NCBI GenBank assembly: GCA_038087875.1 | Contig: CM075995.1 | Coordinates: forward strand, 6,636,001 to 6,700,000 | From: Malacoraja senta | Lineage: Eukaryota | Direction: 5' to 3' | Length of the DNA stretch: 64,000 nt | In this document: positions 1 to 64,000 of the stretch, piece by piece | Numbering within the stretch: the stretch's first letter is position 1 | How the letters are laid out: each line of letters opens with the position of its first letter | The notes under the pieces: model-generated | What the model was told of the DNA's origin: nothing | The model's input: only the letters and a program-made list of their open reading frames with translations | Database searches by the model: none | Program-made: the position numbers and the translations under genes

Positions 1-180
1 AGAAAAGGAATAGATGAGGCTTCGGGTCCAGAGCCTTCTTCACGGGAGGGGAGGGGAACAGATTCCCTCGCCCCTGACTCTCAGTCTGAAGAAGAGTCTC
101 GACATGAAACGTCACCTGTTCCTCTTCTCCAGAGATGCTGCCTGACCCGCTGAGTTGCTCCAGCACTTTGTATCCATCTT
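1..180 (+). mobile_element. Penelope-like terminal unit with degenerate hammerhead core, preceded by an inverted partial copy
   Basis: ctgaagaagagtctcgacatgaaacgtcacc at 86-116 followed by the recurrent gatgctgcctgacccgctgagtt..ctccagca tail; 1-42 is the reverse complement. Confidence 0.7.
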
Positions 181-341
181 ACTGATGTGTATGTTGCATG
201 TGCAATTAAACAAAGTTGCGAACTGGAAAATCGATTAATAAATTAAAAATCTCAAGGAATTGCAAACACTAGTTTACAATAAAAAAGACATAAAGTGCTG
301 GAGTAACTCAGTGCGTCAGGCAGCATTCCTGGAAATCATGA

Positions 342-710
342 ATAGAAACATAGAAACATAGAAAATAGGTGCAGAAGGAGGCCATTCGGCCCTTCGAGCC
401 AGCACCGCCATTTATTGCGATCATGGCTGATCGTCCCCAATCAATAACCCGTGCCTGCCTTCTCCCCATATCCCTTGATTCCACTAGCCCCTAGACCTCT
501 ATCTAACTCTCTCTTAAATCCATCCAGTGATTTGGCCTCCACTGCCCTCTGTGGCAGGGAATTCCACAAATTCACAACTCTCTGGGTGAAAACGCTTTTT
601 CTCACCTCAGTCTTAAATGGCCTCCCCTTTATTCCAAGACTGTGGCCCCTGGTTCTGGACTCGCCCAACATTGGGAAAATTTTTCCTGCATCTAGCTTGT
701 CCAGTCCTTT
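342..710 (-). mobile_element. CR1 LINE 3' fragment nested in a Penelope terminal unit
   Basis: ORF 441-671 gives the CR1 ORF2 C-terminus (RTRGHSL..FTQRVVNLWNSLP) with an (atagaaac)n tail; the host resumes at ggtgacgtttc (711). Confidence 0.9.
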
Positions 711-734
711 GGTGACGTTTCACATCGGAACTCT

Positions 735-955
735 TAGAGTCATGGAGCCAAACATCGTGGAAATGGGCCCTTTGGCCCAACTTGCCCACACCGACCAACA
801 TGCCTCATCTACACGAGTCCCACCTGCCTGCATTTGGCCCACATACCTCTAAAGCCCATATCCATGTACCTGTTTCAATGTTTCTTAAACATTGCAATGG
901 TACCTGCCTCAACTACCTCCACTGGCAGCTTGTTCCATACACCCACTATCCTTAG
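735..955 (-). mobile_element. CR1/HER1-type LINE 3' end (tail type shared with the SINE)
   Basis: Reverse complement of the recurrent ...gttgggccgaagggcctgtttccacgctgtatgactct 3' end. Confidence 0.8.
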
Positions 956-1089
956 TGTAATAAAAGATCGCAATCTGAAACTTAGTTTAGTTTATTGTCA
1001 CGTGTACCGAGTTACGGTGAAGAGCCTGTAGCGAGCTACAGTGAAAAGGTACAGTGAAGAAGGATCCTGACCCGCAACATCACCTATCC

Positions 1090-1628
1090 ATGAATGAATG
1101 AATAAGTTTATTGGCCAAGTATGTTCACATACAAGGAACTTGCCTTGGTGCTCCACTCGCATGTAACAACACGTATATACAGTAAACAATTAAGAATAAA
1201 ACATAAAACATGAAAACATTAAGAATAAAACATTATAGTTTGTGAATGAAATAAAATACCAGAGCAAAAGGAGGCTACAGACTTTTGGTTATTGAGTAGA
1301 GCTACTGCTCGTGGAAGAAAGCTGTTTTTATGTCTGGCTGTGGCGGCTTTGACAGTCCGGAGTTGCCTTCCAGAGGAAAATGATTCAAAGAGTTTGTGGC
1401 CAGGGTGAGAGAGGTCAGAGATGATCTTATCCGCTTGCTTCCTGGCCCTTGCAGTGTACAGTTCGTCAATGGGGGGGGGGGGGGGGGGAGGTTGCAGCCA
1501 ACAACCTTCTCAGCTGATCGGACGATTCGCTGGAGCCTCCGGATGTCATGCTTGGTGGCTGAGCCAAACCAGACCATGATGGAGAAGATGAGGACAGACT
1601 CTACGATGGCCGTATAGAATTGGACCAT
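1090..1628 (-). mobile_element. Rex1/Babar-like LINE 3' fragment with (ATTC)n tail and ATCCATG flanking duplication, nested in a Penelope unit
   Basis: Close match to the 3' end of the 15801-17284 element ([13 protein letters not shown]...); atccatg at 1086-1092 and 1627-1633. Confidence 0.85.
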
Positions 1629-1980
1629 CCATGTACATCAGGGATGCTGCCTGACCCGCTGAATTACTCCAGCACTTTGGGAATCCTTTCTCATCTTCTA
1701 TTCATGTTGCTCTCTTACCCTTTGATACCATTGTAATTCAACATATCTACTTTATTTAAAATTCTCTCTAAATATTACACAGCCTCAGAGGCAAAGACCA
1801 CAGTCCACTGATTCTCCATTACATCCTCCCTCTGCTTGCAGACAGTGTGAAGATTTTATAAGCACACCGTTATTTTGCATGTCAGTGTTCACAGCTGCGT
1901 TACAATCCCTCCAGACTTAACTCCTACACTAAATGAGCCTTCAGCTAAGAACTGCAGATTTTCTCGGCTGCAACACATAT

Positions 1981-2240
1981 TTCAGTTTAGTTTATTGTCA
2001 CGTGTACCGAGGTACAGTGAAAAGCTTCTGTTGCGTGTTATCCAGTCAGCAGAAAGACAATACAGGATTACAATCAAGTTATTTAGTATATAGATACATA
2101 AGAAGGGAATAACATTTAGTGCAAGGTAAAGCCAGCAAAGTCCGGTCAAGGATAGCCCAACGGTCACCACAGAGGTAGGTGGTGGTTCCGCACTGTTCTC
2201 TGGTTGTGGTAGGATGATTCAGTTGCCTGATAGCAGCTTA
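1981..2240 (-). mobile_element. 3' tail fragment of a second Rex/Babar-like LINE family
   Basis: Recurrent tail gtttagtttattgtcacgtgtaccgaggtacagtgaaaagc..., joined elsewhere (31895-32330, 53395-53920) to SHPGHSLFSPLPSGKRYRS coding sequence. Confidence 0.7.
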
Positions 2241-2313
2241 TTTTAACAGTTTATTTTAGTGTTTTGCTCATGATGATGTCCTGATGGTGAAGAGCGTTTA
2301 GGGTGGTGTAAGT

Positions 2314-2628
2314 GGGCGGTCACGGTGGCTCAGCGGTAGAGTTGCCGCCTTACAGCGCGTGCAGCGCCGGAGACCCGGGTTCGATCCCGACAACGGGTGC
2401 TGCCTGTACGGAGTTTGTACGTTCTCCCCTTGACCTTTTCTTGGACCATGTTCTTCGGTCTCCTCCCCCACTCCAAAGACGTACAGGTTTGTAGGGTTAA
2501 TTGGCTTGGTGTACGGGTAAATTGTCCCGAGTGTGTGAAGGATAGTGTTAACGTGCGGGGATCGCAGGTCGGTGTGGACTCAGTGGGCCAAAGGGCCTGA
2601 TTCCGCGCTGTATCTCTAAACTAAACTA
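2314..2628 (+). mobile_element. HE1-like tRNA-derived V-SINE, full length
   Basis: A box tggctcagcgg, B box ggttcgatcc, V-domain core (gagtttgtacgttctcccc...ctccaaagac), CR1-like tail gggccaaagggcctg..ctgtatctctaaactaaac. Confidence 0.9.
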
Positions 2629-3069
2629 TTGCTTTATTAAATGTATTTGAACTAATTAAGATTAATAAGAAAACATTAAGAAATAAGAAAACTGAATCAT
2701 CCTACTACACCTCAGCAACGAATTTGATAAGGTTCCACATGGTACACAGCTCTAGAAGGTTAGATCACATGTGATCCAAGGAGAGATAGCTGAGTGGATA
2801 GAGAATTAGCTTCAAATCTTATACACCTCTATATGATCACCCCTCATCCTTGTGCACTCCAAGGAATAAAGTCCTAGTCTGCTCAACCTCTCACTCTAGT
2901 TCAGGCCTCGAGTCCTGAAAAGTGGAAGAAATTAGAGCATAGGATCTGTTAATTATAGAGAATGGCAAGGTGGTAAGTCGGTGGCTAATGGAACTCTTCT
3001 TGTTGCCCGGGGGCGGAACTGATGAGAGAAGAAGTGTGGGAAATGAACCCGACTTGGTTGAGAGCTTCT

Positions 3070-3240
3070 CAGCGGGACAGGCAGCCTCTCTGGAGAGAAG
3101 GAATGGGTGGCGTTTCCCTTCTTCGCCTCGACCCAAAACCCATCATTCCGTCTCTCCAGAGATGCTGCCTGTCCCGCTGAGTTACTCCAGCATTTTGTCT
3201 ACCTTTGGTTTAAACCAGCATCTGCAGTTCCTTCCTACAT
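3070..3240. mobile_element. Fold-back Penelope terminal unit (degenerate)
   Basis: ctcagcgggacaggcagc...ctctggagagaaggaatggg followed by its reverse complement. Confidence 0.7.
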
Positions 3241-3453
3241 GGTTGAGAGCCTTTCCGATTAGGCAAATCCATTGTTAACAAAAAATTATTTCTGAAATAG
3301 ATGTTGTTGACATCAAAATAGGTATAACAGAGTCACACAAACTGGGAGAATGAAATAGAATTCTTCGAAGTAGTTAGATGAGGTGGAAGAAGAAAAACTT
3401 TGGAACTGCACCTTGGTTGCTAACTTAACCTCTGAAATGGAGATGAAGTATTC

Positions 3454-4185
3454 GGGCGGCACAGTGGTGCAGCAGTAGAGTTGTTGCCTTATGGCAGCAG
3501 ACACCTGGGTTGATTCTTGACTATACGTGTGCTGTCTGTACGGAGTTTGTACGTTCTCCCCACGACCAGCGAGAGAGTGTGAGATTAATCCCTGGTGCTC
3601 AACTGTGGTACAAGGATAAGTAGGAGGAGGCGTCTGAGAGTTGTCGCCTGGCCTCAGCCTCAGTGCGCCAGACTACCCTGGCACCTCCCTTGTCGGTGGG
3701 TTTGATTATGTTGGGGTTGCTGCAGAGTGAGAGGAGGGGAGGGCTGTACGTTCAGAGGGGATGAAGTTTGAGTAGGTCAGAGGAGTGGAAACGTTGAGAC
3801 CGTTGATGTCACGCCGGCAGTTAGAAAATAAAAACGTCTAGAGAGGGTAGAAGGCCATTCGGGGGAGTCCAAGAGGAGGGGGACCTGTGGAGATGGGAGA
3901 CTGGGTGGTGTGGACTCCTTCCCATAGAAAAAGGCACGGAGGCGGAGGCGACAGAAGAAAAGCTCAAGAAGGGTCTCGACCCGAAACGTCACCCATTCCT
4001 TCTCTCCACAGATGCTGCCTGTCCCGCTGAGTTACTCCAGCTTTTTGTGTCTATCCCTGTGACCACGTGGGTTTTCTCCGGATGCTCCGGTTCCCTCCAA
4101 CACTCGCTTCGGTAAAAATTGGAAATTGTCCCTAGTGTTTAGGATAGTGTTAGGTGGGCCGAAGGGCCTGTTTCTGCGCTGGATC
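3454..4185 (+). mobile_element. HE1-like V-SINE split by a Penelope insertion
   Basis: Head 3454-3570; the body resumes at about 4056 (cctgtgaccacgtgggttttctccgg). Confidence 0.8.
3575..4055 (-). mobile_element. Penelope-like retroelement fragment: RT N-terminal region (minus) plus inverted terminal unit (plus)
   Basis: Minus strand FFCRLRLRAFFY... and IIKPTDKGG (3683-3709), the Penelope K-P/A-DKG motif, with frameshifts; followed by gaagggtctcgacccgaaacgtcacc in the opposite orientation. Confidence 0.8.
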
Positions 4186-4371
4186 TCGAAGCAGTCAAGA
4201 AAGAAAGATTAAAATATGGGCCATGTGAAAGTGACACCAGCGTGGATACTAACAGCAAAACTGATGAAACATCTATACAGTCATAAATATATTGGAAAAA
4301 GAGAGATAGAACTGAAGTAGAGAGGTGAGCGGCACTTCTATTCAAAGAAAAGGCAAAGGATAACAGCAAAG

Positions 4372-4728
4372 GAGTATAAAACTTTGAGAGGAATAGATAG
4401 GGTTAAATGCACAGTCTTTTACCCAGAGTAGGGGAATCAAGAACCTGAGGACATAGGTTTAAGATGAGGGGGACAAATTTAATAGGAACGCAAGGGGTAA
4501 ATTTTTATACCCAAACGGTGGTGGGTGTACGGAACAAGCTGCCGGAGGAAGTACTTGAGGCAGGGACTATCCCAACGTTTAAAAACCATATGGACAGGTA
4601 CATGGATAGGACAGGATTAGAGGGATATGGGTCAAACACAGGGAGGTGGGACTACTGTAGATGGTGCATGTTGGTCGCTATGGGCAAGTTGGGCCAAAGG
4701 ACCCGTTTCATCCTGTATCACTCTATGA
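4372..4728 (+). mobile_element. CR1/HER1-type LINE 3' fragment
   Basis: ORF 4464-4784 (..FYTQTVVGVRNKLPEEVLEAGT..) and HER1-like tail. Confidence 0.85.
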
Positions 4729-5231
4729 TATTCAAGCCAATCTCATGTGGAAAGGAGGTTGAAGTGGGACTACATATAAATTAAGGCAGAGGTATCATAA
4801 TATAATTGGGGAATATTCAACAAAGGATTAAAGCACAGCATGGCCAAATGGGCAAATTAAAATGCCATTAATATTTTGAACCAGATTCTGACACTGGAAG
4901 GCATTTTACATCAATACCATTTTATTTAATTCTGCTTTATGTATTCTGCTTAATATTTATTATTCTCATTCTGGTCTGTAGTAATTTATTCAGACCACAG
5001 GCAGATGCTACATTAGCAAAATAAATATATCATGAGTCATAGGCTATACTACTGCACAGGGGATAAGATACCTGCTCAGCAAGTAAACTGGGCAACGGCA
5101 ATCACAAATTAATTAAGAGTCTATTGTTTTGATAACAGGGTTAATTTAAGAGAGGAAACCACCAACAGATAAGGGTATACAACAGGGCGCGGTATAGTTG
5201 CTGCCTTACAGCTCCAGAGACCCGGGTTCAA

Positions 5232-5596
5232 TTGTTAAGGGCTTGGACACGCTAGAGGCAGGAAACATGTTCCCGATGTTGGGGGAGTCCAGAACCAGGG
5301 GCCACAGTTTAAGAATAAGGAGTAAGCCATTTTGAACGGAGACGAGGAAACACTTTTTCTCACAGAGAGTGGTGAGTCTGTGGAATTGTCTGCCTCAGTG
5401 GGTGGTAGACGCAGGTTCTCTGGATGCTTTCAAATGAGAGCTAGATAGGGCTCTTAAAAATAGTGGAGTCAGGGGATATGGGGAGAAGGCATGAACGGGG
5501 TACTGATTGGGGATGATCAGCCATGATCACATTGAATGGCGGTACTGGCTCAAAGGGCCAAATGGCCTACTCCTGCACCTATTGTCTATTGTCTAT
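5232..5596 (+). mobile_element. CR1 LINE 3' fragment inserted in a V-SINE (5185-5760)
   Basis: CR1 C-terminus with (attgtct)n tail; tcaat appears on both sides and the SINE resumes at about 5600. Confidence 0.85.
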
Positions 5597-6172
5597 AGTC
5601 AATCATGAGTACGGCTGCTGTCTGTACGGAGTTTGTACGCTCTCCCCCTGACTTGTAAATTGTCCCTAGTGTGTAGGGTAGGACTAGTGTATGGGGATGG
5701 CTAGTCGGCGTGGAGTCGGTGGGCCAAAGGGCCAGTTTCCACGCTGCACCTCCAAAAACAAAAAAAAACTTTAAAGAACATAAATCAGTGTTTGACCGTC
5801 CAATGCAATACTATTGCAAGGAATTGCAATAATTGCTTCTAATTTTTGGTTTAAAAATTGATCTACAATTTCCAAATGCTGCATAAATATCAACCTCTGC
5901 CAGGAATTCTCCTGCAATTTCCTAACATACATGTCAAGCAGACGGAACTGAATTCCAGAGATGTGTGAGTGAGCGTGAGACTAGCTGTAACATGAAGGCA
6001 ACATCTGACCAAATATAGCCTCAAAGCATCAGATGAAAACTTTCCTTCAAAAACATAGAACAGTTTGGAAGATAGACACAAAAAACTGGAGTAACTCAGC
6101 GGGACAGGAATGGGTGACGTTTCGAGGGTCGAGACCCTTCTTCAGACTGAAAGTCACGGGAAAGGGAAACGA

Positions 6173-7693
6173 TAGTGATAATTTTTCAAAACTCTTTAGA
6201 TTCTGGAGTAGTCCCTGAGGATTGGAGGGTAGCAAACGTAACCCCACCTTTTAAGAAGGGAGGGAGAGAGAAAACGGGGAATTACAGACCAGTTAGTCTA
6301 ACATCGGTAGTGGGGAAACTGCTAGAGTCAGTTATTAAAGATGGGATAGCAGCACATTTGGAAAGTGGTGAAATCATTGGACAAAGTCAGCATGGATTTA
6401 CGAAAGGTAAATCGTGTCTGACGAATCTTATAGAATTTTTCGAGGATGTAACTAGTAGAGTGGATAGGGGAGAACCAGTGGATGTTTTGTATCTGGACTT
6501 TCAGAAGACTTTCGACAAGGTACCACATAAGAGATTAGGATACAAACTTAAATCACACGGTATTGGGGGTTCAGTATTGATGTGGATAGAGAACTGGCTG
6601 GCAAACAGGAAGCAAAGAGTAGGAGTAAACGGGTCCTTTTCAGAATGGCAGGCAGTGACTAGTGGGGTACCGCAAGGCTCAGTGCTGGGACCCCAGCTAT
6701 TTACAATATATATTAATGATCTGGATGAAGGAATTGAATGCAACATCTCCAAGTTTGCGGATGACACTAAGCTGGGGGGCAGTGTTAGCTGTGAGGAGGA
6801 TGCTAGGAGACTGCAAGGTGAAACTGGATAGGCTGGGTGAGTGGGCAAATGTTTTGCAGATGCAGTATAATGTGGATAAATGTGAGGTTATCCACTTTGG
6901 TGGCAAAAACGGGAAGGCAGACTATTATCTAAATGGTGGCCGATTAGGAAATGGGGAGATGCAGCGAGACCTGGGTGTCATGGTACACCAGTCATTGAAA
7001 GTAGGCATGCAGGTGCAGCAGGCAGTGAAGAAAGCGAATGGTATGTTGGCCTTCATAGCAAGAGGATTTGAGTATAGGAGCAGGGAGGTTCTACTGCAGT
7101 TGTACAGGGTCTTGGTGAGACCACACCTGGAGTATTGCGTACAGTTTTGGTCTCCAAATCTGAGGAAGGACATTATAGCCATAGAGGGAGTGCAGAGAAG
7201 GTTCACCAGACTGATTCCTGGGATGTCAGGACTTTCATATGAAGAAAGACTGGATAGACTTGGCTTATACTCGCTAGAATTTAGGAGATTGAGAGGGGAT
7301 CTTATAGAAACGTACAAAATTCTTATGGGGTTGGACAGGCTAGATGCAGGAAGATTGTTCCCGATGTTGGGGAAGTCCAGGACAAGGGGTCACAGCTTAA
7401 GGATAAGGGGGAAATCCGTTAAGACCGAGATGAGGAAAAACTTTTTCACACAGAGAGTGGTGAATCTCTGGAACTCTCTGCCACAGAGGGTAGTTGAGGC
7501 CAGTTCATTGGCTATATTTAAGAGGGAGTTAGATGTGGCCCTTGTGGCTAAAGGGATCAGGGGGTATGGAGAGAAGGCAGGTACGGGATACTGAGTTGGA
7601 TGATCAGCCATGATCATAATGAATGGCGGTGCAGGCTCGAAGGGCCGAATGGCCTACTCCTGCACCTATTTTCTATGTATCTATGTATCTATG
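6173..7693 (+). mobile_element. Young 5'-truncated CR1 LINE (ORF2 RT domain to 3' tail) with one frameshift
   Basis: ORFs 6175-6831 and 6662-7594 contain [32 protein letters not shown] and KFADD; extra base near 6821; (tatctatg)n tail; nested in a minus-strand Penelope 3' region (6068-8060). Confidence 0.95.
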
Positions 7694-7717
7694 AGAGATA
7701 TAGACGATGATGTGGAG

Positions 7718-7941
7718 CAGGGGTTCCCAACCTTTTTCGTCCCGTTTACTCCCGGCAACTTTAATGTTATTCCACTTATTTATGAACAACTAATGATGAA
7801 CAGATACCGACCGGTATAACAGAACCACACAGTCAGGCAATGAGAAATAATATGTACAAATCCAGAATCAACAAATTTACCCCCTGGGTAGGTGAAATAT
7901 ACCTCCCTGGGGGTAAACTTACCCCAGGTTGGGAACCTTTG
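7718..7941. mobile_element. hAT-superfamily MITE (224 bp)
   Basis: TIRs CAGGGGTTCCCAACCT / AGGTTGGGAACCTTTG (14/16); 8-bp TSD atgtggag (7710-7717) / atgtagag (7942-7949). Confidence 0.85.
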
Positions 7942-8505
7942 ATGTAGAGAGACATAGAACAATGAATGAAAGATATGCAAAAAAAAGTAACGCTGATAAA
8001 GGAAACAGGCCCTTGTTAGCTGTTTGTTTGGTGAAAACGAGAAGCTGGTGCGACTAGGGCCAGTACAGTATAGCACAGGAACAGTTCCTTTGGCCCACAA
8101 TGCCTGTGTCGAACACGATGATACGACCAACCCTTATCTGCCTGCACATAACCCATATCCTTCCATTCTCTGCATAGCCATGTGCTTATACAAAACTCCC
8201 TTCAACGCCACTATCGTACCGACCTCAACCACCACACCTGGCAGCGTGTTGTATGCAATCACCACACTCTGCATAAATTACTTGCCCTGAACATCTCCTT
8301 TCAACTTTACCCCTCTCCCCTTAAACCTATGCCCTGTAGTATTGCATATATCTGCCCTGGGAAAAAGATTCTGACCGTCTACCCTGAACTACTATCTACC
8401 TCGTTGGTGACCCTTTGATCAGACTTTACTGGCTTTATCTTGCACTAAACGTTATTCCCTTATCATGTATCTGTACACTGAGAATGGCTCAATTGTAATC
8501 ATGTA

Positions 8506-9284
8506 TTAGACAATAGACAATAGGTGCAGGAGTAGGCCATTCGGCCCTTCGAGCCAGCACCACCATACAATGTGATCATGGCTGATCATCCCCAATCAGT
8601 ACCCCGTTCCTGCCATCTCCTCATATCCCCTGACTCCGCTATTGTAAGAGCCCTATCTGGCTCTCTCTTGAAAGCATCCAGAGAACCGGCCTCCACCGCC
8701 CTCTGAGGCAGACAATTCCACAGACTCACCACTCTCTGTGAGAAAACGTGTTTCCTCGTCTCCGTTCTAAATGGCTTATTCTTAAACTGTGGCCCCTGGT
8801 TTTGGACTCCCCCAACATCGGAAACATGTTTCCTGTCTCTAGCGTGTCCAAACCCTTAACAATCTTATATTTTCAATGAGATCCCGTCTCATCCTTCTAA
8901 ACTCCAGAGTGTACAAGCCCAGCTGCTCCATTCTCTCAGCATATGACAGTCCCGCCATCCCGGGAATTAACCTTGTAAACCTACGCTGCACTCCCTCAAT
9001 AGCAAGAATGTCCTTCCTCAAATTAGGGGACCAAAACTGCACACAATACCCCAGGTGTGGTCTCACTAGGGCTCTGTACAACTGCAGAAGGACCTCTTTG
9101 CTCCTATATTCCATTCCTCTTGTTATAAAGGCCAACATGCCATTCGCTTTCTTCACTGCATGCTGTACCTGCATGCTTACTTTCATAGACTGATGAACAA
9201 GGACCCCCAGATCCCGTTGTACTTCCCCTTTTCCCAACTTGACGCCATTTAGATAGTAATCTGACGCCATTTAGATAGTAATCT
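8506..9284 (-). mobile_element. CR1 LINE 3' fragment with a 22-bp tandem duplication at the 5' junction
   Basis: ORF 8839-9270 encodes the CR1 post-RT region; (agacaat)n tail; gacgccatttagatagtaatct appears twice at 9241-9284. Confidence 0.9.
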
Positions 9285-9638
9285 TGTCTTTCTGCTGACT
9301 GGTCAGCACGCAACAAAAGCTTTTCATTGTACCTCAGTACAACAAACTGAACTAAACTATCAATGCCTCTCATAATGTTAAATATTTTGGCTGGAGATAT
9401 TCCTGGCATTAAAGAAGATGTCTGTGATATTTGGAGGTCAATCATCTCAACACAAGAGATGCCGCAATAGTTTCTCCAGGCAATACCTCATGGCCACCAT
9501 ATTGAGTGGTCCCTTCACAGATCTTCACTCGTGAAGACCAGAAGCAGTGTGGACAATATTACCAGGCAGGTAATATTCACAGCGACATCTACATCTCATT
9601 CACTGACCATCTCCAAGGATGCCAAACCACTTCCCTGC

Positions 9639-10887
9639 AATCATGCTTGGAATTTTTTGAGGATGTAACCAGTAGAATGGATAAGGGAGAGCCAGCAGAT
9701 GTGGTGTATCTGGACTTTCGAAAAGCATTTGATAAGGTCCCACACAAAAGATTAGTCTGCAAAATTAGAGCACATGGTATTGGGGCTAGGGTATTGATGT
9801 GGATAGAGAGCTGGTTGGCAGACAGGAAGCAAAGAGTAGGAATTAACAGGTCCTTTTCAGAATGGCAGGCAGTGACTAGTGGGGTGCTGCAAGGCCCGAT
9901 TCTGGGACCCAGTTGTTTACAATATATATTAACGATTTAGACGAGGGAATTAAATGTGACATCTCCAAGTTTGCGGATGACACAAAGCTGGGTGGTAGTG
10001 TGAGCTGCGAGGAGGATACTATGAGGCTGCAGGATGACTTGGACAGGTTGGGTGAGTGGGCAGATGCATGGCAGATGCAGTTTAATGTGGATAAATTTGC
10101 GGTTATCCACTAGTGGCAAGAACAAGAAGGCAGATTATTATCTGAATGGTGTCAGATTAGGAGAAGGGGAGGTGCAACAAGACCTGGGCGTGCTTGTAAG
10201 TCATGCTGTACCTGAATGTAAGCATGCAGGTACAGCAGGCCGTGAAGAAAGCCAATGGCATGTTGGCCTTCATTGCGAGAGGATTTGAGTTTAGGAGCAA
10301 GGAGGTCCTACTGCAGTTGTACAGGGCCCTGGTGAGACTGTACCTGGAGTATTGTGTGCAATGTTGGTCTCCTAATTTGAGGAAGGACATTATTGCTATT
10401 GAGGGAGTGCAGCGTAGGTTCACCAGGTTAATTCCTGGGATGGCGGGACTGACATATGATGAAAGGCTGGGTCGACTGGGTTTGTATTCACTGGAATTGA
10501 GAAGGGGATCTTATAGAATCATATAAAATTCTTAATGGATTGGACAGGTTAGATGCAGGAAAAATGTTCCCGATGTTGGGGGAATTCAGAACCACAGTTT
10601 AACAATAAGGGATAGACCATTTAGGACAGAGATGAGGAAAACCTTTAACACCCAGAGAGTTGTGAATCTGTGGAATTCTTTGCCACAGAAAGCAGTGGAG
10701 GCCAATTCACTGGATGTTTTCAAGAGAGTTAGATTTAGCTCTTTGGGCTAAAGGAATCAAGGGATATGGGGAAAAAGCAGGATGGGGTACTGATTTTAGA
10801 TGATCAGCCATGATCATATTGAATGGCGGTGCTGGTTCAAAGGGCCGATTGGCCTCCTCCTGCACCTATTTTCTATGTAATCTATGA
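9639..10887 (+). mobile_element. CR1 LINE, RT region to tail, several frameshifts
   Basis: ORF pieces 9506-9940, 9913-10113 and 10203-10526 contain [21 protein letters not shown] and LYRALVR. Confidence 0.92.
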
Positions 10888-10957
10888 CTAAGCAATACAT
10901 GCGGGCATTGTTAGTGAGGCCCATATTCAGTGAATATCCAGTGAATACATATTAATG

Positions 10958-11165
10958 TATCAACCCCATTTTCTTGCCTCCTCCCCATAACCCCTGACAC
11001 ACATACTAATCAAGAATCCATCTGTCTCTGCCTTCACAATGTCCATTGACTTGGCCTCCACAGCCTTCTGTGGCAATGAATTCCACACATTCACCAACCT
11101 CCGACTAAAGAAATTCCTCTTTATCTCCTTTCTAAAGGTACGTCCTTTTACTCTGAGGCTATGAT
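10958..11165 (-). mobile_element. CR1 LINE 3' fragment
   Basis: ..NFFSRRLVNVWNSLPQKAVEAKS.. in ORF 10960-11262. Confidence 0.8.
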
Positions 11166-11339
11166 ATAGAAATTGACTTGGAACATGTTTTGGCTGTTGG
11201 AATGAAGACTTAACAAGGAAACCAAAGATGTCAATAAAATTAGTTTGAGCATTCCAAAACATAACAGAGGATATTCATGACACAAATACAAGGATTACAT
11301 GAACTTACTGGTGTCCTTCAAACAACTCGAGGAAGACAG

Positions 11340-11695
11340 AGCACAGGAGGATGAGGGGTGATCTTATAGAAGTGTATAAAATCGTCTGGGAAATAGATAG
11401 CGAAAATGCAGTATTTTACCAAGAGTAGGGGAATCGAGAACCAGAGGACATGAGTTTAGGGTGAGGGGGAAAGATTTAACGGGAACCTGAGGGGCAGCAT
11501 TTTTTACATGAAGGGTGGAACAAGCTGCCGGATGAGGTTGTTGAGGCTAGTACTATCACACAGTTGTAAGACATGTTTAGACACGTATATGGATAGGATA
11601 GGTTTTGAGGGAGTTGGACTAGTGTAGATTGGGCATGCTGGTTGGCGTGGGCAGGTTGGGCCGAATAAGTTGTTGAAGTCATGGACTCTATGACT
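11340..11695 (+). mobile_element. CR1/HER1-type 3' fragment
   Basis: aggaggatgaggggtgatcttatagaa... through the HER1-like tail. Confidence 0.8.
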
Positions 11696-12329
11696 TCTAC
11701 AAGGTATTGGAATAGTGAGGGAGAAGAGAACTGATTTCACAAGAACAGAATTAGGCCATATGAATCATCAAGCCTGTCCTTCACTGATTATACCCTCTTG
11801 GCTCCTTTTCCTTCTCAAACTCATCAGTTGCGATCTTCAACATTCAAATTGTCTCACTCTGTACAGCTAACGAACGATGCAGTTGATCAAGAAACGGCAG
11901 TCTACTTTGATGAGATGCCCTCTCACATAGACAGACAGACCAGAACTAATTGCTAGTTATGCTCTGTCATTTCAGTAGGCACTCGGATGAAATGAATTGC
12001 CACAATGGCCTTAAATCGTTTCTGCATGTTTATCAAATGATAAATCCGCAGATGCCAACATATTCAACTGAAAAGAACTTTATACTATTCACGCTGCTAA
12101 TTTGTAATTTGAAAAATTGACTGTACGGGAAGTCTACATGTTTCTGTAAGTGTGTGAAGTATTGAGGAAAAGATGTGAAAAGAGAGCAGTCCTGAGCTAC
12201 TATCTACCTCACTGGAGACCCTCGGACTATCTTTGATCAGACTTTACTGCTTTATCTCCCATTAAACGTTATTCCCTTATCATGTATCTGTACTCTGTGA
12301 ACGGCTCGATGGTAATCCTGTATTGTCTT

Positions 12330-12746
12330 TAGACAATGGACAATAGACAATAGACAATAGGTGCAGGACTAGGCCATTCGGCCCTTCGAGCCAGCACCGC
12401 CATTCAATGTGATCATGGCTGATCATCCCCAATCAGTACCCCGTTCCTGCATTCTCCCCATAATCCCCTGACTCCGCTATTTTTAAGAGCCCTATCTAGC
12501 TCTCTCTTAAAAGCATCCAGAGAACCGGCCTCCACACCCTCTGAGGCAGAAAATTCCACAGACTCACCACTCTCTGTGAGAAAAAGTGTTTCCTCGTCTC
12601 CGTTCTAAATGGCTTACTCCTTATTCTTAAACTGTGGCCCCTGGTTCTGGACTTCCCCAACATCGGGAACATATTTCCTGCCTCTAGCGTGTCCAAACCC
12701 TTAACAATCTTATATGTTTCAATGAGATCCTCTCATCCTTCTAAAC
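12330..12746 (-). mobile_element. CR1 LINE 3' fragment inserted in a Rex-like tail
   Basis: ORF 12496-12696; (agacaat)n tail; the host resumes at ttctgctggctggttagcacg. Confidence 0.88.
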
Positions 12747-12889
12747 TTCTGCTGGCTGGTTAGCACGCAACAAAAGCTTTTCGCTGTACCTCGGTACACG
12801 TGACAATAAAGAAAACTAGAAAGGAAACTGAGACAGAGATGCCAATTTTTACAACCTGCTCTCGACACACAATTTTCCAAAGGCTTTCC

Positions 12890-13282
12890 AAAGTTGGAAA
12901 GGCTACAGAGAGGATGTACGAGGATGATGCCAGGACTCGAGGGATGATGCCAGGACTCGAGGGCCTGAGCTATAGAGAGAGGTTCAGCAGGCTGGGGCTT
13001 GTTTCCTTGGAGCACAGGAGGATGTGGTGTGATCCTATAGAGGTGAACAAAATCGTGAGGGGAATAGATCGGAATACAGGCACAGAGTCTCTTGCCCAGA
13101 GTATGGGAATCGAGAACCAGAGGACATAAGTTTTATTGTGAAGGGGCAAAGATTTAACAGGAATCTGAGGTGTAACATTTTCACACAAAGGGTTGCAGGT
13201 GAATGGACCAAGCTACCGGAGGAGGTAGTTGAGGCAGGAACTATCGCAACGTTTAAAAAACAATTAGATGGGTACATGGATA
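12890..13282 (+). mobile_element. CR1/HER1-type fragment
   Basis: MPGLEGLSYRERFSRLGL... with an internal 20-bp tandem duplication at 12923-12962. Confidence 0.8.
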
Positions 13283-13304
13283 GAATTGTTTTAGAGAGCA
13301 TAGG

Positions 13305-14540
13305 CCGTCACTGCCTTCTGAGCCAGAGAATTCCACAGATTTACAACTCTCTGAGTGAAAAAGTGTTTCCTCATCTGCGTTCTAAATGGCTTACCCCTTA
13401 TTCTTAAACTGTGGCCCCTGGTTCTGCACTCCCCCAACATTAGGAACATGTTTCCTGCCTCTAGCGTGTCCAAACCCTTATTAATCTTATATGTTTTAAG
13501 AAGATATCCTCTCATCCTTCTAAATTACAGTGTATACAAGCCTAGTCGCTCCATTCTTTCAACATATGACAGTCCAGCCATCCCGGGAATTAACCTTGTG
13601 AACCTACGCTGCACTCCCTCAATAGCAAGAATGAAATTCTCAAATTTGGAGACCAAAACTGCACGCAATACCCCAGGTGTGGTCTCACTAGGGCCCTTTA
13701 CAACTGCAGAAGGACCTCTTTGCCCCTATACTTAACTCCTCTTGTTATGAAGGCCAACATGCCATTTGCTTTCTTCACTGCCTGTTGTACCTGCATGCTT
13801 ACTTTCAGTGACTGATGTACAAGGACACTCAGGTCTCATTGTACTTCCCCTTTTCCCAACTTGACACCATTCAGATAATAATCTGCCTTCCTGTTCTTGC
13901 CACCAAAGTGGATAACCTCACATTTATCCACAATAAACTGCATCTGCCATGCATCTGTCCACTCACCCAACCTGTCCAAGTTACCCTGCATCCTCATAGC
14001 ATCCTCTTCACAGTTCACACTACCACCCAGCTTTGTGTCTTTTGGTAATGTTACTTTTACTCCCTTCATCTAAATCATTAATGTATTTTGTAAATAGCTG
14101 CGGTCCCAGCACCGAGCCTTGCGATACCCCACTAGTCACTGCTGCCATTCTGAAAGGGACCCGTTAATCCCTACTCTTTGTTTCCTGTCTGCCAACCAAT
14201 TTTCTATCCATGTCAGCACTCTACCCCCAATACCATGTGCCTTAATTTTGCCCACTAATCACCAATGTGGGACCTTATCAAAGGCTTTCTGAAAGTCCAA
14301 GTACACTACATCCACTGGCGCTCCCTTGTCCATTTTCCTAGTTACATCCTCAAAAAAATCCAGAAGATTAGTCAAGCATGGTTTCCCCCTCGTAAATCTA
14401 TGTTGACTCGGACCAATCCTGTTACCGAATGTGCTGCTATTTCATCTTTTACAATTGACTCCAGCATCTTCTCCACCACCGATGTCAGGCTAACTGGTCT
14501 ATAATTCCCTGTTTTCTCTCTCCCTCCTTTCTTAAAAAGT
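13305..14540 (-). mobile_element. CR1 LINE internal fragment (RT to C-terminus), degenerate, no tail
   Basis: Reverse complement of the same CR1 ORF2 from NYRPVSLTS to NLWNSL. Confidence 0.9.
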
Positions 14541-14744
14541 GAGATAACATTAGCTACCCTGATGTTACAGTATCTTTATTCGTAAACTAGAATCTGCAGT
14601 TCCTTGTGTTCACATTGTTACCCATATGAACTTACAGTCTTTGCCCCTAGTGCACAATGAGGCACAGCTGTAGAATTACTGCCTTGCAGCACCAGAGACC
14701 TGCGTTCCATCCTGACTGCGGCGGCTGTTCATACAGAGATGGTA

Positions 14745-15058
14745 CAATAGACAATAGGTGCAGGAGTAGGCCATTCGGCCCTTCGAGCCAGCACCGCCAT
14801 TCAATGTGATCATGGCTGATCATCCACAATCAGTACCCCGTTCCTGCCTTCTCCCCATATCCCCTGACCGCTATTTTTAAGAGCCCTATTTAGCTCTCTC
14901 TTTAAAGTATCCAGAGAACCTGCCTCCACCGCCCTCTGAGGCAGAGAATTCCACAGACTCACAACTCTCTGTGAGAAAAAGTGTTTTCTCGTCTCCGTTC
15001 TAAATGGCTTTCCCCTTATTCTTAAGCTGTGGCCCCTGGTTCTGGACTCCCCCAACAT
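14745..15058 (-). mobile_element. CR1 3' fragment inserted in a V-SINE (14660-15202)
   Basis: ORF 14810-15151 carries the CR1 C-terminus; SINE head and tail flank it. Confidence 0.85.
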
Positions 15059-15579
15059 CCAACTTTTCTTCGGTAAAAATTGTACATTTTCCTCTGTGTG
15101 TGTGTGCGTGTAGCATATTGTTGGTGTACGGGAAAGATCGCTGGTAGGCACAGACTCAGTGGACCGAAGGGCCTGTTTCCGCGCTGTATCTCTAAACTAA
15201 ACAGTGGCCTTAAAGGTTAATAATGTTTACAAAATAACTACAAATTCATCTTTGGTCCAAAATCTGAGGAAAAGTGGACACAAGTGTAGATAGAGTACAG
15301 TGTTTATATTAAATAATCAATATATGATTATCCTCTAGCCATTTGCACTATTAGAGTCACGTGGGAACCCCATGTTCAGACATTATTATTATGGCAAGGC
15401 TCCGCTACAACGGCATTGTTACTGCCCTCAGCATTAATATTACATAAATGGTTAGGAACTGTAATTACTGATCACAGGCCAGCATTACTTAATGGGACAT
15501 CTCAAAGGGAACAAACACTATGTCCACAGACGGTGCTGGAAGCCACTGTGCCAAGAGTATCACAAGTCACAGAACTAAG

Positions 15580-17370
15580 CACGGCACAGTGGCGCAGCGG
15601 TAGAGTTGCTGTCATTCAGCACTTGCAGCGCCGGAGACCCGGGTTCGATCCCGACTACGGGTGCTGTCTGTACGGAGTTTGTACGTTCTCCCCGTCACCT
15701 GCGTGGGTTTCCTCCGAGATCTTTGGTTTCCTCCCACACTCCAAAGACGTGCAGGTTTGTAGGTCGATTGGCTTGGTATGTGTAGGATAGTGCTAATGTA
15801 CTATCGTACAAACATGCCTACAAACATATCCTACAAATCCTGCAAACATGTACTGTCCCTGCCTGCTTCAAAGTCTCCACTATTGTCCCTGTACCCAAAA
15901 AGCCAAGGATTACTTGTCCTAATGACTACAGGCCTGTCGCACTGACCTCTGTAGTCATGAAGACACTCGAAAGGCTTGTGTTGGCCAAGCTGAAAAATAT
16001 CACAAACTCCCTGCTGGACCCTCTGCAGTTTGCATATCGGGCCAATAGATCTGTGGATGATGCAGTCAACCTGGGCCTGCACTTCATCCTACAGCACCTA
16101 GACCGCCAGGGGACCTATGCAAGGATCCTGTTTGTTGATTTTAGCTCTGCATTCAACATCATTGTGCCAGAGCTACTACACTCCAAACTTTCCGAGTTGA
16201 CTGTGCCTGAACCCCTCTGTCAGTGGATCACCAACTTCCTGACAGACAGGAAGCAGCATGTGAGGCTGGGAAAGCACATCTCAAACCCGCAAACGCTCAG
16301 CATAGGAGCACCGCAAGGCTGTGTACTCTCTCCTCTACTCTACTCTCTCTACACTAACGACTGCACCTCCACAGACACCTCTGTCAAGCTTCTCAAGTTT
16401 GCGGATCACACAACCCTGATTGGACTGATCCAGGATGGGGAGGAATCTGCCTACAGACAGGAAGTGACACAGCTGGCGTCCTGGTGCCGTGGCAAAAACC
16501 TAGAGCTCAATGCTCTTAAGACAGTGGAATTGATTGTAGACTTTAGGAGAGCTCCCCCTCCCCTCACCTCACTTACCATCAACAACACCACAGTCACATC
16601 TGTGGAGTCTTTTAAGTTCCTGGGAACCATCATCTCCAAGGACCTTAAGTGGGGGGCTACCATCGACTCCACGGTCAAAAAGGCACAACAGAGGATGTAC
16701 TTCCTACGGCAACTGAGGAAGCACAATCTGCCACAGGCAATGATGGTCCAATTCAACACGGCCATCGTAGAGTCTGTTCTCACCTTCTCCGTCATGGTCT
16801 GGTTTGGCTCAGCCACCAAGCACGACACCTGGAGGCTGCAGCGAATCGTCCGATCAGCAGAGAAGATTATTGGCTGCAACCTTCCCTCCATTGATGAACT
16901 GTACACTGCAAGGGCCAGGAAGCGAGCGGGCAAGATCATCTCTGACCCCTCTCACCCTGGCCACAAACTCTTTGAATCACTTCCCTCTGGAAGGCGACTC
17001 CGGACTGTCAAAGCTGCCACAGCCAGACATAAAAACAGTTTTTATCCACGAGTAGTTGCTCTACTCAACAGCCAAAAATCTGTAGCCTCCCTTTGATCTG
17101 GTATTTTGTTGGTTCACATGCTTGATCAATGGTGTTTTATCATTAATGTCTTATTATTATTAATGTTTAGTGTTTTCTGAGTCATTCGTAACTGTCACTG
17201 TATGTCATGTTGTTACTTGTGGGCGGAGCACCAAGGCAAATTCCTTGTATGTGAATACTTGGCCAATAAACTTACTTACTTACTTATGTGCAAGGATCGC
17301 TGGTCAGTGCAGACTCGGTGGGCTGAAGGGCCTGTTTCCATGCTGTATCTCTAAATTAAATTAAACTAAA
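15580..17370 (+). mobile_element. HE1-like V-SINE split by the Rex/Babar LINE
   Basis: Head and body 15580-15800, tail 17285-17370. Confidence 0.85.
15801..17284 (+). mobile_element. Rex1/Babar-clade non-LTR retrotransposon, 5'-truncated, uninterrupted RT reading frame 15840-17096
   Basis: [73 protein letters not shown] plus (CTTA)n tail; inserted in the V-SINE at 15580-17370. Confidence 0.92.
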
Positions 17371-17374
17371 CCAG

Positions 17375-17830
17375 CCTCCTGATTATGAGATGTGTACAAA
17401 ATCATGCGAGGAATAGATCGGGTAGATGCACAGAGTTCATAAGTCATAGGAGCAAAATTAGGCCATTCGGCCCATCAAGTCTACTCCGCCATTCAATCAT
17501 GGTTGATCTATCTTTCCCTCTCAACCATATTTTCCTGCCTTCTCCCCATAATCCCTGACATTCATACTAATCAAGTTTTTTGCCCAGAGTAGGGGAATTG
17601 AGGACCAGAGGACACAGGTTGAAGGTGAGGGGGGAAAGATTTCATAGGAACTGAGGGGTGACTTTTTCACACAACGGAGGTGGGTGTATGGAACAATCTG
17701 CCAGAGGAGGTGGTTAAGGCAGGGATTATCCCAACATTTAAGAAACAGTTAGACAGGTACATGGATAGGAGAGGTTTGGAGGGATATGGACCAAATGTGG
17801 GCAGGTGGGACTAGCGTAGCTGGGACATTC
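17375..17830 (+). mobile_element. CR1/HER1-type fragment with a nested minus-strand CR1 tail (17437-17574)
   Basis: Recurrent HER1-like 3' sequence interrupted at gcacagagt...ttttgcccagagt. Confidence 0.75.
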
Positions 17831-18489
17831 CACACTGCATCACTCTGTGACTCCAAGACTATAATATCCTCGTAAATCTTCTCTGCACCCTTTCCAGCTT
17901 GAAAATGCACCTTAAATCTACTTGCTCTAGTTGTTAATCCCTTTACCCTGTATCTGTACACTGTGGACGGCTCAATTGTAATCATGTATAGTCTTTCCGC
18001 TGACTGGATAGCACGCAACAAAAGCTTTTTACTGTACCTCGGTTATAGGTGACAATAAACTAAACTAAAATAAAAAGGACGTGTGAATGAAATGCCTGAT
18101 GCATTAGTCGCTGCAGAAAGCCCGAGTGTATTGAGAAAGAGCACGGAGTCATCCAGCTCCAGTATTACAAGCAACAAACCTATGCTGGTGGAACTCAGCG
18201 GCTCAAGCACCATTTGTCCAGGAGAAGGAATTGCCAACACTTCAGGTTAAAACCGTGCTTCAGGACTAAATGGCCAGCAAGGTAGCCCGTATAAAGAAGA
18301 GAGGGGAGTGGTGAAACAGGGGCCAGTGGTGGATGCGAAGGGATGAAGGATGATGAGGGCAGATGGAATTAGGTTCGGGTGGATTTGTGAGACAGAGGCA
18401 GGTGGTTAATGGATGGACACAAAAGTGAGTAGTTTTGCAGATAGTGAAGATGGTTCTCAAAAATTGTAGCGGGATCTTGATCGGTTGCG

Positions 18490-18682
18490 CCTATAAGATA
18501 TTGCATATCTTTCATTCATTTGTTCCATATCTCTCTCTATATCACTGTCTATATCTCTTGTTTCCCTCTCCCCTGACTCTCAGTCTGAAGAACGGTCTCG
18601 ACCCGAAACGTCACCTATTCCTTTTCTCCAGAGATGCTGCCTGACCCGCTGAGTTAACTCCAGCTTTTTGTGTCTATCTTTG
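18490..18682 (+). mobile_element. Penelope-like 3' region with hammerhead core
   Basis: ccctgactctcagtCTGAAGAacggtctcgacccGAAACGTCacc at 18585-18615. Confidence 0.75.
18585..18615 (+). ncRNA. Minimal type I hammerhead-ribozyme-like motif (representative plus-strand copy)
   Basis: CUGAAGA, stem II (GGUC/GACC), GAAA, loopless C-G stem III, GUC triplet. Activity untested. Confidence 0.55.
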
Positions 18683-19231
18683 GTGAAATGAGTAGATGGG
18701 TAGAACTGAGGGGGTGAGGGGTGGCGATGGGGAGGTAAAAACTGTAATATTCTGTCAGATGCAGATGACTCAGATTCTGGATAATTCTTTTTTTAAAAGG
18801 CTTAATATTCACAAGTTGGAAATCCTTTTTTGGCATTTGCTATTGGTCTGCTGTTTTCCATCCATTTTGGACAACGGAGTTCATTTGTGGCGACAACACA
18901 ATGAGCTAAATGTTTGCAACGGAGAGGAAGAATGTCTTAGTAGAACGGAGATGAGTAAGCATCAGCTAGGGAGAAAATCTCAGATGACAGAACCATAAAT
19001 GAGCTCATTCACTAAGAGTGGTGACGTATTTCAAATGGAGAAACTTGAGATTACAACAGTTTATGTGCATAGATTGAAGACTCGCATGTCTATTTCACTG
19101 ACGTAGCTTCCTAAATTGGCTCCTGTATGCTGCCAAAATATAGACCCAGATATTTATTCATCCTGGACTTAATACGCTCTTGGCTGACTTCCCATTTTCT
19201 TGAGTTTGTTTAAAACTCTGCTCCCTATGTC

Positions 19232-19363
19232 TTGTGTAGGAAGGGACAGAAGATGCCGGTTTACACCGAAGATAGACACAAAACGCTGGAGTAACTCAGC
19301 GGGTCAGGCAGCATCTCTGGAGAAAAGGAATAGGTGACGTTTCGGGTTGAGACCCTTCTTCAG
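19232..19363 (-). mobile_element. Penelope-like terminal unit with hammerhead core on the host-gene sense strand
   Basis: Reverse complement of 19333-19363 is CTGAAGAAGGGTCTCAACCCGAAACGTCACC. Confidence 0.75.
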
Positions 19364-20041
19364 GCCGAAGGGCCTGTTTCCCTTCTGTATACTCCCATAT
19401 TCCAATTCTGGCCCTAAAACCTTGCTCATTTGGACACGTCTCCTATTACGAAGGTGCCTAAAACCCACCTCCTTGACCAGACCTCAGTCACCTATCTATC
19501 CTCTTGCTCACGATTAATCTTCAGTTTTGTTCAGTCACTTGTAGAACATAATTGGGTTCAAAATGCCAAGGAGAGTTTCATAGTAGCTGAATTATCAAAG
19601 GCAGAACCCAAATAGCTTTATGGTTAAATTTTAATCGATTTTTCACTTGTTCCTCTAAAATGTTATGATAATGTCCCCCTTAAATGCCCTGGGCATTCCA
19701 TTATGTACAAAGAACTGCAAGCATGCAGATTGATATCGTGGTAAAATAATTTTGAATGCACATCAATGTAAAACTAGCAAAATAACTAATCCTAACCTGA
19801 AGGTAATGTGCAACAAATCATAGAATCACACAGCATGGAAACAGGCCCGTTGGCCTAGCTGACCAACACCTAGCGTCCACATTAATCCCATTTGCCTACG
19901 TTCTCCCCCACCACCCCCCAAACTGACCTATCCATGTACCTGTCTAAAAGTCCCATCCTCAACTACCTCCACTGGCAGCTCACCACCCTCTGTGTGAAAT
20001 ATAAAGAAATGCAAAATCCCAAGCTAGAAATGTACAAGATA

Positions 20042-20714
20042 GGGCGGCACAGTGAAGCAGGTGGAGTTGCTGCCTCACAGTGCCAGAGACCCGGGTTCAA
20101 TTCTGACCACGGGTGCTGTCTGTACGGAGTTTGAATGTTCTCCCCGTGGCCAGGGGTTATGGGGAGAAGGCAAGAGAATGGGGTTGCGAGGGAAAGATAA
20201 ACAAGCCATGATTGAAGGAATGGAGGAGTAGACTTGATGGGCCGAATGGCCTAATGCTGCTCCGATAACTTACGATCATGTGGGTTTTATCCGGGTGCTC
20301 CGGTTTCCTCCCACATTCCAAAAACGTGCAGGTTTGTAGATTATTTGGCTTCTGTAAATTATCCCCAGTGTGTGGGATAGAACTAGTCGCAGAAAGCTAT
20401 GGAGGCCAAGTCAATGAATATTTTTTAGGTGGGGATTGATAGATTCTTAATTGTACGGGTGTGAGAGGTTATGGGGAGAAGGCAGGAGAATAAGATTGAG
20501 CGGGAAATATAGATCAGCCATGATTAGACTTGATGGGCTGAATGGCGTAATTCTGCTTCTATAACTTATGACGTTATGACACAAGGTGTTATGCGGAGTG
20601 TTTTTAAAAGCGATTATTGCATGAATCAATGCACAACATAGTACGGGTGATCGCAGAACGGCGTGGACTGTGGGCCGAAGGGCCTGTTTCCACGCTGTAC
20701 CTCTAAACTAAACT
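20042..20714 (+). mobile_element. HE1-like V-SINE interrupted by two CR1 tail fragments
   Basis: Head at 20042; CR1 tails at about 20150-20280 and 20390-20575; SINE tail ends at 20714. Confidence 0.75.
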
Positions 20715-21467
20715 GGTATGAAACCAGATTAGAAAGTCGTCAGAGAATCTGCTAGGTGTTCCAGTCACATATAGAGGTAAAACAATTTTGTTAATGGAAG
20801 AACGAAAACCATCATCGCTAAAAATTAATCATGGGAGACACAGTTATTAACACCGAGCTCTCATCTGGCACACCGAGTATATCATAACCCGCCAGAGTTC
20901 ACAATTTAGCGTGATTCATTCCAGCTACATCTTTTACTCTGCATTGTCAATGTCCGATGTTAAATTGGAATCTTAAATCTGCTCTTGACAAAATTAACAT
21001 GAACCTAACTAGGCAATCATAAATGGATTGGATGTTGAAAAGGATTAGAGCTAGTTATCATTTTATTGCAGAGATGTGTCTAACAGAGAGGAACCCTTGT
21101 TAAACATCACATGTGCGTTTAATGGAACATAATATGTGAATGGATTTTTAAAAACTAATCTTCGGTTCCGTTCATTGACTGGTAAAACATAATTGAGTCC
21201 AAGGTGTCAAACCTGGTTCCATAGCTGCTGAATTAGCAAACGCAGAATCCAAGTTGTTTTATAAAAGGTGTTTAAATTTAGATTGGAAGCTACTTTTAAG
21301 TTGACCGTCAGAGCACGATTCTGCAAAAATGATTACAATTTAATCCACTCTGTGCAAAGATAAAACAGGAAAAATGTCTCATTAACAAGCAAAACTGAAA
21401 TTGGGAGAGGATGGAACAAGAAATATTCAACTAATTAAAAGAGAGTGAAATAGCTAGAGAGGACCAT

Positions 21468-22052
21468 TTAGAGTCATAGAGTAATACAGCATGGAAACAG
21501 GCCCTTAGGCCCAACTTGCCCACGCCGACCAACATGTCCCATCTACACCAATCCTACCTGCCTGTGTTTGGCCCATATCCCTCTTAACCTACTGTATCTA
21601 TACACCTATCTAAATGTTTCTTAAACGTTGCAATAGTAAAAGCCTCAACTACCTCTTCTGGCAGCTTGTTCCATACACCCACTACTCTTTGTGTGAAAAA
21701 GTTACCCCTCAGATTCCTATTAAATCTTTTCCCCATGAACCTATCTGGTCCTTGATTCCCCTACTCTGGGCAAGAGATTCTGTGCATCTACCCAATCTAT
21801 TCCTTTCATGATTTTGTATACCTCTATAAGATCACCCCCTCATCCTCCTGCGCTCCAAGGAATAGAGACCCAGCTTGCTCAACCTCTCCCTATAGCTCAG
21901 ACCCTCCTAGCAACATCCTCGTGAATTTTCTCTAAACCCTTTCAAGCTTAACAATATCTTTCCTATAACATGGTGCCCAGAAATGAACACAATACTCTAA
22001 ATGCGGTCTCACCAACGCCTTATACAACTGCAACCTCCCAACTTCTACACTC
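21468..22052 (-). mobile_element. CR1/HER1-type LINE 3' fragment
   Basis: Reverse complement of the [12 protein letters not shown] region through the HER1-like tail. Confidence 0.85.
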
Positions 22053-22093
22053 AAGTATAGTATAGTTTAGTTTAGTTTATTATCATGTGTTAA

Positions 22094-22232
22094 AGGGCCT
22101 GCCCACTTACGCGACCTTTACAGGCGACTGCCGGCACCCGTGATAGGTCGCCGAAATTTTCAACATGTTGAAAATTCAGCAGCGACCAGAAAGATGCTAC
22201 GACTCTCTGGAGACCTCTCACGACCATACAGG
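22094..22232. mobile_element. Truncated MITE of the AGGGCCTGTCCCAC family
   Basis: taa|agggcctgcccactt start; internal similarity to 53062-53275. Confidence 0.6.
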
Positions 22233-22239
22233 CTGTATG

Positions 22240-22680
22240 GAGCTTGTTGGTAGGATGGTTCAGTTGCCTGATAGCAGCTGGGAAGAAGCTATCTCTTAAT
22301 CTGGAGGTGTGTGTTTTCACACTTCTGTACCTTTTGCCTGATGGAGAGGGGAGAAGAGTGACCAAAGTGAGACTAATCCATGATTATACTGCTGGCCTTG
22401 CTGAGGCAGCGTGAGGTGCATATAGAGTAAATGGAAAGGAGAAGGGTCTGAAGAAACGTCACCTATTCCTTCGCTCCATAGATGCTGCCCCACCCGCTGA
22501 GTTTCTTCAGCATTTTTGTCTACCTTCGATTTTTCCAGCATCTGCAGTTCTTTCTTAAACAAATGGAAAGGAGGTTGGTTTGCGTGATGGTCTGGGCTGC
22601 GTCCACAATTCCCTGCAATTTCTTGCGGTCTTGGATGGAGCCGTTCCCAAACCATGCTGTGATGCATCCCGATAACATCT
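22240..22680 (-). mobile_element. Rex/Babar-like 3' fragment with a nested Penelope unit (22442-22560, 13-bp TSD)
   Basis: PSPSGKRYRSVKTHTSRLRDSFFP in ORF 22090-22365; aaatggaaaggag at 22429-22441 and 22561-22573. Confidence 0.8.
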
Positions 22681-22895
22681 ACTGAAAGTGCTGTCTCATG
22701 GCGGCAGCGAATGTCATCAAAGACCTCCACCACCCTGGCCTCACTCTCATCTCGCTGCTACCATCGGGAAGAAGGTACGGGTAACTGAGAAGCATTACCT
22801 CCAGCTTCACCCCACCAACGATCAGGCTCTTGAACCACCCTGCTCAACAGTAACCCTGATAAACCTATCTCAGCACTGAACTGCTGTGAGCATTG

Positions 22896-23166
22896 TGTGG
22901 TGGGAGGAAATGCAGATGCTGGTTTAAACCAAAGACATCAAAAGCTGGAGTAACTCAGCGAGTCAGGCAGCATCTCTGGAGAAATGGAACGGGTGACGTT
23001 TGGGGTCGAGACCGAAGCGGAAGAGCCCGAAGAAGATCGAAGGCGGTCTGAAGAAGGGTCTCAACCCGAAACGTCACCTACTCCTTTTCGCCTGACCCTC
23101 TGAGTTACTCCAGCATTTTGTGTCTATCTTCGGTGTAAACCAACATCTGCAGTTCCTTCCTACACA
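22896..23166. mobile_element. Fold-back Penelope terminal unit with hammerhead core (23048-23078)
   Basis: Inverted arms of about 115 bp; ggtCTGAAGAagggtctcaacccGAAACGTCacc with a GGU/ACC stem I. Confidence 0.8.
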
Positions 23167-23253
23167 TTACGTGCAGCATGTCATACGTGGAAATACCTAT
23201 CAATATTTACCTTTCTAAAAATTATATGATCTGACTCAAAGGTTTGCCAGCGC

Positions 23254-23672
23254 TGTTCACCTGGAGTTTAGAAGGATGAGAGGATATCTCATTGAAACAT
23301 ATAAGATTGTTAAGGGCTTGGACACGCTAGGGGCAGGAAACATGTTCCCGATGTTGGGGGAGTCCAGAACCAGCGGCCACAGTTTAAGAATAAGGAGTAA
23401 GCCATTTAGAACGGAGGCGAGGAAACACTTTTTCTCACAGAGAGTGGTGAGTCTGTGGAATTCTCTGCCTCAGAGGGCGGTGGAGGCAGGTTCTCTGGAT
23501 GCTTTCAAGCGAGAGCTAGATAGGGCTCTTAAAAATAGCGGAGTCAGGGGCTATGGGGAGAAGGTAGGAACCGGATACTGATTGGTGATGATCAGCCCTG
23601 ATCACATTGAATGGCGGTGCTGGCTCGAAGGGCCGAATGGCCTACTCCTGCACCTACCGTCTATTGTCTATT
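23254..23672 (+). mobile_element. CR1 LINE 3' fragment
   Basis: ORF 23276-23581 encodes the CR1 C-terminus; attgtct tail. Confidence 0.9.
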
Positions 23673-25188
23673 GAGTTCAGAAGCCTCAAAGCAGAGACTG
23701 AAGACGCTGACGTTCAAGAGAAACCAGCAGACGTCTCCCTGGCTGGAAAGTGAGATGTTAGAAAGTAGCAACACCCAAATCAAATCAAAATGCAAATCGC
23801 TATCAATAAGACTGCTGCGTATAGACATCCCGAAGATGTGCAGGTTTGCAAGTCAATTGGCCCCTGTTTAGGTTTAGTTTAGTGTCACGTGTACCGAGGT
23901 ACAGTGAAAAGCTTTTGTTGCGTGCCAACCAGTCAGCGGAAAGTCAAGACATGATTACAGCTCTTTGTGTCCTACTACTAACATTGTGTAGGTTGTACTG
24001 TGTACTTTGGATTGCACTGTTATGGTCTGGTTATCTAGCATAATTAATAATTGATTGCATTATTGTGTGGAACATAGAACATTACAACACAGCACAGAAA
24101 TAGCCCTTTGGCTAACAATGTCCATGCCGAACATGATGTCAAGTTAATCTCCCCTGGCTGCACATGACACACATCCCGCTATCCCCTGTGCATCCATGTA
24201 CCACTCTCAAAGCCCCTTAAACACCACTAGTGTATCTCCTCCACCTCTGCCCCTGGATGTCGGTTCCTGGCACCCAGAACGCTGGGCAAAAAAAACTTGG
24301 CCCGCACATATCCTTTAAACAATGCTCCTCTCACCTTAAAGCTACAAATAACTTACTTTCACTTCTTTGAAATAATGTTCACGTTCCCAAGTCATTGGGG
24401 CAGATTTAAGCCATTCGGCCCATGGAGTCCCCTGAGCCATTCAATCATGGTTGATCTATCCTTCCGTCTCAACCCCATTCTCCTGCCTTCTCCCCATAAC
24501 CCCTGACACCCAGACTAATCAAGAATCTATCTATCTCTGCCTTAACAATACCCAAAGACGTGGTCACCACTGCTGTCTGTGGCAATGCATGCTGCAGTTT
24601 TATTTTAGCTTACATTTTTGTCACATGCACTGAGGTACGGTGAAAAGCTCTTTTGCTGCGTGCTAACCAGTCAGCGGAAAGACTAGACATGATTACAATC
24701 GAGCCATCCACAGTGTACAGATACATGATAAAGGGAATAACGTTCAGTGCAAGATAAAGTCCAGTAAAATCCGATTAAAGACAGTCCAAGGGTCACCAAT
24801 GAGGTAGATGTTAATCATTGGAAGGTTCAGTTGCCTGATAACAGCCGGAAACAGCTTCACAACCTAAGAAATTCCTCCTCAACTCCTTTCTAAAGATACG
24901 TCCTTTTATTCTGAGCTTACATCCACTTAAGATAGCGGTGGACATTCCACCTGAGTTACTGCAGACAAGAAATGCTGTGTTGCTTATGCAAAAATGAACT
25001 TTACAGTTCCATTCCTGACACATATGAGATTAACACTCTTGACTGTTCAGCACAAGCCTTTACAGGCAATTATTAAGGCGGGACTAGTTATTGAGTCGTG
25101 AATGTCTAGGCCACAGTCAGAGAATATTGAAGCACAATGCTCAAGAGGGGCATTGTTTTATGGGTGCCGCATTCAATAAGGGGAATAA

Positions 25189-25540
25189 AGGGCCTGTCCC
25201 ACGAGCATGCGACAAGCGCGACCAAACCGGAAGCGGGGGCCGCGCGGAGGTCGAGTGATCCCCGTACAGGGCCGGTCCCACCAGCATGCGGCTGCATACG
25301 GCGAGCGAGACCAAAACGGAAGCTGGGGCCGCGCGGAGGTCGAGTGATTGACGTGAAGTTCGAGCGAAGTTTGAACACTGTCAGTTTTTTGGAGCCCCGC
25401 GCGATGTCGGGACCAGCTCCGCACAACTCCATGCGGCTCCCGCGATCGAAGTGGGACCGGCCCCGCGAGGCCGCACGGCTAGCGCGACCACGTTAGGTCG
25501 CGCTTGCCGCATGCAGTCGCATGCTTGTGGGACAGGCCCT
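25189..25540. mobile_element. Intact CpG-rich MITE (352 bp), PIF/Harbinger-like
   Basis: 25-bp TIRs AGGGCCTGTCCCAC(G/A)AGCATGCGAC; flanks TAA / TTA; internal direct repeat of about 42 bp. Superfamily is inferred. Confidence 0.75.
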
Positions 25541-25576
25541 TTACGGTTGGTGGCCATTGATTGAACAATCTGAGCG

Positions 25577-25880
25577 GTACAGTGGCACAGCGGTAGCGTT
25601 GCCGCCTCACAGCACCAGAGACCCGGGTTCAATCCTGACTATGGGTGCTGTCTGTACGGAGTTTGTACGTTCTCCCCGTGACCAAGTGGGTTTTCCCCCG
25701 GGTGCTCCGGTTTCCTCCCACAGTCCATCGACGTACAGGTTTGTAGGTTAGTTGGCTTTGGTAAAGATTGTAAATTGTCCCCAGTGTGTGTTGGATAGTG
25801 TTAGTGCGCGGGGATTGTTGGTCGGCGTGGACTCGGTGGACCGAATGGCCTGTTGCCACGCTGCATCTCTAAACTAAACC
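25577..25880 (+). mobile_element. HE1-like V-SINE, full length
   Basis: A/B boxes, V core, ctaaactaaac tail. Confidence 0.9.
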
Positions 25881-26019
25881 AAAGAGTTAGCTATAAAAGA
25901 TCCTGCTTTTCCTAGCCACCCTTGACATTGTCTGCAAGTTCAATTGTTTCCCCTGAAGGACCAACTTCTCCCCCAGGGCAATGCTGTTTGATCATTATTT
26001 CATGTTTGCTTTATTGCAG

Positions 26020-26340
26020 TAATTCAAAGGCAGTCAAATTTGCAGATGACACCAAACTAGGAAAGGCAGCAGGAGTCTACACACAATTCCAAAAAAAGCA
26101 AGTGCAAAAGAACACAAAATGTACCCAAGGCTATAGTCATGGCTGATAAAATTTATCTCTCATGCTCCAAAAATGATGTAACAATAACTAATGTTGAAAT
26201 TGAAAGAGACCTTGGAGGATAGATCTGATACTAAGGGACTCCCATCAAACCAAATAGAAGCTGACAAAGCCAACAGCAGGTTGAAGTACAAATCATGCTG
26301 ACTGATAAACACACCCAGATATCTTGGACCATGTGTCAAA
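26020..26340 (+). mobile_element. Ancient, highly decayed CR1-like RT fragment
   Basis: [10 protein letters not shown] at about 26033-26062 and downstream gaaagagaccttgga (ERDLG). Confidence 0.5.
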
Positions 26341-27096
26341 AGGAGATGTCTATGATGCGAAGGGGAGATACCAACTCATCCGCCTGCCTACTGTCCCACC
26401 AGATTCAGTCCCAGCAGTGTAGTGGTGACTTGAAGAGTGGGTCTGGTTTAGATTTGGTTTAGAGACACAGCATTGAAACAGGCCTTTCGGCCCACCGAGT
26501 CCATGCTGACCCGCTGAGTTACTCAAGCCTTTTGTGTCTATCTTCTGACCCACTGAGTTACTTCAGCATTATGTTCAAGAAGGAGCTGCAGATGCTGGAG
26601 AATCGAAGAAGGGTTTCGGCCCGAAACGTTGCCTATTTCCTTTGCTCCATAGATGCTGCCGCACCCGGAGTTTCTCCAGCATTTTGTTGTGTCTATCATC
26701 TGACCGACGAGCACCCGTACACTAGTTTTATCCTACACACTGGGGACAATTTTTATCAAAGCCAATTAACCTACAAACCTGCACTTCTTTGCAATGCGGG
26801 AGGAAACCGGAGCTCCACAGAGAAAACCCACGCAGTCACGGGGAGAACGTACGAACTCTGTACAACACAGCATGTTGTGAATGGAAAATCCTCCCCCCCC
26901 CCCCCATCTCAATAAAAATGTTAATTGAAATCTCAATCTCACACTACCTTTTAGCATTGTGAAGTGTAAACCAAGGAACGATTTGTTTGAAATCCCATCG
27001 GCCCGAAAAGTTAACTCTATTTCTCTGTCCACACATGCTGCCTAACCTGCTCAGTATCGTTTAGGAGTTTCCGTTTCTTAAAATGGTTTGTATTTA

Positions 27097-27397
27097 ACTT
27101 TAGAGATACAGTGTGGAAACAGGCCCTTCCGCTCACCAAGTCGGCACCGACCAGCGATCACCCTGTACGCTAGCACTATCCGACTCGATAGGGACAATTT
27201 ACAATAATTTTTCCGAAGCCAATTAACCTACAAACATGTAAGTCTTTGGAGTGTGGGAGGAAACCGGAGCACCCGGAGAAAACCCACGCGGTCACAGGGA
27301 GAACGTACAAACTCAGTACAGACAGCACCCGTAGTCAGGATCGAACCCGGGTCTCTGTCGCTGTGAGGCAGCAACTCTACCCCTGCGCCACCATGTC
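27097..27397 (-). mobile_element. HE1-like V-SINE
   Basis: Reverse complement of the SINE consensus, head at 27397. Confidence 0.9.
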
Positions 27398-27914
27398 CCG
27401 CACCTGACCCCTAGTTTTGCACCAAGGAGGTCTAGCATATGAGCATGTGACAGGACACTGCTCAAAATTTGTAATGCTTTAAATGATATACTAGTGCTTT
27501 CTATTTTCAAATCATTTAAAAACTATTGAAGGAGATTTAAATGTCTTGACTATCAGAGATATTTGGTAATTTGGAAGTGCCTCAGTGGTGGTGCCTCAGG
27601 TAACGTCCAACCTCTTTGCTTGGAAGTGTAACTCAGCAGGTCAGGCAGCATCTCTGGAAGATGTGGATGGAGTGGATGTGGAGAGGATGTTTCAGGGAGA
27701 AAGCAAAAGAGGAGAATGAAGTGGACTCTGTACACCAGTTTAAATTTAGCTTCAAAATGTTAGAATAACTGATTCAGAAATCAAATCTTCACGAGTTGAG
27801 ATCCTTCTTCAGTCTGAAGAAGGGTCTAGGCCCGAAATGTCGCCCATTCCTTCTCTCCTTAGATGCTGCCTCACCCGCTGAGTTACTCCAGGATTTGTGT
27901 CTACCTCCAGTCCA

Positions 27915-28330
27915 AGAGGTTGAGTAGGCTGGATTTCTATTCTGGAATGCAGGAGGATGAGGGGTGATCTTATAGAGGTGTATAAAATCATGAGAGGAAT
28001 AGATTGGGTAGGTGCACTTACTATCTTGCCCAGAATAGGTGAATCAAGGACCAGAGGACATCGGTTTAAAGTGAAGGGGAAAAGATTTAATAGGAATGTG
28101 GGGGGTAACATTTTCACACAAAGTGCGGTGGGTGTATGGAACAAGCTGCCAGAGGAGGTAGTTGAGGCTGGGGCTAATTCAACAATAGGTAGGTACATGG
28201 ATAGGACAGGTTTGGAGGGATATGGACCAAATGCAGGCAGGTGGGACTAATGTAGCTGGGACATGTTGGCCGGTGTGAGCAAGTTGGGCCGAAGGGCCTG
28301 TTTCCACGCTGTGACACTCTATGACTATGA
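27915..28330 (+). mobile_element. CR1/HER1-type 3' fragment
   Basis: ORF 27957-28250 (MRGDLIEVYKIMRG..) plus tail. Confidence 0.88.
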
Positions 28331-28726
28331 CCGATTAAAATTTTGCTTCAAATTGTTAGAACAACCGATTTAGAAATGAAATGTTCGACAAACTCAGCCA
28401 GATTTTCTGAGGGAAATTATTAGTCAAGTTTGTTTCAACTTTCGCTTCTTACACAATACTCATTCAACTGTATAGACAAACAGAGAAAATAAGCAAATGT
28501 AATGTCAATGATTGTCCAATGTTCTAACGTACATTTTCCATTCCTGGTTTGAGCTTTAAGTTGCTTGGCGTTAATGTTAACAACGATCTGTTGTGGGCCA
28601 ACAACATTTAAACAACAGACAAGAAGGCAAACCAGTGCCTCGATTCCCTTCGGAGACTGGGGAAATTCAGCATGTCCCCAATGACTCTTATAAATCCCTA
28701 CAGATGCATCATCGAAAGCATATTGT

Positions 28727-29357
28727 ATCCACTGTTCCAGGTGTAGACTCCTTTATCAGCGAGACCAAGCGCAGACTGGGCGATCGTTTCGCTGAACACC
28801 TTCGGCCTGGGCCTTACGCGATCGCCTGACTGCTAAACACTTTAATTCCCCTTCCCATTCCCACTGACCTTTCTGTCCTGGGCCTCCTCTACTGTCAGTG
28901 AGGCCCAGCGCAAATTGGAGGAACAGCACCTCATATTTCGTTTGGGCAGCTTACAACCGAGTGGTATGAATACTGACTTCTCTAACGTCAAGTAAACCTT
29001 GCATCCCCTCTCTCTCCATCCCTCCTCCACCCTAGTTCTCCTACTAGTTTCACAGTACTCCTGATTAATTTTACTGTTTGTATGCCTCGTTGTCATCTTC
29101 CCCTCAGCCAACAATGAACCATTGTACATTTCATTAATTATCGTCTGCTTTGATCTGTCATTTTCACATCTTACATTCCCTTTGTACCCTTCCATATCTC
29201 TAGTTTCCCTCTCCCCTGACTCTCATCTGAAGAAGGGTCTCGACCCGAAACATCACCCATTCCTTCTCTCCAGAGATGCTGTCTGTTCCGCCGGGTTACT
29301 CCAGCATTTTGTCCATCTTCGGTGCAAACCAGCATCTGCAGTTCCTTCCTACACATA
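28727..29357 (+). mobile_element. Penelope-like element 3' fragment: GIY-YIG endonuclease C-terminus, 3'UTR and hammerhead unit, with 13-bp TSD
   Basis: ..ISETKRRLGDRFAEHLR.. and ..RKLEEQHLIFRLGSLQPSGMN..; ctgaagaagggtctcgacccgaaac at 29227; gaaagcatattgt at 28714-28726 and 29358-29370; nested in a Rex-like fragment. Confidence 0.88.
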
Positions 29358-29535
29358 GAAAGCATATTGTCGGGGTTGCATCACAGTCTGGTTTGGGAAC
29401 AGCTCTGTTCAAGACCGTAAATAATTGCTGAGAGTTATAGATGTAGCCCAGTCCATCACGCGGACTAAACTCTCTGCCACTAATTCCATTCACACTTCAC
29501 GCTGCATCAGAATAGCAGCCAACATAATCAAAAAC

Positions 29536-29578
29536 GTGTGTGTGTGTCTGTGTCTGTGTCTGTGTGTGTGTGTGTGTC
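29536..29578. repeat. (TG)n/(TGTGTC)n microsatellite
   Basis: Direct reading. Confidence 0.9.
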
Positions 29579-29991
29579 GGTCATTCTTTCTTCTCTGGTC
29601 CGTCGGGCAGAAGGTACAGAAGCTTGAAAGCACGCACCACCAGCCTCAGCATCTTCCCCTCTGTTACCAGGCTTCTGAACGGTCTTTCCATAAGCTAGGG
29701 TATTGTCCGATTCACCTCTACTTTGTCTCTGGAATTGTTGCACTACAATTCCAAGAATCATATTCTGCACTCCCTTGTATTATTTATCACATGTACAGTG
29801 AAACTCATTTCTGTATGCAATTCAGTACAAGTATCACTATACATAAGCACTTAGACACATATTTGATAAGCATTTTCAAGTACAGTACAAATGTAAAGCA
29901 GTAATGTACTGAGACAGTATACAGAGTCGCCAATTTGGCACCGTTTTCAAGTCCCATTTGTTGTAAGTGCAGGGATCCCTTACAGGGAACA

Positions 29992-30358
29992 ATATAAGAT
30001 TGTTACGGGCTTGGACACGCTAGAGGCAGGAAACATGTTCCCGATGTTGGGGGAGTCCAGAACCAGGGGCCACAGTTGAAGAATAAGGAGTAAGCCATTT
30101 AGAACGGAGACGAGGAAACACTTTTTCTCACAGAGAGTGGTGAGTCTGTGGAATTCTCTGCCTCAGAGGGCGGTGGAGGCCGGTTCTCTGGATGCTTTCA
30201 AGAGAGAGCTAGATAGGGCTCTTAAAAATAGTGGAGTCAGGATATATGGGGAGAAGGCAGGAACGGGGTAATGATTGGGGATGATCAGCCATGATCACAT
30301 TGAATGGCGGTGCTGGCTCGAAAGGCCAAATGGCCTACTCCTGCACCTATTGTCTATT
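29992..30358 (+). mobile_element. CR1 LINE 3' fragment
   Basis: Same subfamily as 23254-23672. Confidence 0.9.
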
Positions 30359-30671
30359 ATCTATCTTTATCTGGCCATGAAGGTCCCTTGTCCTGGTGGC
30401 GTTGCAGGGCTGCTGCTGCTCCACCACTGTGTATTTCCCTTCACTCTACCTACTGTACTTGAGTTTGACTTGATTATATTTATGCATGGTATATCTGATT
30501 GTATTGCAAATCCAACGTACCTCAGTCCAACTAGCAATAATAAACCTAAACCAGAACCTAAGCATCTCTTTTCAATGAAACTAACCGAAGTTTGGGATAT
30601 TTTTGCAGAGATCATATTCCTTTTGATCAGGTTGTGAGGCAGCAATATAGACATGCAAGTTCACAAAATTA

Positions 30672-30963
30672 ATTTCTCTAATTTCAAGTAGCCCTTGCAT
30701 TCCCCCTGTCTGCATCCCTCCTCCAACCTAGTCGTACTGCTAGTTTCACTGTTCCTATCCCTTCCTTATCACCTCCTCTACAGCCAACAATGGACCATTG
30801 TGGGTTCCTTGGCCATCAGTGCCGGCTCTTGATTTGTTCTGTTCCTTTTCATACCTCTAGTTTTCCTCTCCCCTGACTCTCAGTCTGAAGAAGGGTGTCG
30901 ATCCAAAACGTCACCTATTCCTTTTCTCCAGAGACTCCAGCTACTCCAGCATTTTGTGTCTAT
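30672..30963 (+). mobile_element. Penelope-like 3'UTR plus degenerate hammerhead unit
   Basis: tttctctaatttcaagtagcccttgc...cagtctgaagaagggtgtcgatccaaaacgtcacc. Confidence 0.7.
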
Positions 30964-31894
30964 TTTAAAGATCTGTTTCATGGCCATTATCGTGAATAAA
31001 ACAATTTCTGAAAATGCTTAGTAAGTGAGGGAACATCTGTGCTGAGAAAAAAAACAGCTGATCGGGGAATAAATCTTTATCTCTAAATATTCCCAGTCAT
31101 CAACCTGAAATGTTATCTCTGACTTGCTGATTATTTCTGTGATTTTCTATTTTTAATTCAGATTTCCAGCACTTCTGCAGAATTTTGCTTTTGTAATTTT
31201 GAGGTGAGAGGGGAAAGATTTCATAGGAACCTGAAGGACATTTTTTTCACAGAGAGGGTGATGGATCAGAGGAGATAGTTGAGGAAGGTACTATAACAAC
31301 ATTTAAACGACGTTTGCTTAGGTATATGAATAGGATGCTTTAGAGATGTTATATGCCAATTATCCCCTTCATCCTGATCTGTACACTGTGGATGGCTCAA
31401 TTGTAATCATCTATACTTTCCGCTGACTGGTTAGCACACAACAAAAGCTTTTCACTGTACCTCGGTACACGTGACAATAAACTGAACTGAGACTAGCGTA
31501 GCTGGGGCATCTTGGTCGTCTTGGACAAGTTGGGCCAAAGGACTTGTTTTTGCACCGTATGACTCTTCGACTTTATTCAGTATCAATAACTTGGGCAAAT
31601 TAGCTTGAAATTAAACGGAAACAAAATGAGACCTTTCATGAGGAGAATTTATGAGAAAGGTAAAAATACAAATGGAATAGTACTCTTTGCTAGAGAACAA
31701 TGGTAACTGTTATACCTAATTATAGAATTTAATTCAAAACCTGACAAGTGACAGGGGAAGAGAATTTTTTTTTAATACAAGAATCAGGAGATTCAGGAAT
31801 ATTAACAATGTGATCCAACAATAAGAACTAAAATTAAACTTAAATGTTCAATGACTACAATTACTTGTTTCTATTTACATTGACTTAACAAGTT

Positions 31895-32328
31895 GACACA
31901 CAAACCAACCTCCCTTCCATTGACTCCATTTATACCTCACGCTGCCTCAGCAAGGCCAGCAGCATAATCAAGGACAAGTCACATCCCAGCCACTCCCTCT
32001 TCTCCCCTCTCCCATCAAGCAAACGGTATAGAAGTGTGAAAACGCACGCCTCCAGTTTTTCCCCAGCTGTTATTATTCAACTGAATCATCCCACCACAAC
32101 TAGAAAGCAGTGCTGAACTTCTATCTACCTCATTGCAGACCCTCGGTCTATCCTTGATCGGACTTTACTGGCTTTACCTTGCACTAAACGTTATTCCCTT
32201 ATCATGTATCTGTACACTGTGAATGGCTCGGTAGTAATCATGTGTTGTCTTTCCGTTGACTCGTTAGCACGCAACAAAAGTTTTTCACTGTACTTCGGTA
32301 CACGTGACAATAAACTAAACTGAACTGA
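31895..32328 (+). mobile_element. Rex/Babar-like LINE 3' end (second family)
   Basis: TNLPSIDSIYTSRCL..ASSIIKD.SHP..SLFSPLPS, then tail aataaactaaactgaact. Confidence 0.8.
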
Positions 32329-32625
32329 CATGCTCATTCTGCACTTTGGTTCTTCTGAGACGCTGGGGCAAGTTGCAATCTCTGTCATATCTAATTAAGG
32401 TTACAGCACAAATATCACTAATTTGCCTTTAGATTTCCATGACATGGCAGCCTAACCTCAGGGTAGTCCTGTTCCTTTCCGGGCAATTACGTTTACAAAT
32501 AGATTGTGCCAGACATAAAAGTCTGAAGAGTTTTAAAACATTCAAAATGGCAGGTCAATTTTTTATTATTCTATTTTTTTTTATCATAGGCAAAACCCTA
32601 TGATTCAGAGAAAACAAAGGACAAA

Positions 32626-33262
32626 AGAGGTGCAGGAGTAGGCCATTCGGCCCTTCGAGCCAGCACCACCATTCAATGTGATCATGGCTGATCATCCACA
32701 ATCAGTACCCCGTTCCTGCCTTCTCCCCATATCCCCTGACTCTGTTATCTTTAAGAGCCCTATCTAGCTCTCTCTTGAAAGTATCCAGAGAACCGGCCTC
32801 CACCGCCCTCTGAGGCAGAGAATTCCACAGGCTCACAACTCTCTGTGTGAAGAAGTGTTTCCTCGTCTCTGTTCAAAATGGCTTACCCCTTATTCTTAAA
32901 CTGTGGCCCCTGTTTCTGGACTCCCCCAACATCGGGAACATGTTTCCTGCCTCTAGCGTGTCCAAACCTTTTAATAATCTTATATGTTTCACTGATGGGA
33001 GAGTCTAGGACCAGAGGTCATAGCCTCAGGATAAAAGGATATACCTTTAGAAAGGAGATGAGGAGGAATGTAGTCGGAGGGTGGTGAATCTGTGGAATTT
33101 TCATACTGGAGATTGACAGATTCTTCATTATAAATGGTGTCAGGGGTTATGGGAAGAAGGCTGGAGAATGGAATTGAGAGGGAATGATAGATCGGCCATG
33201 ATTGAAATGTCGGAGTAGACTTGATGGGCCGAATAGCCTAATTCTGCACCTAGAACTTAAGA
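32626..33262. mobile_element. Two CR1 3' fragments back to back (32626-32990 minus, 32994-33262 plus)
   Basis: Each carries the ESRTRGHSLRI region and runs to its own tail. Confidence 0.8.
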
Positions 33263-34059
33263 ACCATCCCATCCCCAACGAGAGAGTGGTCCTGGCCTCC
33301 CATCTACCTCATTGGAAACCCACTGACTATCTGTAAACGGACTTTACCTTGCACTGAACCTTTATCCTGAATCTGTACACAGTGGATGGCTTGATTGTAA
33401 TAATGTGTCGGAAGTAACAGCAGATGCTGATTTATATTGAAGATAGGCACAAAATGCTGGAGTAATTCAGTGGTTCGGGCAGCATCTCTGGCTGAGTTAC
33501 TCTTTGACTGCAATCATTTCTAGCCTTTCCGCTGACTGGATAGCATGCAACCAAAAAGCTTTTCACTGTACCTCGGTGCACATCGCAATGAACTAAACTA
33601 AAATAGCCATCAAAAATGAGAATGCTGTTCATCACATGGGTACGATTATTCTCTCATCAACATAAGGATAAGTACAATGTCTCTTCTCTCAGTGTTAGCT
33701 ACCAAGTCAAATAGAAAAGGCTTTGTTCAGGTCACAAGACGAGAGCCATCACAGAGGCTTTACAATGGGGAGATGAGAGGCACCAATAACCAGGAGGAAA
33801 GATATTCAGCGAAACAATCCAAAGCACAAAACGATGCACAAAGAATACAAAGACATTACAAAATACACAATGCGAATTGGAAAGACGTTGGAATTAACAG
33901 TTAGATCCCCCATAAGTCTCATCATGCTGATTCAGCTAGCGAGGATTTCTTAAGCGGAACAAGTGAAATAGGTTTGGTACCGCTCATAAACCTAAAAGGC
34001 AGCTAGCTCTACAATAATACGACTAGCGTTAATTAGCTATGGCTCATGGGTAAAAGCTG

Positions 34060-34342
34060 TGCACGGTAGCGCAGCGGTCGAGTTGCTGCCTCACAGCGCC
34101 AGAGACCCGGGTACGATCCTGACTATGGGTGCTGTCTTTATGGAGTTTGTACGTTCTCCCTGTTCTTCCAGGTGCTCCAGTTTCCTCCCACACTCGAAAG
34201 ACATGCAGGTCTGTGGATTCGTTGCATTCTGTTCATTGTAAATAGATCCTAGTGCGTGTCGGGTAGTGTTAGTGTTCAGGGTGATCGCTAGTCAGTGTGG
34301 ACTCGGTGGGCCGAAGAACCTGTTTAGCCCTGTATCTGTAAA
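34060..34342 (+). mobile_element. HE1-like V-SINE
   Basis: Head gcacggtagcgcagcgg, V core, tail. Confidence 0.85.
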
Positions 34343-34629
34343 ATGTGGCCTCATTCTGCAGGCAATGCTTGGAAAGGTCAGTATGGAAATAGGAAAGAGT
34401 GTTAAAGTGGTTAGCAACCAGGAGCTCCAACAAGGCTAGAAGTGTTGAGCAAAACGGTTGCCTAGTCTACGCTCGATCGCGCCAATGTAAAAGGGGACCA
34501 CCTGGGGAGCGACAAATGCAATAATTCCCCGACTCTAATCATTCTGAAGAAGGGTCCTGCCACGCTGAGTTCCTCCAGCACTTCCAGCACCTGCAGCTTC
34601 TTGGGTCTCCAAGAATCTGGGCGATTCCC

Positions 34630-34942
34630 CTACCCTGCCCAGAGTAGGGGAATCGAGAACCAGAGGACATAGGTTTACGGTGAGGGGGGAAAAGAGTTAT
34701 TAGGAACTCGTGGGGTAACCTTTTCACACAAAGGGTGGTGAATGTTTGGAACGAGTTGCCGGAGGAGTTAGTTGAAGCAGGTACTATCGCAACGTTTAAG
34801 AAACAATTGGACAGGTACATGGATAAACAGGTTTAGAGGGATATGGGCCAAACGCAGGCAGGTGGGACTAGTGTAGATGGGACATGTGGGCCGGCCAGGG
34901 CAATTAGGGACTGTTTCCATGCTGTATGACTCTATGATTCTA
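34630..34942 (+). mobile_element. CR1/HER1-type 3' fragment
   Basis: Recurrent HER1-like 3' end ending in ctgtatgactctatga. Confidence 0.85.
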
Positions 34943-36089
34943 TCTCTTCAACATGATGCTACTGGATCTTTAGTAGCTACCCAAGAGAACTTATTTTCAA
35001 CATTTAGCATTCAACCAAGCAAACTCCTCAATGGAGTATTATTGGATCCTTAGCATCAAATCAATGAAGCTCCTCATCAACATAGTGCTACTGGATCTTT
35101 TGCATCTAACGAGGACCACGGTTTCACATTTCATAGAAAGCTAAAATGCAACAAAAGAAACATAAGATTGGGGGACTACAGAAAGATAATACGTAGAGAC
35201 CTTCAACATTTTTTCACACTAAAGATTCCCAAATCTCGGCCTGAAACATGCTCAAATCTCAAGAGTTTCTGAACCCAAACATTCCCATTGAAAGGTTAAC
35301 TGTCATCAAGTGAGTCAAAATTCTTTATCCACAGTTAAATTACTTTGATTCAGGAATATCCAACCGTTTTAAGATGCTTAAGAAAGAACTGCAGATGCTG
35401 GTTTATACCAAAGATAAGACACAAAGTACTGGAGTAACTCACCGGGTCAGGCAGCAAAAAAAAAATAAAAAAATTTGTGATGCTGCCTGACCCGCTGAGT
35501 TCACAGGTTCTAGGAGCAGCATTAGGCCATTCGGCCCATCAAGTCTACTCTGTTATTCAATCATGGCTGCTCTATCTTTCCCTCTCAACCCCATTCTCCT
35601 GCCTTCTCCCCGTAACCCCTGACACCTGTACTAATCAAGAATCTGGCAATCACTCCAGCACTTTGAATCTATCTTTAGTTTTAAGATGCCGCTTCTCCTG
35701 TAGATTATATAATGCTTCCGCTAAAAAGTCTACAGTCTACATTATCACTGAATTAAAAAATAAATTTCCAGCACTCTTTTCCCAATATTCCACAATCCTT
35801 CACCCTGACATTTCTACATCTTTCTCAAAATAAAAAGCCTTACTGAACGAAATAGTACTACTGAAATATTTACTTGCTGACTCTCAAAGTGGATATTTCC
35901 CAACTGCTATGCTAAATAAATCAATTTGTACTGGCAGCGTTAGCAAAGATTTCATGACAGACTTAGCATTGAAAACGGCATCCATTATATAACATACATT
36001 TGTAGGCAAATATTTTGTTTTATCAGCTACACAGAGAAAAAAAAATGAATGCAGCAGACACCTTGAGTCATTTGATCTGATTAAATATG

Positions 36090-36293
36090 ACACAAAATGC
36101 TGGAGTAACTCAGCGGGTCAGGCAGCATCTCTGGAGAAAAGGAATAGGTGACGTTTCGGGTGAGAGTGAAGGGTCTGATGAAATGTCTCGACCTGAAACC
36201 TCACCTATTCCTATTGCCTGACCCGCTGAGTTACTCCAGCATTTTGTGCCTATCTTCGGTGTAAACCTGCATCTGCAGTTCCTTCTTGCACTA
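36090..36293. mobile_element. Fold-back Penelope terminal unit with 10-bp TSD
   Basis: Inverted arms; agggtCTGATGA..GAAAC core at 36175; attaaatatg at 36080-36089 and 36294-36303. Confidence 0.8.
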
Positions 36294-36465
36294 ATTAAAT
36301 ATGCATTTGTTCAAATGGTGCAAATTACAATATGTTGAAATTAAACTAAACAGATTCCCCCCCCCCACATGCTCTGGGTCTAACAAACTGTAAAACAGCC
36401 TTGTGAATAGACCAAGGATTAACACCCACAGTAACGATTTGGCATAATTGAGTAATTTAACCTAC

Positions 36466-36508
36466 TGGGGTTCCTCTCACTGGTCTCTGCAGATCCGGGA
36501 GCTGACAT
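36466..36508 (-). CDS. Candidate alternative first coding exon (coding part) for a short dysbindin-domain-only isoform, MSAPGSAETSERNP
   Basis: Minus strand reads gcagtaATGTCAGCTCCCGGATCTGCAGAGACCAGTGAGAGGAACCCCA|gtaggtt: 14 codons plus 1 nt, a phase-1 donor like the microexon, purine at -3, in a repeat-free island. No transcript evidence. Confidence 0.45.
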
Positions 36509-36760
36509 TACTGCAGGCAGCAAAGGAAACAGAGGCACTGCATTAGACGAATCGCACCCTCAGTTAATAGGCTGCTTTGGCGATCTGCATCTTCCAAATG
36601 GGAACAAGCAAGGTCCAAAGTGAGCGAGACTGTGACTCAGACGCAGCACAGAGAGAGCACTGAAGAGTCAGTCCTCCACAGCGCAGGCACCACAACATCC
36701 AAAGTCTAAACGTGTGATGTGCAGGACAAACAGTGGCAGCTGGCTTACAATCTGGAATAT
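36509..36760 (-). promoter_or_regulatory. Putative 5'UTR / internal promoter-enhancer of the candidate alternative first exon
   Basis: Unique, locally GC-richer block with a perfect AP-1 site TGACTCA (36633-36639) and an E-box CAGCTG (36737-36742). Motifs alone are weak evidence. Confidence 0.3.
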
Positions 36761-37777
36761 ACTAACACCATTGTTTTAAAGGGGTAGGGATTCACAAATG
36801 TAACATTCTGCAATCAAATCAATCAGTTTTTAAAAAAAAATTGCAACTTAATTGTGCGTGTAAATCAAGACCCGTTTATAAATTACATTAGAATAAAATC
36901 TATTCAAATTACTCTATAATTCTTCTCATAGTCCAAATGAAATCAATGATTACACCTCTTTGGCACTGATTTCTGGTGCTCCAGTCCAAATGTTTATACG
37001 TTCATTTGAAAGCAACAGGATCTTGCAACCCAAATATAAATGAATGTAAACCATTGTTACTTATAGACACAAAATACTGGAGTAACTCAGCTGGTCAGGC
37101 AGCATCTCTGGAGAAATGGTATAAGTGATGTTTCAGGTCGGAACCCTTCCTCAGACCCACAACCTCACCTATTTCTTTTCTCCAGAGATGCTGACTGACC
37201 CGCTGAGTTACTCCAGCATTTTGTGTCTATACAGTCATAGACTCTTACAGCGTGGAAACAGGCCCTTCGGCCCAACCTGCCCACACAGACTAACATATCC
37301 CATCTACACTAGTCCCACTGTCTGCATTCAAAACCTGTCCTATCCATGTACCTGTCTTAATATTTCTTAAACGTTGTGATAGTACCAGCCTCAACTGCCA
37401 CCTCCAACAGCTCGTTCCATCAACCCACCACCCTCTGTGTGAAAAGGTTACCCCTCAGGTTCCTATTAAATCTTTTCCCCCTCACCTTAAACCTATGTTC
37501 TCGGGTTCTCGTTTGCCCTTCTCTGTGCAAGAGACTGTAATCATGTATTGCCTTCCCGCTTATCGACACAAAATGCTGGAGTATCTCAGCGGGACAGGCA
37601 GCATCTCTGGGGAGAAGAAATGGGTGATGTTTTGGGTCGAGACCCTTCTTCAGAAGAAGAGAGCATTTTATCGGATGCTTCACAGCTTGGGTTTGGGAAC
37701 AGCTCCATCCAAGACCGCAAGAAATTGCAGAGAATTGTGGACGCAGCCTAGACAATCACACAGACCAACCTCCCTTA

Positions 37778-38050
37778 ATTTAGATTAGAGATACAGTGCA
37801 GAAACAGGGCCTTTGGCCCACCCAGTCCGCGCCGGCCAATGATCCCCGTACACTAAGACTATCCTACACACCAGGGACAATTTACAATTTTTACTGAAGC
37901 CAATTTAACTACAAACCTGTACGTCTTTGGAGTGTGGGAGGAAACCGGAGCACCCGGGGAGAACGTACAGACTCCGTACAGACAGCACACGAGGTTTTGG
38001 ATCTCTGGCGCTGTAAGGCAGCAACACTATCACTGAGCCACCGTGCCACC
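37778..38050 (-). mobile_element. HE1-like V-SINE
   Basis: Reverse complement of the SINE consensus. Confidence 0.85.
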
Positions 38051-38657
38051 CCTATTCTCTTAACAGATAATTTCACTATGAACCTCTACAAACATTAAGT
38101 TGAGAGCCAGAGAGATTCATTGCCGTTATACTCATTTTTGCTATTTGTCACACATCTCTGGAACATATCTATGTTAAATTACAAGAACTCACTGTATTAC
38201 CGATACTAATCAAGGCAAAATACATGAGCACTTTGACAAAGCAATGATACAGATACTCAACAGATCAGTTGGCATGTGTGGAGAGAAATAAATCATGATC
38301 CAAATCGTTAATTCAGTTTTCCTTTCTGCAGATGCTATCTGAACTGCCAATTATCTCTGGTGGGTTTCTTTCATATCGGTTCCACCATCTATCATTCTGT
38401 TTGTCACATCTACAAACTTGTTTACCTATCTCAGCTAACTCCATTTCAACGACCAACGTTGGTGTCACGATGTTAGCAACATAAATTAGCACTGCCAAGA
38501 TATATTGATGTGAATGGAAGTTATGGTGACATTGCGTGATACAGCATTGAAACAGGCTCTTCAACACAACTCGTCCATGCTAACCATCCTTCAAGTAAAG
38601 TTGGAACTTTAAAATCTCTCCCCCAAAGTTTAAGAATCACGAAAAAACAATCACAGG

Positions 38658-38902
38658 AGCGGTGCAGTGGCGAGGCAGTAGAGTTGCTGCCTCACAGCGC
38701 CAGAGACCTGGGTTCGACCCTGACCTCGGGTGCTTTCTGTGCGGAGTTTGTACATTCTCCCCGTGACTGCAGGGGTGCTCTGGTTTCCTCCAACACTCTA
38801 AAGACGTCCAGGTTTGTAGCTTAATTGGCTTCTGTAAAAAGTTGTAAATTGTCGGCACGGACTCGGTGGGCCTATTTCCGCGTTGTATTTCTAAAGTCTA
38901 AA
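38658..38902 (+). mobile_element. HE1-like V-SINE (internal deletion)
   Basis: A/B boxes, V core, tail. Confidence 0.85.
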
Positions 38903-39431
38903 TCACATCACCCAGAGTAAGTAATCAGTGTTACAATTTCACAACACTCTTGTGGATCCTGAGCAGGAAGTAAAACACTGTGTTGATACAGTATCAAAAA
39001 TTTACCATTGAAAAATGTTTGAAAATTTGCATGTAGCGCTTGCTTCAAAGAGGTACAGCAGCAGAGCACATGTATAAGATCACAATATTCTACTTAATTG
39101 AAAAACAGAAACTGAAGACTTCAGGTTCCTACAACTTAAAAAACATGCAAATTAAAACCAGCAAGGATCCAGAACTGAATCTTGAAAGTCTGCGGTAGTC
39201 TTTAAAGTGGAAATGTGTTGAAGGTCATGGGAGCTCTGTGGGAGCATATGCGTTTTTTCTCAAATCTTCAAATACTGTGCCATGGATTATGATGCGCTGA
39301 TATTTAAGGGCAATATGCATGGGTTACTACTCTGTAAATCTAATCACAGGCACCAGAGGATTTATTTCTAACATTATCTGATAGAAACACAAAAGTAAAA
39401 TGTTTGTTCAAAGAAAAAAAACTTCAAAATG

Positions 39432-39640
39432 CTGTAGGAAGGAACTGCAGATGTTGGTTTAAACCGAAGATAGACACAAAATGCTGGAGTAACTCAGCAG
39501 GACAGGCAGCATCTCTGGAGAGAAGTAATGGGTGACATTTCAGTTCGAGACTGAAGAACGGTCTGCCAAGAAACGTCACCCATTCCTTCTATCCAGAGAT
39601 GTTGCTTGTCCCGCTGAGTTATTCCAGCATTTTGTGACTA
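39432..39640. mobile_element. Fold-back Penelope terminal unit
   Basis: Inverted arms meeting at about 39545; ctgaagaacggtctgccaagaaacgtcacc. Confidence 0.8.
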
Positions 39641-40769
39641 TAAAAGATAATACAAATATATCTCTAAAAATAAAATATTTTGGTTTTGCAGAACCATATA
39701 AGAATATAAATTCCGTGACAAATGCATATTTGAACATATTTTTAATGCCATATTGTATTAACTATATTATAGTGACTCAATAATATTTGGCAAAGACTTT
39801 TCAACAAGATTGCGGAACATTAATTTATTTTCGATTGATTTACTGGTGTCAAGGCAACAACCTTTCTCGCAAAAGAGATAGTGATCGACTTCAGGAAGCA
39901 AAGCGGTGCACACACCCCAGTTTACATTGATGGCTTCGAAGTAGATGTGTTCCTAGTTCCTCGAAGTAAATATCACCAGCAACTTGTCTAAGCTACCATC
40001 TACCTCATTGGAGACCCTCGGACTCTTTAATTGGACTTTATCTTGCTTTATACGTTATTCCCGTTATCCTGTATCTGTACACTGTGGACAGCTCGATTGT
40101 AATTATGTATAGACTCCACTGACTGGGTAGCATGCAACAAAAATCTTTTCACTGCACATTGGTACATATGACATTAAGCTAAAACTTTCTTGTACTCGTC
40201 TTTTTTTCTTTTATAGTGAGGTGAGGAGATAAGAGGGGTTAGAATACCCTGGAATGGATGATAAGATGAAGCCTCTGTTCCTAGATCTTCAGTTGTACTA
40301 GCCAGGTCTGGTTCTTTTGCGGACACATTTTTGTCATTAAAATGGACCAGATTTGAAGCCTCATAACTCACATGTCATATAGTCATAGAGCTGTACAGCA
40401 CAGAAGCAGGCTCTTCGGCCCATCTTCTCCATGCTGACCATGTTGGCACACTGGGCTACATTTGCCTACATTTGACCCATAGCCATTAAATCATTCCTGT
40501 CCACATACCTACCAATAGTCTTTTAAAAGTCGGAAGTGTATCCACTTCTATAGCTTCCTCTGGCAGCTCATTCCGGATACGGACTACCCTCAAAGTAAAA
40601 ACGTTGCCCCCGAGGTCCCTCTTAAATCTATGCTCTCTAGTTTTTGAATCCTCTCCTCTAACCACTGCCATCTATAACAAACAGTGGCTCAATGGTGACC
40701 CCCTGTGGCTTCCAGTCAAAAACTGGAAATAATTAAATTGTTTCTCTTTGGTATATATTTAGGAGATTT

Positions 40770-40995
40770 AAACCGCAGATGCTGGTTTATACCGGAGATA
40801 GACACAAAAAGCTGGAGTAACAGCCGATTAGGCAGCTTCTCTGGAGAAAATGAATAGGTGACATTTTGGGTCAGGACCCCTCTTCAGACTGAAGAATGGT
40901 TCTAAAGAAGGGTTCTGACCCGAAACGTCACCTGTTCCTTTTCTCCAGAGATGCTGCGTGACCCGCTGAGTTACTCCAGCATTTTGAGTCTATGT
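40770..40995. mobile_element. Fold-back Penelope terminal unit
   Basis: Palindrome centre tcttcag-a-ctgaaga at 40881-40895. Confidence 0.8.
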
Positions 40996-41524
40996 GTGAA
41001 ACATTAGCCCTGCTTGCCTTTCTAAAGATGCTACCTGCCTGATCTACTGGGTGTTGCAAGCATTTTCTGTTTTTATTTCACAGACAGTAACTTGACTGGA
41101 CCAGCATCTTCTGTTCCTTGTGTCTAAACTTGACTGGAGTGCCTGTTGCAAAATAACTCTTCGAGACCTTAACAGAATGTTGGTTGTCCTTTTCTTTGAT
41201 GGAGGGACAATGAAGATAAAAGGACCAAGCAAAATTACAATTTATAAAAGCTTGGGATTCTTTTCTCATGTGGGCATATCCCCAACCTTATTGAAGTGCA
41301 TTTCTATTGCTAGAAATTCGAATCAATAAAATCTGAAATATCTGAATGCTAATGGAATTAGCCCATACCCTGAGGGGATGAAGAGATGAGTCCAAATACA
41401 AAAATAATATCATTACATTTGCCTCATCTGGACTACATTGTTTCAATGGTTCAATGCTCTTTGATGGTCACGTATGCATTGCAGTGAAATTCTCTTTACA
41501 TTGCTCACACTTGCACGAGCCATT

Positions 41525-41880
41525 GATTCATACAGTGTGGAAACAGGCCCTTCGGCCCAACTTCCCTAAGCCGATCAACATATCCCATCTACACTAGCCC
41601 CACCTGCCTACGTTTGGCCCAGATCCCTCTAAACCTATTCTATCCATGTACCTGTCTAAATGAGTCTTAAACGTTGTGATAGTCCCTCCCTCTAGTCCCT
41701 GTCTCAACTACCTCCTCCGGCAGCTCATTCCATACACCCACCACCCTTTGTGTAAAAAAGTTACCCCTCAGGTTCCCATTAAATGTTCTCCCTGCTCATC
41801 TTAAACCTATGTCCTCCGGCTGTCGACTCCCCTGCTCTGAGCAGAAGACTCTGCGTCTACACGATCCATTCCTCTCATGT
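41525..41880 (-). mobile_element. CR1/HER1-type 3' fragment
   Basis: Reverse complement of the HER1-like end. Confidence 0.8.
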
Positions 41881-42420
41881 CGCTATATTTTGGCGCCATT
41901 TACAAAAGTCTGAAGTCTAGTCTGGGTGCTCAATGTTCACATCAATGTACAGCACAGTTTTGTCACAATGTGGAATTTTTGGGTTCTGTTTCAGATTTCC
42001 AGCTTCTGCAGGATTTTGCTTTTCATGTACCAAAGCGATGTTTGACTAATGGAGGACAGTCTGACTTTGGTGTCGAAGAAAATTACAGTATTTGATAATA
42101 GGACTGAACCTTAAGCTTATAGCTGGACCAGCTAAATTCAGAGGTAGAGAGGCATAGTCAAACGGTGTGGAAACAAGCTCTTCCACCCAACTTGCCCACA
42201 CCAACTGAATCGTCCTGAACGGTTAACTTCTGCTCACTTTTTAACTACTTGCTCCGTTTTTCTTATTGTTCCGAGCAATACATAACACCGATCAACATGC
42301 CCCATCTACACCATTCCCAACAGCCTGCGCTTGGCCCATATCCCTCTAAACCTATCCTATCCATGTACCTGTACAAATGTTTTTTTTAATGTTGTGATAG
42401 TATCCGATAATCTCTATGTC

Positions 42421-42630
42421 ATGTTTAAGAAGGAACTGCAGATGCTGGAACAATCCAAGGTAGACAAAAATGCTGGAGAAACTCAGCGGGTGAGGCAGCA
42501 TCTATGGAGCGAAGAAATGGGTGATGTTTCAGACTGAAGAAGTGTCTAGACCCGAAACGTCACCCAGTCCTTCGCTCCATAGTTGCTGCCTCACCCGCTG
42601 AGTTTCTCCAGCATTTTTGTCTACCTTCTA
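42421..42630. mobile_element. Fold-back Penelope terminal unit (second subfamily)
   Basis: Inverted arms; ctgaagaagtgtctagacccgaaacgtcacc. Confidence 0.8.
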
Positions 42631-43758
42631 TAAGTTATGTCCTCATTTTTCTCTACTTACATTAGAAAGCATTGGAAATATTCAGCCCATCAGCATGAAG
42701 GGTCTCGACCCAAAACATCACCCATTCCTTCTCTCCAGAGAACTGCCTGTCCCGCTGAGTTATTCCAGCATTTTGTATCTATCTTCTGCCTAAATTAAAT
42801 CTCTGCAGCCCTCCACTCTAGCAATCTTACCCCTTTTGATTTATTTTCCCATTCCCGATCCTTTATTCTGCATCTCTAAATATTCCTTGCTTTGCAGTTC
42901 ATTGATTTGAAACATCAGCCATTTCCACGTTCCAAAGATGCTGCTTGCCTTGCTATTTACAACACTATTCTAATTCAATTACAAAACCTGCAGTATTTTG
43001 GGTTATTTTTCTCTCTCATCAAGCAGAAATCCACCTGCGCCAGAGGATTGTAAGGTATTGAAGAATTAACAGCATCACTTGCCAATATTTAGGCAACATC
43101 TGACAAAATTACAACATAAAATGACAGTCGTCATAGATAGGGTAGACAGTCAGAATCTTTTTCCCCCACAAGATAAAAAAAAACAAATACTAGAGGGTAT
43201 AGCCTTAAGGTGAGAGGGGTAAAGTTTACAAGAGACGCACAGGGCAATTTTAATTTTACACAGTGGTGAGGGCCTGTTATATGCTGCCAGGGGAGGTGGT
43301 AAAGGCAGATGTGTTAGTGGCATTTAAGAGGCTTTTAGATTGGCACATGGATATGCAGGGAATGGGTTATGTGGAGGTCGATAAGTGATGGTCTTGGCAT
43401 CATGTTCAGCACAGACATTGTGGGCCGAAGGACCTTTTCTCTGTTGTACTGTTCTAGGTTTTATGTTCGAAAGGTGATCAAGGCAAATCGAGGCACAGAG
43501 GCATTCAAGATGTTTAAAAAGTGCATTGAAAATATATCAGTTGAACAGATTATTAAGACCATAAATTATTTAGGCATATATCGTTAAATATTTGCTAAAA
43601 AGATGCATTAAGATACAAATTTTTGAATAGTTTAGTTCACATTGTGAACAAATTAGAAAATAGTCACAGAACTATGTACCTGCACCCAAAGTCTCCCTGG
43701 TGAGAGGGAAATACCTGATAATTTAAAAAAAAATCACAAGTTTAAATTATCACAAATG

Positions 43759-44069
43759 GGGCGGCAAGGTGGCGTAGTTGCTGCCTTACAGCACTTGCAG
43801 CAGCAGAGACCCGGGTTCGATCCTGACTACGGGTGCTGTCAGTACGGAGTTTATACGTTCTCCCTGTGACCTCGTGGATTTTCTGCAAGATCTTTGGTTT
43901 CCTCCCACACTCCAAAGACGTACAGGTCTGTAGGTTAATTGACTTGGTATAAATATAAAATTGTCCCTAATGCGTGTGGGATGGTATTAATATGTGGGGA
44001 TCGTTAGTTGGTGTGGACACAGTGGGCCGAAGGGCCCGTTTCCGCCCTGTATCTCTAAACTAAACTAAA
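43759..44069 (+). mobile_element. HE1-like V-SINE
   Basis: Full head-to-tail match. Confidence 0.9.
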
Positions 44070-44130
44070 TCAGGCATTTATACAACCTTTAAATTGTTCT
44101 GCTTCATAAATTGATAAAGGTTGTATAAAT

Positions 44131-44280
44131 GTGTAGGAAAGAACTGCAGATGCTAGTTCATACTGACGATAGACACAACATGCTGGAGTAACTCAGCGGG
44201 ACAGGCAGCATCTCTGGAGAGAAGGAATGGATGACGTTTCGGGTAGAGACCCTTCTTCAGTGGGTCCGTCTTGGTGTGGA
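44131..44280 (-). mobile_element. Penelope terminal unit with hammerhead core and perfect 13-bp TSD
   Basis: gttgtataaatgt at 44120-44132 and 44281-44293; minus-strand CTGAAGAAGGGTCTCTACCCGAAACGTC. Confidence 0.85.
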
Positions 44281-44885
44281 GTTGTATAAATGTCCAATTT
44301 AAATTTGTGACTTTTTTATTTTTAATTTATCAAATTATCAAATATTTCCGAGTTTTGTCCAGAGTTTTATGCACAAACCAGTAACAATTATCATCAAAAC
44401 GTTATGCTGTTACGTTCTGCCCCTTCCTTCTATGTTCAGTTTAATGGACAGCAAAGTGCAAGGGATAAATGATGTTCACAGTCGTCTACGAGGCTGAGGC
44501 AACATTCAAACAATCTCAAATGATTAAGGGACCCAGACACTCATGTGTGACCAGGTCCACAAATGGATTTATATCAATCTTCTGACTGGGTTTGCAGATA
44601 ACTACCAGCAAATCGTACGTGTCCAATTCTATTAGTCACTGTGTATTGCGTGGGCAGATTTCATTTTCCCCATTGCCCGATTCTGTATCTTGCACAAACA
44701 TGTCTAGAAAATGGACTGCAGCATTTTTACCGTGCTAAATAAATGTGTGCCATTAGCCGCGATGGCGAACTGGAAGTCCAAGAAAAATAGTTTGGGCCAC
44801 CTTGTTTGGAAAAAAATGTTATTGTAATTTACTCATTCGTCTAGTTTACTATTGTCACGTGGACATAAGCTTTTGTTGGGTGCTT

Positions 44886-45184
44886 AGTATTAGTTTAGAG
44901 ATACAGCGTGGAAACATGGCCCTTCGGCCCACCAAGTCCGCGCCGGCCAGCAATCCCCGTACACTAGGACTATCCTACACACTAGGGAGAATTTACATTT
45001 ATACCAAGTCAATTAACCTACAACCCTGTACGTTTTTAGAGCGTGGGAGGAAACGGAAGATCTCAGAGAAAACCCAAGCAGGTCACGGGGAGAACGTACA
45101 ATCTCCGCACAGACAGCACCCGCGATCAGTATCGAACCCCGGTCTTTGGCGCTGTAAGGCAGTAGCTCTACCACTGTGCCACCG
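44886..45184 (-). mobile_element. HE1-like V-SINE
   Basis: Reverse complement of the SINE consensus. Confidence 0.88.
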
Positions 45185-45768
45185 AAGATTGGATGATGTA
45201 TAGTCTTTTGACTGGTGCTGTCCAGGCAAAAGACTATACATTAATCCAATCAAGCTGTTATGGGAATGAATAAAACCACACACAGAGTTTCCCTGCGACA
45301 TACTCAGTTCGCCTCAGTGACGGCATTAGAAATGGGTCAGTGTTGTTAAAGAGATTTGTTCCTTAACAGCTTTGGACCGCCACAGAGAATAGTGGGGGGG
45401 GGAGGGGTAGACACAAAATGCTGGAGTAACTCACCAGGATTTAAACCAGCATCTGCAGTTCTTTCCTACACATAGTGGAGGGGGTATGGATTTGAGCGGG
45501 AGAATGGGAAATTGGAGGGAGTGTGTGATGAGATTGGGAGGGGGGGGGGGGGGGGGTGGATTTTAACAACACAATGGCCCGCTTTAAACTGCTGTGATCA
45601 GACTCGGAATAAGTCGGGATCAGAGCATGAAAGCACAATTGTACGCAGTGCCCCGGCCAGCGGACGTCTTTTAAATACAGGATAAACAGCAAATGATTTA
45701 TAAAATATAATATTTTATTTATTATCATTTGTTTTATATATGATTATTTTATAACATCATAATAATAT

Positions 45769-46066
45769 GGGGCGACACAGTGGCACGGCGGTAGAGTTGC
45801 TGCCTTGCAGTGCCAGAGACCCGGGTTCGATCCTGATCACAGGTGCGGTTTGTGCGGAGTTTGTACGTTCTCCCCGTGACCTTTTTCTGGCACCCCGGTT
45901 TCCTCCCGCACTCCAAAGGCGTACAGGTTTGTAGGTTAATTGGCTTTAGTATAATTGTAAATTGTCCATAGTGTGTAGGATAGTGCTAGTGTAAGGGGTG
46001 ATCGCTGATCGGCGCGGACTCGGTCGGCCGAAGGGTCTGTTTCCGCGCTGTATCGCTAAACTAAAC
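45769..46066 (+). mobile_element. HE1-like V-SINE
   Basis: Full head-to-tail match. Confidence 0.9.
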
Positions 46067-46406
46067 AAATGGAGGAATTTTGTTAGTCAGAGGGTGGTGA
46101 ATCTGTGGAACTCATTGCCGCCAATGGCTGTGGATGCCAAGTCAATGGGTATTTTTAAGGAGGAGATTAAACAAAATATCTCAGTGACGTGCCTTTAAAT
46201 CACTCACGATTCATTACTTTCATCAAGCTGCATACATTTTAATTAAACTGCAGAGCTCCAAGATCAAACTTTTGAGACAATATTTGTCAATAAATAATTA
46301 ACATGAGCTGCGCGTATTGATGGCAGCATCATGGAGTGAAAATACTATCGGCAAAAGAAACCCGCATCAGGGGGAAACCGCGTAAAGGATCCTATCTAAA
46401 AAAACG

Positions 46407-46593
46407 GGACGGCACGGTGGCACAGCGGTAGAGTTGCTGCCTTACAACATCAGAGACCCGGGTTCAATCCTGTCCGGGTGACCTGCGTGGGTTTTCTCCG
46501 GATGCTCCGGTTTCCTCCCACACTCCAAAAACGTACAGGTTTGTAGGTTAATTGGCTTTGGTAAAATTGTAAATTGCCCCTAGTGTGTGTAGG
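46407..46593 (+). mobile_element. HE1-like V-SINE, partial
   Basis: Head and V core with deletions. Confidence 0.8.
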
Positions 46594-47739
46594 AAACTGT
46601 GGAATGTTTTGTTTTCAATGCACGATGCACATATTAGAACAGACACAAATGGATCCAATTTCTGGGCACGTCTCCTCCGTGTCTCAGCGCTGTCTCGAAC
46701 CTTCAACTCCAGGGCCGTACGTCACGGTGAATGGAAGCAGGGAAGCAAGCTGCAGAATCAGATGTTCCCGTAACGCACGAAGATGTCATAGTGCTCCTAG
46801 TCCGCATTACAATCCACCCTCCCATTAACCGTTCTTCATCTTTTGTTCATTGTTAATTTGCTGATTTTCAGTGATGATTCAATGGTACATAGGTGCAGGG
46901 AAATTCTCTTTTTGCATGCAGCCCACAAAAGAGTCGACACGTTTCCGGTGTTACAAAAGTCCTCGTTAGAGTCATTTGTGTTTAAGAAGGAACTGCAGAT
47001 GCTGGAAAATCGAAGCTGCTGCACCCACTGAGTTTCTCCAGCATTTTTGTGTACCCTCATTAGAGTCATATTGGTCCGTATTCATTCTCGCGTGTGTGTG
47101 TGCATTTTCCTCCCCCCCCCCCACCGGGTCCCTCTGAGTTCTCGCTGGGTCCCTCTTTCAATTTGTTAATTTGTCAGAGAGAGCATGGTGGTGCAGCGGT
47201 GGAGTTGCTGCCTCACGGCACCCGACAAAGATAAATTGCAAAGCTTCAAGGAGACAGATAGGGATAGGGATACGTAGAGTGCTTACAATGTTTAAAGTCC
47301 TCTTGATGTTTTACAATAATTCTGTTTTAAAGAAGGTTGAAACTTAGCATGCGTAGCTGACACTCACTGCAGTTTACTTTGGTCAGATTCTGTTCTCTGT
47401 TGTCAAAGGACAAACGACAATCGTCAAACAATGAAGTAAGGCCATTTTTCTTATCTGTAATGGGGTGACATTTAGCTGTGTTTACTGTTCTGTGTTTTCC
47501 GGCGGTGAATGGTCTGTGAGTGTTTTAAAACCATTTGGGGAAAAGGGAAAATTCCTGAAGTGCTTGCTATGATAAACAGAATATCAAAAGGAAAGTCTGT
47601 ATATAAGGAGCAGATTAATCTTTGTTCGTTGAGCAATCTCCTACATTGCTCCCAGTGATCAATGTATTTGGCGCTCTTGAATAAAGTCTTGATCGTCTTT
47701 TCCGTTATTTGTGTTGTGTATCAAGGTTTTCTTTAACTC

Positions 47740-48005
47740 ATCAGAGACCCGGGTTTGATCCTGACTACTGGTGCTGTCTGTGTGGAGGTTGTACATTCTC
47801 TCTGTGACCGCGTGGGTTTCTTCCGGGAACCTGCGGTTTCCTCCCACACTCCAAAGACATATCGATTTATAGATTAATTGGCTTGGTATAATTGCAAATT
47901 GTTCCTATTGTGTGTAGGATAGCGTTAGGGTGCGAGGTTCGCTGGTCGGCGCAGACTCGGTGGGCCGAAGGGCCTGTTTCCGCGCCGCATCTCCAAAACT
48001 AAAAT
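47740..48005 (+). mobile_element. HE1-like V-SINE lacking the A-box head (a head fragment lies at about 47183-47225)
   Basis: cagagacccgggtttgatcc through the tail. Confidence 0.8.
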
Positions 48006-48016
48006 TAAATAAAACC

Positions 48017-49182
48017 AAACATTTTTTTCAGGGTTATAAATTGTTACTTGTGTGGCAATGAATCTTCAGCTATTCACTTTACATACATGACTTAGATGCA
48101 TTGCATTGTTAGGTAAGAAAGTGACCAACAAGAACATTTTCTTCAGGATTATAAATTATTAGCGTGGTATCGCAGAATTCAGCAATGAGCTTTCAGCCCA
48201 AGAGGGCCGGTGAGCAGACCGGCTGCGGGAGGGAGTGCACAGCCTAGATGGGGGAGTGGACCGCTGGAGGCCCTGCAGCAGCCTGGGGCTCGGCTGGACC
48301 GGGAGCCGCTCCCAGAGGCCGAGCATGTAGACCGGACGAGACCTACAGCGATGGAACAGCGGCGGAGGACACCACTGCTACGTTTGGACAGACCGACCCT
48401 GCAACATCGTCATGACAACTGGCCTTCATGGACAGGCCAAGAATCCTGCACTTACAAATATTGGGACTGGGAAATGGCGCCAGACTGGTGACTCTGTATA
48501 TTGTCTCAGTGTACTACTGCCATGCTTCGGCAGCACGGTGGTGCAGCGGTAGAGTTGCTGCTTTACAGCGCTTGCAGCGCCAGAGTCCCGGGTTCAATCC
48601 CAACTATGGGTGCTGTCTGTACGGAATTTGTACGTTCTCCCCGTGACCTGCGTGGGTTTTCTCCGAGATCTTCGGTTTCCTCCCGCACTCCAAAGACATA
48701 CAGGTTTGTAGGTTAATTGGCTTGGGTTTGTATACTTGGTATAAATATAAATTGTTCCTACTGTATGTAGGCTTGTGTTAATGTGCGGGGATCGCTGGTT
48801 GTTGCGGACTCGGTAGGCCGAAGGGCCTGATTCCGTGCTGGATCTCTAAACTAAACTGAAAGACTAAACTAAACCACACTTGTACTGTATCTGTATGTAA
48901 GTGCTTATGTATAGTGAGAATTGAACTGTATACAAAAATGAATTTCACTGAACCTCGGTACAAGTGACAAACATAGTACCATACCACAGCTGCTGTTTAC
49001 ACTTTACATACATGACTTAGATAGATGACATTGCTAAGTAACAACATTGCCTACAAGAACATTTTTTATAGGATTATAAACTGTTACTAGCGGGGAATTG
49101 GCAATGAGCACTCAGCTGTTTACACTTTACATACGTGATTTAGATCCATTTACAATAGCTAAGAAAGCAAATGATCTACAAG
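48017..49182. repeat. Degenerate tandem repeat (about 115-130 bp unit, 3 copies) interrupted by a composite insertion of about 790 bp
   Basis: Unit aacattttt..aggattataaa..gcaatga..tcagct..cactttacatac.tga.ttagat..acaag at 48017, 48132 (split) and 49058. Confidence 0.75.
48529..48857 (+). mobile_element. HE1-like V-SINE nested in the composite insertion 48198-48987
   Basis: Full head-to-tail match. Confidence 0.9.
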
Positions 49183-49408
49183 ATTATCATTTCTAAAAAC
49201 AAACAGATGACAGAATGAGAAAGAAAGTAGATAGACTACGATGTGGGGAAAAAGTGAGTGCTCCACTGTTCAATAGCAGTTTGACTTCATTAGGCACCAT
49301 CTGACACAGATGATATTTAATTTGATGTGCTAAGGATCCATGGCAATAGGTTTTCTAGCATCATGACAAGCTTCAAAAGCAAGATTGTAAAATATAAACA
49401 GAGCCTAC

Positions 49409-49431
49409 CTTTCATAGCTTCAATGTTTTTC
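49409..49431 (-). CDS. dtnbp1: 23-nt coding microexon of the dysbindin-like gene (phase 2 to phase 1)
   Basis: Minus strand reads atttattttttccttgatag-type acceptor|GAAAAACATTGAAGCTATGAAAG|gtaggc. It continues the previous exon in frame as (R)KNIEAMK, matching the recalled 23-nt human exon encoding (R)KELETFK(A). Confidence 0.85.
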
Positions 49432-49765
49432 CTATCAAGGAAAAAAATAAATGTTAATCCATGTCATTTAGAATTACAATAGTGTAGAAGTTAATTACTG
49501 AAAATTATGATACATATAACACTCATTATAACGGACCATGAGAGGGGGGGGGGGGATTGTGTCCGTTATTACTTATTGTCCGCTATAGCCAGGTACGCTC
49601 CAACCATCTGGTCACACCATTACATTGTTAACGTAGTTACCGTGTTAAATGTTTATAGTCAGAGTCATAGAGTGATACAGCGTGGAAACAGACCCTTCGG
49701 CCCAACTTGGCCACACCGGCCAACATGCCCCATCTACACGAGTCCCACCTGCCTACATTTGGCCC

Positions 49766-51392
49766 ATTAGCCGGGAAGTGGTGTTAGGTAAATTGAATGG
49801 ATTAAAGGCCGATAAATCCCCAGGGCCAGACAGGCTTCATCCCAGAGTACTTAAGGAAGTAGCCCCAGAAATAGTGGATGCATTAGTGATAATTTTTCAA
49901 AACTCTTTAGATTCTGGAGTAGTTCCTGAGGATTGGAGGGTAGCTAATGTAACCCCACTTTTTAAAAAGGGAGGGAGAGAGAAAACGGGGAATTACAGAC
50001 CAGTTAGTCTAACATCGGTAGTGGGGAAAATGCTAGAGTCAGTTATTAAAGATGGGATAGCAGCACATTTGGAAAGTGGTGAAATCATTGGACAAAGTCA
50101 GCATGGATTTATGAAAGGTAAATCATGTCTGACGAATCTTCTAGAATTTTTCGAGGATGTAACTAGTAGAGTGGATAAGGGAGAACCAGTGGATGTGTTA
50201 TATCTGGACTTTCAGAAGGCTTTCGACAAGGTCCCACATAAGAGATTAGTATGCAAACTTAAAGCACACGGTATTGGGGGTTCAGTATTGATGTGGATAG
50301 AGAACTGGCTGGCAGACAGGAAGCAAAGAGTAGGAGTAAACGGGTCCTTTTCAGAATGGCAGGCAGTGACTAGTGGGGTACCGCAAGGCTCAGTGCTGGG
50401 ACCCCAGCTATTTACAATATATATTAATGATCTGGATGAAGGAATTGAATGCAACATCTCCAAGTTTGCGGATGACACGAAGCTGGGGGGCAGTGTTAGC
50501 TGTGAGGAGGATGCTCGGAGGCTGCAAGGTGACTTGGATAGGTTGGCGGAGTGGGCAAATGCATGGCAGATGCAGTATCATGTGGATAAATGTGAGGTTA
50601 TCCACTTTGGTGGTAAAAACAGGAAAGTAGACTATTATCTGAATAGTGGTCGATTAGGAAAAGGGGAGATGCAACGAGATCTGGGTGTCATGGTACACCA
50701 GTCATTGAAAGTAGGCATGCAGGTGCAGCAGGCAGTGAAGAAAGCGAATGGTATGTTAGGATTCATAGCAAAAGGATTTGAGTATAAGAGCAGGGAGGTT
50801 CTACTGCAGTTGTCAGGGTCTTGGTGAGGCCACACCTGGAGTATTGCGTACAGTTTTGGTCACCAAATCTGAGGAAAGACATTCTTGACATAGAGGGAGT
50901 ACAGAGAAGGTTCACCAGACTGATTCCTGGGATGGCAGGACTTTCATATGAAGAAAGACTGGATAGACTCGGCTTGTACTAGCTAGAATTTAGAAGATTG
51001 AGGGGGGATCTTATAGAAACTTACAAGATTCTTAAGGGGTTGGACAGGCTAGATGCAGGAATATTGTTCCCGATGTTGGGGAAGTCCAGAACAAGGGGTC
51101 ACAGTTTAAGAATAAGGGGGAAGTCTTTTAGGACCGAGATGAGAAAATCATTTTTCACACAGAGAGTGGTGAATCTGTGGAATTCTCTGCCACAGAAGGT
51201 AGTTGAGGCCAGTTCATTGGCTATATTTAAGAGGGAGTTAGATGTGGCCCTTGTGGCTAAAGGGATCAGGGGGTATGGAGAGAAGGCAGGTACAGGATAC
51301 TAAGTTGGATGATCAGCCATGATCATATTGAATGGCGGTGCAGGCTCGAAGGCCGAATGGCCTACTCCTGCACCTATTTTCTATGTTTCTAT
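49766..51392 (+). mobile_element. Young 5'-truncated CR1 LINE, same subfamily as 6173-7693
   Basis: ORF 49682-50827 ([43 protein letters not shown]); 1-bp deletion near 50813 and TAG at 50980-50982; inserted in a minus-strand HER1-type tail. Confidence 0.95.
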
Positions 51393-51744
51393 CCCTCTAA
51401 ACCTGTCCTACCCATGTACCTGTCTAATTGATGGCCCCTGCCTCAACTACCTCCTCTGGAAGCTCGTCCCATACACCTGCCACCCCTTGTGTAAAAAATC
51501 CTCTCCTATCCATGTACCTGTCTAACTGTTTCTTAAACGTTGGATAGTCCCTGCCTCAACTACCTCCTCTGGCAGCTTGTTTCAATGATACTTTATTGTT
51601 ACATGTACCTAGGTACAGTCGAATGCTTTGTTTTTGTATACAATCCGGGTAAAAGCAATACTGCAGACCACACCGAGGCAGTACACAAAGTGTCGCCAAG
51701 TTTCGGGCGCCAACAAAGTTTCAACACTTCTCGGTCTTATCTTC

Positions 51745-51946
51745 TTGGAGGGGGGGGACTATGTATAAACACAGCTGTAATTTCTACATAGTGAAATCAA
51801 AATGTATAAAAATGGCCTTTATAAAAATCTGACAATGTGCACTTTAACCACATGTGATTTTTTTCTATTACAAATCTCAAATTGAGGAGTACAGAGGCAA
51901 ATATATAAATGATGGGTCTTTGTCCCAAATATTATGGAGGGCACTG
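51745..51946. mobile_element. Tc1/mariner-like terminal fragment
   Basis: Reverse complement of the end reads CAGTGCCCTCCATAATATTTGGGACAAAGAC, a Tc1-style CAGTG TIR; partner end and TA TSD not seen. Confidence 0.55.
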
Positions 51947-51982
51947 AACCAGCAGAGTAGAGAAATTGTTGTAAATCTTTAC

Positions 51983-52115
51983 CTCTTTTGTTTCTTGTAG
52001 TTCTCCAGCTGCACAGTTTGTAGTTGCTTATAATGCTCCATGTCACATTGTTCACCGATATCTTCCAAATACAGCAAGTGTCCCTCCAGCTCTTCAAAGT
52101 CTTCTTCCAACTGAG
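51983..52115 (-). CDS. dtnbp1: Internal coding exon (133 nt, phase 1 to phase 2) of a dysbindin / dystrobrevin-binding protein 1-like gene, coiled-coil region
   Basis: Minus strand reads gtttttccatctcttgcag|CTCAGTTGG...CAAAAGAG|gtaaag with canonical AG/GT. Translation [45 protein letters not shown] aligns without gaps to recalled human DTNBP1 [44 protein letters not shown], and length and phase match the recalled human exon. Ortholog versus paralog is unresolved. Confidence 0.9.
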
Positions 52116-52183
52116 CTGCAAGAGATGGAAAAACAATGGTCTCACTTTAAACATAACTAAATAATAAACTGTCCATGAGTATA

Positions 52184-52448
52184 GGCACGGTGGCGTAGCG
52201 GTAGACATAATGCCTTACAGCGCCAGAGACCCGGGTTCGATCGTGGCCACGGGTGCTTGTCTGTACGGAGTTTGTACTTTCTCCCCGTGACCCGAGTGGG
52301 TTTTCTCCGAGATCTTAGGTTTCCGCCCACACTCGAAAGACGTACAGGTTTGTAGGTTAGTGTTAATGTGCGGGGATGGCTGGTTGGTGGTTGGTGCGTA
52401 CTCGTTGGGCCGAAGGGCTTGTTTTCGAGCTATATCTCTAACCTAAAC
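52184..52448 (+). mobile_element. HE1-like V-SINE about 70 bp upstream of the exon acceptor
   Basis: ggcacggtggcgtagcgg..gggttcgatc.. through the tail. Confidence 0.85.
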
Positions 52449-53061
52449 AAAACTATATTGCCAATGATTAATGAAACTTACTGTAGTGTGTATTACAGTC
52501 ACTTTACATCACAAACTGCATTTTCCGTGCACTCATTAACTCTTTATCGCAGGAGTGGTACGCTGGTAACTTGCCCGTGCTGACCAAGAAGCCCCATCTA
52601 CACTACTCCCACCTGCCTGCATTTGGCCCAAATCCCTCTAAACCTGTCCTATCCATGTATCTGTCCAAATGTCCCTTAAATGTTGTTACAGTTCTTTCCT
52701 CAACAGCCTCTTTTGGCAGCCCGTTCCATACACTCTTTGTGTTAGAGAGTTGGCCCTCTGGTTCCTATTAAATCTTTCCCCTCAAACCTTCAATGTTCTC
52801 TGGTTCTTGATTCCCCTATGCTGGGCACAAGACTGTGCATCTAACCTTATTCTTTCACAAAAAACGTCTGTTTTATGTCCAGTTGTAGCACCCAAATGAA
52901 AAGTATAAAGGTCGTTGCAGTATTAATTGCATCTTTTGATAAGATATGTGGAATATTTTGTTCCACTTTTAGTCATCTCTCTTTCACCTTCTTCTAGTGC
53001 ACTGATGTAGAAACAAGGAACTGCAGATGCTGGTTTATACCAAAGATAGACACAAAGTGCT

Positions 53062-53275
53062 GGCCTGTCCCACTTGGCGATTTTGCCGGCGTCATATCAG
53101 TGTCGTCAAAAGATTTTGAACATTTCAAAATCCAGCGGCGGCAAAAAAAGTGGTTGCGACACTTGAAAAAACACCGCGCATCATACGTCATCACGCCGCG
53201 TATTTTTCGGTGATATGATACGTCAGTCAATGATGCCGGCAGTCGCCGAAAAAATCACCAAGTGGGACAGGCCCT
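53062..53275. mobile_element. MITE of the GGGCCTGTCCCAC family nested in a Penelope unit (53005-53338)
   Basis: ggcctgtcccacttgg ... ccaagtgggacaggccct|tta. Confidence 0.75.
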
Positions 53276-53394
53276 TTAGGCAGTATCTCTGAAGAAAAAG
53301 GATAGGTGATGTTTTGGGTCGGGACCCTTTTTCAGACAGAGGTTCTGAGCTACAACTCAAAATATTTATCACTATTATATACCCTTATATCATT

Positions 53395-53920
53395 GTCAGT
53401 TCAGTTTAATTTATTATCACAGTAAAAAGCTTTTGTTGCGAGCTATCCAGTCAGCAGAAAGACAATACATGATTACAATCAAGCCATTTACAGTGTATAC
53501 ATACATGATAGGGGAATAACGTTTAGTGCAAGGTAAAGCCAGCAAAGTCCAATCAAGGATAGTCCGAGGGTCACCCACCAATGCGGTAGATAGTAGTTCA
53601 GCACTGCTATCTGGTTGTGGAAGCATGATTCAGTTGCCTGATAACAGCTGGGAAGAAACTGTCCCTGAATCTGGAGGTGTGTGCGTTTTCAGACTTCTCT
53701 ACCTTTTGCCTGATGTGAGGGGGGAAGAGGGAGTGGCCAGGGTGCGACTCATCCTTGATTATGCTGCTGGCCTTGCGGAGGCAGCGTGAGGTATAAATGG
53801 AGTCAATAGGTTGGTTTGTATGATGGCCTGGGCTCTGTCCACAATTTGCTGCAATTTCTTGTGGTCTTGGATGGAGCTGTTCCCAAACCAAGCTGTGATG
53901 CATCCTGATAAAACAATTTC
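53395..53920 (-). mobile_element. Rex/Babar-like LINE 3' fragment (second family)
   Basis: ORF 53607-53936 ..YTSRCLRKASSIIKDESHPGHSLF..RDSFFPAVIRQLN plus tail. Confidence 0.82.
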
Positions 53921-54469
53921 TATGGTCCCTCAACAACTTCTTACTTCAATTTTGATGTTAGGTTATCATCCAATATGCATGGTAGCCTCATCATTTTCCT
54001 CAGATACCTCAAATACTTCCTACCAGCCTGCTTCCTTCAAGTGCTAGTCCATCCTGATTTCTTCATTGACTCCACGCTAGTGTTCCAAGATGGCGTCACT
54101 TTTCTCTCAAATGGTGATGAACAGCTCACTATGATTAACAGGAATCCACTTCAACTATTTGGTATTAGGTTATGGTGTGATAGTAGTTTCATTAATCCAA
54201 ACAAATTGTTGTTGTCATAAATAAGCGGAAAATCACAGGCAGCCAGAATTTATGAACAGATTATTTCATGCTTGGTAAAGGATATGACTCATGTCCCTTG
54301 CATCCTCAAAATGATCGAATTTAAGTCATAACTAATAGTGAAAAATGATAGGTATGATCAATGCAGTTGTAATAATGTTGGTAAATATCCATAACTACAT
54401 AACACAATTAACTGTTCCCATGGCTGAATGCAGGACAGAGAAGACTGATCTCAGCTTAATCTTATGCTA

Positions 54470-54908
54470 GCCGGAGAACTGGGAAGGGGGAGGGATGGAG
54501 AGAGAGAGAGAGAAAGAGGGAAAGCAAGAGTTACTTGAAGTTAGAGAAGTCAATATTAATACCGCTGGGGTGCAAGCTGCCCAAGTGAAATATGAGATGC
54601 TGTTACTCCAATTTGCGTTGGGCGTCACTCTGACAATGGAGGAGGCCCAGGACCAAAAGGTCAGTGTGGGAATGGGAGGGGGAGTTAAAGTGTTTAGCAA
54701 CCGGGAGATCAGGTAGGTTTAGGCGGACTGAGCGGAGGTGTTCAGCGAAACAATCGCCGAGCCAGCGCTTGGTCTCGCCGATATATAGGAGTCCACACCT
54801 GGAACAGCGGATACAGTAGATGAGGTAGTCAGAGACGGTAAGACTGGTCGGAGAACTGGGAAGGGGGCGGGTTGGAGAGAGAGAGAGAGGGAAAGCAAGG
54901 GTTACTAG
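54470..54908 (-). mobile_element. Penelope-like GIY-YIG endonuclease fragment with a partial tandem 3'UTR repeat
   Basis: LIYCIRCSRCGLLYIGETKRWLGDCFAEHLRSV..VAKHFN..RKLE; cggagaactgggaagggg..gggaaagcaag at 54472 and 54850. Confidence 0.88.
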
Positions 54909-55170
54909 GGTTAATATTTGCAATAATCACCTTGTTTTGGCATCATTTCGCAGTCAAAACTGCAGCTAGCCATAAAGGTCCTTCGCAGTTGTGTTATATA
55001 TTGCGTGCTATGTTTACAAACCTGTTGCGTTGCTGCTACAAGGAAGAATTTCATTGGTCCGTTTCGGGACATACAACAATAAAACACGCTTGACACTCTT
55101 AAGTCTACTTTCTTGGTCAATCGCATGGTCATCGTCACTTGGTCATGGCCATGTCTGTCCAAACACGTAC

Positions 55171-55525
55171 TAAGACTGTGGCCCTGGTTCTGGACTCCCA
55201 ATGTTGGGTGAGTCCAGAACCTGGGGCCACAGTCTTAGAATAAAGGGGAGGCCATTTAAGACTGAGGTGAGAAAAAACTTTCACCCAGAGAGTTGTGAAT
55301 TTGTGGAATTCCCTGCCACAGAGGGCAGTGGAGGCCAAATCACTGGATGGATTTAAGAGAGAGTTAGATAGAGCTCTAGGGGCTAGTGGAGTCAAGGGAT
55401 ATGGGGAGAAGGCAGGCACGGGTTATTGATTGGGGACGATCAGCCATGATCACAACGAATGGCGGTGCTGGCTCGAAGGGCCGAATGGCCTCCTCCTGCA
55501 CCTATTTTCTATGTATTCTATGTAT
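55171..55525 (+). mobile_element. CR1 3' fragment with a short inverted duplication at its 5' end
   Basis: 55171-55197 is the near reverse complement of about 55211-55238. Confidence 0.85.
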
Positions 55526-55790
55526 AGGTTTGTAGGTTAATTGGCTTAGTAAATGTAAAAAATGTCCCTAGTGTGTGTAGGATAGTGTGGGGATTGCTGG
55601 TCGGCGTGGACCGGTGGGTCGAAGGGCTGGTTTCCTCGCTGTATCTCTAAACTAAATTAAACTTATCCCACATTCTCCCTTAGCACCCAAAAATTAAAAG
55701 AAAATGTTTTGAATATACTCAAACAGTTCTCTGAAAAGAAAATAAGTCAGTGAGTTTGCTTCAATTCTTCAGTCAGCAGGCTTCTAGCTC

Positions 55791-56083
55791 AGTTTAGTTT
55801 AGAGATACAGCGTGGGAACAAGCCCTTCAACCCACCAAGTCCACGCCAACCAGCGATCCCCATACACTAGCCCTATCCTACGCACTAGGAACAATTTACA
55901 ATTACCAAAGCCAATTAACCTACAAACCTGCACGTCTTTGGAGTGTGGGAGGAAACCGGAGTGCCCGTGGAAAACCCACGCGGTCACGGGGAGAAACTGC
56001 GTACAGACGGCACCCGTGGTCAGGATCGAACCCGGGTCTCTCGCGCTGTGAGGCAGCAACTCTACCGCTGCGCCACTGTGCTG
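55791..56083 (-). mobile_element. HE1-like V-SINE
   Basis: Reverse complement of the SINE consensus. Confidence 0.9.
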
Positions 56084-56944
56084 CACCTAAACCAGTTCTG
56101 CAACAGGGTCAAGCGAATGAGGTGTTAAACAGTTAAAATAAGTGTGCCAGAAATACCAAGGCCACTACAGCTTTAGATTATCAAATTACCATTTTTCCTT
56201 GCCATCAATCAGAAATATAAACAGCGTTGAAATTATAATCACAATGTTTATATCTGCAAATAGCTAGCAGACAAGAGAACGGGTGGGTTGCAATAAAGGC
56301 ATTGATTGTATGATGTTACTATAATTTTGTTCCATCAAATGTGAGGCAGTCTGCCAGAGAGGCTGCCTGACCCGCTGAGTTACTCCAGCACTCTGTGAAA
56401 CGTCACCCGTCCATGTTCGCCAGAGATGCTGCCTGACCAGCTGAGTTACTCCAGCACTCTGTGACTTAAAAAAAACCTGATAATGGGGAATCTGCATAGT
56501 AGCTGTAGTATTGGTGAATGATATGTGGGGTAAGGATCTCCCAGATGCCACCTATGGTTGAATGCTACCCAAGTTCGCTGGGTCTGTGCAGAAGGAAACA
56601 ATGGCAAATGATGGCCAAGGAAACTCAAATGAATAAAAACGTAACCATTCAACAAGATGTCCTGAGATGAGCCACAGAACCAACGGACTGGCGGGCTGCC
56701 GAGAACAACCCAGCAGGGGCCCGGCAAAAACAAAGGGGGACCCGGCGTAGAAGGGGCTGCCGAGAACAAAGGGGGACCCGGCGTGGGGGGGAGGGGGCCA
56801 TTGAGAACCAAGAGGGAGTTGGTGTGTAGAGGAAATGCAGAGAACATTGCTGATCATGCGCAGCGAACAACAGAATCATATCTAACGATATCTCCTCCAC
56901 ATCATTGTGAAAGGTGTCTCTGTAGTCGCCATGAACAGGCTCAC

Positions 56945-57492
56945 CTGGAACACCAGGTGGCGCCACCAGCAGTGGCTGCCTCGTCAACAGTCTGTCTGTC
57001 CTTTCTTCTCTGTTATTTTTAGTATGTGTTAAAAATTATGTTTTAGTGTTCCTTGGTTTGTTTTATGTGGGGTGTGACGGGTGGTGGGGTTGGGGGAAAC
57101 TTTGTTTCAATCTCTTACCTCGACGGAGATGCGATTTTCTTTCCGTATCGTATCTCCGTCCACACTGCGGCCTAATATCGTGGAGTTTGCGACCTTTCCT
57201 GGAGACCGACCCGGCGATCCAAGCCGCGGGACTTTAACATTGCGGAGCTTGCTATCCCTTTGCCGGGGATCGAAGCTCCAACCGCGGGGTCTGTGGACTT
57301 GAACATCGTGAAGCCTGTGGCTTCTGGTAAGAAGAGGCCGACTTGGGAGCTCCACGAGAGTTTCAACCGCCCCGACGCGGTAGTTACGATCACCCCGACG
57401 GGGGCTTCGATCGTCGGCTGCGAGGGCTTTGATCGCCCCGACTACGGATGGTTTGACTGCCCCAACCGCGAGAGAACAAAGAGGAAGAAGTT
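56945..57492 (+). repeat. GC/CpG-rich interspersed repeat segment of unknown family with internal subrepeats of about 21 bp
   Basis: Related sequence in the opposite orientation at 60700-60810; subrepeats tt(c/t)(a/g)atcgccccgac at 57360-57470. Confidence 0.5.
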
Positions 57493-57499
57493 CTGCAGC

Positions 57500-57728
57500 G
57501 ATTAGTGATCGCCCTGTAATCTACACACACTAGAGACAACTTTACAACATTACAGAAGCCAATTAACCTACAAACCTGTACGTCTTTGGAGTGTGAGAGG
57601 AAACCGGAGCACCTGGAGAAAACTCAGAGAGAACGTGCAAACTCCATATAGACAGCACCCGTAATCAGGATCCATGCTGGGTCTCTGGTGCTGTAAGGCA
57701 GCAACTCTACTGCTGCGCCACTATGCCT
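57500..57728 (-). mobile_element. HE1-like V-SINE, tail missing
   Basis: Reverse complement of head and V core. Confidence 0.8.
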
Positions 57729-57949
57729 CCCCACCCCGGCCTGCTGAGTTACTCCAAACACTTTGTCTCTATCTTAAACCAAAATGCCAAGTGAGTAAGC
57801 AGATTCAGCATCAGTAGAGAAATTTGAAATCAGATATCCTACCTAAAGCAGTTAATTATCTCACCCCAGGACACCAATGTACTAGTTATTCAGTGCCGTG
57901 CCCTACACCTGACCTCCTTCAGTTGTTTTATCAGTAACCTTCCTTCACA

Positions 57950-58418
57950 ACAAGAGGATTTCAATATAGGAGTAAAGAGGTTCTTCTGCAGTTGTATAGG
58001 GCTCTGGTGAGACCACATCTGGAGTATTGTGTACAGTTTTGGTCTCCTAATTTGAGGAAGGACATCCTTGTGATTGAGGCAGTGCAGCGTAGGTTCACTA
58101 GATTGATCCCTGGGATGGCGGGACTGTCATATGTGGAAAGATTAAAAAGACTAGGCTTGTATTCACTGGACTTTAGAAGGATGAGGGGGAATCTTATAGA
58201 AATATAAAATTATAAAAGGACTGGACAAGCTAGATGCAGATTTTTTTTCCCCAATGTTGGGCGAGTCCAGAACCAGGGGCCACAGTCTTAGAATAAAGGG
58301 GAGGTCATTTAAGACAGAGGTGAGAAAAAACGTTTTCACCCAGAGAGTTGTGAATTTATGGAATTCCCTGCCACAGAGGGCCGTGGAGGCCAAATCACTG
58401 GATGGATTTAAGAGAGTT
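57950..58418 (+). mobile_element. CR1 LINE fragment running into the assembly gap
   Basis: ORFs 57992-58207 and 58254 onward encode the CR1 C-terminal region. Confidence 0.9.
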
Positions 58419-58618
58419 NNNNNNNNNNNNNNNNNNNNNNNNNNNNNNNNNNNNNNNNNNNNNNNNNNNNNNNNNNNNNNNNNNNNNNNNNNNNNNNNNN
58501 NNNNNNNNNNNNNNNNNNNNNNNNNNNNNNNNNNNNNNNNNNNNNNNNNNNNNNNNNNNNNNNNNNNNNNNNNNNNNNNNNNNNNNNNNNNNNNNNNNNN
58601 NNNNNNNNNNNNNNNNNN
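58419..58618. other. Assembly gap (200 N)
   Basis: Run of N; the round length suggests a placeholder of unknown true size. Confidence 0.99.
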
Positions 58619-59265
58619 GGAGAGATTGGTGAGGTTGAAGAGAGTAGGGTGGGGGAGAGGGATGGGGAGGAGAGTGGTGAGTTAGGAGGAGAGCGTGGAG
58701 GGCAGGAAGGGGGGAGAGGGGATGTTAGAGGTGGAGAGGGGGGGATGAGGGGAAGGGGAGAGGAGTAGGTGGAAGAGAGGGAGAGAGGGAGGGGGAGGGA
58801 GAGAGTTGGGGGAGGGAGAGGGGAAGAGTTGGGAGTGAGTGGTTGCGGGGAGTGGTGCAAGAGAGAGTGGAAGGGGGTGGGGGGAGATGGGGGTGAAGAG
58901 GGGGAGTGGAGGGGTAAGAGAGGGTGTGGGAGGGGAGGGAGGGGGAGAGGAGAGAGGAGGTAGAGTGGGGAGGGAGAGTGGAAGTAGGAGGGGTAGGGAC
59001 AGTCGGGAGTGGGGAGAGAAGAGGAAAGGGGGAGGAGGAAAGGGGAGAGATTGGTGAGTGAGAAGAGAGCAGGGTGGGGGAGAGGAGGGGGTGGAGAGTG
59101 GGGAGTGGTAGGAGAGCGGGGAGGGCAGGAAGGGGGGAGAGGATGTTAGAGGTGGAGAGAGGGGATGAGGGGAAGGGGAGAGGAGTAGGGGGAAGAGAGG
59201 GAGGGGAGGGAGGTGGAGAGGAGAGAGGAGGGGGAGGGAGAGTGGAAGTAAGAGGGGTAGGGACA
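58619..59265. repeat. Polypurine (G/A-rich) low-complexity tract with internal periodicity of about 420 bp
   Basis: ggagagattggtgag at about 58619 and 59045; agggcaggaagggggga..gatgttagaggtggaga at about 58699 and 59121. Confidence 0.9.
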
Positions 59266-59760
59266 GTCCATCTGATCCCCATTCCCTATCACCCCCTATC
59301 CTCTTTCTCTATTCCCACACACGTGGCGACGCCCCTTCGACACAGGCTGCGGGGGTGGGGGGAGGGGCTGGGGCTGCTGCCAAGGCATATGTAAATTGGG
59401 CCATTCCGATTGGACATCTGTGAGCATCGGGCATTGTGACATCACACAATGGAATCTTTACTAACATTCTATGGCTGAGCTGTTTTTTTAAAACATTTTG
59501 AAATGTTTGGTTTGGGGGGGGGGGGGAAGAGGTATTTTATTTAAAAAAGCGTACCTAAACACGACCAAATTTAATCAGGATCGTCTATTCGTAAAGATAA
59601 ACGTAAACCTCTTTAGAAACGGTAAAAAATATCGGCGTTTCCGCGCGCCGCGCGGGCGCGGGGCGGTATCAAAGGCGGGACAGGTCAAGCAGAACGTTGT
59701 ACGTACAGACGTACAGACGTACAGACGGACGGCAGCCAGAGAGTTTTAAAAGTATATAGA
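58619..59760 (-). mobile_element. Probable non-autonomous Helitron-like element (5' end at 59760, 3' end lost in the gap)
   Basis: Minus strand begins A|TCTATATACTTTTAAAACTCTC followed by a GTCC/GTCTGTAC microsatellite, resembling Lep1-type Helitron 5' ends; CpG-rich body. The 3' hairpin and CTRR are not visible. Confidence 0.4.
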
Positions 59761-59914
59761 TAGATAGATATATATACACACACACATATATGTATACATA
59801 CATATATATATATTCATACATACACACACATATATATATGTGTATATTGAACTTTTTTATTGCTATATAGCAATACAAAAAGTTATATATATGTGTGTGT
59901 GTGTTTGCATGTGC

Positions 59915-59999
<85 letters not shown>

Positions 60000-60002
60000 A
60001 TG

Positions 60003-60039
<37 letters not shown>

Positions 60040-60109
60040 GAGATATGCATGTATGTTTGTATGTATATACGTGTGTGTATGTATATGTGTATTAATGTTT
60101 GTATGTATA

Positions 60110-60142
<33 letters not shown>

Positions 60143-60184
60143 TATATACACATACACAAACACACAAACTCTCTCTCTCTCTTC
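59752..60184. repeat. Compound (TA)n/(TG)n/(CA)n/(CT)n microsatellite
   Basis: Direct reading. Confidence 0.95.
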
Positions 60185-60185
60185 T

Positions 60186-60528
60186 TTCAATGTCTGCAGT
60201 AAGATGCTGCAGATGTTCTACCAAGATGGCCAGTGCCAGCTTCTGTGGACGCTAACAGGATTAACAAGCTCATCAGGAAGGCTGGCTCTGTCCTGGGGGT
60301 GGAGTTCGATTCACTGGAGATGGTCTTGGAGGGGAGGATGCTCCTCAAACTGCGGAGCATCTTGGACAACGCAGCTCACCCCCTCCTGACACACTGGTCA
60401 ACCTGAGGAGCACCTTCAGCAAGACTGGTTTCACCTAGATGCAGCACAAAACACCACAGGAGATCCTTTTCCTCTGTGGCTATCAAACTGTACAACTACT
60501 TCCCTCTCTGTTGTGGGGTAGACTGACT
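60186..60528 (+). mobile_element. Rex1-type LINE 3' fragment
   Basis: ..RINKLIRKAGSVLG..EGRMLLKLRSILDNAAHPL..VAIKLYN, internally deleted. Confidence 0.75.
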
Positions 60529-60611
60529 CCCGTTACCCCTCCTGATCCCTGCTCCCCTTTTTCAGACTGATAGACAGGGGAAAGAGGAATGAGAGATGTA
60601 GATGGTACTTT

Positions 60612-62025
60612 TAGTTTAGTTTAGTTTAGAGATAGAGCGTAGAAACAGGCCTTTTGGCCCACCAAGTCCCCGTCGACCAGCAATCTCCGCATATTAACTA
60701 GCTCCACGGTGCTAGGCCCCAACAACAATGGAGACCCGACAGGGAAAGGTCGGGTCCCCATGCAGGGAAGATATTTAAAAGTCCCCCCCCCCCCCCCACA
60801 TATACACCGCTAAAGTAGCAATGTTACAAAATTTTGAGATTTAAAAAATCAAGTCTGTAATTTATCCCATCAGATAAAGCATAAAAAGAAGTTTAATTTG
60901 ACACCTAATTCACTTTCATATCTTCAGTATTAAAAAAGCTATGGCCATTTTCATACTCGGAAATTAGCATCTTGTTCCCTATTGCTTTTCCATTGACTTA
61001 ACTCAAAAGCTGTGAACGAGGACAGTCAAAAGCCCATAACTTTCTTAAAAATTAAGAGAACTGAATGAAATTTTCAGTTATTATAGATTGAAGCATTCTG
61101 AAACAAATATGAAACAATCTTACTTGGATGACCTGAAATTATAGCATATAATTAGTTAGTTACCTAATTGTAGCTAATTACAAAATTCAATTACTAGATC
61201 TAAACCTCTATCAATTTCTTAAGAAAAGATTAACATTTTTAAATAGCCTAAGTGTCCAAATAACATTCACACAAGAATTCACAATATAACATGATTGTTA
61301 AATCTCATTGTCATGAATTTATAGGCCAAATGGAAGGAATTTAGTGTTTAATTCCCATAAATTAATGGCCATTTAAATCATCTTGCGAGTGGGATTTTGT
61401 GGAACGCGGTTCGCATATTTACATAGTCACCTTTTCGCAACGTAAAATTTTGATTAAAGGCATCCTAAGAAGCACGTTTATATGTAAAATAAAAGGCTTT
61501 CTTTTACCTGTCCCGTGCGTGAAATCCGTCCCCGTTGTCGGCGTTGACGGCTTTAGAAGATGCTTTTTAATTTACTCCAGCAATTAAATTATCCAGTGCA
61601 GTTTAAAATAAATTTAATATAACCGATGTCGAAGTGATTTTACTTCAGCATCTAAACAGCCTGTTCAAAATCGATTTGAATAGGCTGGAGAAATACCGCA
61701 TTTTAAACCCGCCCCCCTCTCAAAGGAGCCAAAGTCGCGCACACGGGCAGTGACAGAACTGCAGCGCCACTGAAGGTAAGTTTTGTAACATACCTACATT
61801 AACACTATCCTACACACACCAGGGACAATTTACAATGTTACCAAGCCAATTACCCTATAAGCCTGTACATCGTTGGAGTGTGGGAGGAAACCGAAGCATC
61901 TGGACAAAACCCACGCAGGTCACGGGGAGGACGTACAAACTCCGCACAGACAGCGCCCATAGTCAGGGTCGAACCCAGGTCTCTGGCGCTGTAAGGCAGC
62001 AACTCTATTGCTGCGCCACCATGCC
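60612..62025 (-). mobile_element. HE1-like V-SINE split by about 1.1 kb of nested insertions
   Basis: Tail 60612-60698; the body resumes at attaacactatcc (61798) and the head is at about 62025. Confidence 0.8.
60815..61797. mobile_element. Non-autonomous TIR DNA transposon of about 980 bp, superfamily unassigned
   Basis: Imperfect TIRs GTAGCAATGTTACAAAATTT / reverse complement GTAGGTATGTTACAAAACTT (17/20); no transposase ORF; TSD unclear. Confidence 0.6.
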
Positions 62026-62654
62026 TCCCTACTTAGGACAAATCAAGAGCAGCGAGAGATTATAGATGGTGCTTTTGGTTTAGTTTAGAGCGTAGAAACA
62101 GGCCCTTCGGCCCACCGAGTCTGCATCGACCAGCAATCTCCGCATATTAACACTATCCTACACACACTAGGGACAGATATGCAGAGAGCAACAATAATCA
62201 AAGAAATGTGGAGTCCACAATGGTCAATATGTACTGACAAAGTTGCAATATAACTGCTGAGGAAAAAAGAGAATAAAGTGACAAGCGATGTTGTTTCTAG
62301 TTGCTCAAATACAATTCAAGAGTGACCACACTATAATTTAAACGCTACATTCAAGCAATAAATATAAAGTTACGCTATGAAAGGATTGCTTCACAATGGT
62401 GTTGAAATGTTACTCATGGCTTACCATTCCCCCTTACTTTAAGGAGAGCTTTTGTAAGTATATTCGGATTTTGGATTGTTAGCTCTCCAGAATTATCCTA
62501 GAGAGCAAAGTTAATTACAGGCATTTGATCCTTACTAGTTAAGCAGAGCCAAACAAAAACAAATAAAAACAATGATTACTGAAGCTAAATGTCTATCAAA
62601 ACTACTTTAACTTTGAGAAGTAACTTTTTGTCTCACGTACTCTTTAGACCTTAG

Positions 62655-62932
62655 GCTTTAGATACAGCGCAAAAACAGGCCCTGCAGCCCACTGAGTCCG
62701 CGCCGACCAGCGATCACCCTGTACACTAGCATTATCCTACACACACTACACAATTTTACAGAAGGCAATTAACTTAAAAACCCGCATGCCTTTGGAGTGT
62801 GGGAGGAAACCAGAGCACCCGGAGAAAACCCACACATGGCCACCCATACAGGCAGCACCTGTAGTCAGGATGGAACCCGCGTCTCCAGCACTGAAAGGAA
62901 GCAACTCTACTGCTGCGCCACTGTACCGCCCC
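62655..62932 (-). mobile_element. HE1-like V-SINE
   Basis: Reverse complement of the SINE consensus. Confidence 0.85.
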
Positions 62933-63344
62933 TAACCCACATAATTCACCAAAATTAATCTTCATGAAACAAGGTACTATGAATATAATTTCAAATGTAA
63001 ACCTGAAAATACTCCTTGCTTCAGACAAGATTAAACTGAACAAAGTTTATCACAGGAAGTAAACAATTTTTAATCATTGCATCTAGCCTCCCACCTGTAA
63101 ATATCCGAATATTAAAGAACTGAAAACGAGAAGGCGCGTAAAGGTACAGCAGTAAGTTTCTTGAAAAAGTAAAATTAATATATCTCAAAGCCTTAATATT
63201 CCTTGCATCCTGAAGCCATTGCAAACAGCAGCCATTAGTGGAACCACAAGCATGGTGATTCATTTAATTTGTAGCTTGGTCAATTTCCAGCGGAAGACTG
63301 TTTCTTGTGCTGTATTTTTCTTAAAACGGTGAGGATGTTGTCTG

Positions 63345-63724
63345 TACCAGGACTTGAGGGTCTGAGCTACAGGGAGCGATTAAGCAGCCTAGGATTCTAT
63401 TCCTTGGAACGCAGGAGGATGAGGGGTGATCTTATAGAGGTGTACAAGATCATGAGAGGGACACATCGGGTAAACACAGAGTCATGAACCAGTCCACATA
63501 GGTTTAAGGTGAAGGGGGAAGATTTAATAGGTAACTTATTTGTTTACACAAAGGTTGGAGGGTGCATGGACAGAGCTGCTGGAGGAGGTAGTTGAGGTAG
63601 GATACTATCACAGCGTTTCAGAAACATTTAGACAGGTACATGGATAGGACGGGTTTAGAGGGATATGGGCCAAATGCAGGCAGGTGGGACTAGTGTAGAT
63701 GGGACAAGTTGGTTAGTGTGGGCA
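63345..63724 (+). mobile_element. CR1/HER1-type 3' fragment
   Basis: PGLEGLSYRERLSSLGFYSLERRRMRGDL.. toward the tail. Confidence 0.85.
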
Positions 63725-63985
63725 ATAGACAATAGACAATAGGTGCAGGAGTAGGCCATTTGGCCCTTCGAGCCAGCACCGCCATTCAATGTGATCATGG
63801 CTGATCATCCCCAATCAGTACCCCGTCCATGCCTTCTCCCCATATCCCCTGACTATTTTTAAGAGCCCTATCTAGCTCTCTCTTGAAAGCATCCAGAGAA
63901 CCTGCCTCCACCACCTTCTGAGGCAGAGAATTCCACAGACTCACCACTCTCTGTGAGAAAAAGTGTTTCCTCGTCTCCGTTCTAA
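63723..63985 (-). mobile_element. CR1 3' fragment
   Basis: ORF 63795-63998 carries the CR1 C-terminus; (agacaat)n tail. Confidence 0.88.
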
Positions 63986-64000
63986 CATCCACAGGCAAGT

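What the first reader, a model, noticed from the sequence alone, without database searches (positions are those of the whole stretch)
86..56465. About 20 dispersed minimal hammerhead-ribozyme cores in Penelope terminal units inside one gene's introns
Seen: the recurrent motif CTGA(A/T)GA-A-GGGTC-TC-GACCC-GAAAC-GTC-ACC. Plus-strand copies lie near 86, 3963, 18585, 23048, 27814, 29227, 30885, 36175, 39551, 40902 and 42534; minus-strand copies near 6115, 19333, 37623, 40857, 44232 and 53306. It has the CUGANGA and GAAA core boxes, stem II, an extra A after A9, a loopless AC/GU stem III, a GUC triplet and a 2-4 bp stem I. At 28727-29357 it is directly attached to GIY-YIG coding sequence, tying it to Penelope-like elements. 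Established: Penelope-like elements carry minimal type I hammerheads with palindromic stem III that cleave as dimers, and an extra A after A9 is tolerated in a viroid hammerhead. Inference: the minus-strand copies are transcribed within the dysbindin pre-mRNA and could pair into dimers and cut the nascent intron.
Basis: partly seen in the sequence, partly recalled or inferred. Interest (0 to 1): 0.7.

Follow-up and report, generated by a model that had tools for sequence, protein, structure and literature searches.

The report
Penelope terminal-repeat relics with minimal hammerheads
The introns of a cartilaginous-fish dysbindin gene hold dozens of short, decaying end-pieces of a Penelope-like jumping gene that carry an already described minimal hammerhead-ribozyme motif, and they are unlikely to cut the host gene's RNA.

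Summary
The motif is real. All 17 listed positions exist. A profile search finds 46 related pieces (27 +, 19 -), 18 with the whole core region. The window lies in a minus-strand dysbindin gene. One copy is joined through a ~230-nt 3' UTR to a GIY-YIG fragment whose closest relatives are skate, ray and shark Penelope-like (Neptune-type) proteins. The motif fits the published min-HHR consensus of Penelope pseudo-LTRs (Cervera and De la Pena 2014). The ~40-nt optional tail and the head-to-head pairs are also known Penelope anatomy. The intron-cutting idea is not supported. The family stem I is only 2 bp. Only three sense copies keep both core boxes, and each has a defective helix. They lie 13 and 25 kb apart. 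The catalytic G12 decays at CpG rate, and sense copies are not depleted. One detail I did not find in print: copies begin just 5' of the CUGA box (18 of 42 here; the top 5' breakpoint in three related sequencing runs), not at the cleavage site (1 of 42). This suggests copying from uncleaved RNA. Verdict: new member of a known kind, low interest.

The parts
51983..52115 (-). dysbindin (DTNBP1) coding exon, 133 nt; sets gene sense = minus strand
   Evidence: 93% identity to full-length dysbindin P0001 (PF04440), AG/GT ends
49409..49431 (-). next dysbindin exon, 23 nt
   Evidence: tblastn E=0.005, AG/GT ends
28715..29357 (+). longest PLE 3' piece: frameshifted GIY-YIG end (stop near 28995), ~230-nt UTR, min-HHR (C3 at 29227; G16.2 changed to A), tail
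54467..54906 (-). GIY-YIG endonuclease fragment with start of UTR, no hammerhead
   Evidence: Pfam GIY-YIG E=0.032, below cut-off; 81% to a little-skate protein and 66-67% to shark/ray RT-EN proteins
34314..34492 (-). decayed GIY-YIG remnant
   Evidence: tblastn
3647..3962 (-). broken N-terminal part of the PLE ORF (DKG motif), joined head-to-head to the unit at 3963
   Evidence: tblastn with P0021 E=4e-12; translation
3963..4055 (+). short unit without tail, first core bases replaced at the junction
1..180 (.). head-to-head pair 43- / 86+; stem II broken in both
3068..3239 (.). head-to-head pair, CUGA box missing from both arms
6068..6180 (-). sense copy, boxes intact, 2-bp stem I, 2-nt insertion at base of stem II, 20-nt deletion downstream
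18184..18263 (-). old divergent sense copy, core broken
18548..18688 (+). copy with 37 nt of UTR; G10.1 changed to C
19233..19363 (-). sense full-length unit with tail; boxes intact, no 1.1-2.1 pair, CUG predicted to be held in a flank hairpin
22440..22562 (+). second-subfamily unit with tail, core partly deleted
22896..23166 (.). head-to-head pair; the + arm (C3 at 23048) is the best-formed hammerhead in the window but is antisense to the gene
26570..26700 (+). second-subfamily unit (GUU triplet) preceded by an inverted tail
27792..27906 (+). unit (C3 at 27814) with short inverted arm centred on TCAG-T-CTGA; C15.2 changed
30674..30966 (+). UTR plus unit (C3 at 30885); G12 changed to A
36089..36291 (.). 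head-to-head pair (C3 of + arm at 36175), core broken
37562..37654 (-). sense unit without tail; G12 and G16.2 changed to A
39433..39641 (.). head-to-head pair (C3 of + arm at 39551), stem II broken
40777..40993 (.). head-to-head pair (40887- with G12 changed; 40902+ with G5 changed)
42414..42628 (.). head-to-head pair, second subfamily (C3 of + arm at 42534)
42697..42794 (+). unit with first box lost
44130..44260 (-). sense full-length unit with tail; boxes intact, no stem I
53278..53341 (-). sense, 3'-cut copy; G8, G12 and G16.2 changed
56354..56466 (+). two head-to-tail partial units without the first box

Best explanation
These are dispersed, decaying ~95-nt and ~130-nt terminal-repeat pieces of a cartilaginous-fish Penelope-like retrotransposon, likely of the Neptune type; they carry the published minimal hammerhead motif, were likely copied from uncleaved element RNA, and likely do not cut the dysbindin pre-mRNA. 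SHOWN: the motif, its link to the GIY-YIG end and UTR, two preferred 3' ends about 40 nt apart (the PLE 'tail'), head-to-head pairs, a preferred 5' end at -6..+5 of C3, and CpG decay of catalytic positions. INFERRED: the element's RT-EN protein nicks genomic DNA and starts reverse transcription inside the RNA at one of the two tail sites (by analogy with the anole PLE, PMC11167929). It copies back through the uncut hammerhead and usually stops or switches template just 5' of the CUGA box, at the micro-palindrome TCAG-T-CTGA. Fold-back or re-priming there gives the head-to-head pairs, and a simple join gives solo units. In the active master element the hammerhead probably cleaves only weakly, as a dimer or with the element's protein. 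After insertion the copies are under no visible constraint.
For: Motif fits the 2014 consensus, and the published table includes 2-bp helix I examples (Culex, D. virilis, Oikopleura). GIY-YIG + UTR + HHR + tail in one piece. The closest EN relatives are skate, shark and ray proteins; 7 of 8 relatives examined have a CX2-5CxxC linker before the EN. 3' ends: 21 of 45 at +80..+100 and 13 of 45 beyond +115; tails of 30-40 nt, inverted 5' copies, solo pLTRs and 5' palindromes are described PLE features. 5' ends: 18 of 42 at -6..+5, 10 at +6..+24, 1 at +25..+31 (cleavage would give +28), 8 further 3', 5 with UTR. In contigs of three related runs the top 5' loose-end site is 29226/29227 (2809, 3844+953 and 556 contigs; flank agreement about 0.35), and depth rises 25-29-fold there; joints show inverted tails and head-to-tail repeats at the same place. 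Decay: G12 changed in 4 of 18 and G16.2 in 5 of 18 whole-core copies, both CpG sites. For the anole PLE, cleavage needs protein, is not needed for insertion, and no reads end at the site.
Against: No cleavage, RNA-end or transcription-start data were obtained: the only raw-read run laid 0 reads and contigs cannot show RNA ends. The reference used lacks one base at -2 and two bases near +82, which by itself makes alignments stop at 29226 and 29312; the window test with other reference copies supports the 5' cluster but is only 42 copies. Only the top 18 loose-end rows were shown (2792 hidden), and contig depth is not copy number. Core-versus-flank conservation is unsettled: 3/180 vs 38/582 (p=0.008) in 18 hand-picked copies, but 11/220 vs 50/665 (p=0.22) in 22 copies. 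Covariation does not exceed shuffles (131/500). The Neptune linker and RT core are not in the window itself.
Confidence: 0.85

Rival explanations
1. One reading: sense copies in the dysbindin pre-mRNA pair as dimers through ACGU and cut the nascent intron.
For: 7 of 18 whole-core copies are sense to the gene; three keep both boxes and ACGU; the family has very many copies in related genomes, so partners in trans are plentiful.
Against: Each of the three has a helix defect; loss of the 1.1-2.1 pair is what the 2014 paper used as its mutant construct (legend S6; gel not seen). Spacing is 13 and 25 kb. Predicted active dimer: -6.1 kcal/mol for the family majority against -20.0 for two free monomers and -26.9 for the dimer MFE. 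A natural comparator with 5-bp stem I also falls short of its monomers (-14.5 vs -20.6), so this test is only relative. Head-to-head pairs fold into long hairpins (-91 to -144 kcal/mol). No sense depletion (p=0.30 and 0.48; low power) and sense cores are not better kept (8/91 vs 5/143 differences). 1 of 9 Xenopus retrozyme dimers cleaved in vitro.
Confidence: 0.04
2. The short unit is its own non-autonomous, SINE- or retrozyme-like element: it is transcribed from an initiator-like TCAGTCT just before the core and mobilised in trans by the PLE protein, instead of being a truncation product of full-length RNA.
For: Sharp 5' end at -6..+5. Unit depth is 3-5 times that of the best-covered EN bins. 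Head-to-tail joints of about unit length exist (61 and 53 contigs). TCAGTCT fits the initiator consensus YYANWYY (recalled). PLE pLTRs contain internal promoters or Inr-like sequences. Animal retrozymes derive from PLE pLTRs.
Against: No start-site data. 5 of 42 copies run on into the UTR, and unit sequence is the same with and without UTR. Many short copies are arms of head-to-head pairs or are joined to ORF pieces, which fold-back or template switching explains without a separate element. No tandem array of whole units lies in the window.
Confidence: 0.3
3. The hammerhead is vestigial in this family: the 2-bp stem I and the competing GAAGAAGG/CCUUCU pairing make it inactive even in the master element, and the sequence persists as part of the promoter or priming signal.
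For: Stem I pairing probability is 0.0 in all 7 monomers folded, and the first box is often paired with the downstream pyrimidines. No covariation above shuffles. HHR-less PLE clades proliferate well.
Against: Non-CpG core positions are at least as well kept as flanks. Stem changes between subfamilies keep pairs (U-A to U-G in stems I and II). Monomer inactivity and protein dependence are normal for this class.
Confidence: 0.25
4. Chance resemblance of a repeat to a hammerhead.
For: Rfam hammerhead models do not hit; stem I is minimal.
Against: All features of the published min-HHR consensus are present, at the published position downstream of a GIY-YIG ORF. An unrelated metagenome contig with the same core has a 5-bp stem I that was not part of the search pattern (L001/L003; the other locus, L002, has none).
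Confidence: 0.03

Closest known systems
Minimal hammerheads (min-HHR) in pseudo-LTRs of metazoan Penelope-like elements (Cervera and De la Pena 2014, PMC4209133)
   Same: CUGANGA + one extra base, G10.1-C11.1, GAAA, loopless palindromic C15.2-G16.2, UH, short helix I; lies 3' of a GIY-YIG ORF; mostly dispersed single motifs, with some close pairs on opposite strands.
   Different: Cartilaginous fish are not among the species in their Table S1 or Fig. S3. Helix II is short (5 bp with a 2-nt loop) and helix I is at the weak end (one G-C and one U-A or U-G pair).
EN+ Penelope-like elements, Neptune clade (Craig et al. 2021, PMC8557442; Arkhipova et al. 2013, PMC3846280)
   Same: C-terminal GIY-YIG, pLTR with HHR, optional 30-40-nt tail, inverted 5' copy, palindrome at the pLTR 5' end, solo pLTRs.
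   Different: Only fragments lie in this window; the Cys linker is seen only in relatives; most copies are just the HHR-to-tail unit.
Anole Poseidon element PAc (Frangieh et al. 2024, PMC11167929)
   Same: Two 3' ends downstream of the HHR defining a tail; no sign that copies start at the cleavage site.
   Different: Different clade; in PAc the ORF begins in stem II and the template RNA tested extends over 100 nt upstream of it, whereas here most copies start within a few bases of the core.
Animal non-LTR retrozymes (PMC7229834; bioRxiv 10.64898/2026.07.22.740005)
   Same: Short non-coding HHR units related to PLE pLTRs; reported in one chondrichthyan genome; some head-to-tail joints of this unit exist in related genomes.
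   Different: Retrozymes are defined as tandem arrays, mostly with canonical HHRs; here the copies are solo or head-to-head with minimal HHRs.

Membership tests
PLE minimal hammerhead (min-HHR) | CUGANGA and GAAA boxes and UH triplet | tested here: met
   Family majority and 7 strict copies; most individual copies are damaged
PLE minimal hammerhead (min-HHR) | Extra nucleotide between A9 and G10.1; G10.1-C11.1 pair | tested here: met
   (outer stem II pair standard in 15 of 17)
PLE minimal hammerhead (min-HHR) | Palindromic 15.2-16.2, no loop III | tested here: met
   C-G in 10 of 17; the rest mostly CpG decay
PLE minimal hammerhead (min-HHR) | Helix I closing the core | tested here: inconclusive
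   Family 2 bp, within the published range, but 70.6% of cells paired and not predicted in monomer folds
PLE minimal hammerhead (min-HHR) | Located in the terminal repeat of a PLE | tested here: met
   28715-29357; 3' repeat only, no full element in the window
PLE minimal hammerhead (min-HHR) | Covariation or better conservation of core than flank | tested here: inconclusive
   p=0.008 (18 copies) or 0.22 (22 copies); covariation reached by 131 of 500 shuffles
PLE minimal hammerhead (min-HHR) | Self-cleavage as dimer or with protein | not testable with these tools
   No assay; no raw RNA reads
EN+ Penelope-like element | C-terminal GIY-YIG endonuclease | tested here: met
   Pfam E=0.032, below cut-off; 67% identity to the end of RT-EN proteins
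EN+ Penelope-like element | Tail and inverted 5' copy | tested here: met
Neptune clade | CX2-5CxxC linker between RT and EN | tested here: inconclusive
   Present in 7 of 8 relatives examined; that part is absent from the window; Nematis also has such a linker
Neptune clade | RT phylogeny | not tested
   No PLE RT core in the window
Non-LTR retrozyme | Tandem array of whole HHR units | tested here: not met
   None in the window; head-to-tail joints exist elsewhere in related genomes
Non-LTR retrozyme | Circular RNA product | not testable with these tools
   No raw RNA reads
Rfam hammerhead families | Gathering score | tested here: not met

The most novel reading that the evidence does not exclude
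The HHR-to-tail unit is a SINE-like, non-autonomous Penelope derivative whose RNA starts at an initiator-like TCAGT directly in front of the CUGA box and is copied uncut, so that in this family the hammerhead acts as the 5' boundary and template-switch signal of transposition instead of as a cutter. The very many insertion junctions in skate-like genomes would then be a natural record of where PLE reverse transcription ends, and would make the open question of what Penelope hammerheads do directly testable.
Probability: 0.25. Interest if true: 0.5.

Novelty: new member of a known kind. Interest (0 to 1): 0.2.

Why it matters
As a class the motif has been known since 2014, so the catch is correct but not surprising. 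Its value is as material: the role of hammerheads in Penelope transposition is still unclear (PMC8557442 says so), and this family offers many insertion junctions. Their 5' ends sit just before the core and not at the cut site, which agrees with the in vitro result that uncut RNA is the template. If intronic copies did cut pre-mRNA, it would matter for many genes of these fish, but the data here give no sign of that.

Tried and rejected
No whole genome is held for this window, so no genome-wide strand or conservation test was possible. A fuzzy regex scan found only 3 copies because of how it matched, and was replaced by nhmmer. Rfam gave no hammerhead. An exact motif scan found 0 stretches in viral contigs and 3 in metagenome contigs (two are the same sequence): unrelated flanks, no help for this family. 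The first dimer comparator had a wrong offset and was redone. The first core-versus-flank count (p=0.005) had a misaligned copy and was redone; I report both sets. The apparent 3' end at 29312 and the '87-nt' repeat reflect a 2-nt deletion in the reference copy; the true short end is near +85..+96. Literature searches: 'hammerhead ribozyme + shark + Penelope' gave 1 paper, where 'shark' refers only to the shape; 'Penelope + self-priming + inverted + hammerhead' gave 0; 'Penelope + skate + transposable element + Chondrichthyes' gave 3 listings, not opened; the intron-cleavage search was seen as a listing only. Three look-ups of earlier scan notes by words or sequence and one by place returned nothing. 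Rejected: tandem retrozyme array; domesticated intronic ribozyme of the amniote type (canonical, single-copy; recalled); chance match.

Full report
OBSERVATION. A strict descriptor (CUGANGA, stem II of at least 3 bp, GAAA) finds 8 sites, 7 of this family and one unrelated at 11827. A profile built from those 7 finds 53 hits at E<=1 and 46 at E<=1e-3 (27 +, 19 -), against one E=0.8 hit in the reversed window. 35 of 46 reach the core region; 18 carry the whole C3-H17 stretch. Of 20 copies scored feature by feature, 2 pass core + palindrome + stem II>=3 + stem I>=2. Rfam does not recognise the motif.

HOST GENE. A 133-nt exon at 51983-52115 and a 23-nt exon at 49409-49431, both on the minus strand with AG/GT ends, match dysbindin (93% to P0001, which carries PF04440). 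No other exon was found. Minus-strand copies are therefore sense to the pre-mRNA. That the whole window below 49409 is intron is inferred from the missing next exon. The rest of the window is LINE-type RT fragments and other short repeats.

THE ELEMENT. At 28715-29357 a frameshifted GIY-YIG end stops near 28995 and is followed by about 230 nt of pyrimidine-rich UTR, the hammerhead (C3 at 29227) and about 100 nt more. A second EN fragment at 54467-54906 is 81% identical to a little-skate protein and 66-67% to whale-shark and ray RT-EN proteins (22 hits among 52 candidates). 7 of 8 relatives examined have the CX2-5CxxC linker that PMC8557442 gives for Neptune and Nematis. A broken N-terminal ORF piece lies head-to-head with the unit at 3963. 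So the host is a cartilaginous fish and the element is an EN+ PLE, probably Neptune-type.

THE MOTIF. It matches the consensus in Fig. S3 of PMC4209133 point by point. The family helix I is U2.1-A1.1 plus G2.2-C1.2; a second subfamily has U-G at the first pair and a GUU triplet. Two-pair helices occur in the published table, but those are mostly G-C pairs. On 17 aligned copies 85% of cells pair and slid controls fall to 9-42%, but covariation is not above shuffles (131 of 500). Non-CpG core positions differ from the majority in 3/180 cells against 38/582 in the flank for the 18 whole-core copies (p=0.008), and 11/220 against 50/665 when 4 more doubtful copies are added (p=0.22). Three of those four are cut at C3 or U4, which inflates the core count. 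This leans towards constraint in the master elements but does not prove it. The CpG positions decay freely: G12 in 4 of 18, G16.2 in 5 of 18.

ENDS OF THE COPIES. Against a natural copy with intact upstream sequence, 5' ends fall at -6..+5 of C3 in 18 of 42 hits, +6..+24 in 10, +25..+31 in 1, further 3' in 8, and in the UTR in 5. Cleavage would leave +28. Against a copy with a full tail, 3' ends fall at +80..+100 in 21 of 45 and beyond +115 in 13, with 4 between and 7 shorter. About ten head-to-head pairs exist. Often one arm starts at the core and the other 8-20 nt in, and usually only one arm has the tail. Laying contigs of three related runs on 28660-29440 gave 183,133, 227,157 and 18,204 records; the fourth run, raw reads, gave none. 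The top 5' loose-end site is 29226/29227 in all three, with heterogeneous flanks; 3' sites are 29312 and 29355/29356; joints show inverted tails at the unit start and head-to-tail repeats. Caveats: the reference lacks one base at -2 and two near +82, which favours stops at 29226 and 29312; only the best-supported rows were shown; contig depth is not copy number.

MECHANISM. Tails, inverted 5' copies, 5' palindromes, Inr-like sequence and solo pLTRs are described for PLEs, with self-priming proposed for the inverted junctions (PMC3846280, PMC8557442). For the anole element, RT starts at two internal sites that define the tail, the hammerhead cleaves only with the protein, cleavage is not needed for insertion, and no RNA reads end at the site (PMC11167929). 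The window fits this. I infer priming at one of two tail sites, copying through an uncut hammerhead, and a stop or switch at TCAG-T-CTGA. Whether that point is the RNA's 5' end (TCAGTCT fits a recalled initiator consensus; D. virilis Penelope has an internal promoter) or only a preferred switch site is open.

INTRON CUTTING. Sense copies with both boxes and ACGU are 6145-, 19363- and 44260-. The last two lack the 1.1-2.1 pair; the first has an insertion at the base of stem II. They are 13 and 25 kb apart. Helix I has pairing probability 0.0 in all 7 monomers folded. The modelled active dimer is about 14 kcal/mol worse than free monomers for the family majority, against about 6 for a comparator with a 5-bp stem I. 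Head-to-head pairs form long hairpins. Sense copies are not depleted (19 of 46, p=0.30; 7 of 18, p=0.48; low power) and their cores are not better kept. Published min-HHR dimers cleave weakly even when adjacent, and 8 of 9 Xenopus retrozyme dimers did not cleave. Protein-assisted cleavage of an occasional copy is not excluded.

NOVELTY. The class is known. Cartilaginous fish are absent from the 2014 lists I saw, but a 2026 preprint reports HHR retrozymes in one chondrichthyan. Earlier notes of this scan describe the same kind in other cartilaginous-fish genomes (unchecked AI notes, not independent support). I found no paper on the 5'-end cluster in 7 searches, none of which was aimed narrowly at it, and the library lacks most subscription papers.

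WHAT I READ. PMC4209133: main text parts 1-3 of 4 and supplement file 2 parts 1-2 of 3 (file 1 could not be searched; figures not seen). PMC11167929: parts 1-2 of 4. bioRxiv 10.64898/2026.07.22.740005: parts 1 and 3 of 5 plus passages; its supplements, which name the chondrichthyan families, were not seen and may bear on novelty. PMC8557442, PMC3846280, PMC2377424, PMC6155905, PMC7229834: passages only.

VERDICT. Observation confirmed with corrections; PLE min-HHR reading supported; intron cleavage not supported (about 4%). New member of a known kind; interest 0.2.

Noticed in passing
window 3647-3965: An N-terminal PLE ORF piece is joined head-to-head to the unit at 3963 through a near match between ORF sequence and the start of the core, which looks like a microhomology template switch.
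   Followed up: partly
e.g. window 18565-18584 and 18617-18631 (+): The unit is bracketed by two splice-acceptor-like stretches (pyrimidine tract + CAG): one ends 1 nt before the CUGA box, the other lies about 18 nt after the cleavage site. Sense copies could offer cryptic acceptors. In D. virilis an intron ends at helix I (PMC4209133).
   Followed up: no
window 26570-26700, 45408-45474, 46979-47058: Inverted tails joined directly to the start or to the 3' part of a unit; the same joints are common in related genomes.
   Followed up: partly
window 54826-54906 (-): A copy of the start of the 3' UTR sits upstream of the EN fragment, a partial-tandem arrangement.
   Followed up: no
window 15786-17096 (+) and 49676-51303 (+), 6151-7594 (+): Long, nearly open LINE-type RT fragments of two families (RVT_1 with ALKBH8_N-like end; RVT_1), antisense to the gene.
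   Followed up: partly
window 58419-58618: Assembly gap of 200 N, next to a purine-rich tract and TA/TG microsatellites (58777-60158).
   Followed up: no
L001/L003 401-429 (+), L002 118-145 (-): Metagenome contigs with the same min-HHR core and unrelated flanks; L001/L003 have a 5-bp stem I, L002 has none.
   Followed up: partly
window 19363-19380 (-): The sense unit inserted into another common repeat so that its first bases complete a predicted 6-bp hairpin that hides C3-G5.
   Followed up: partly
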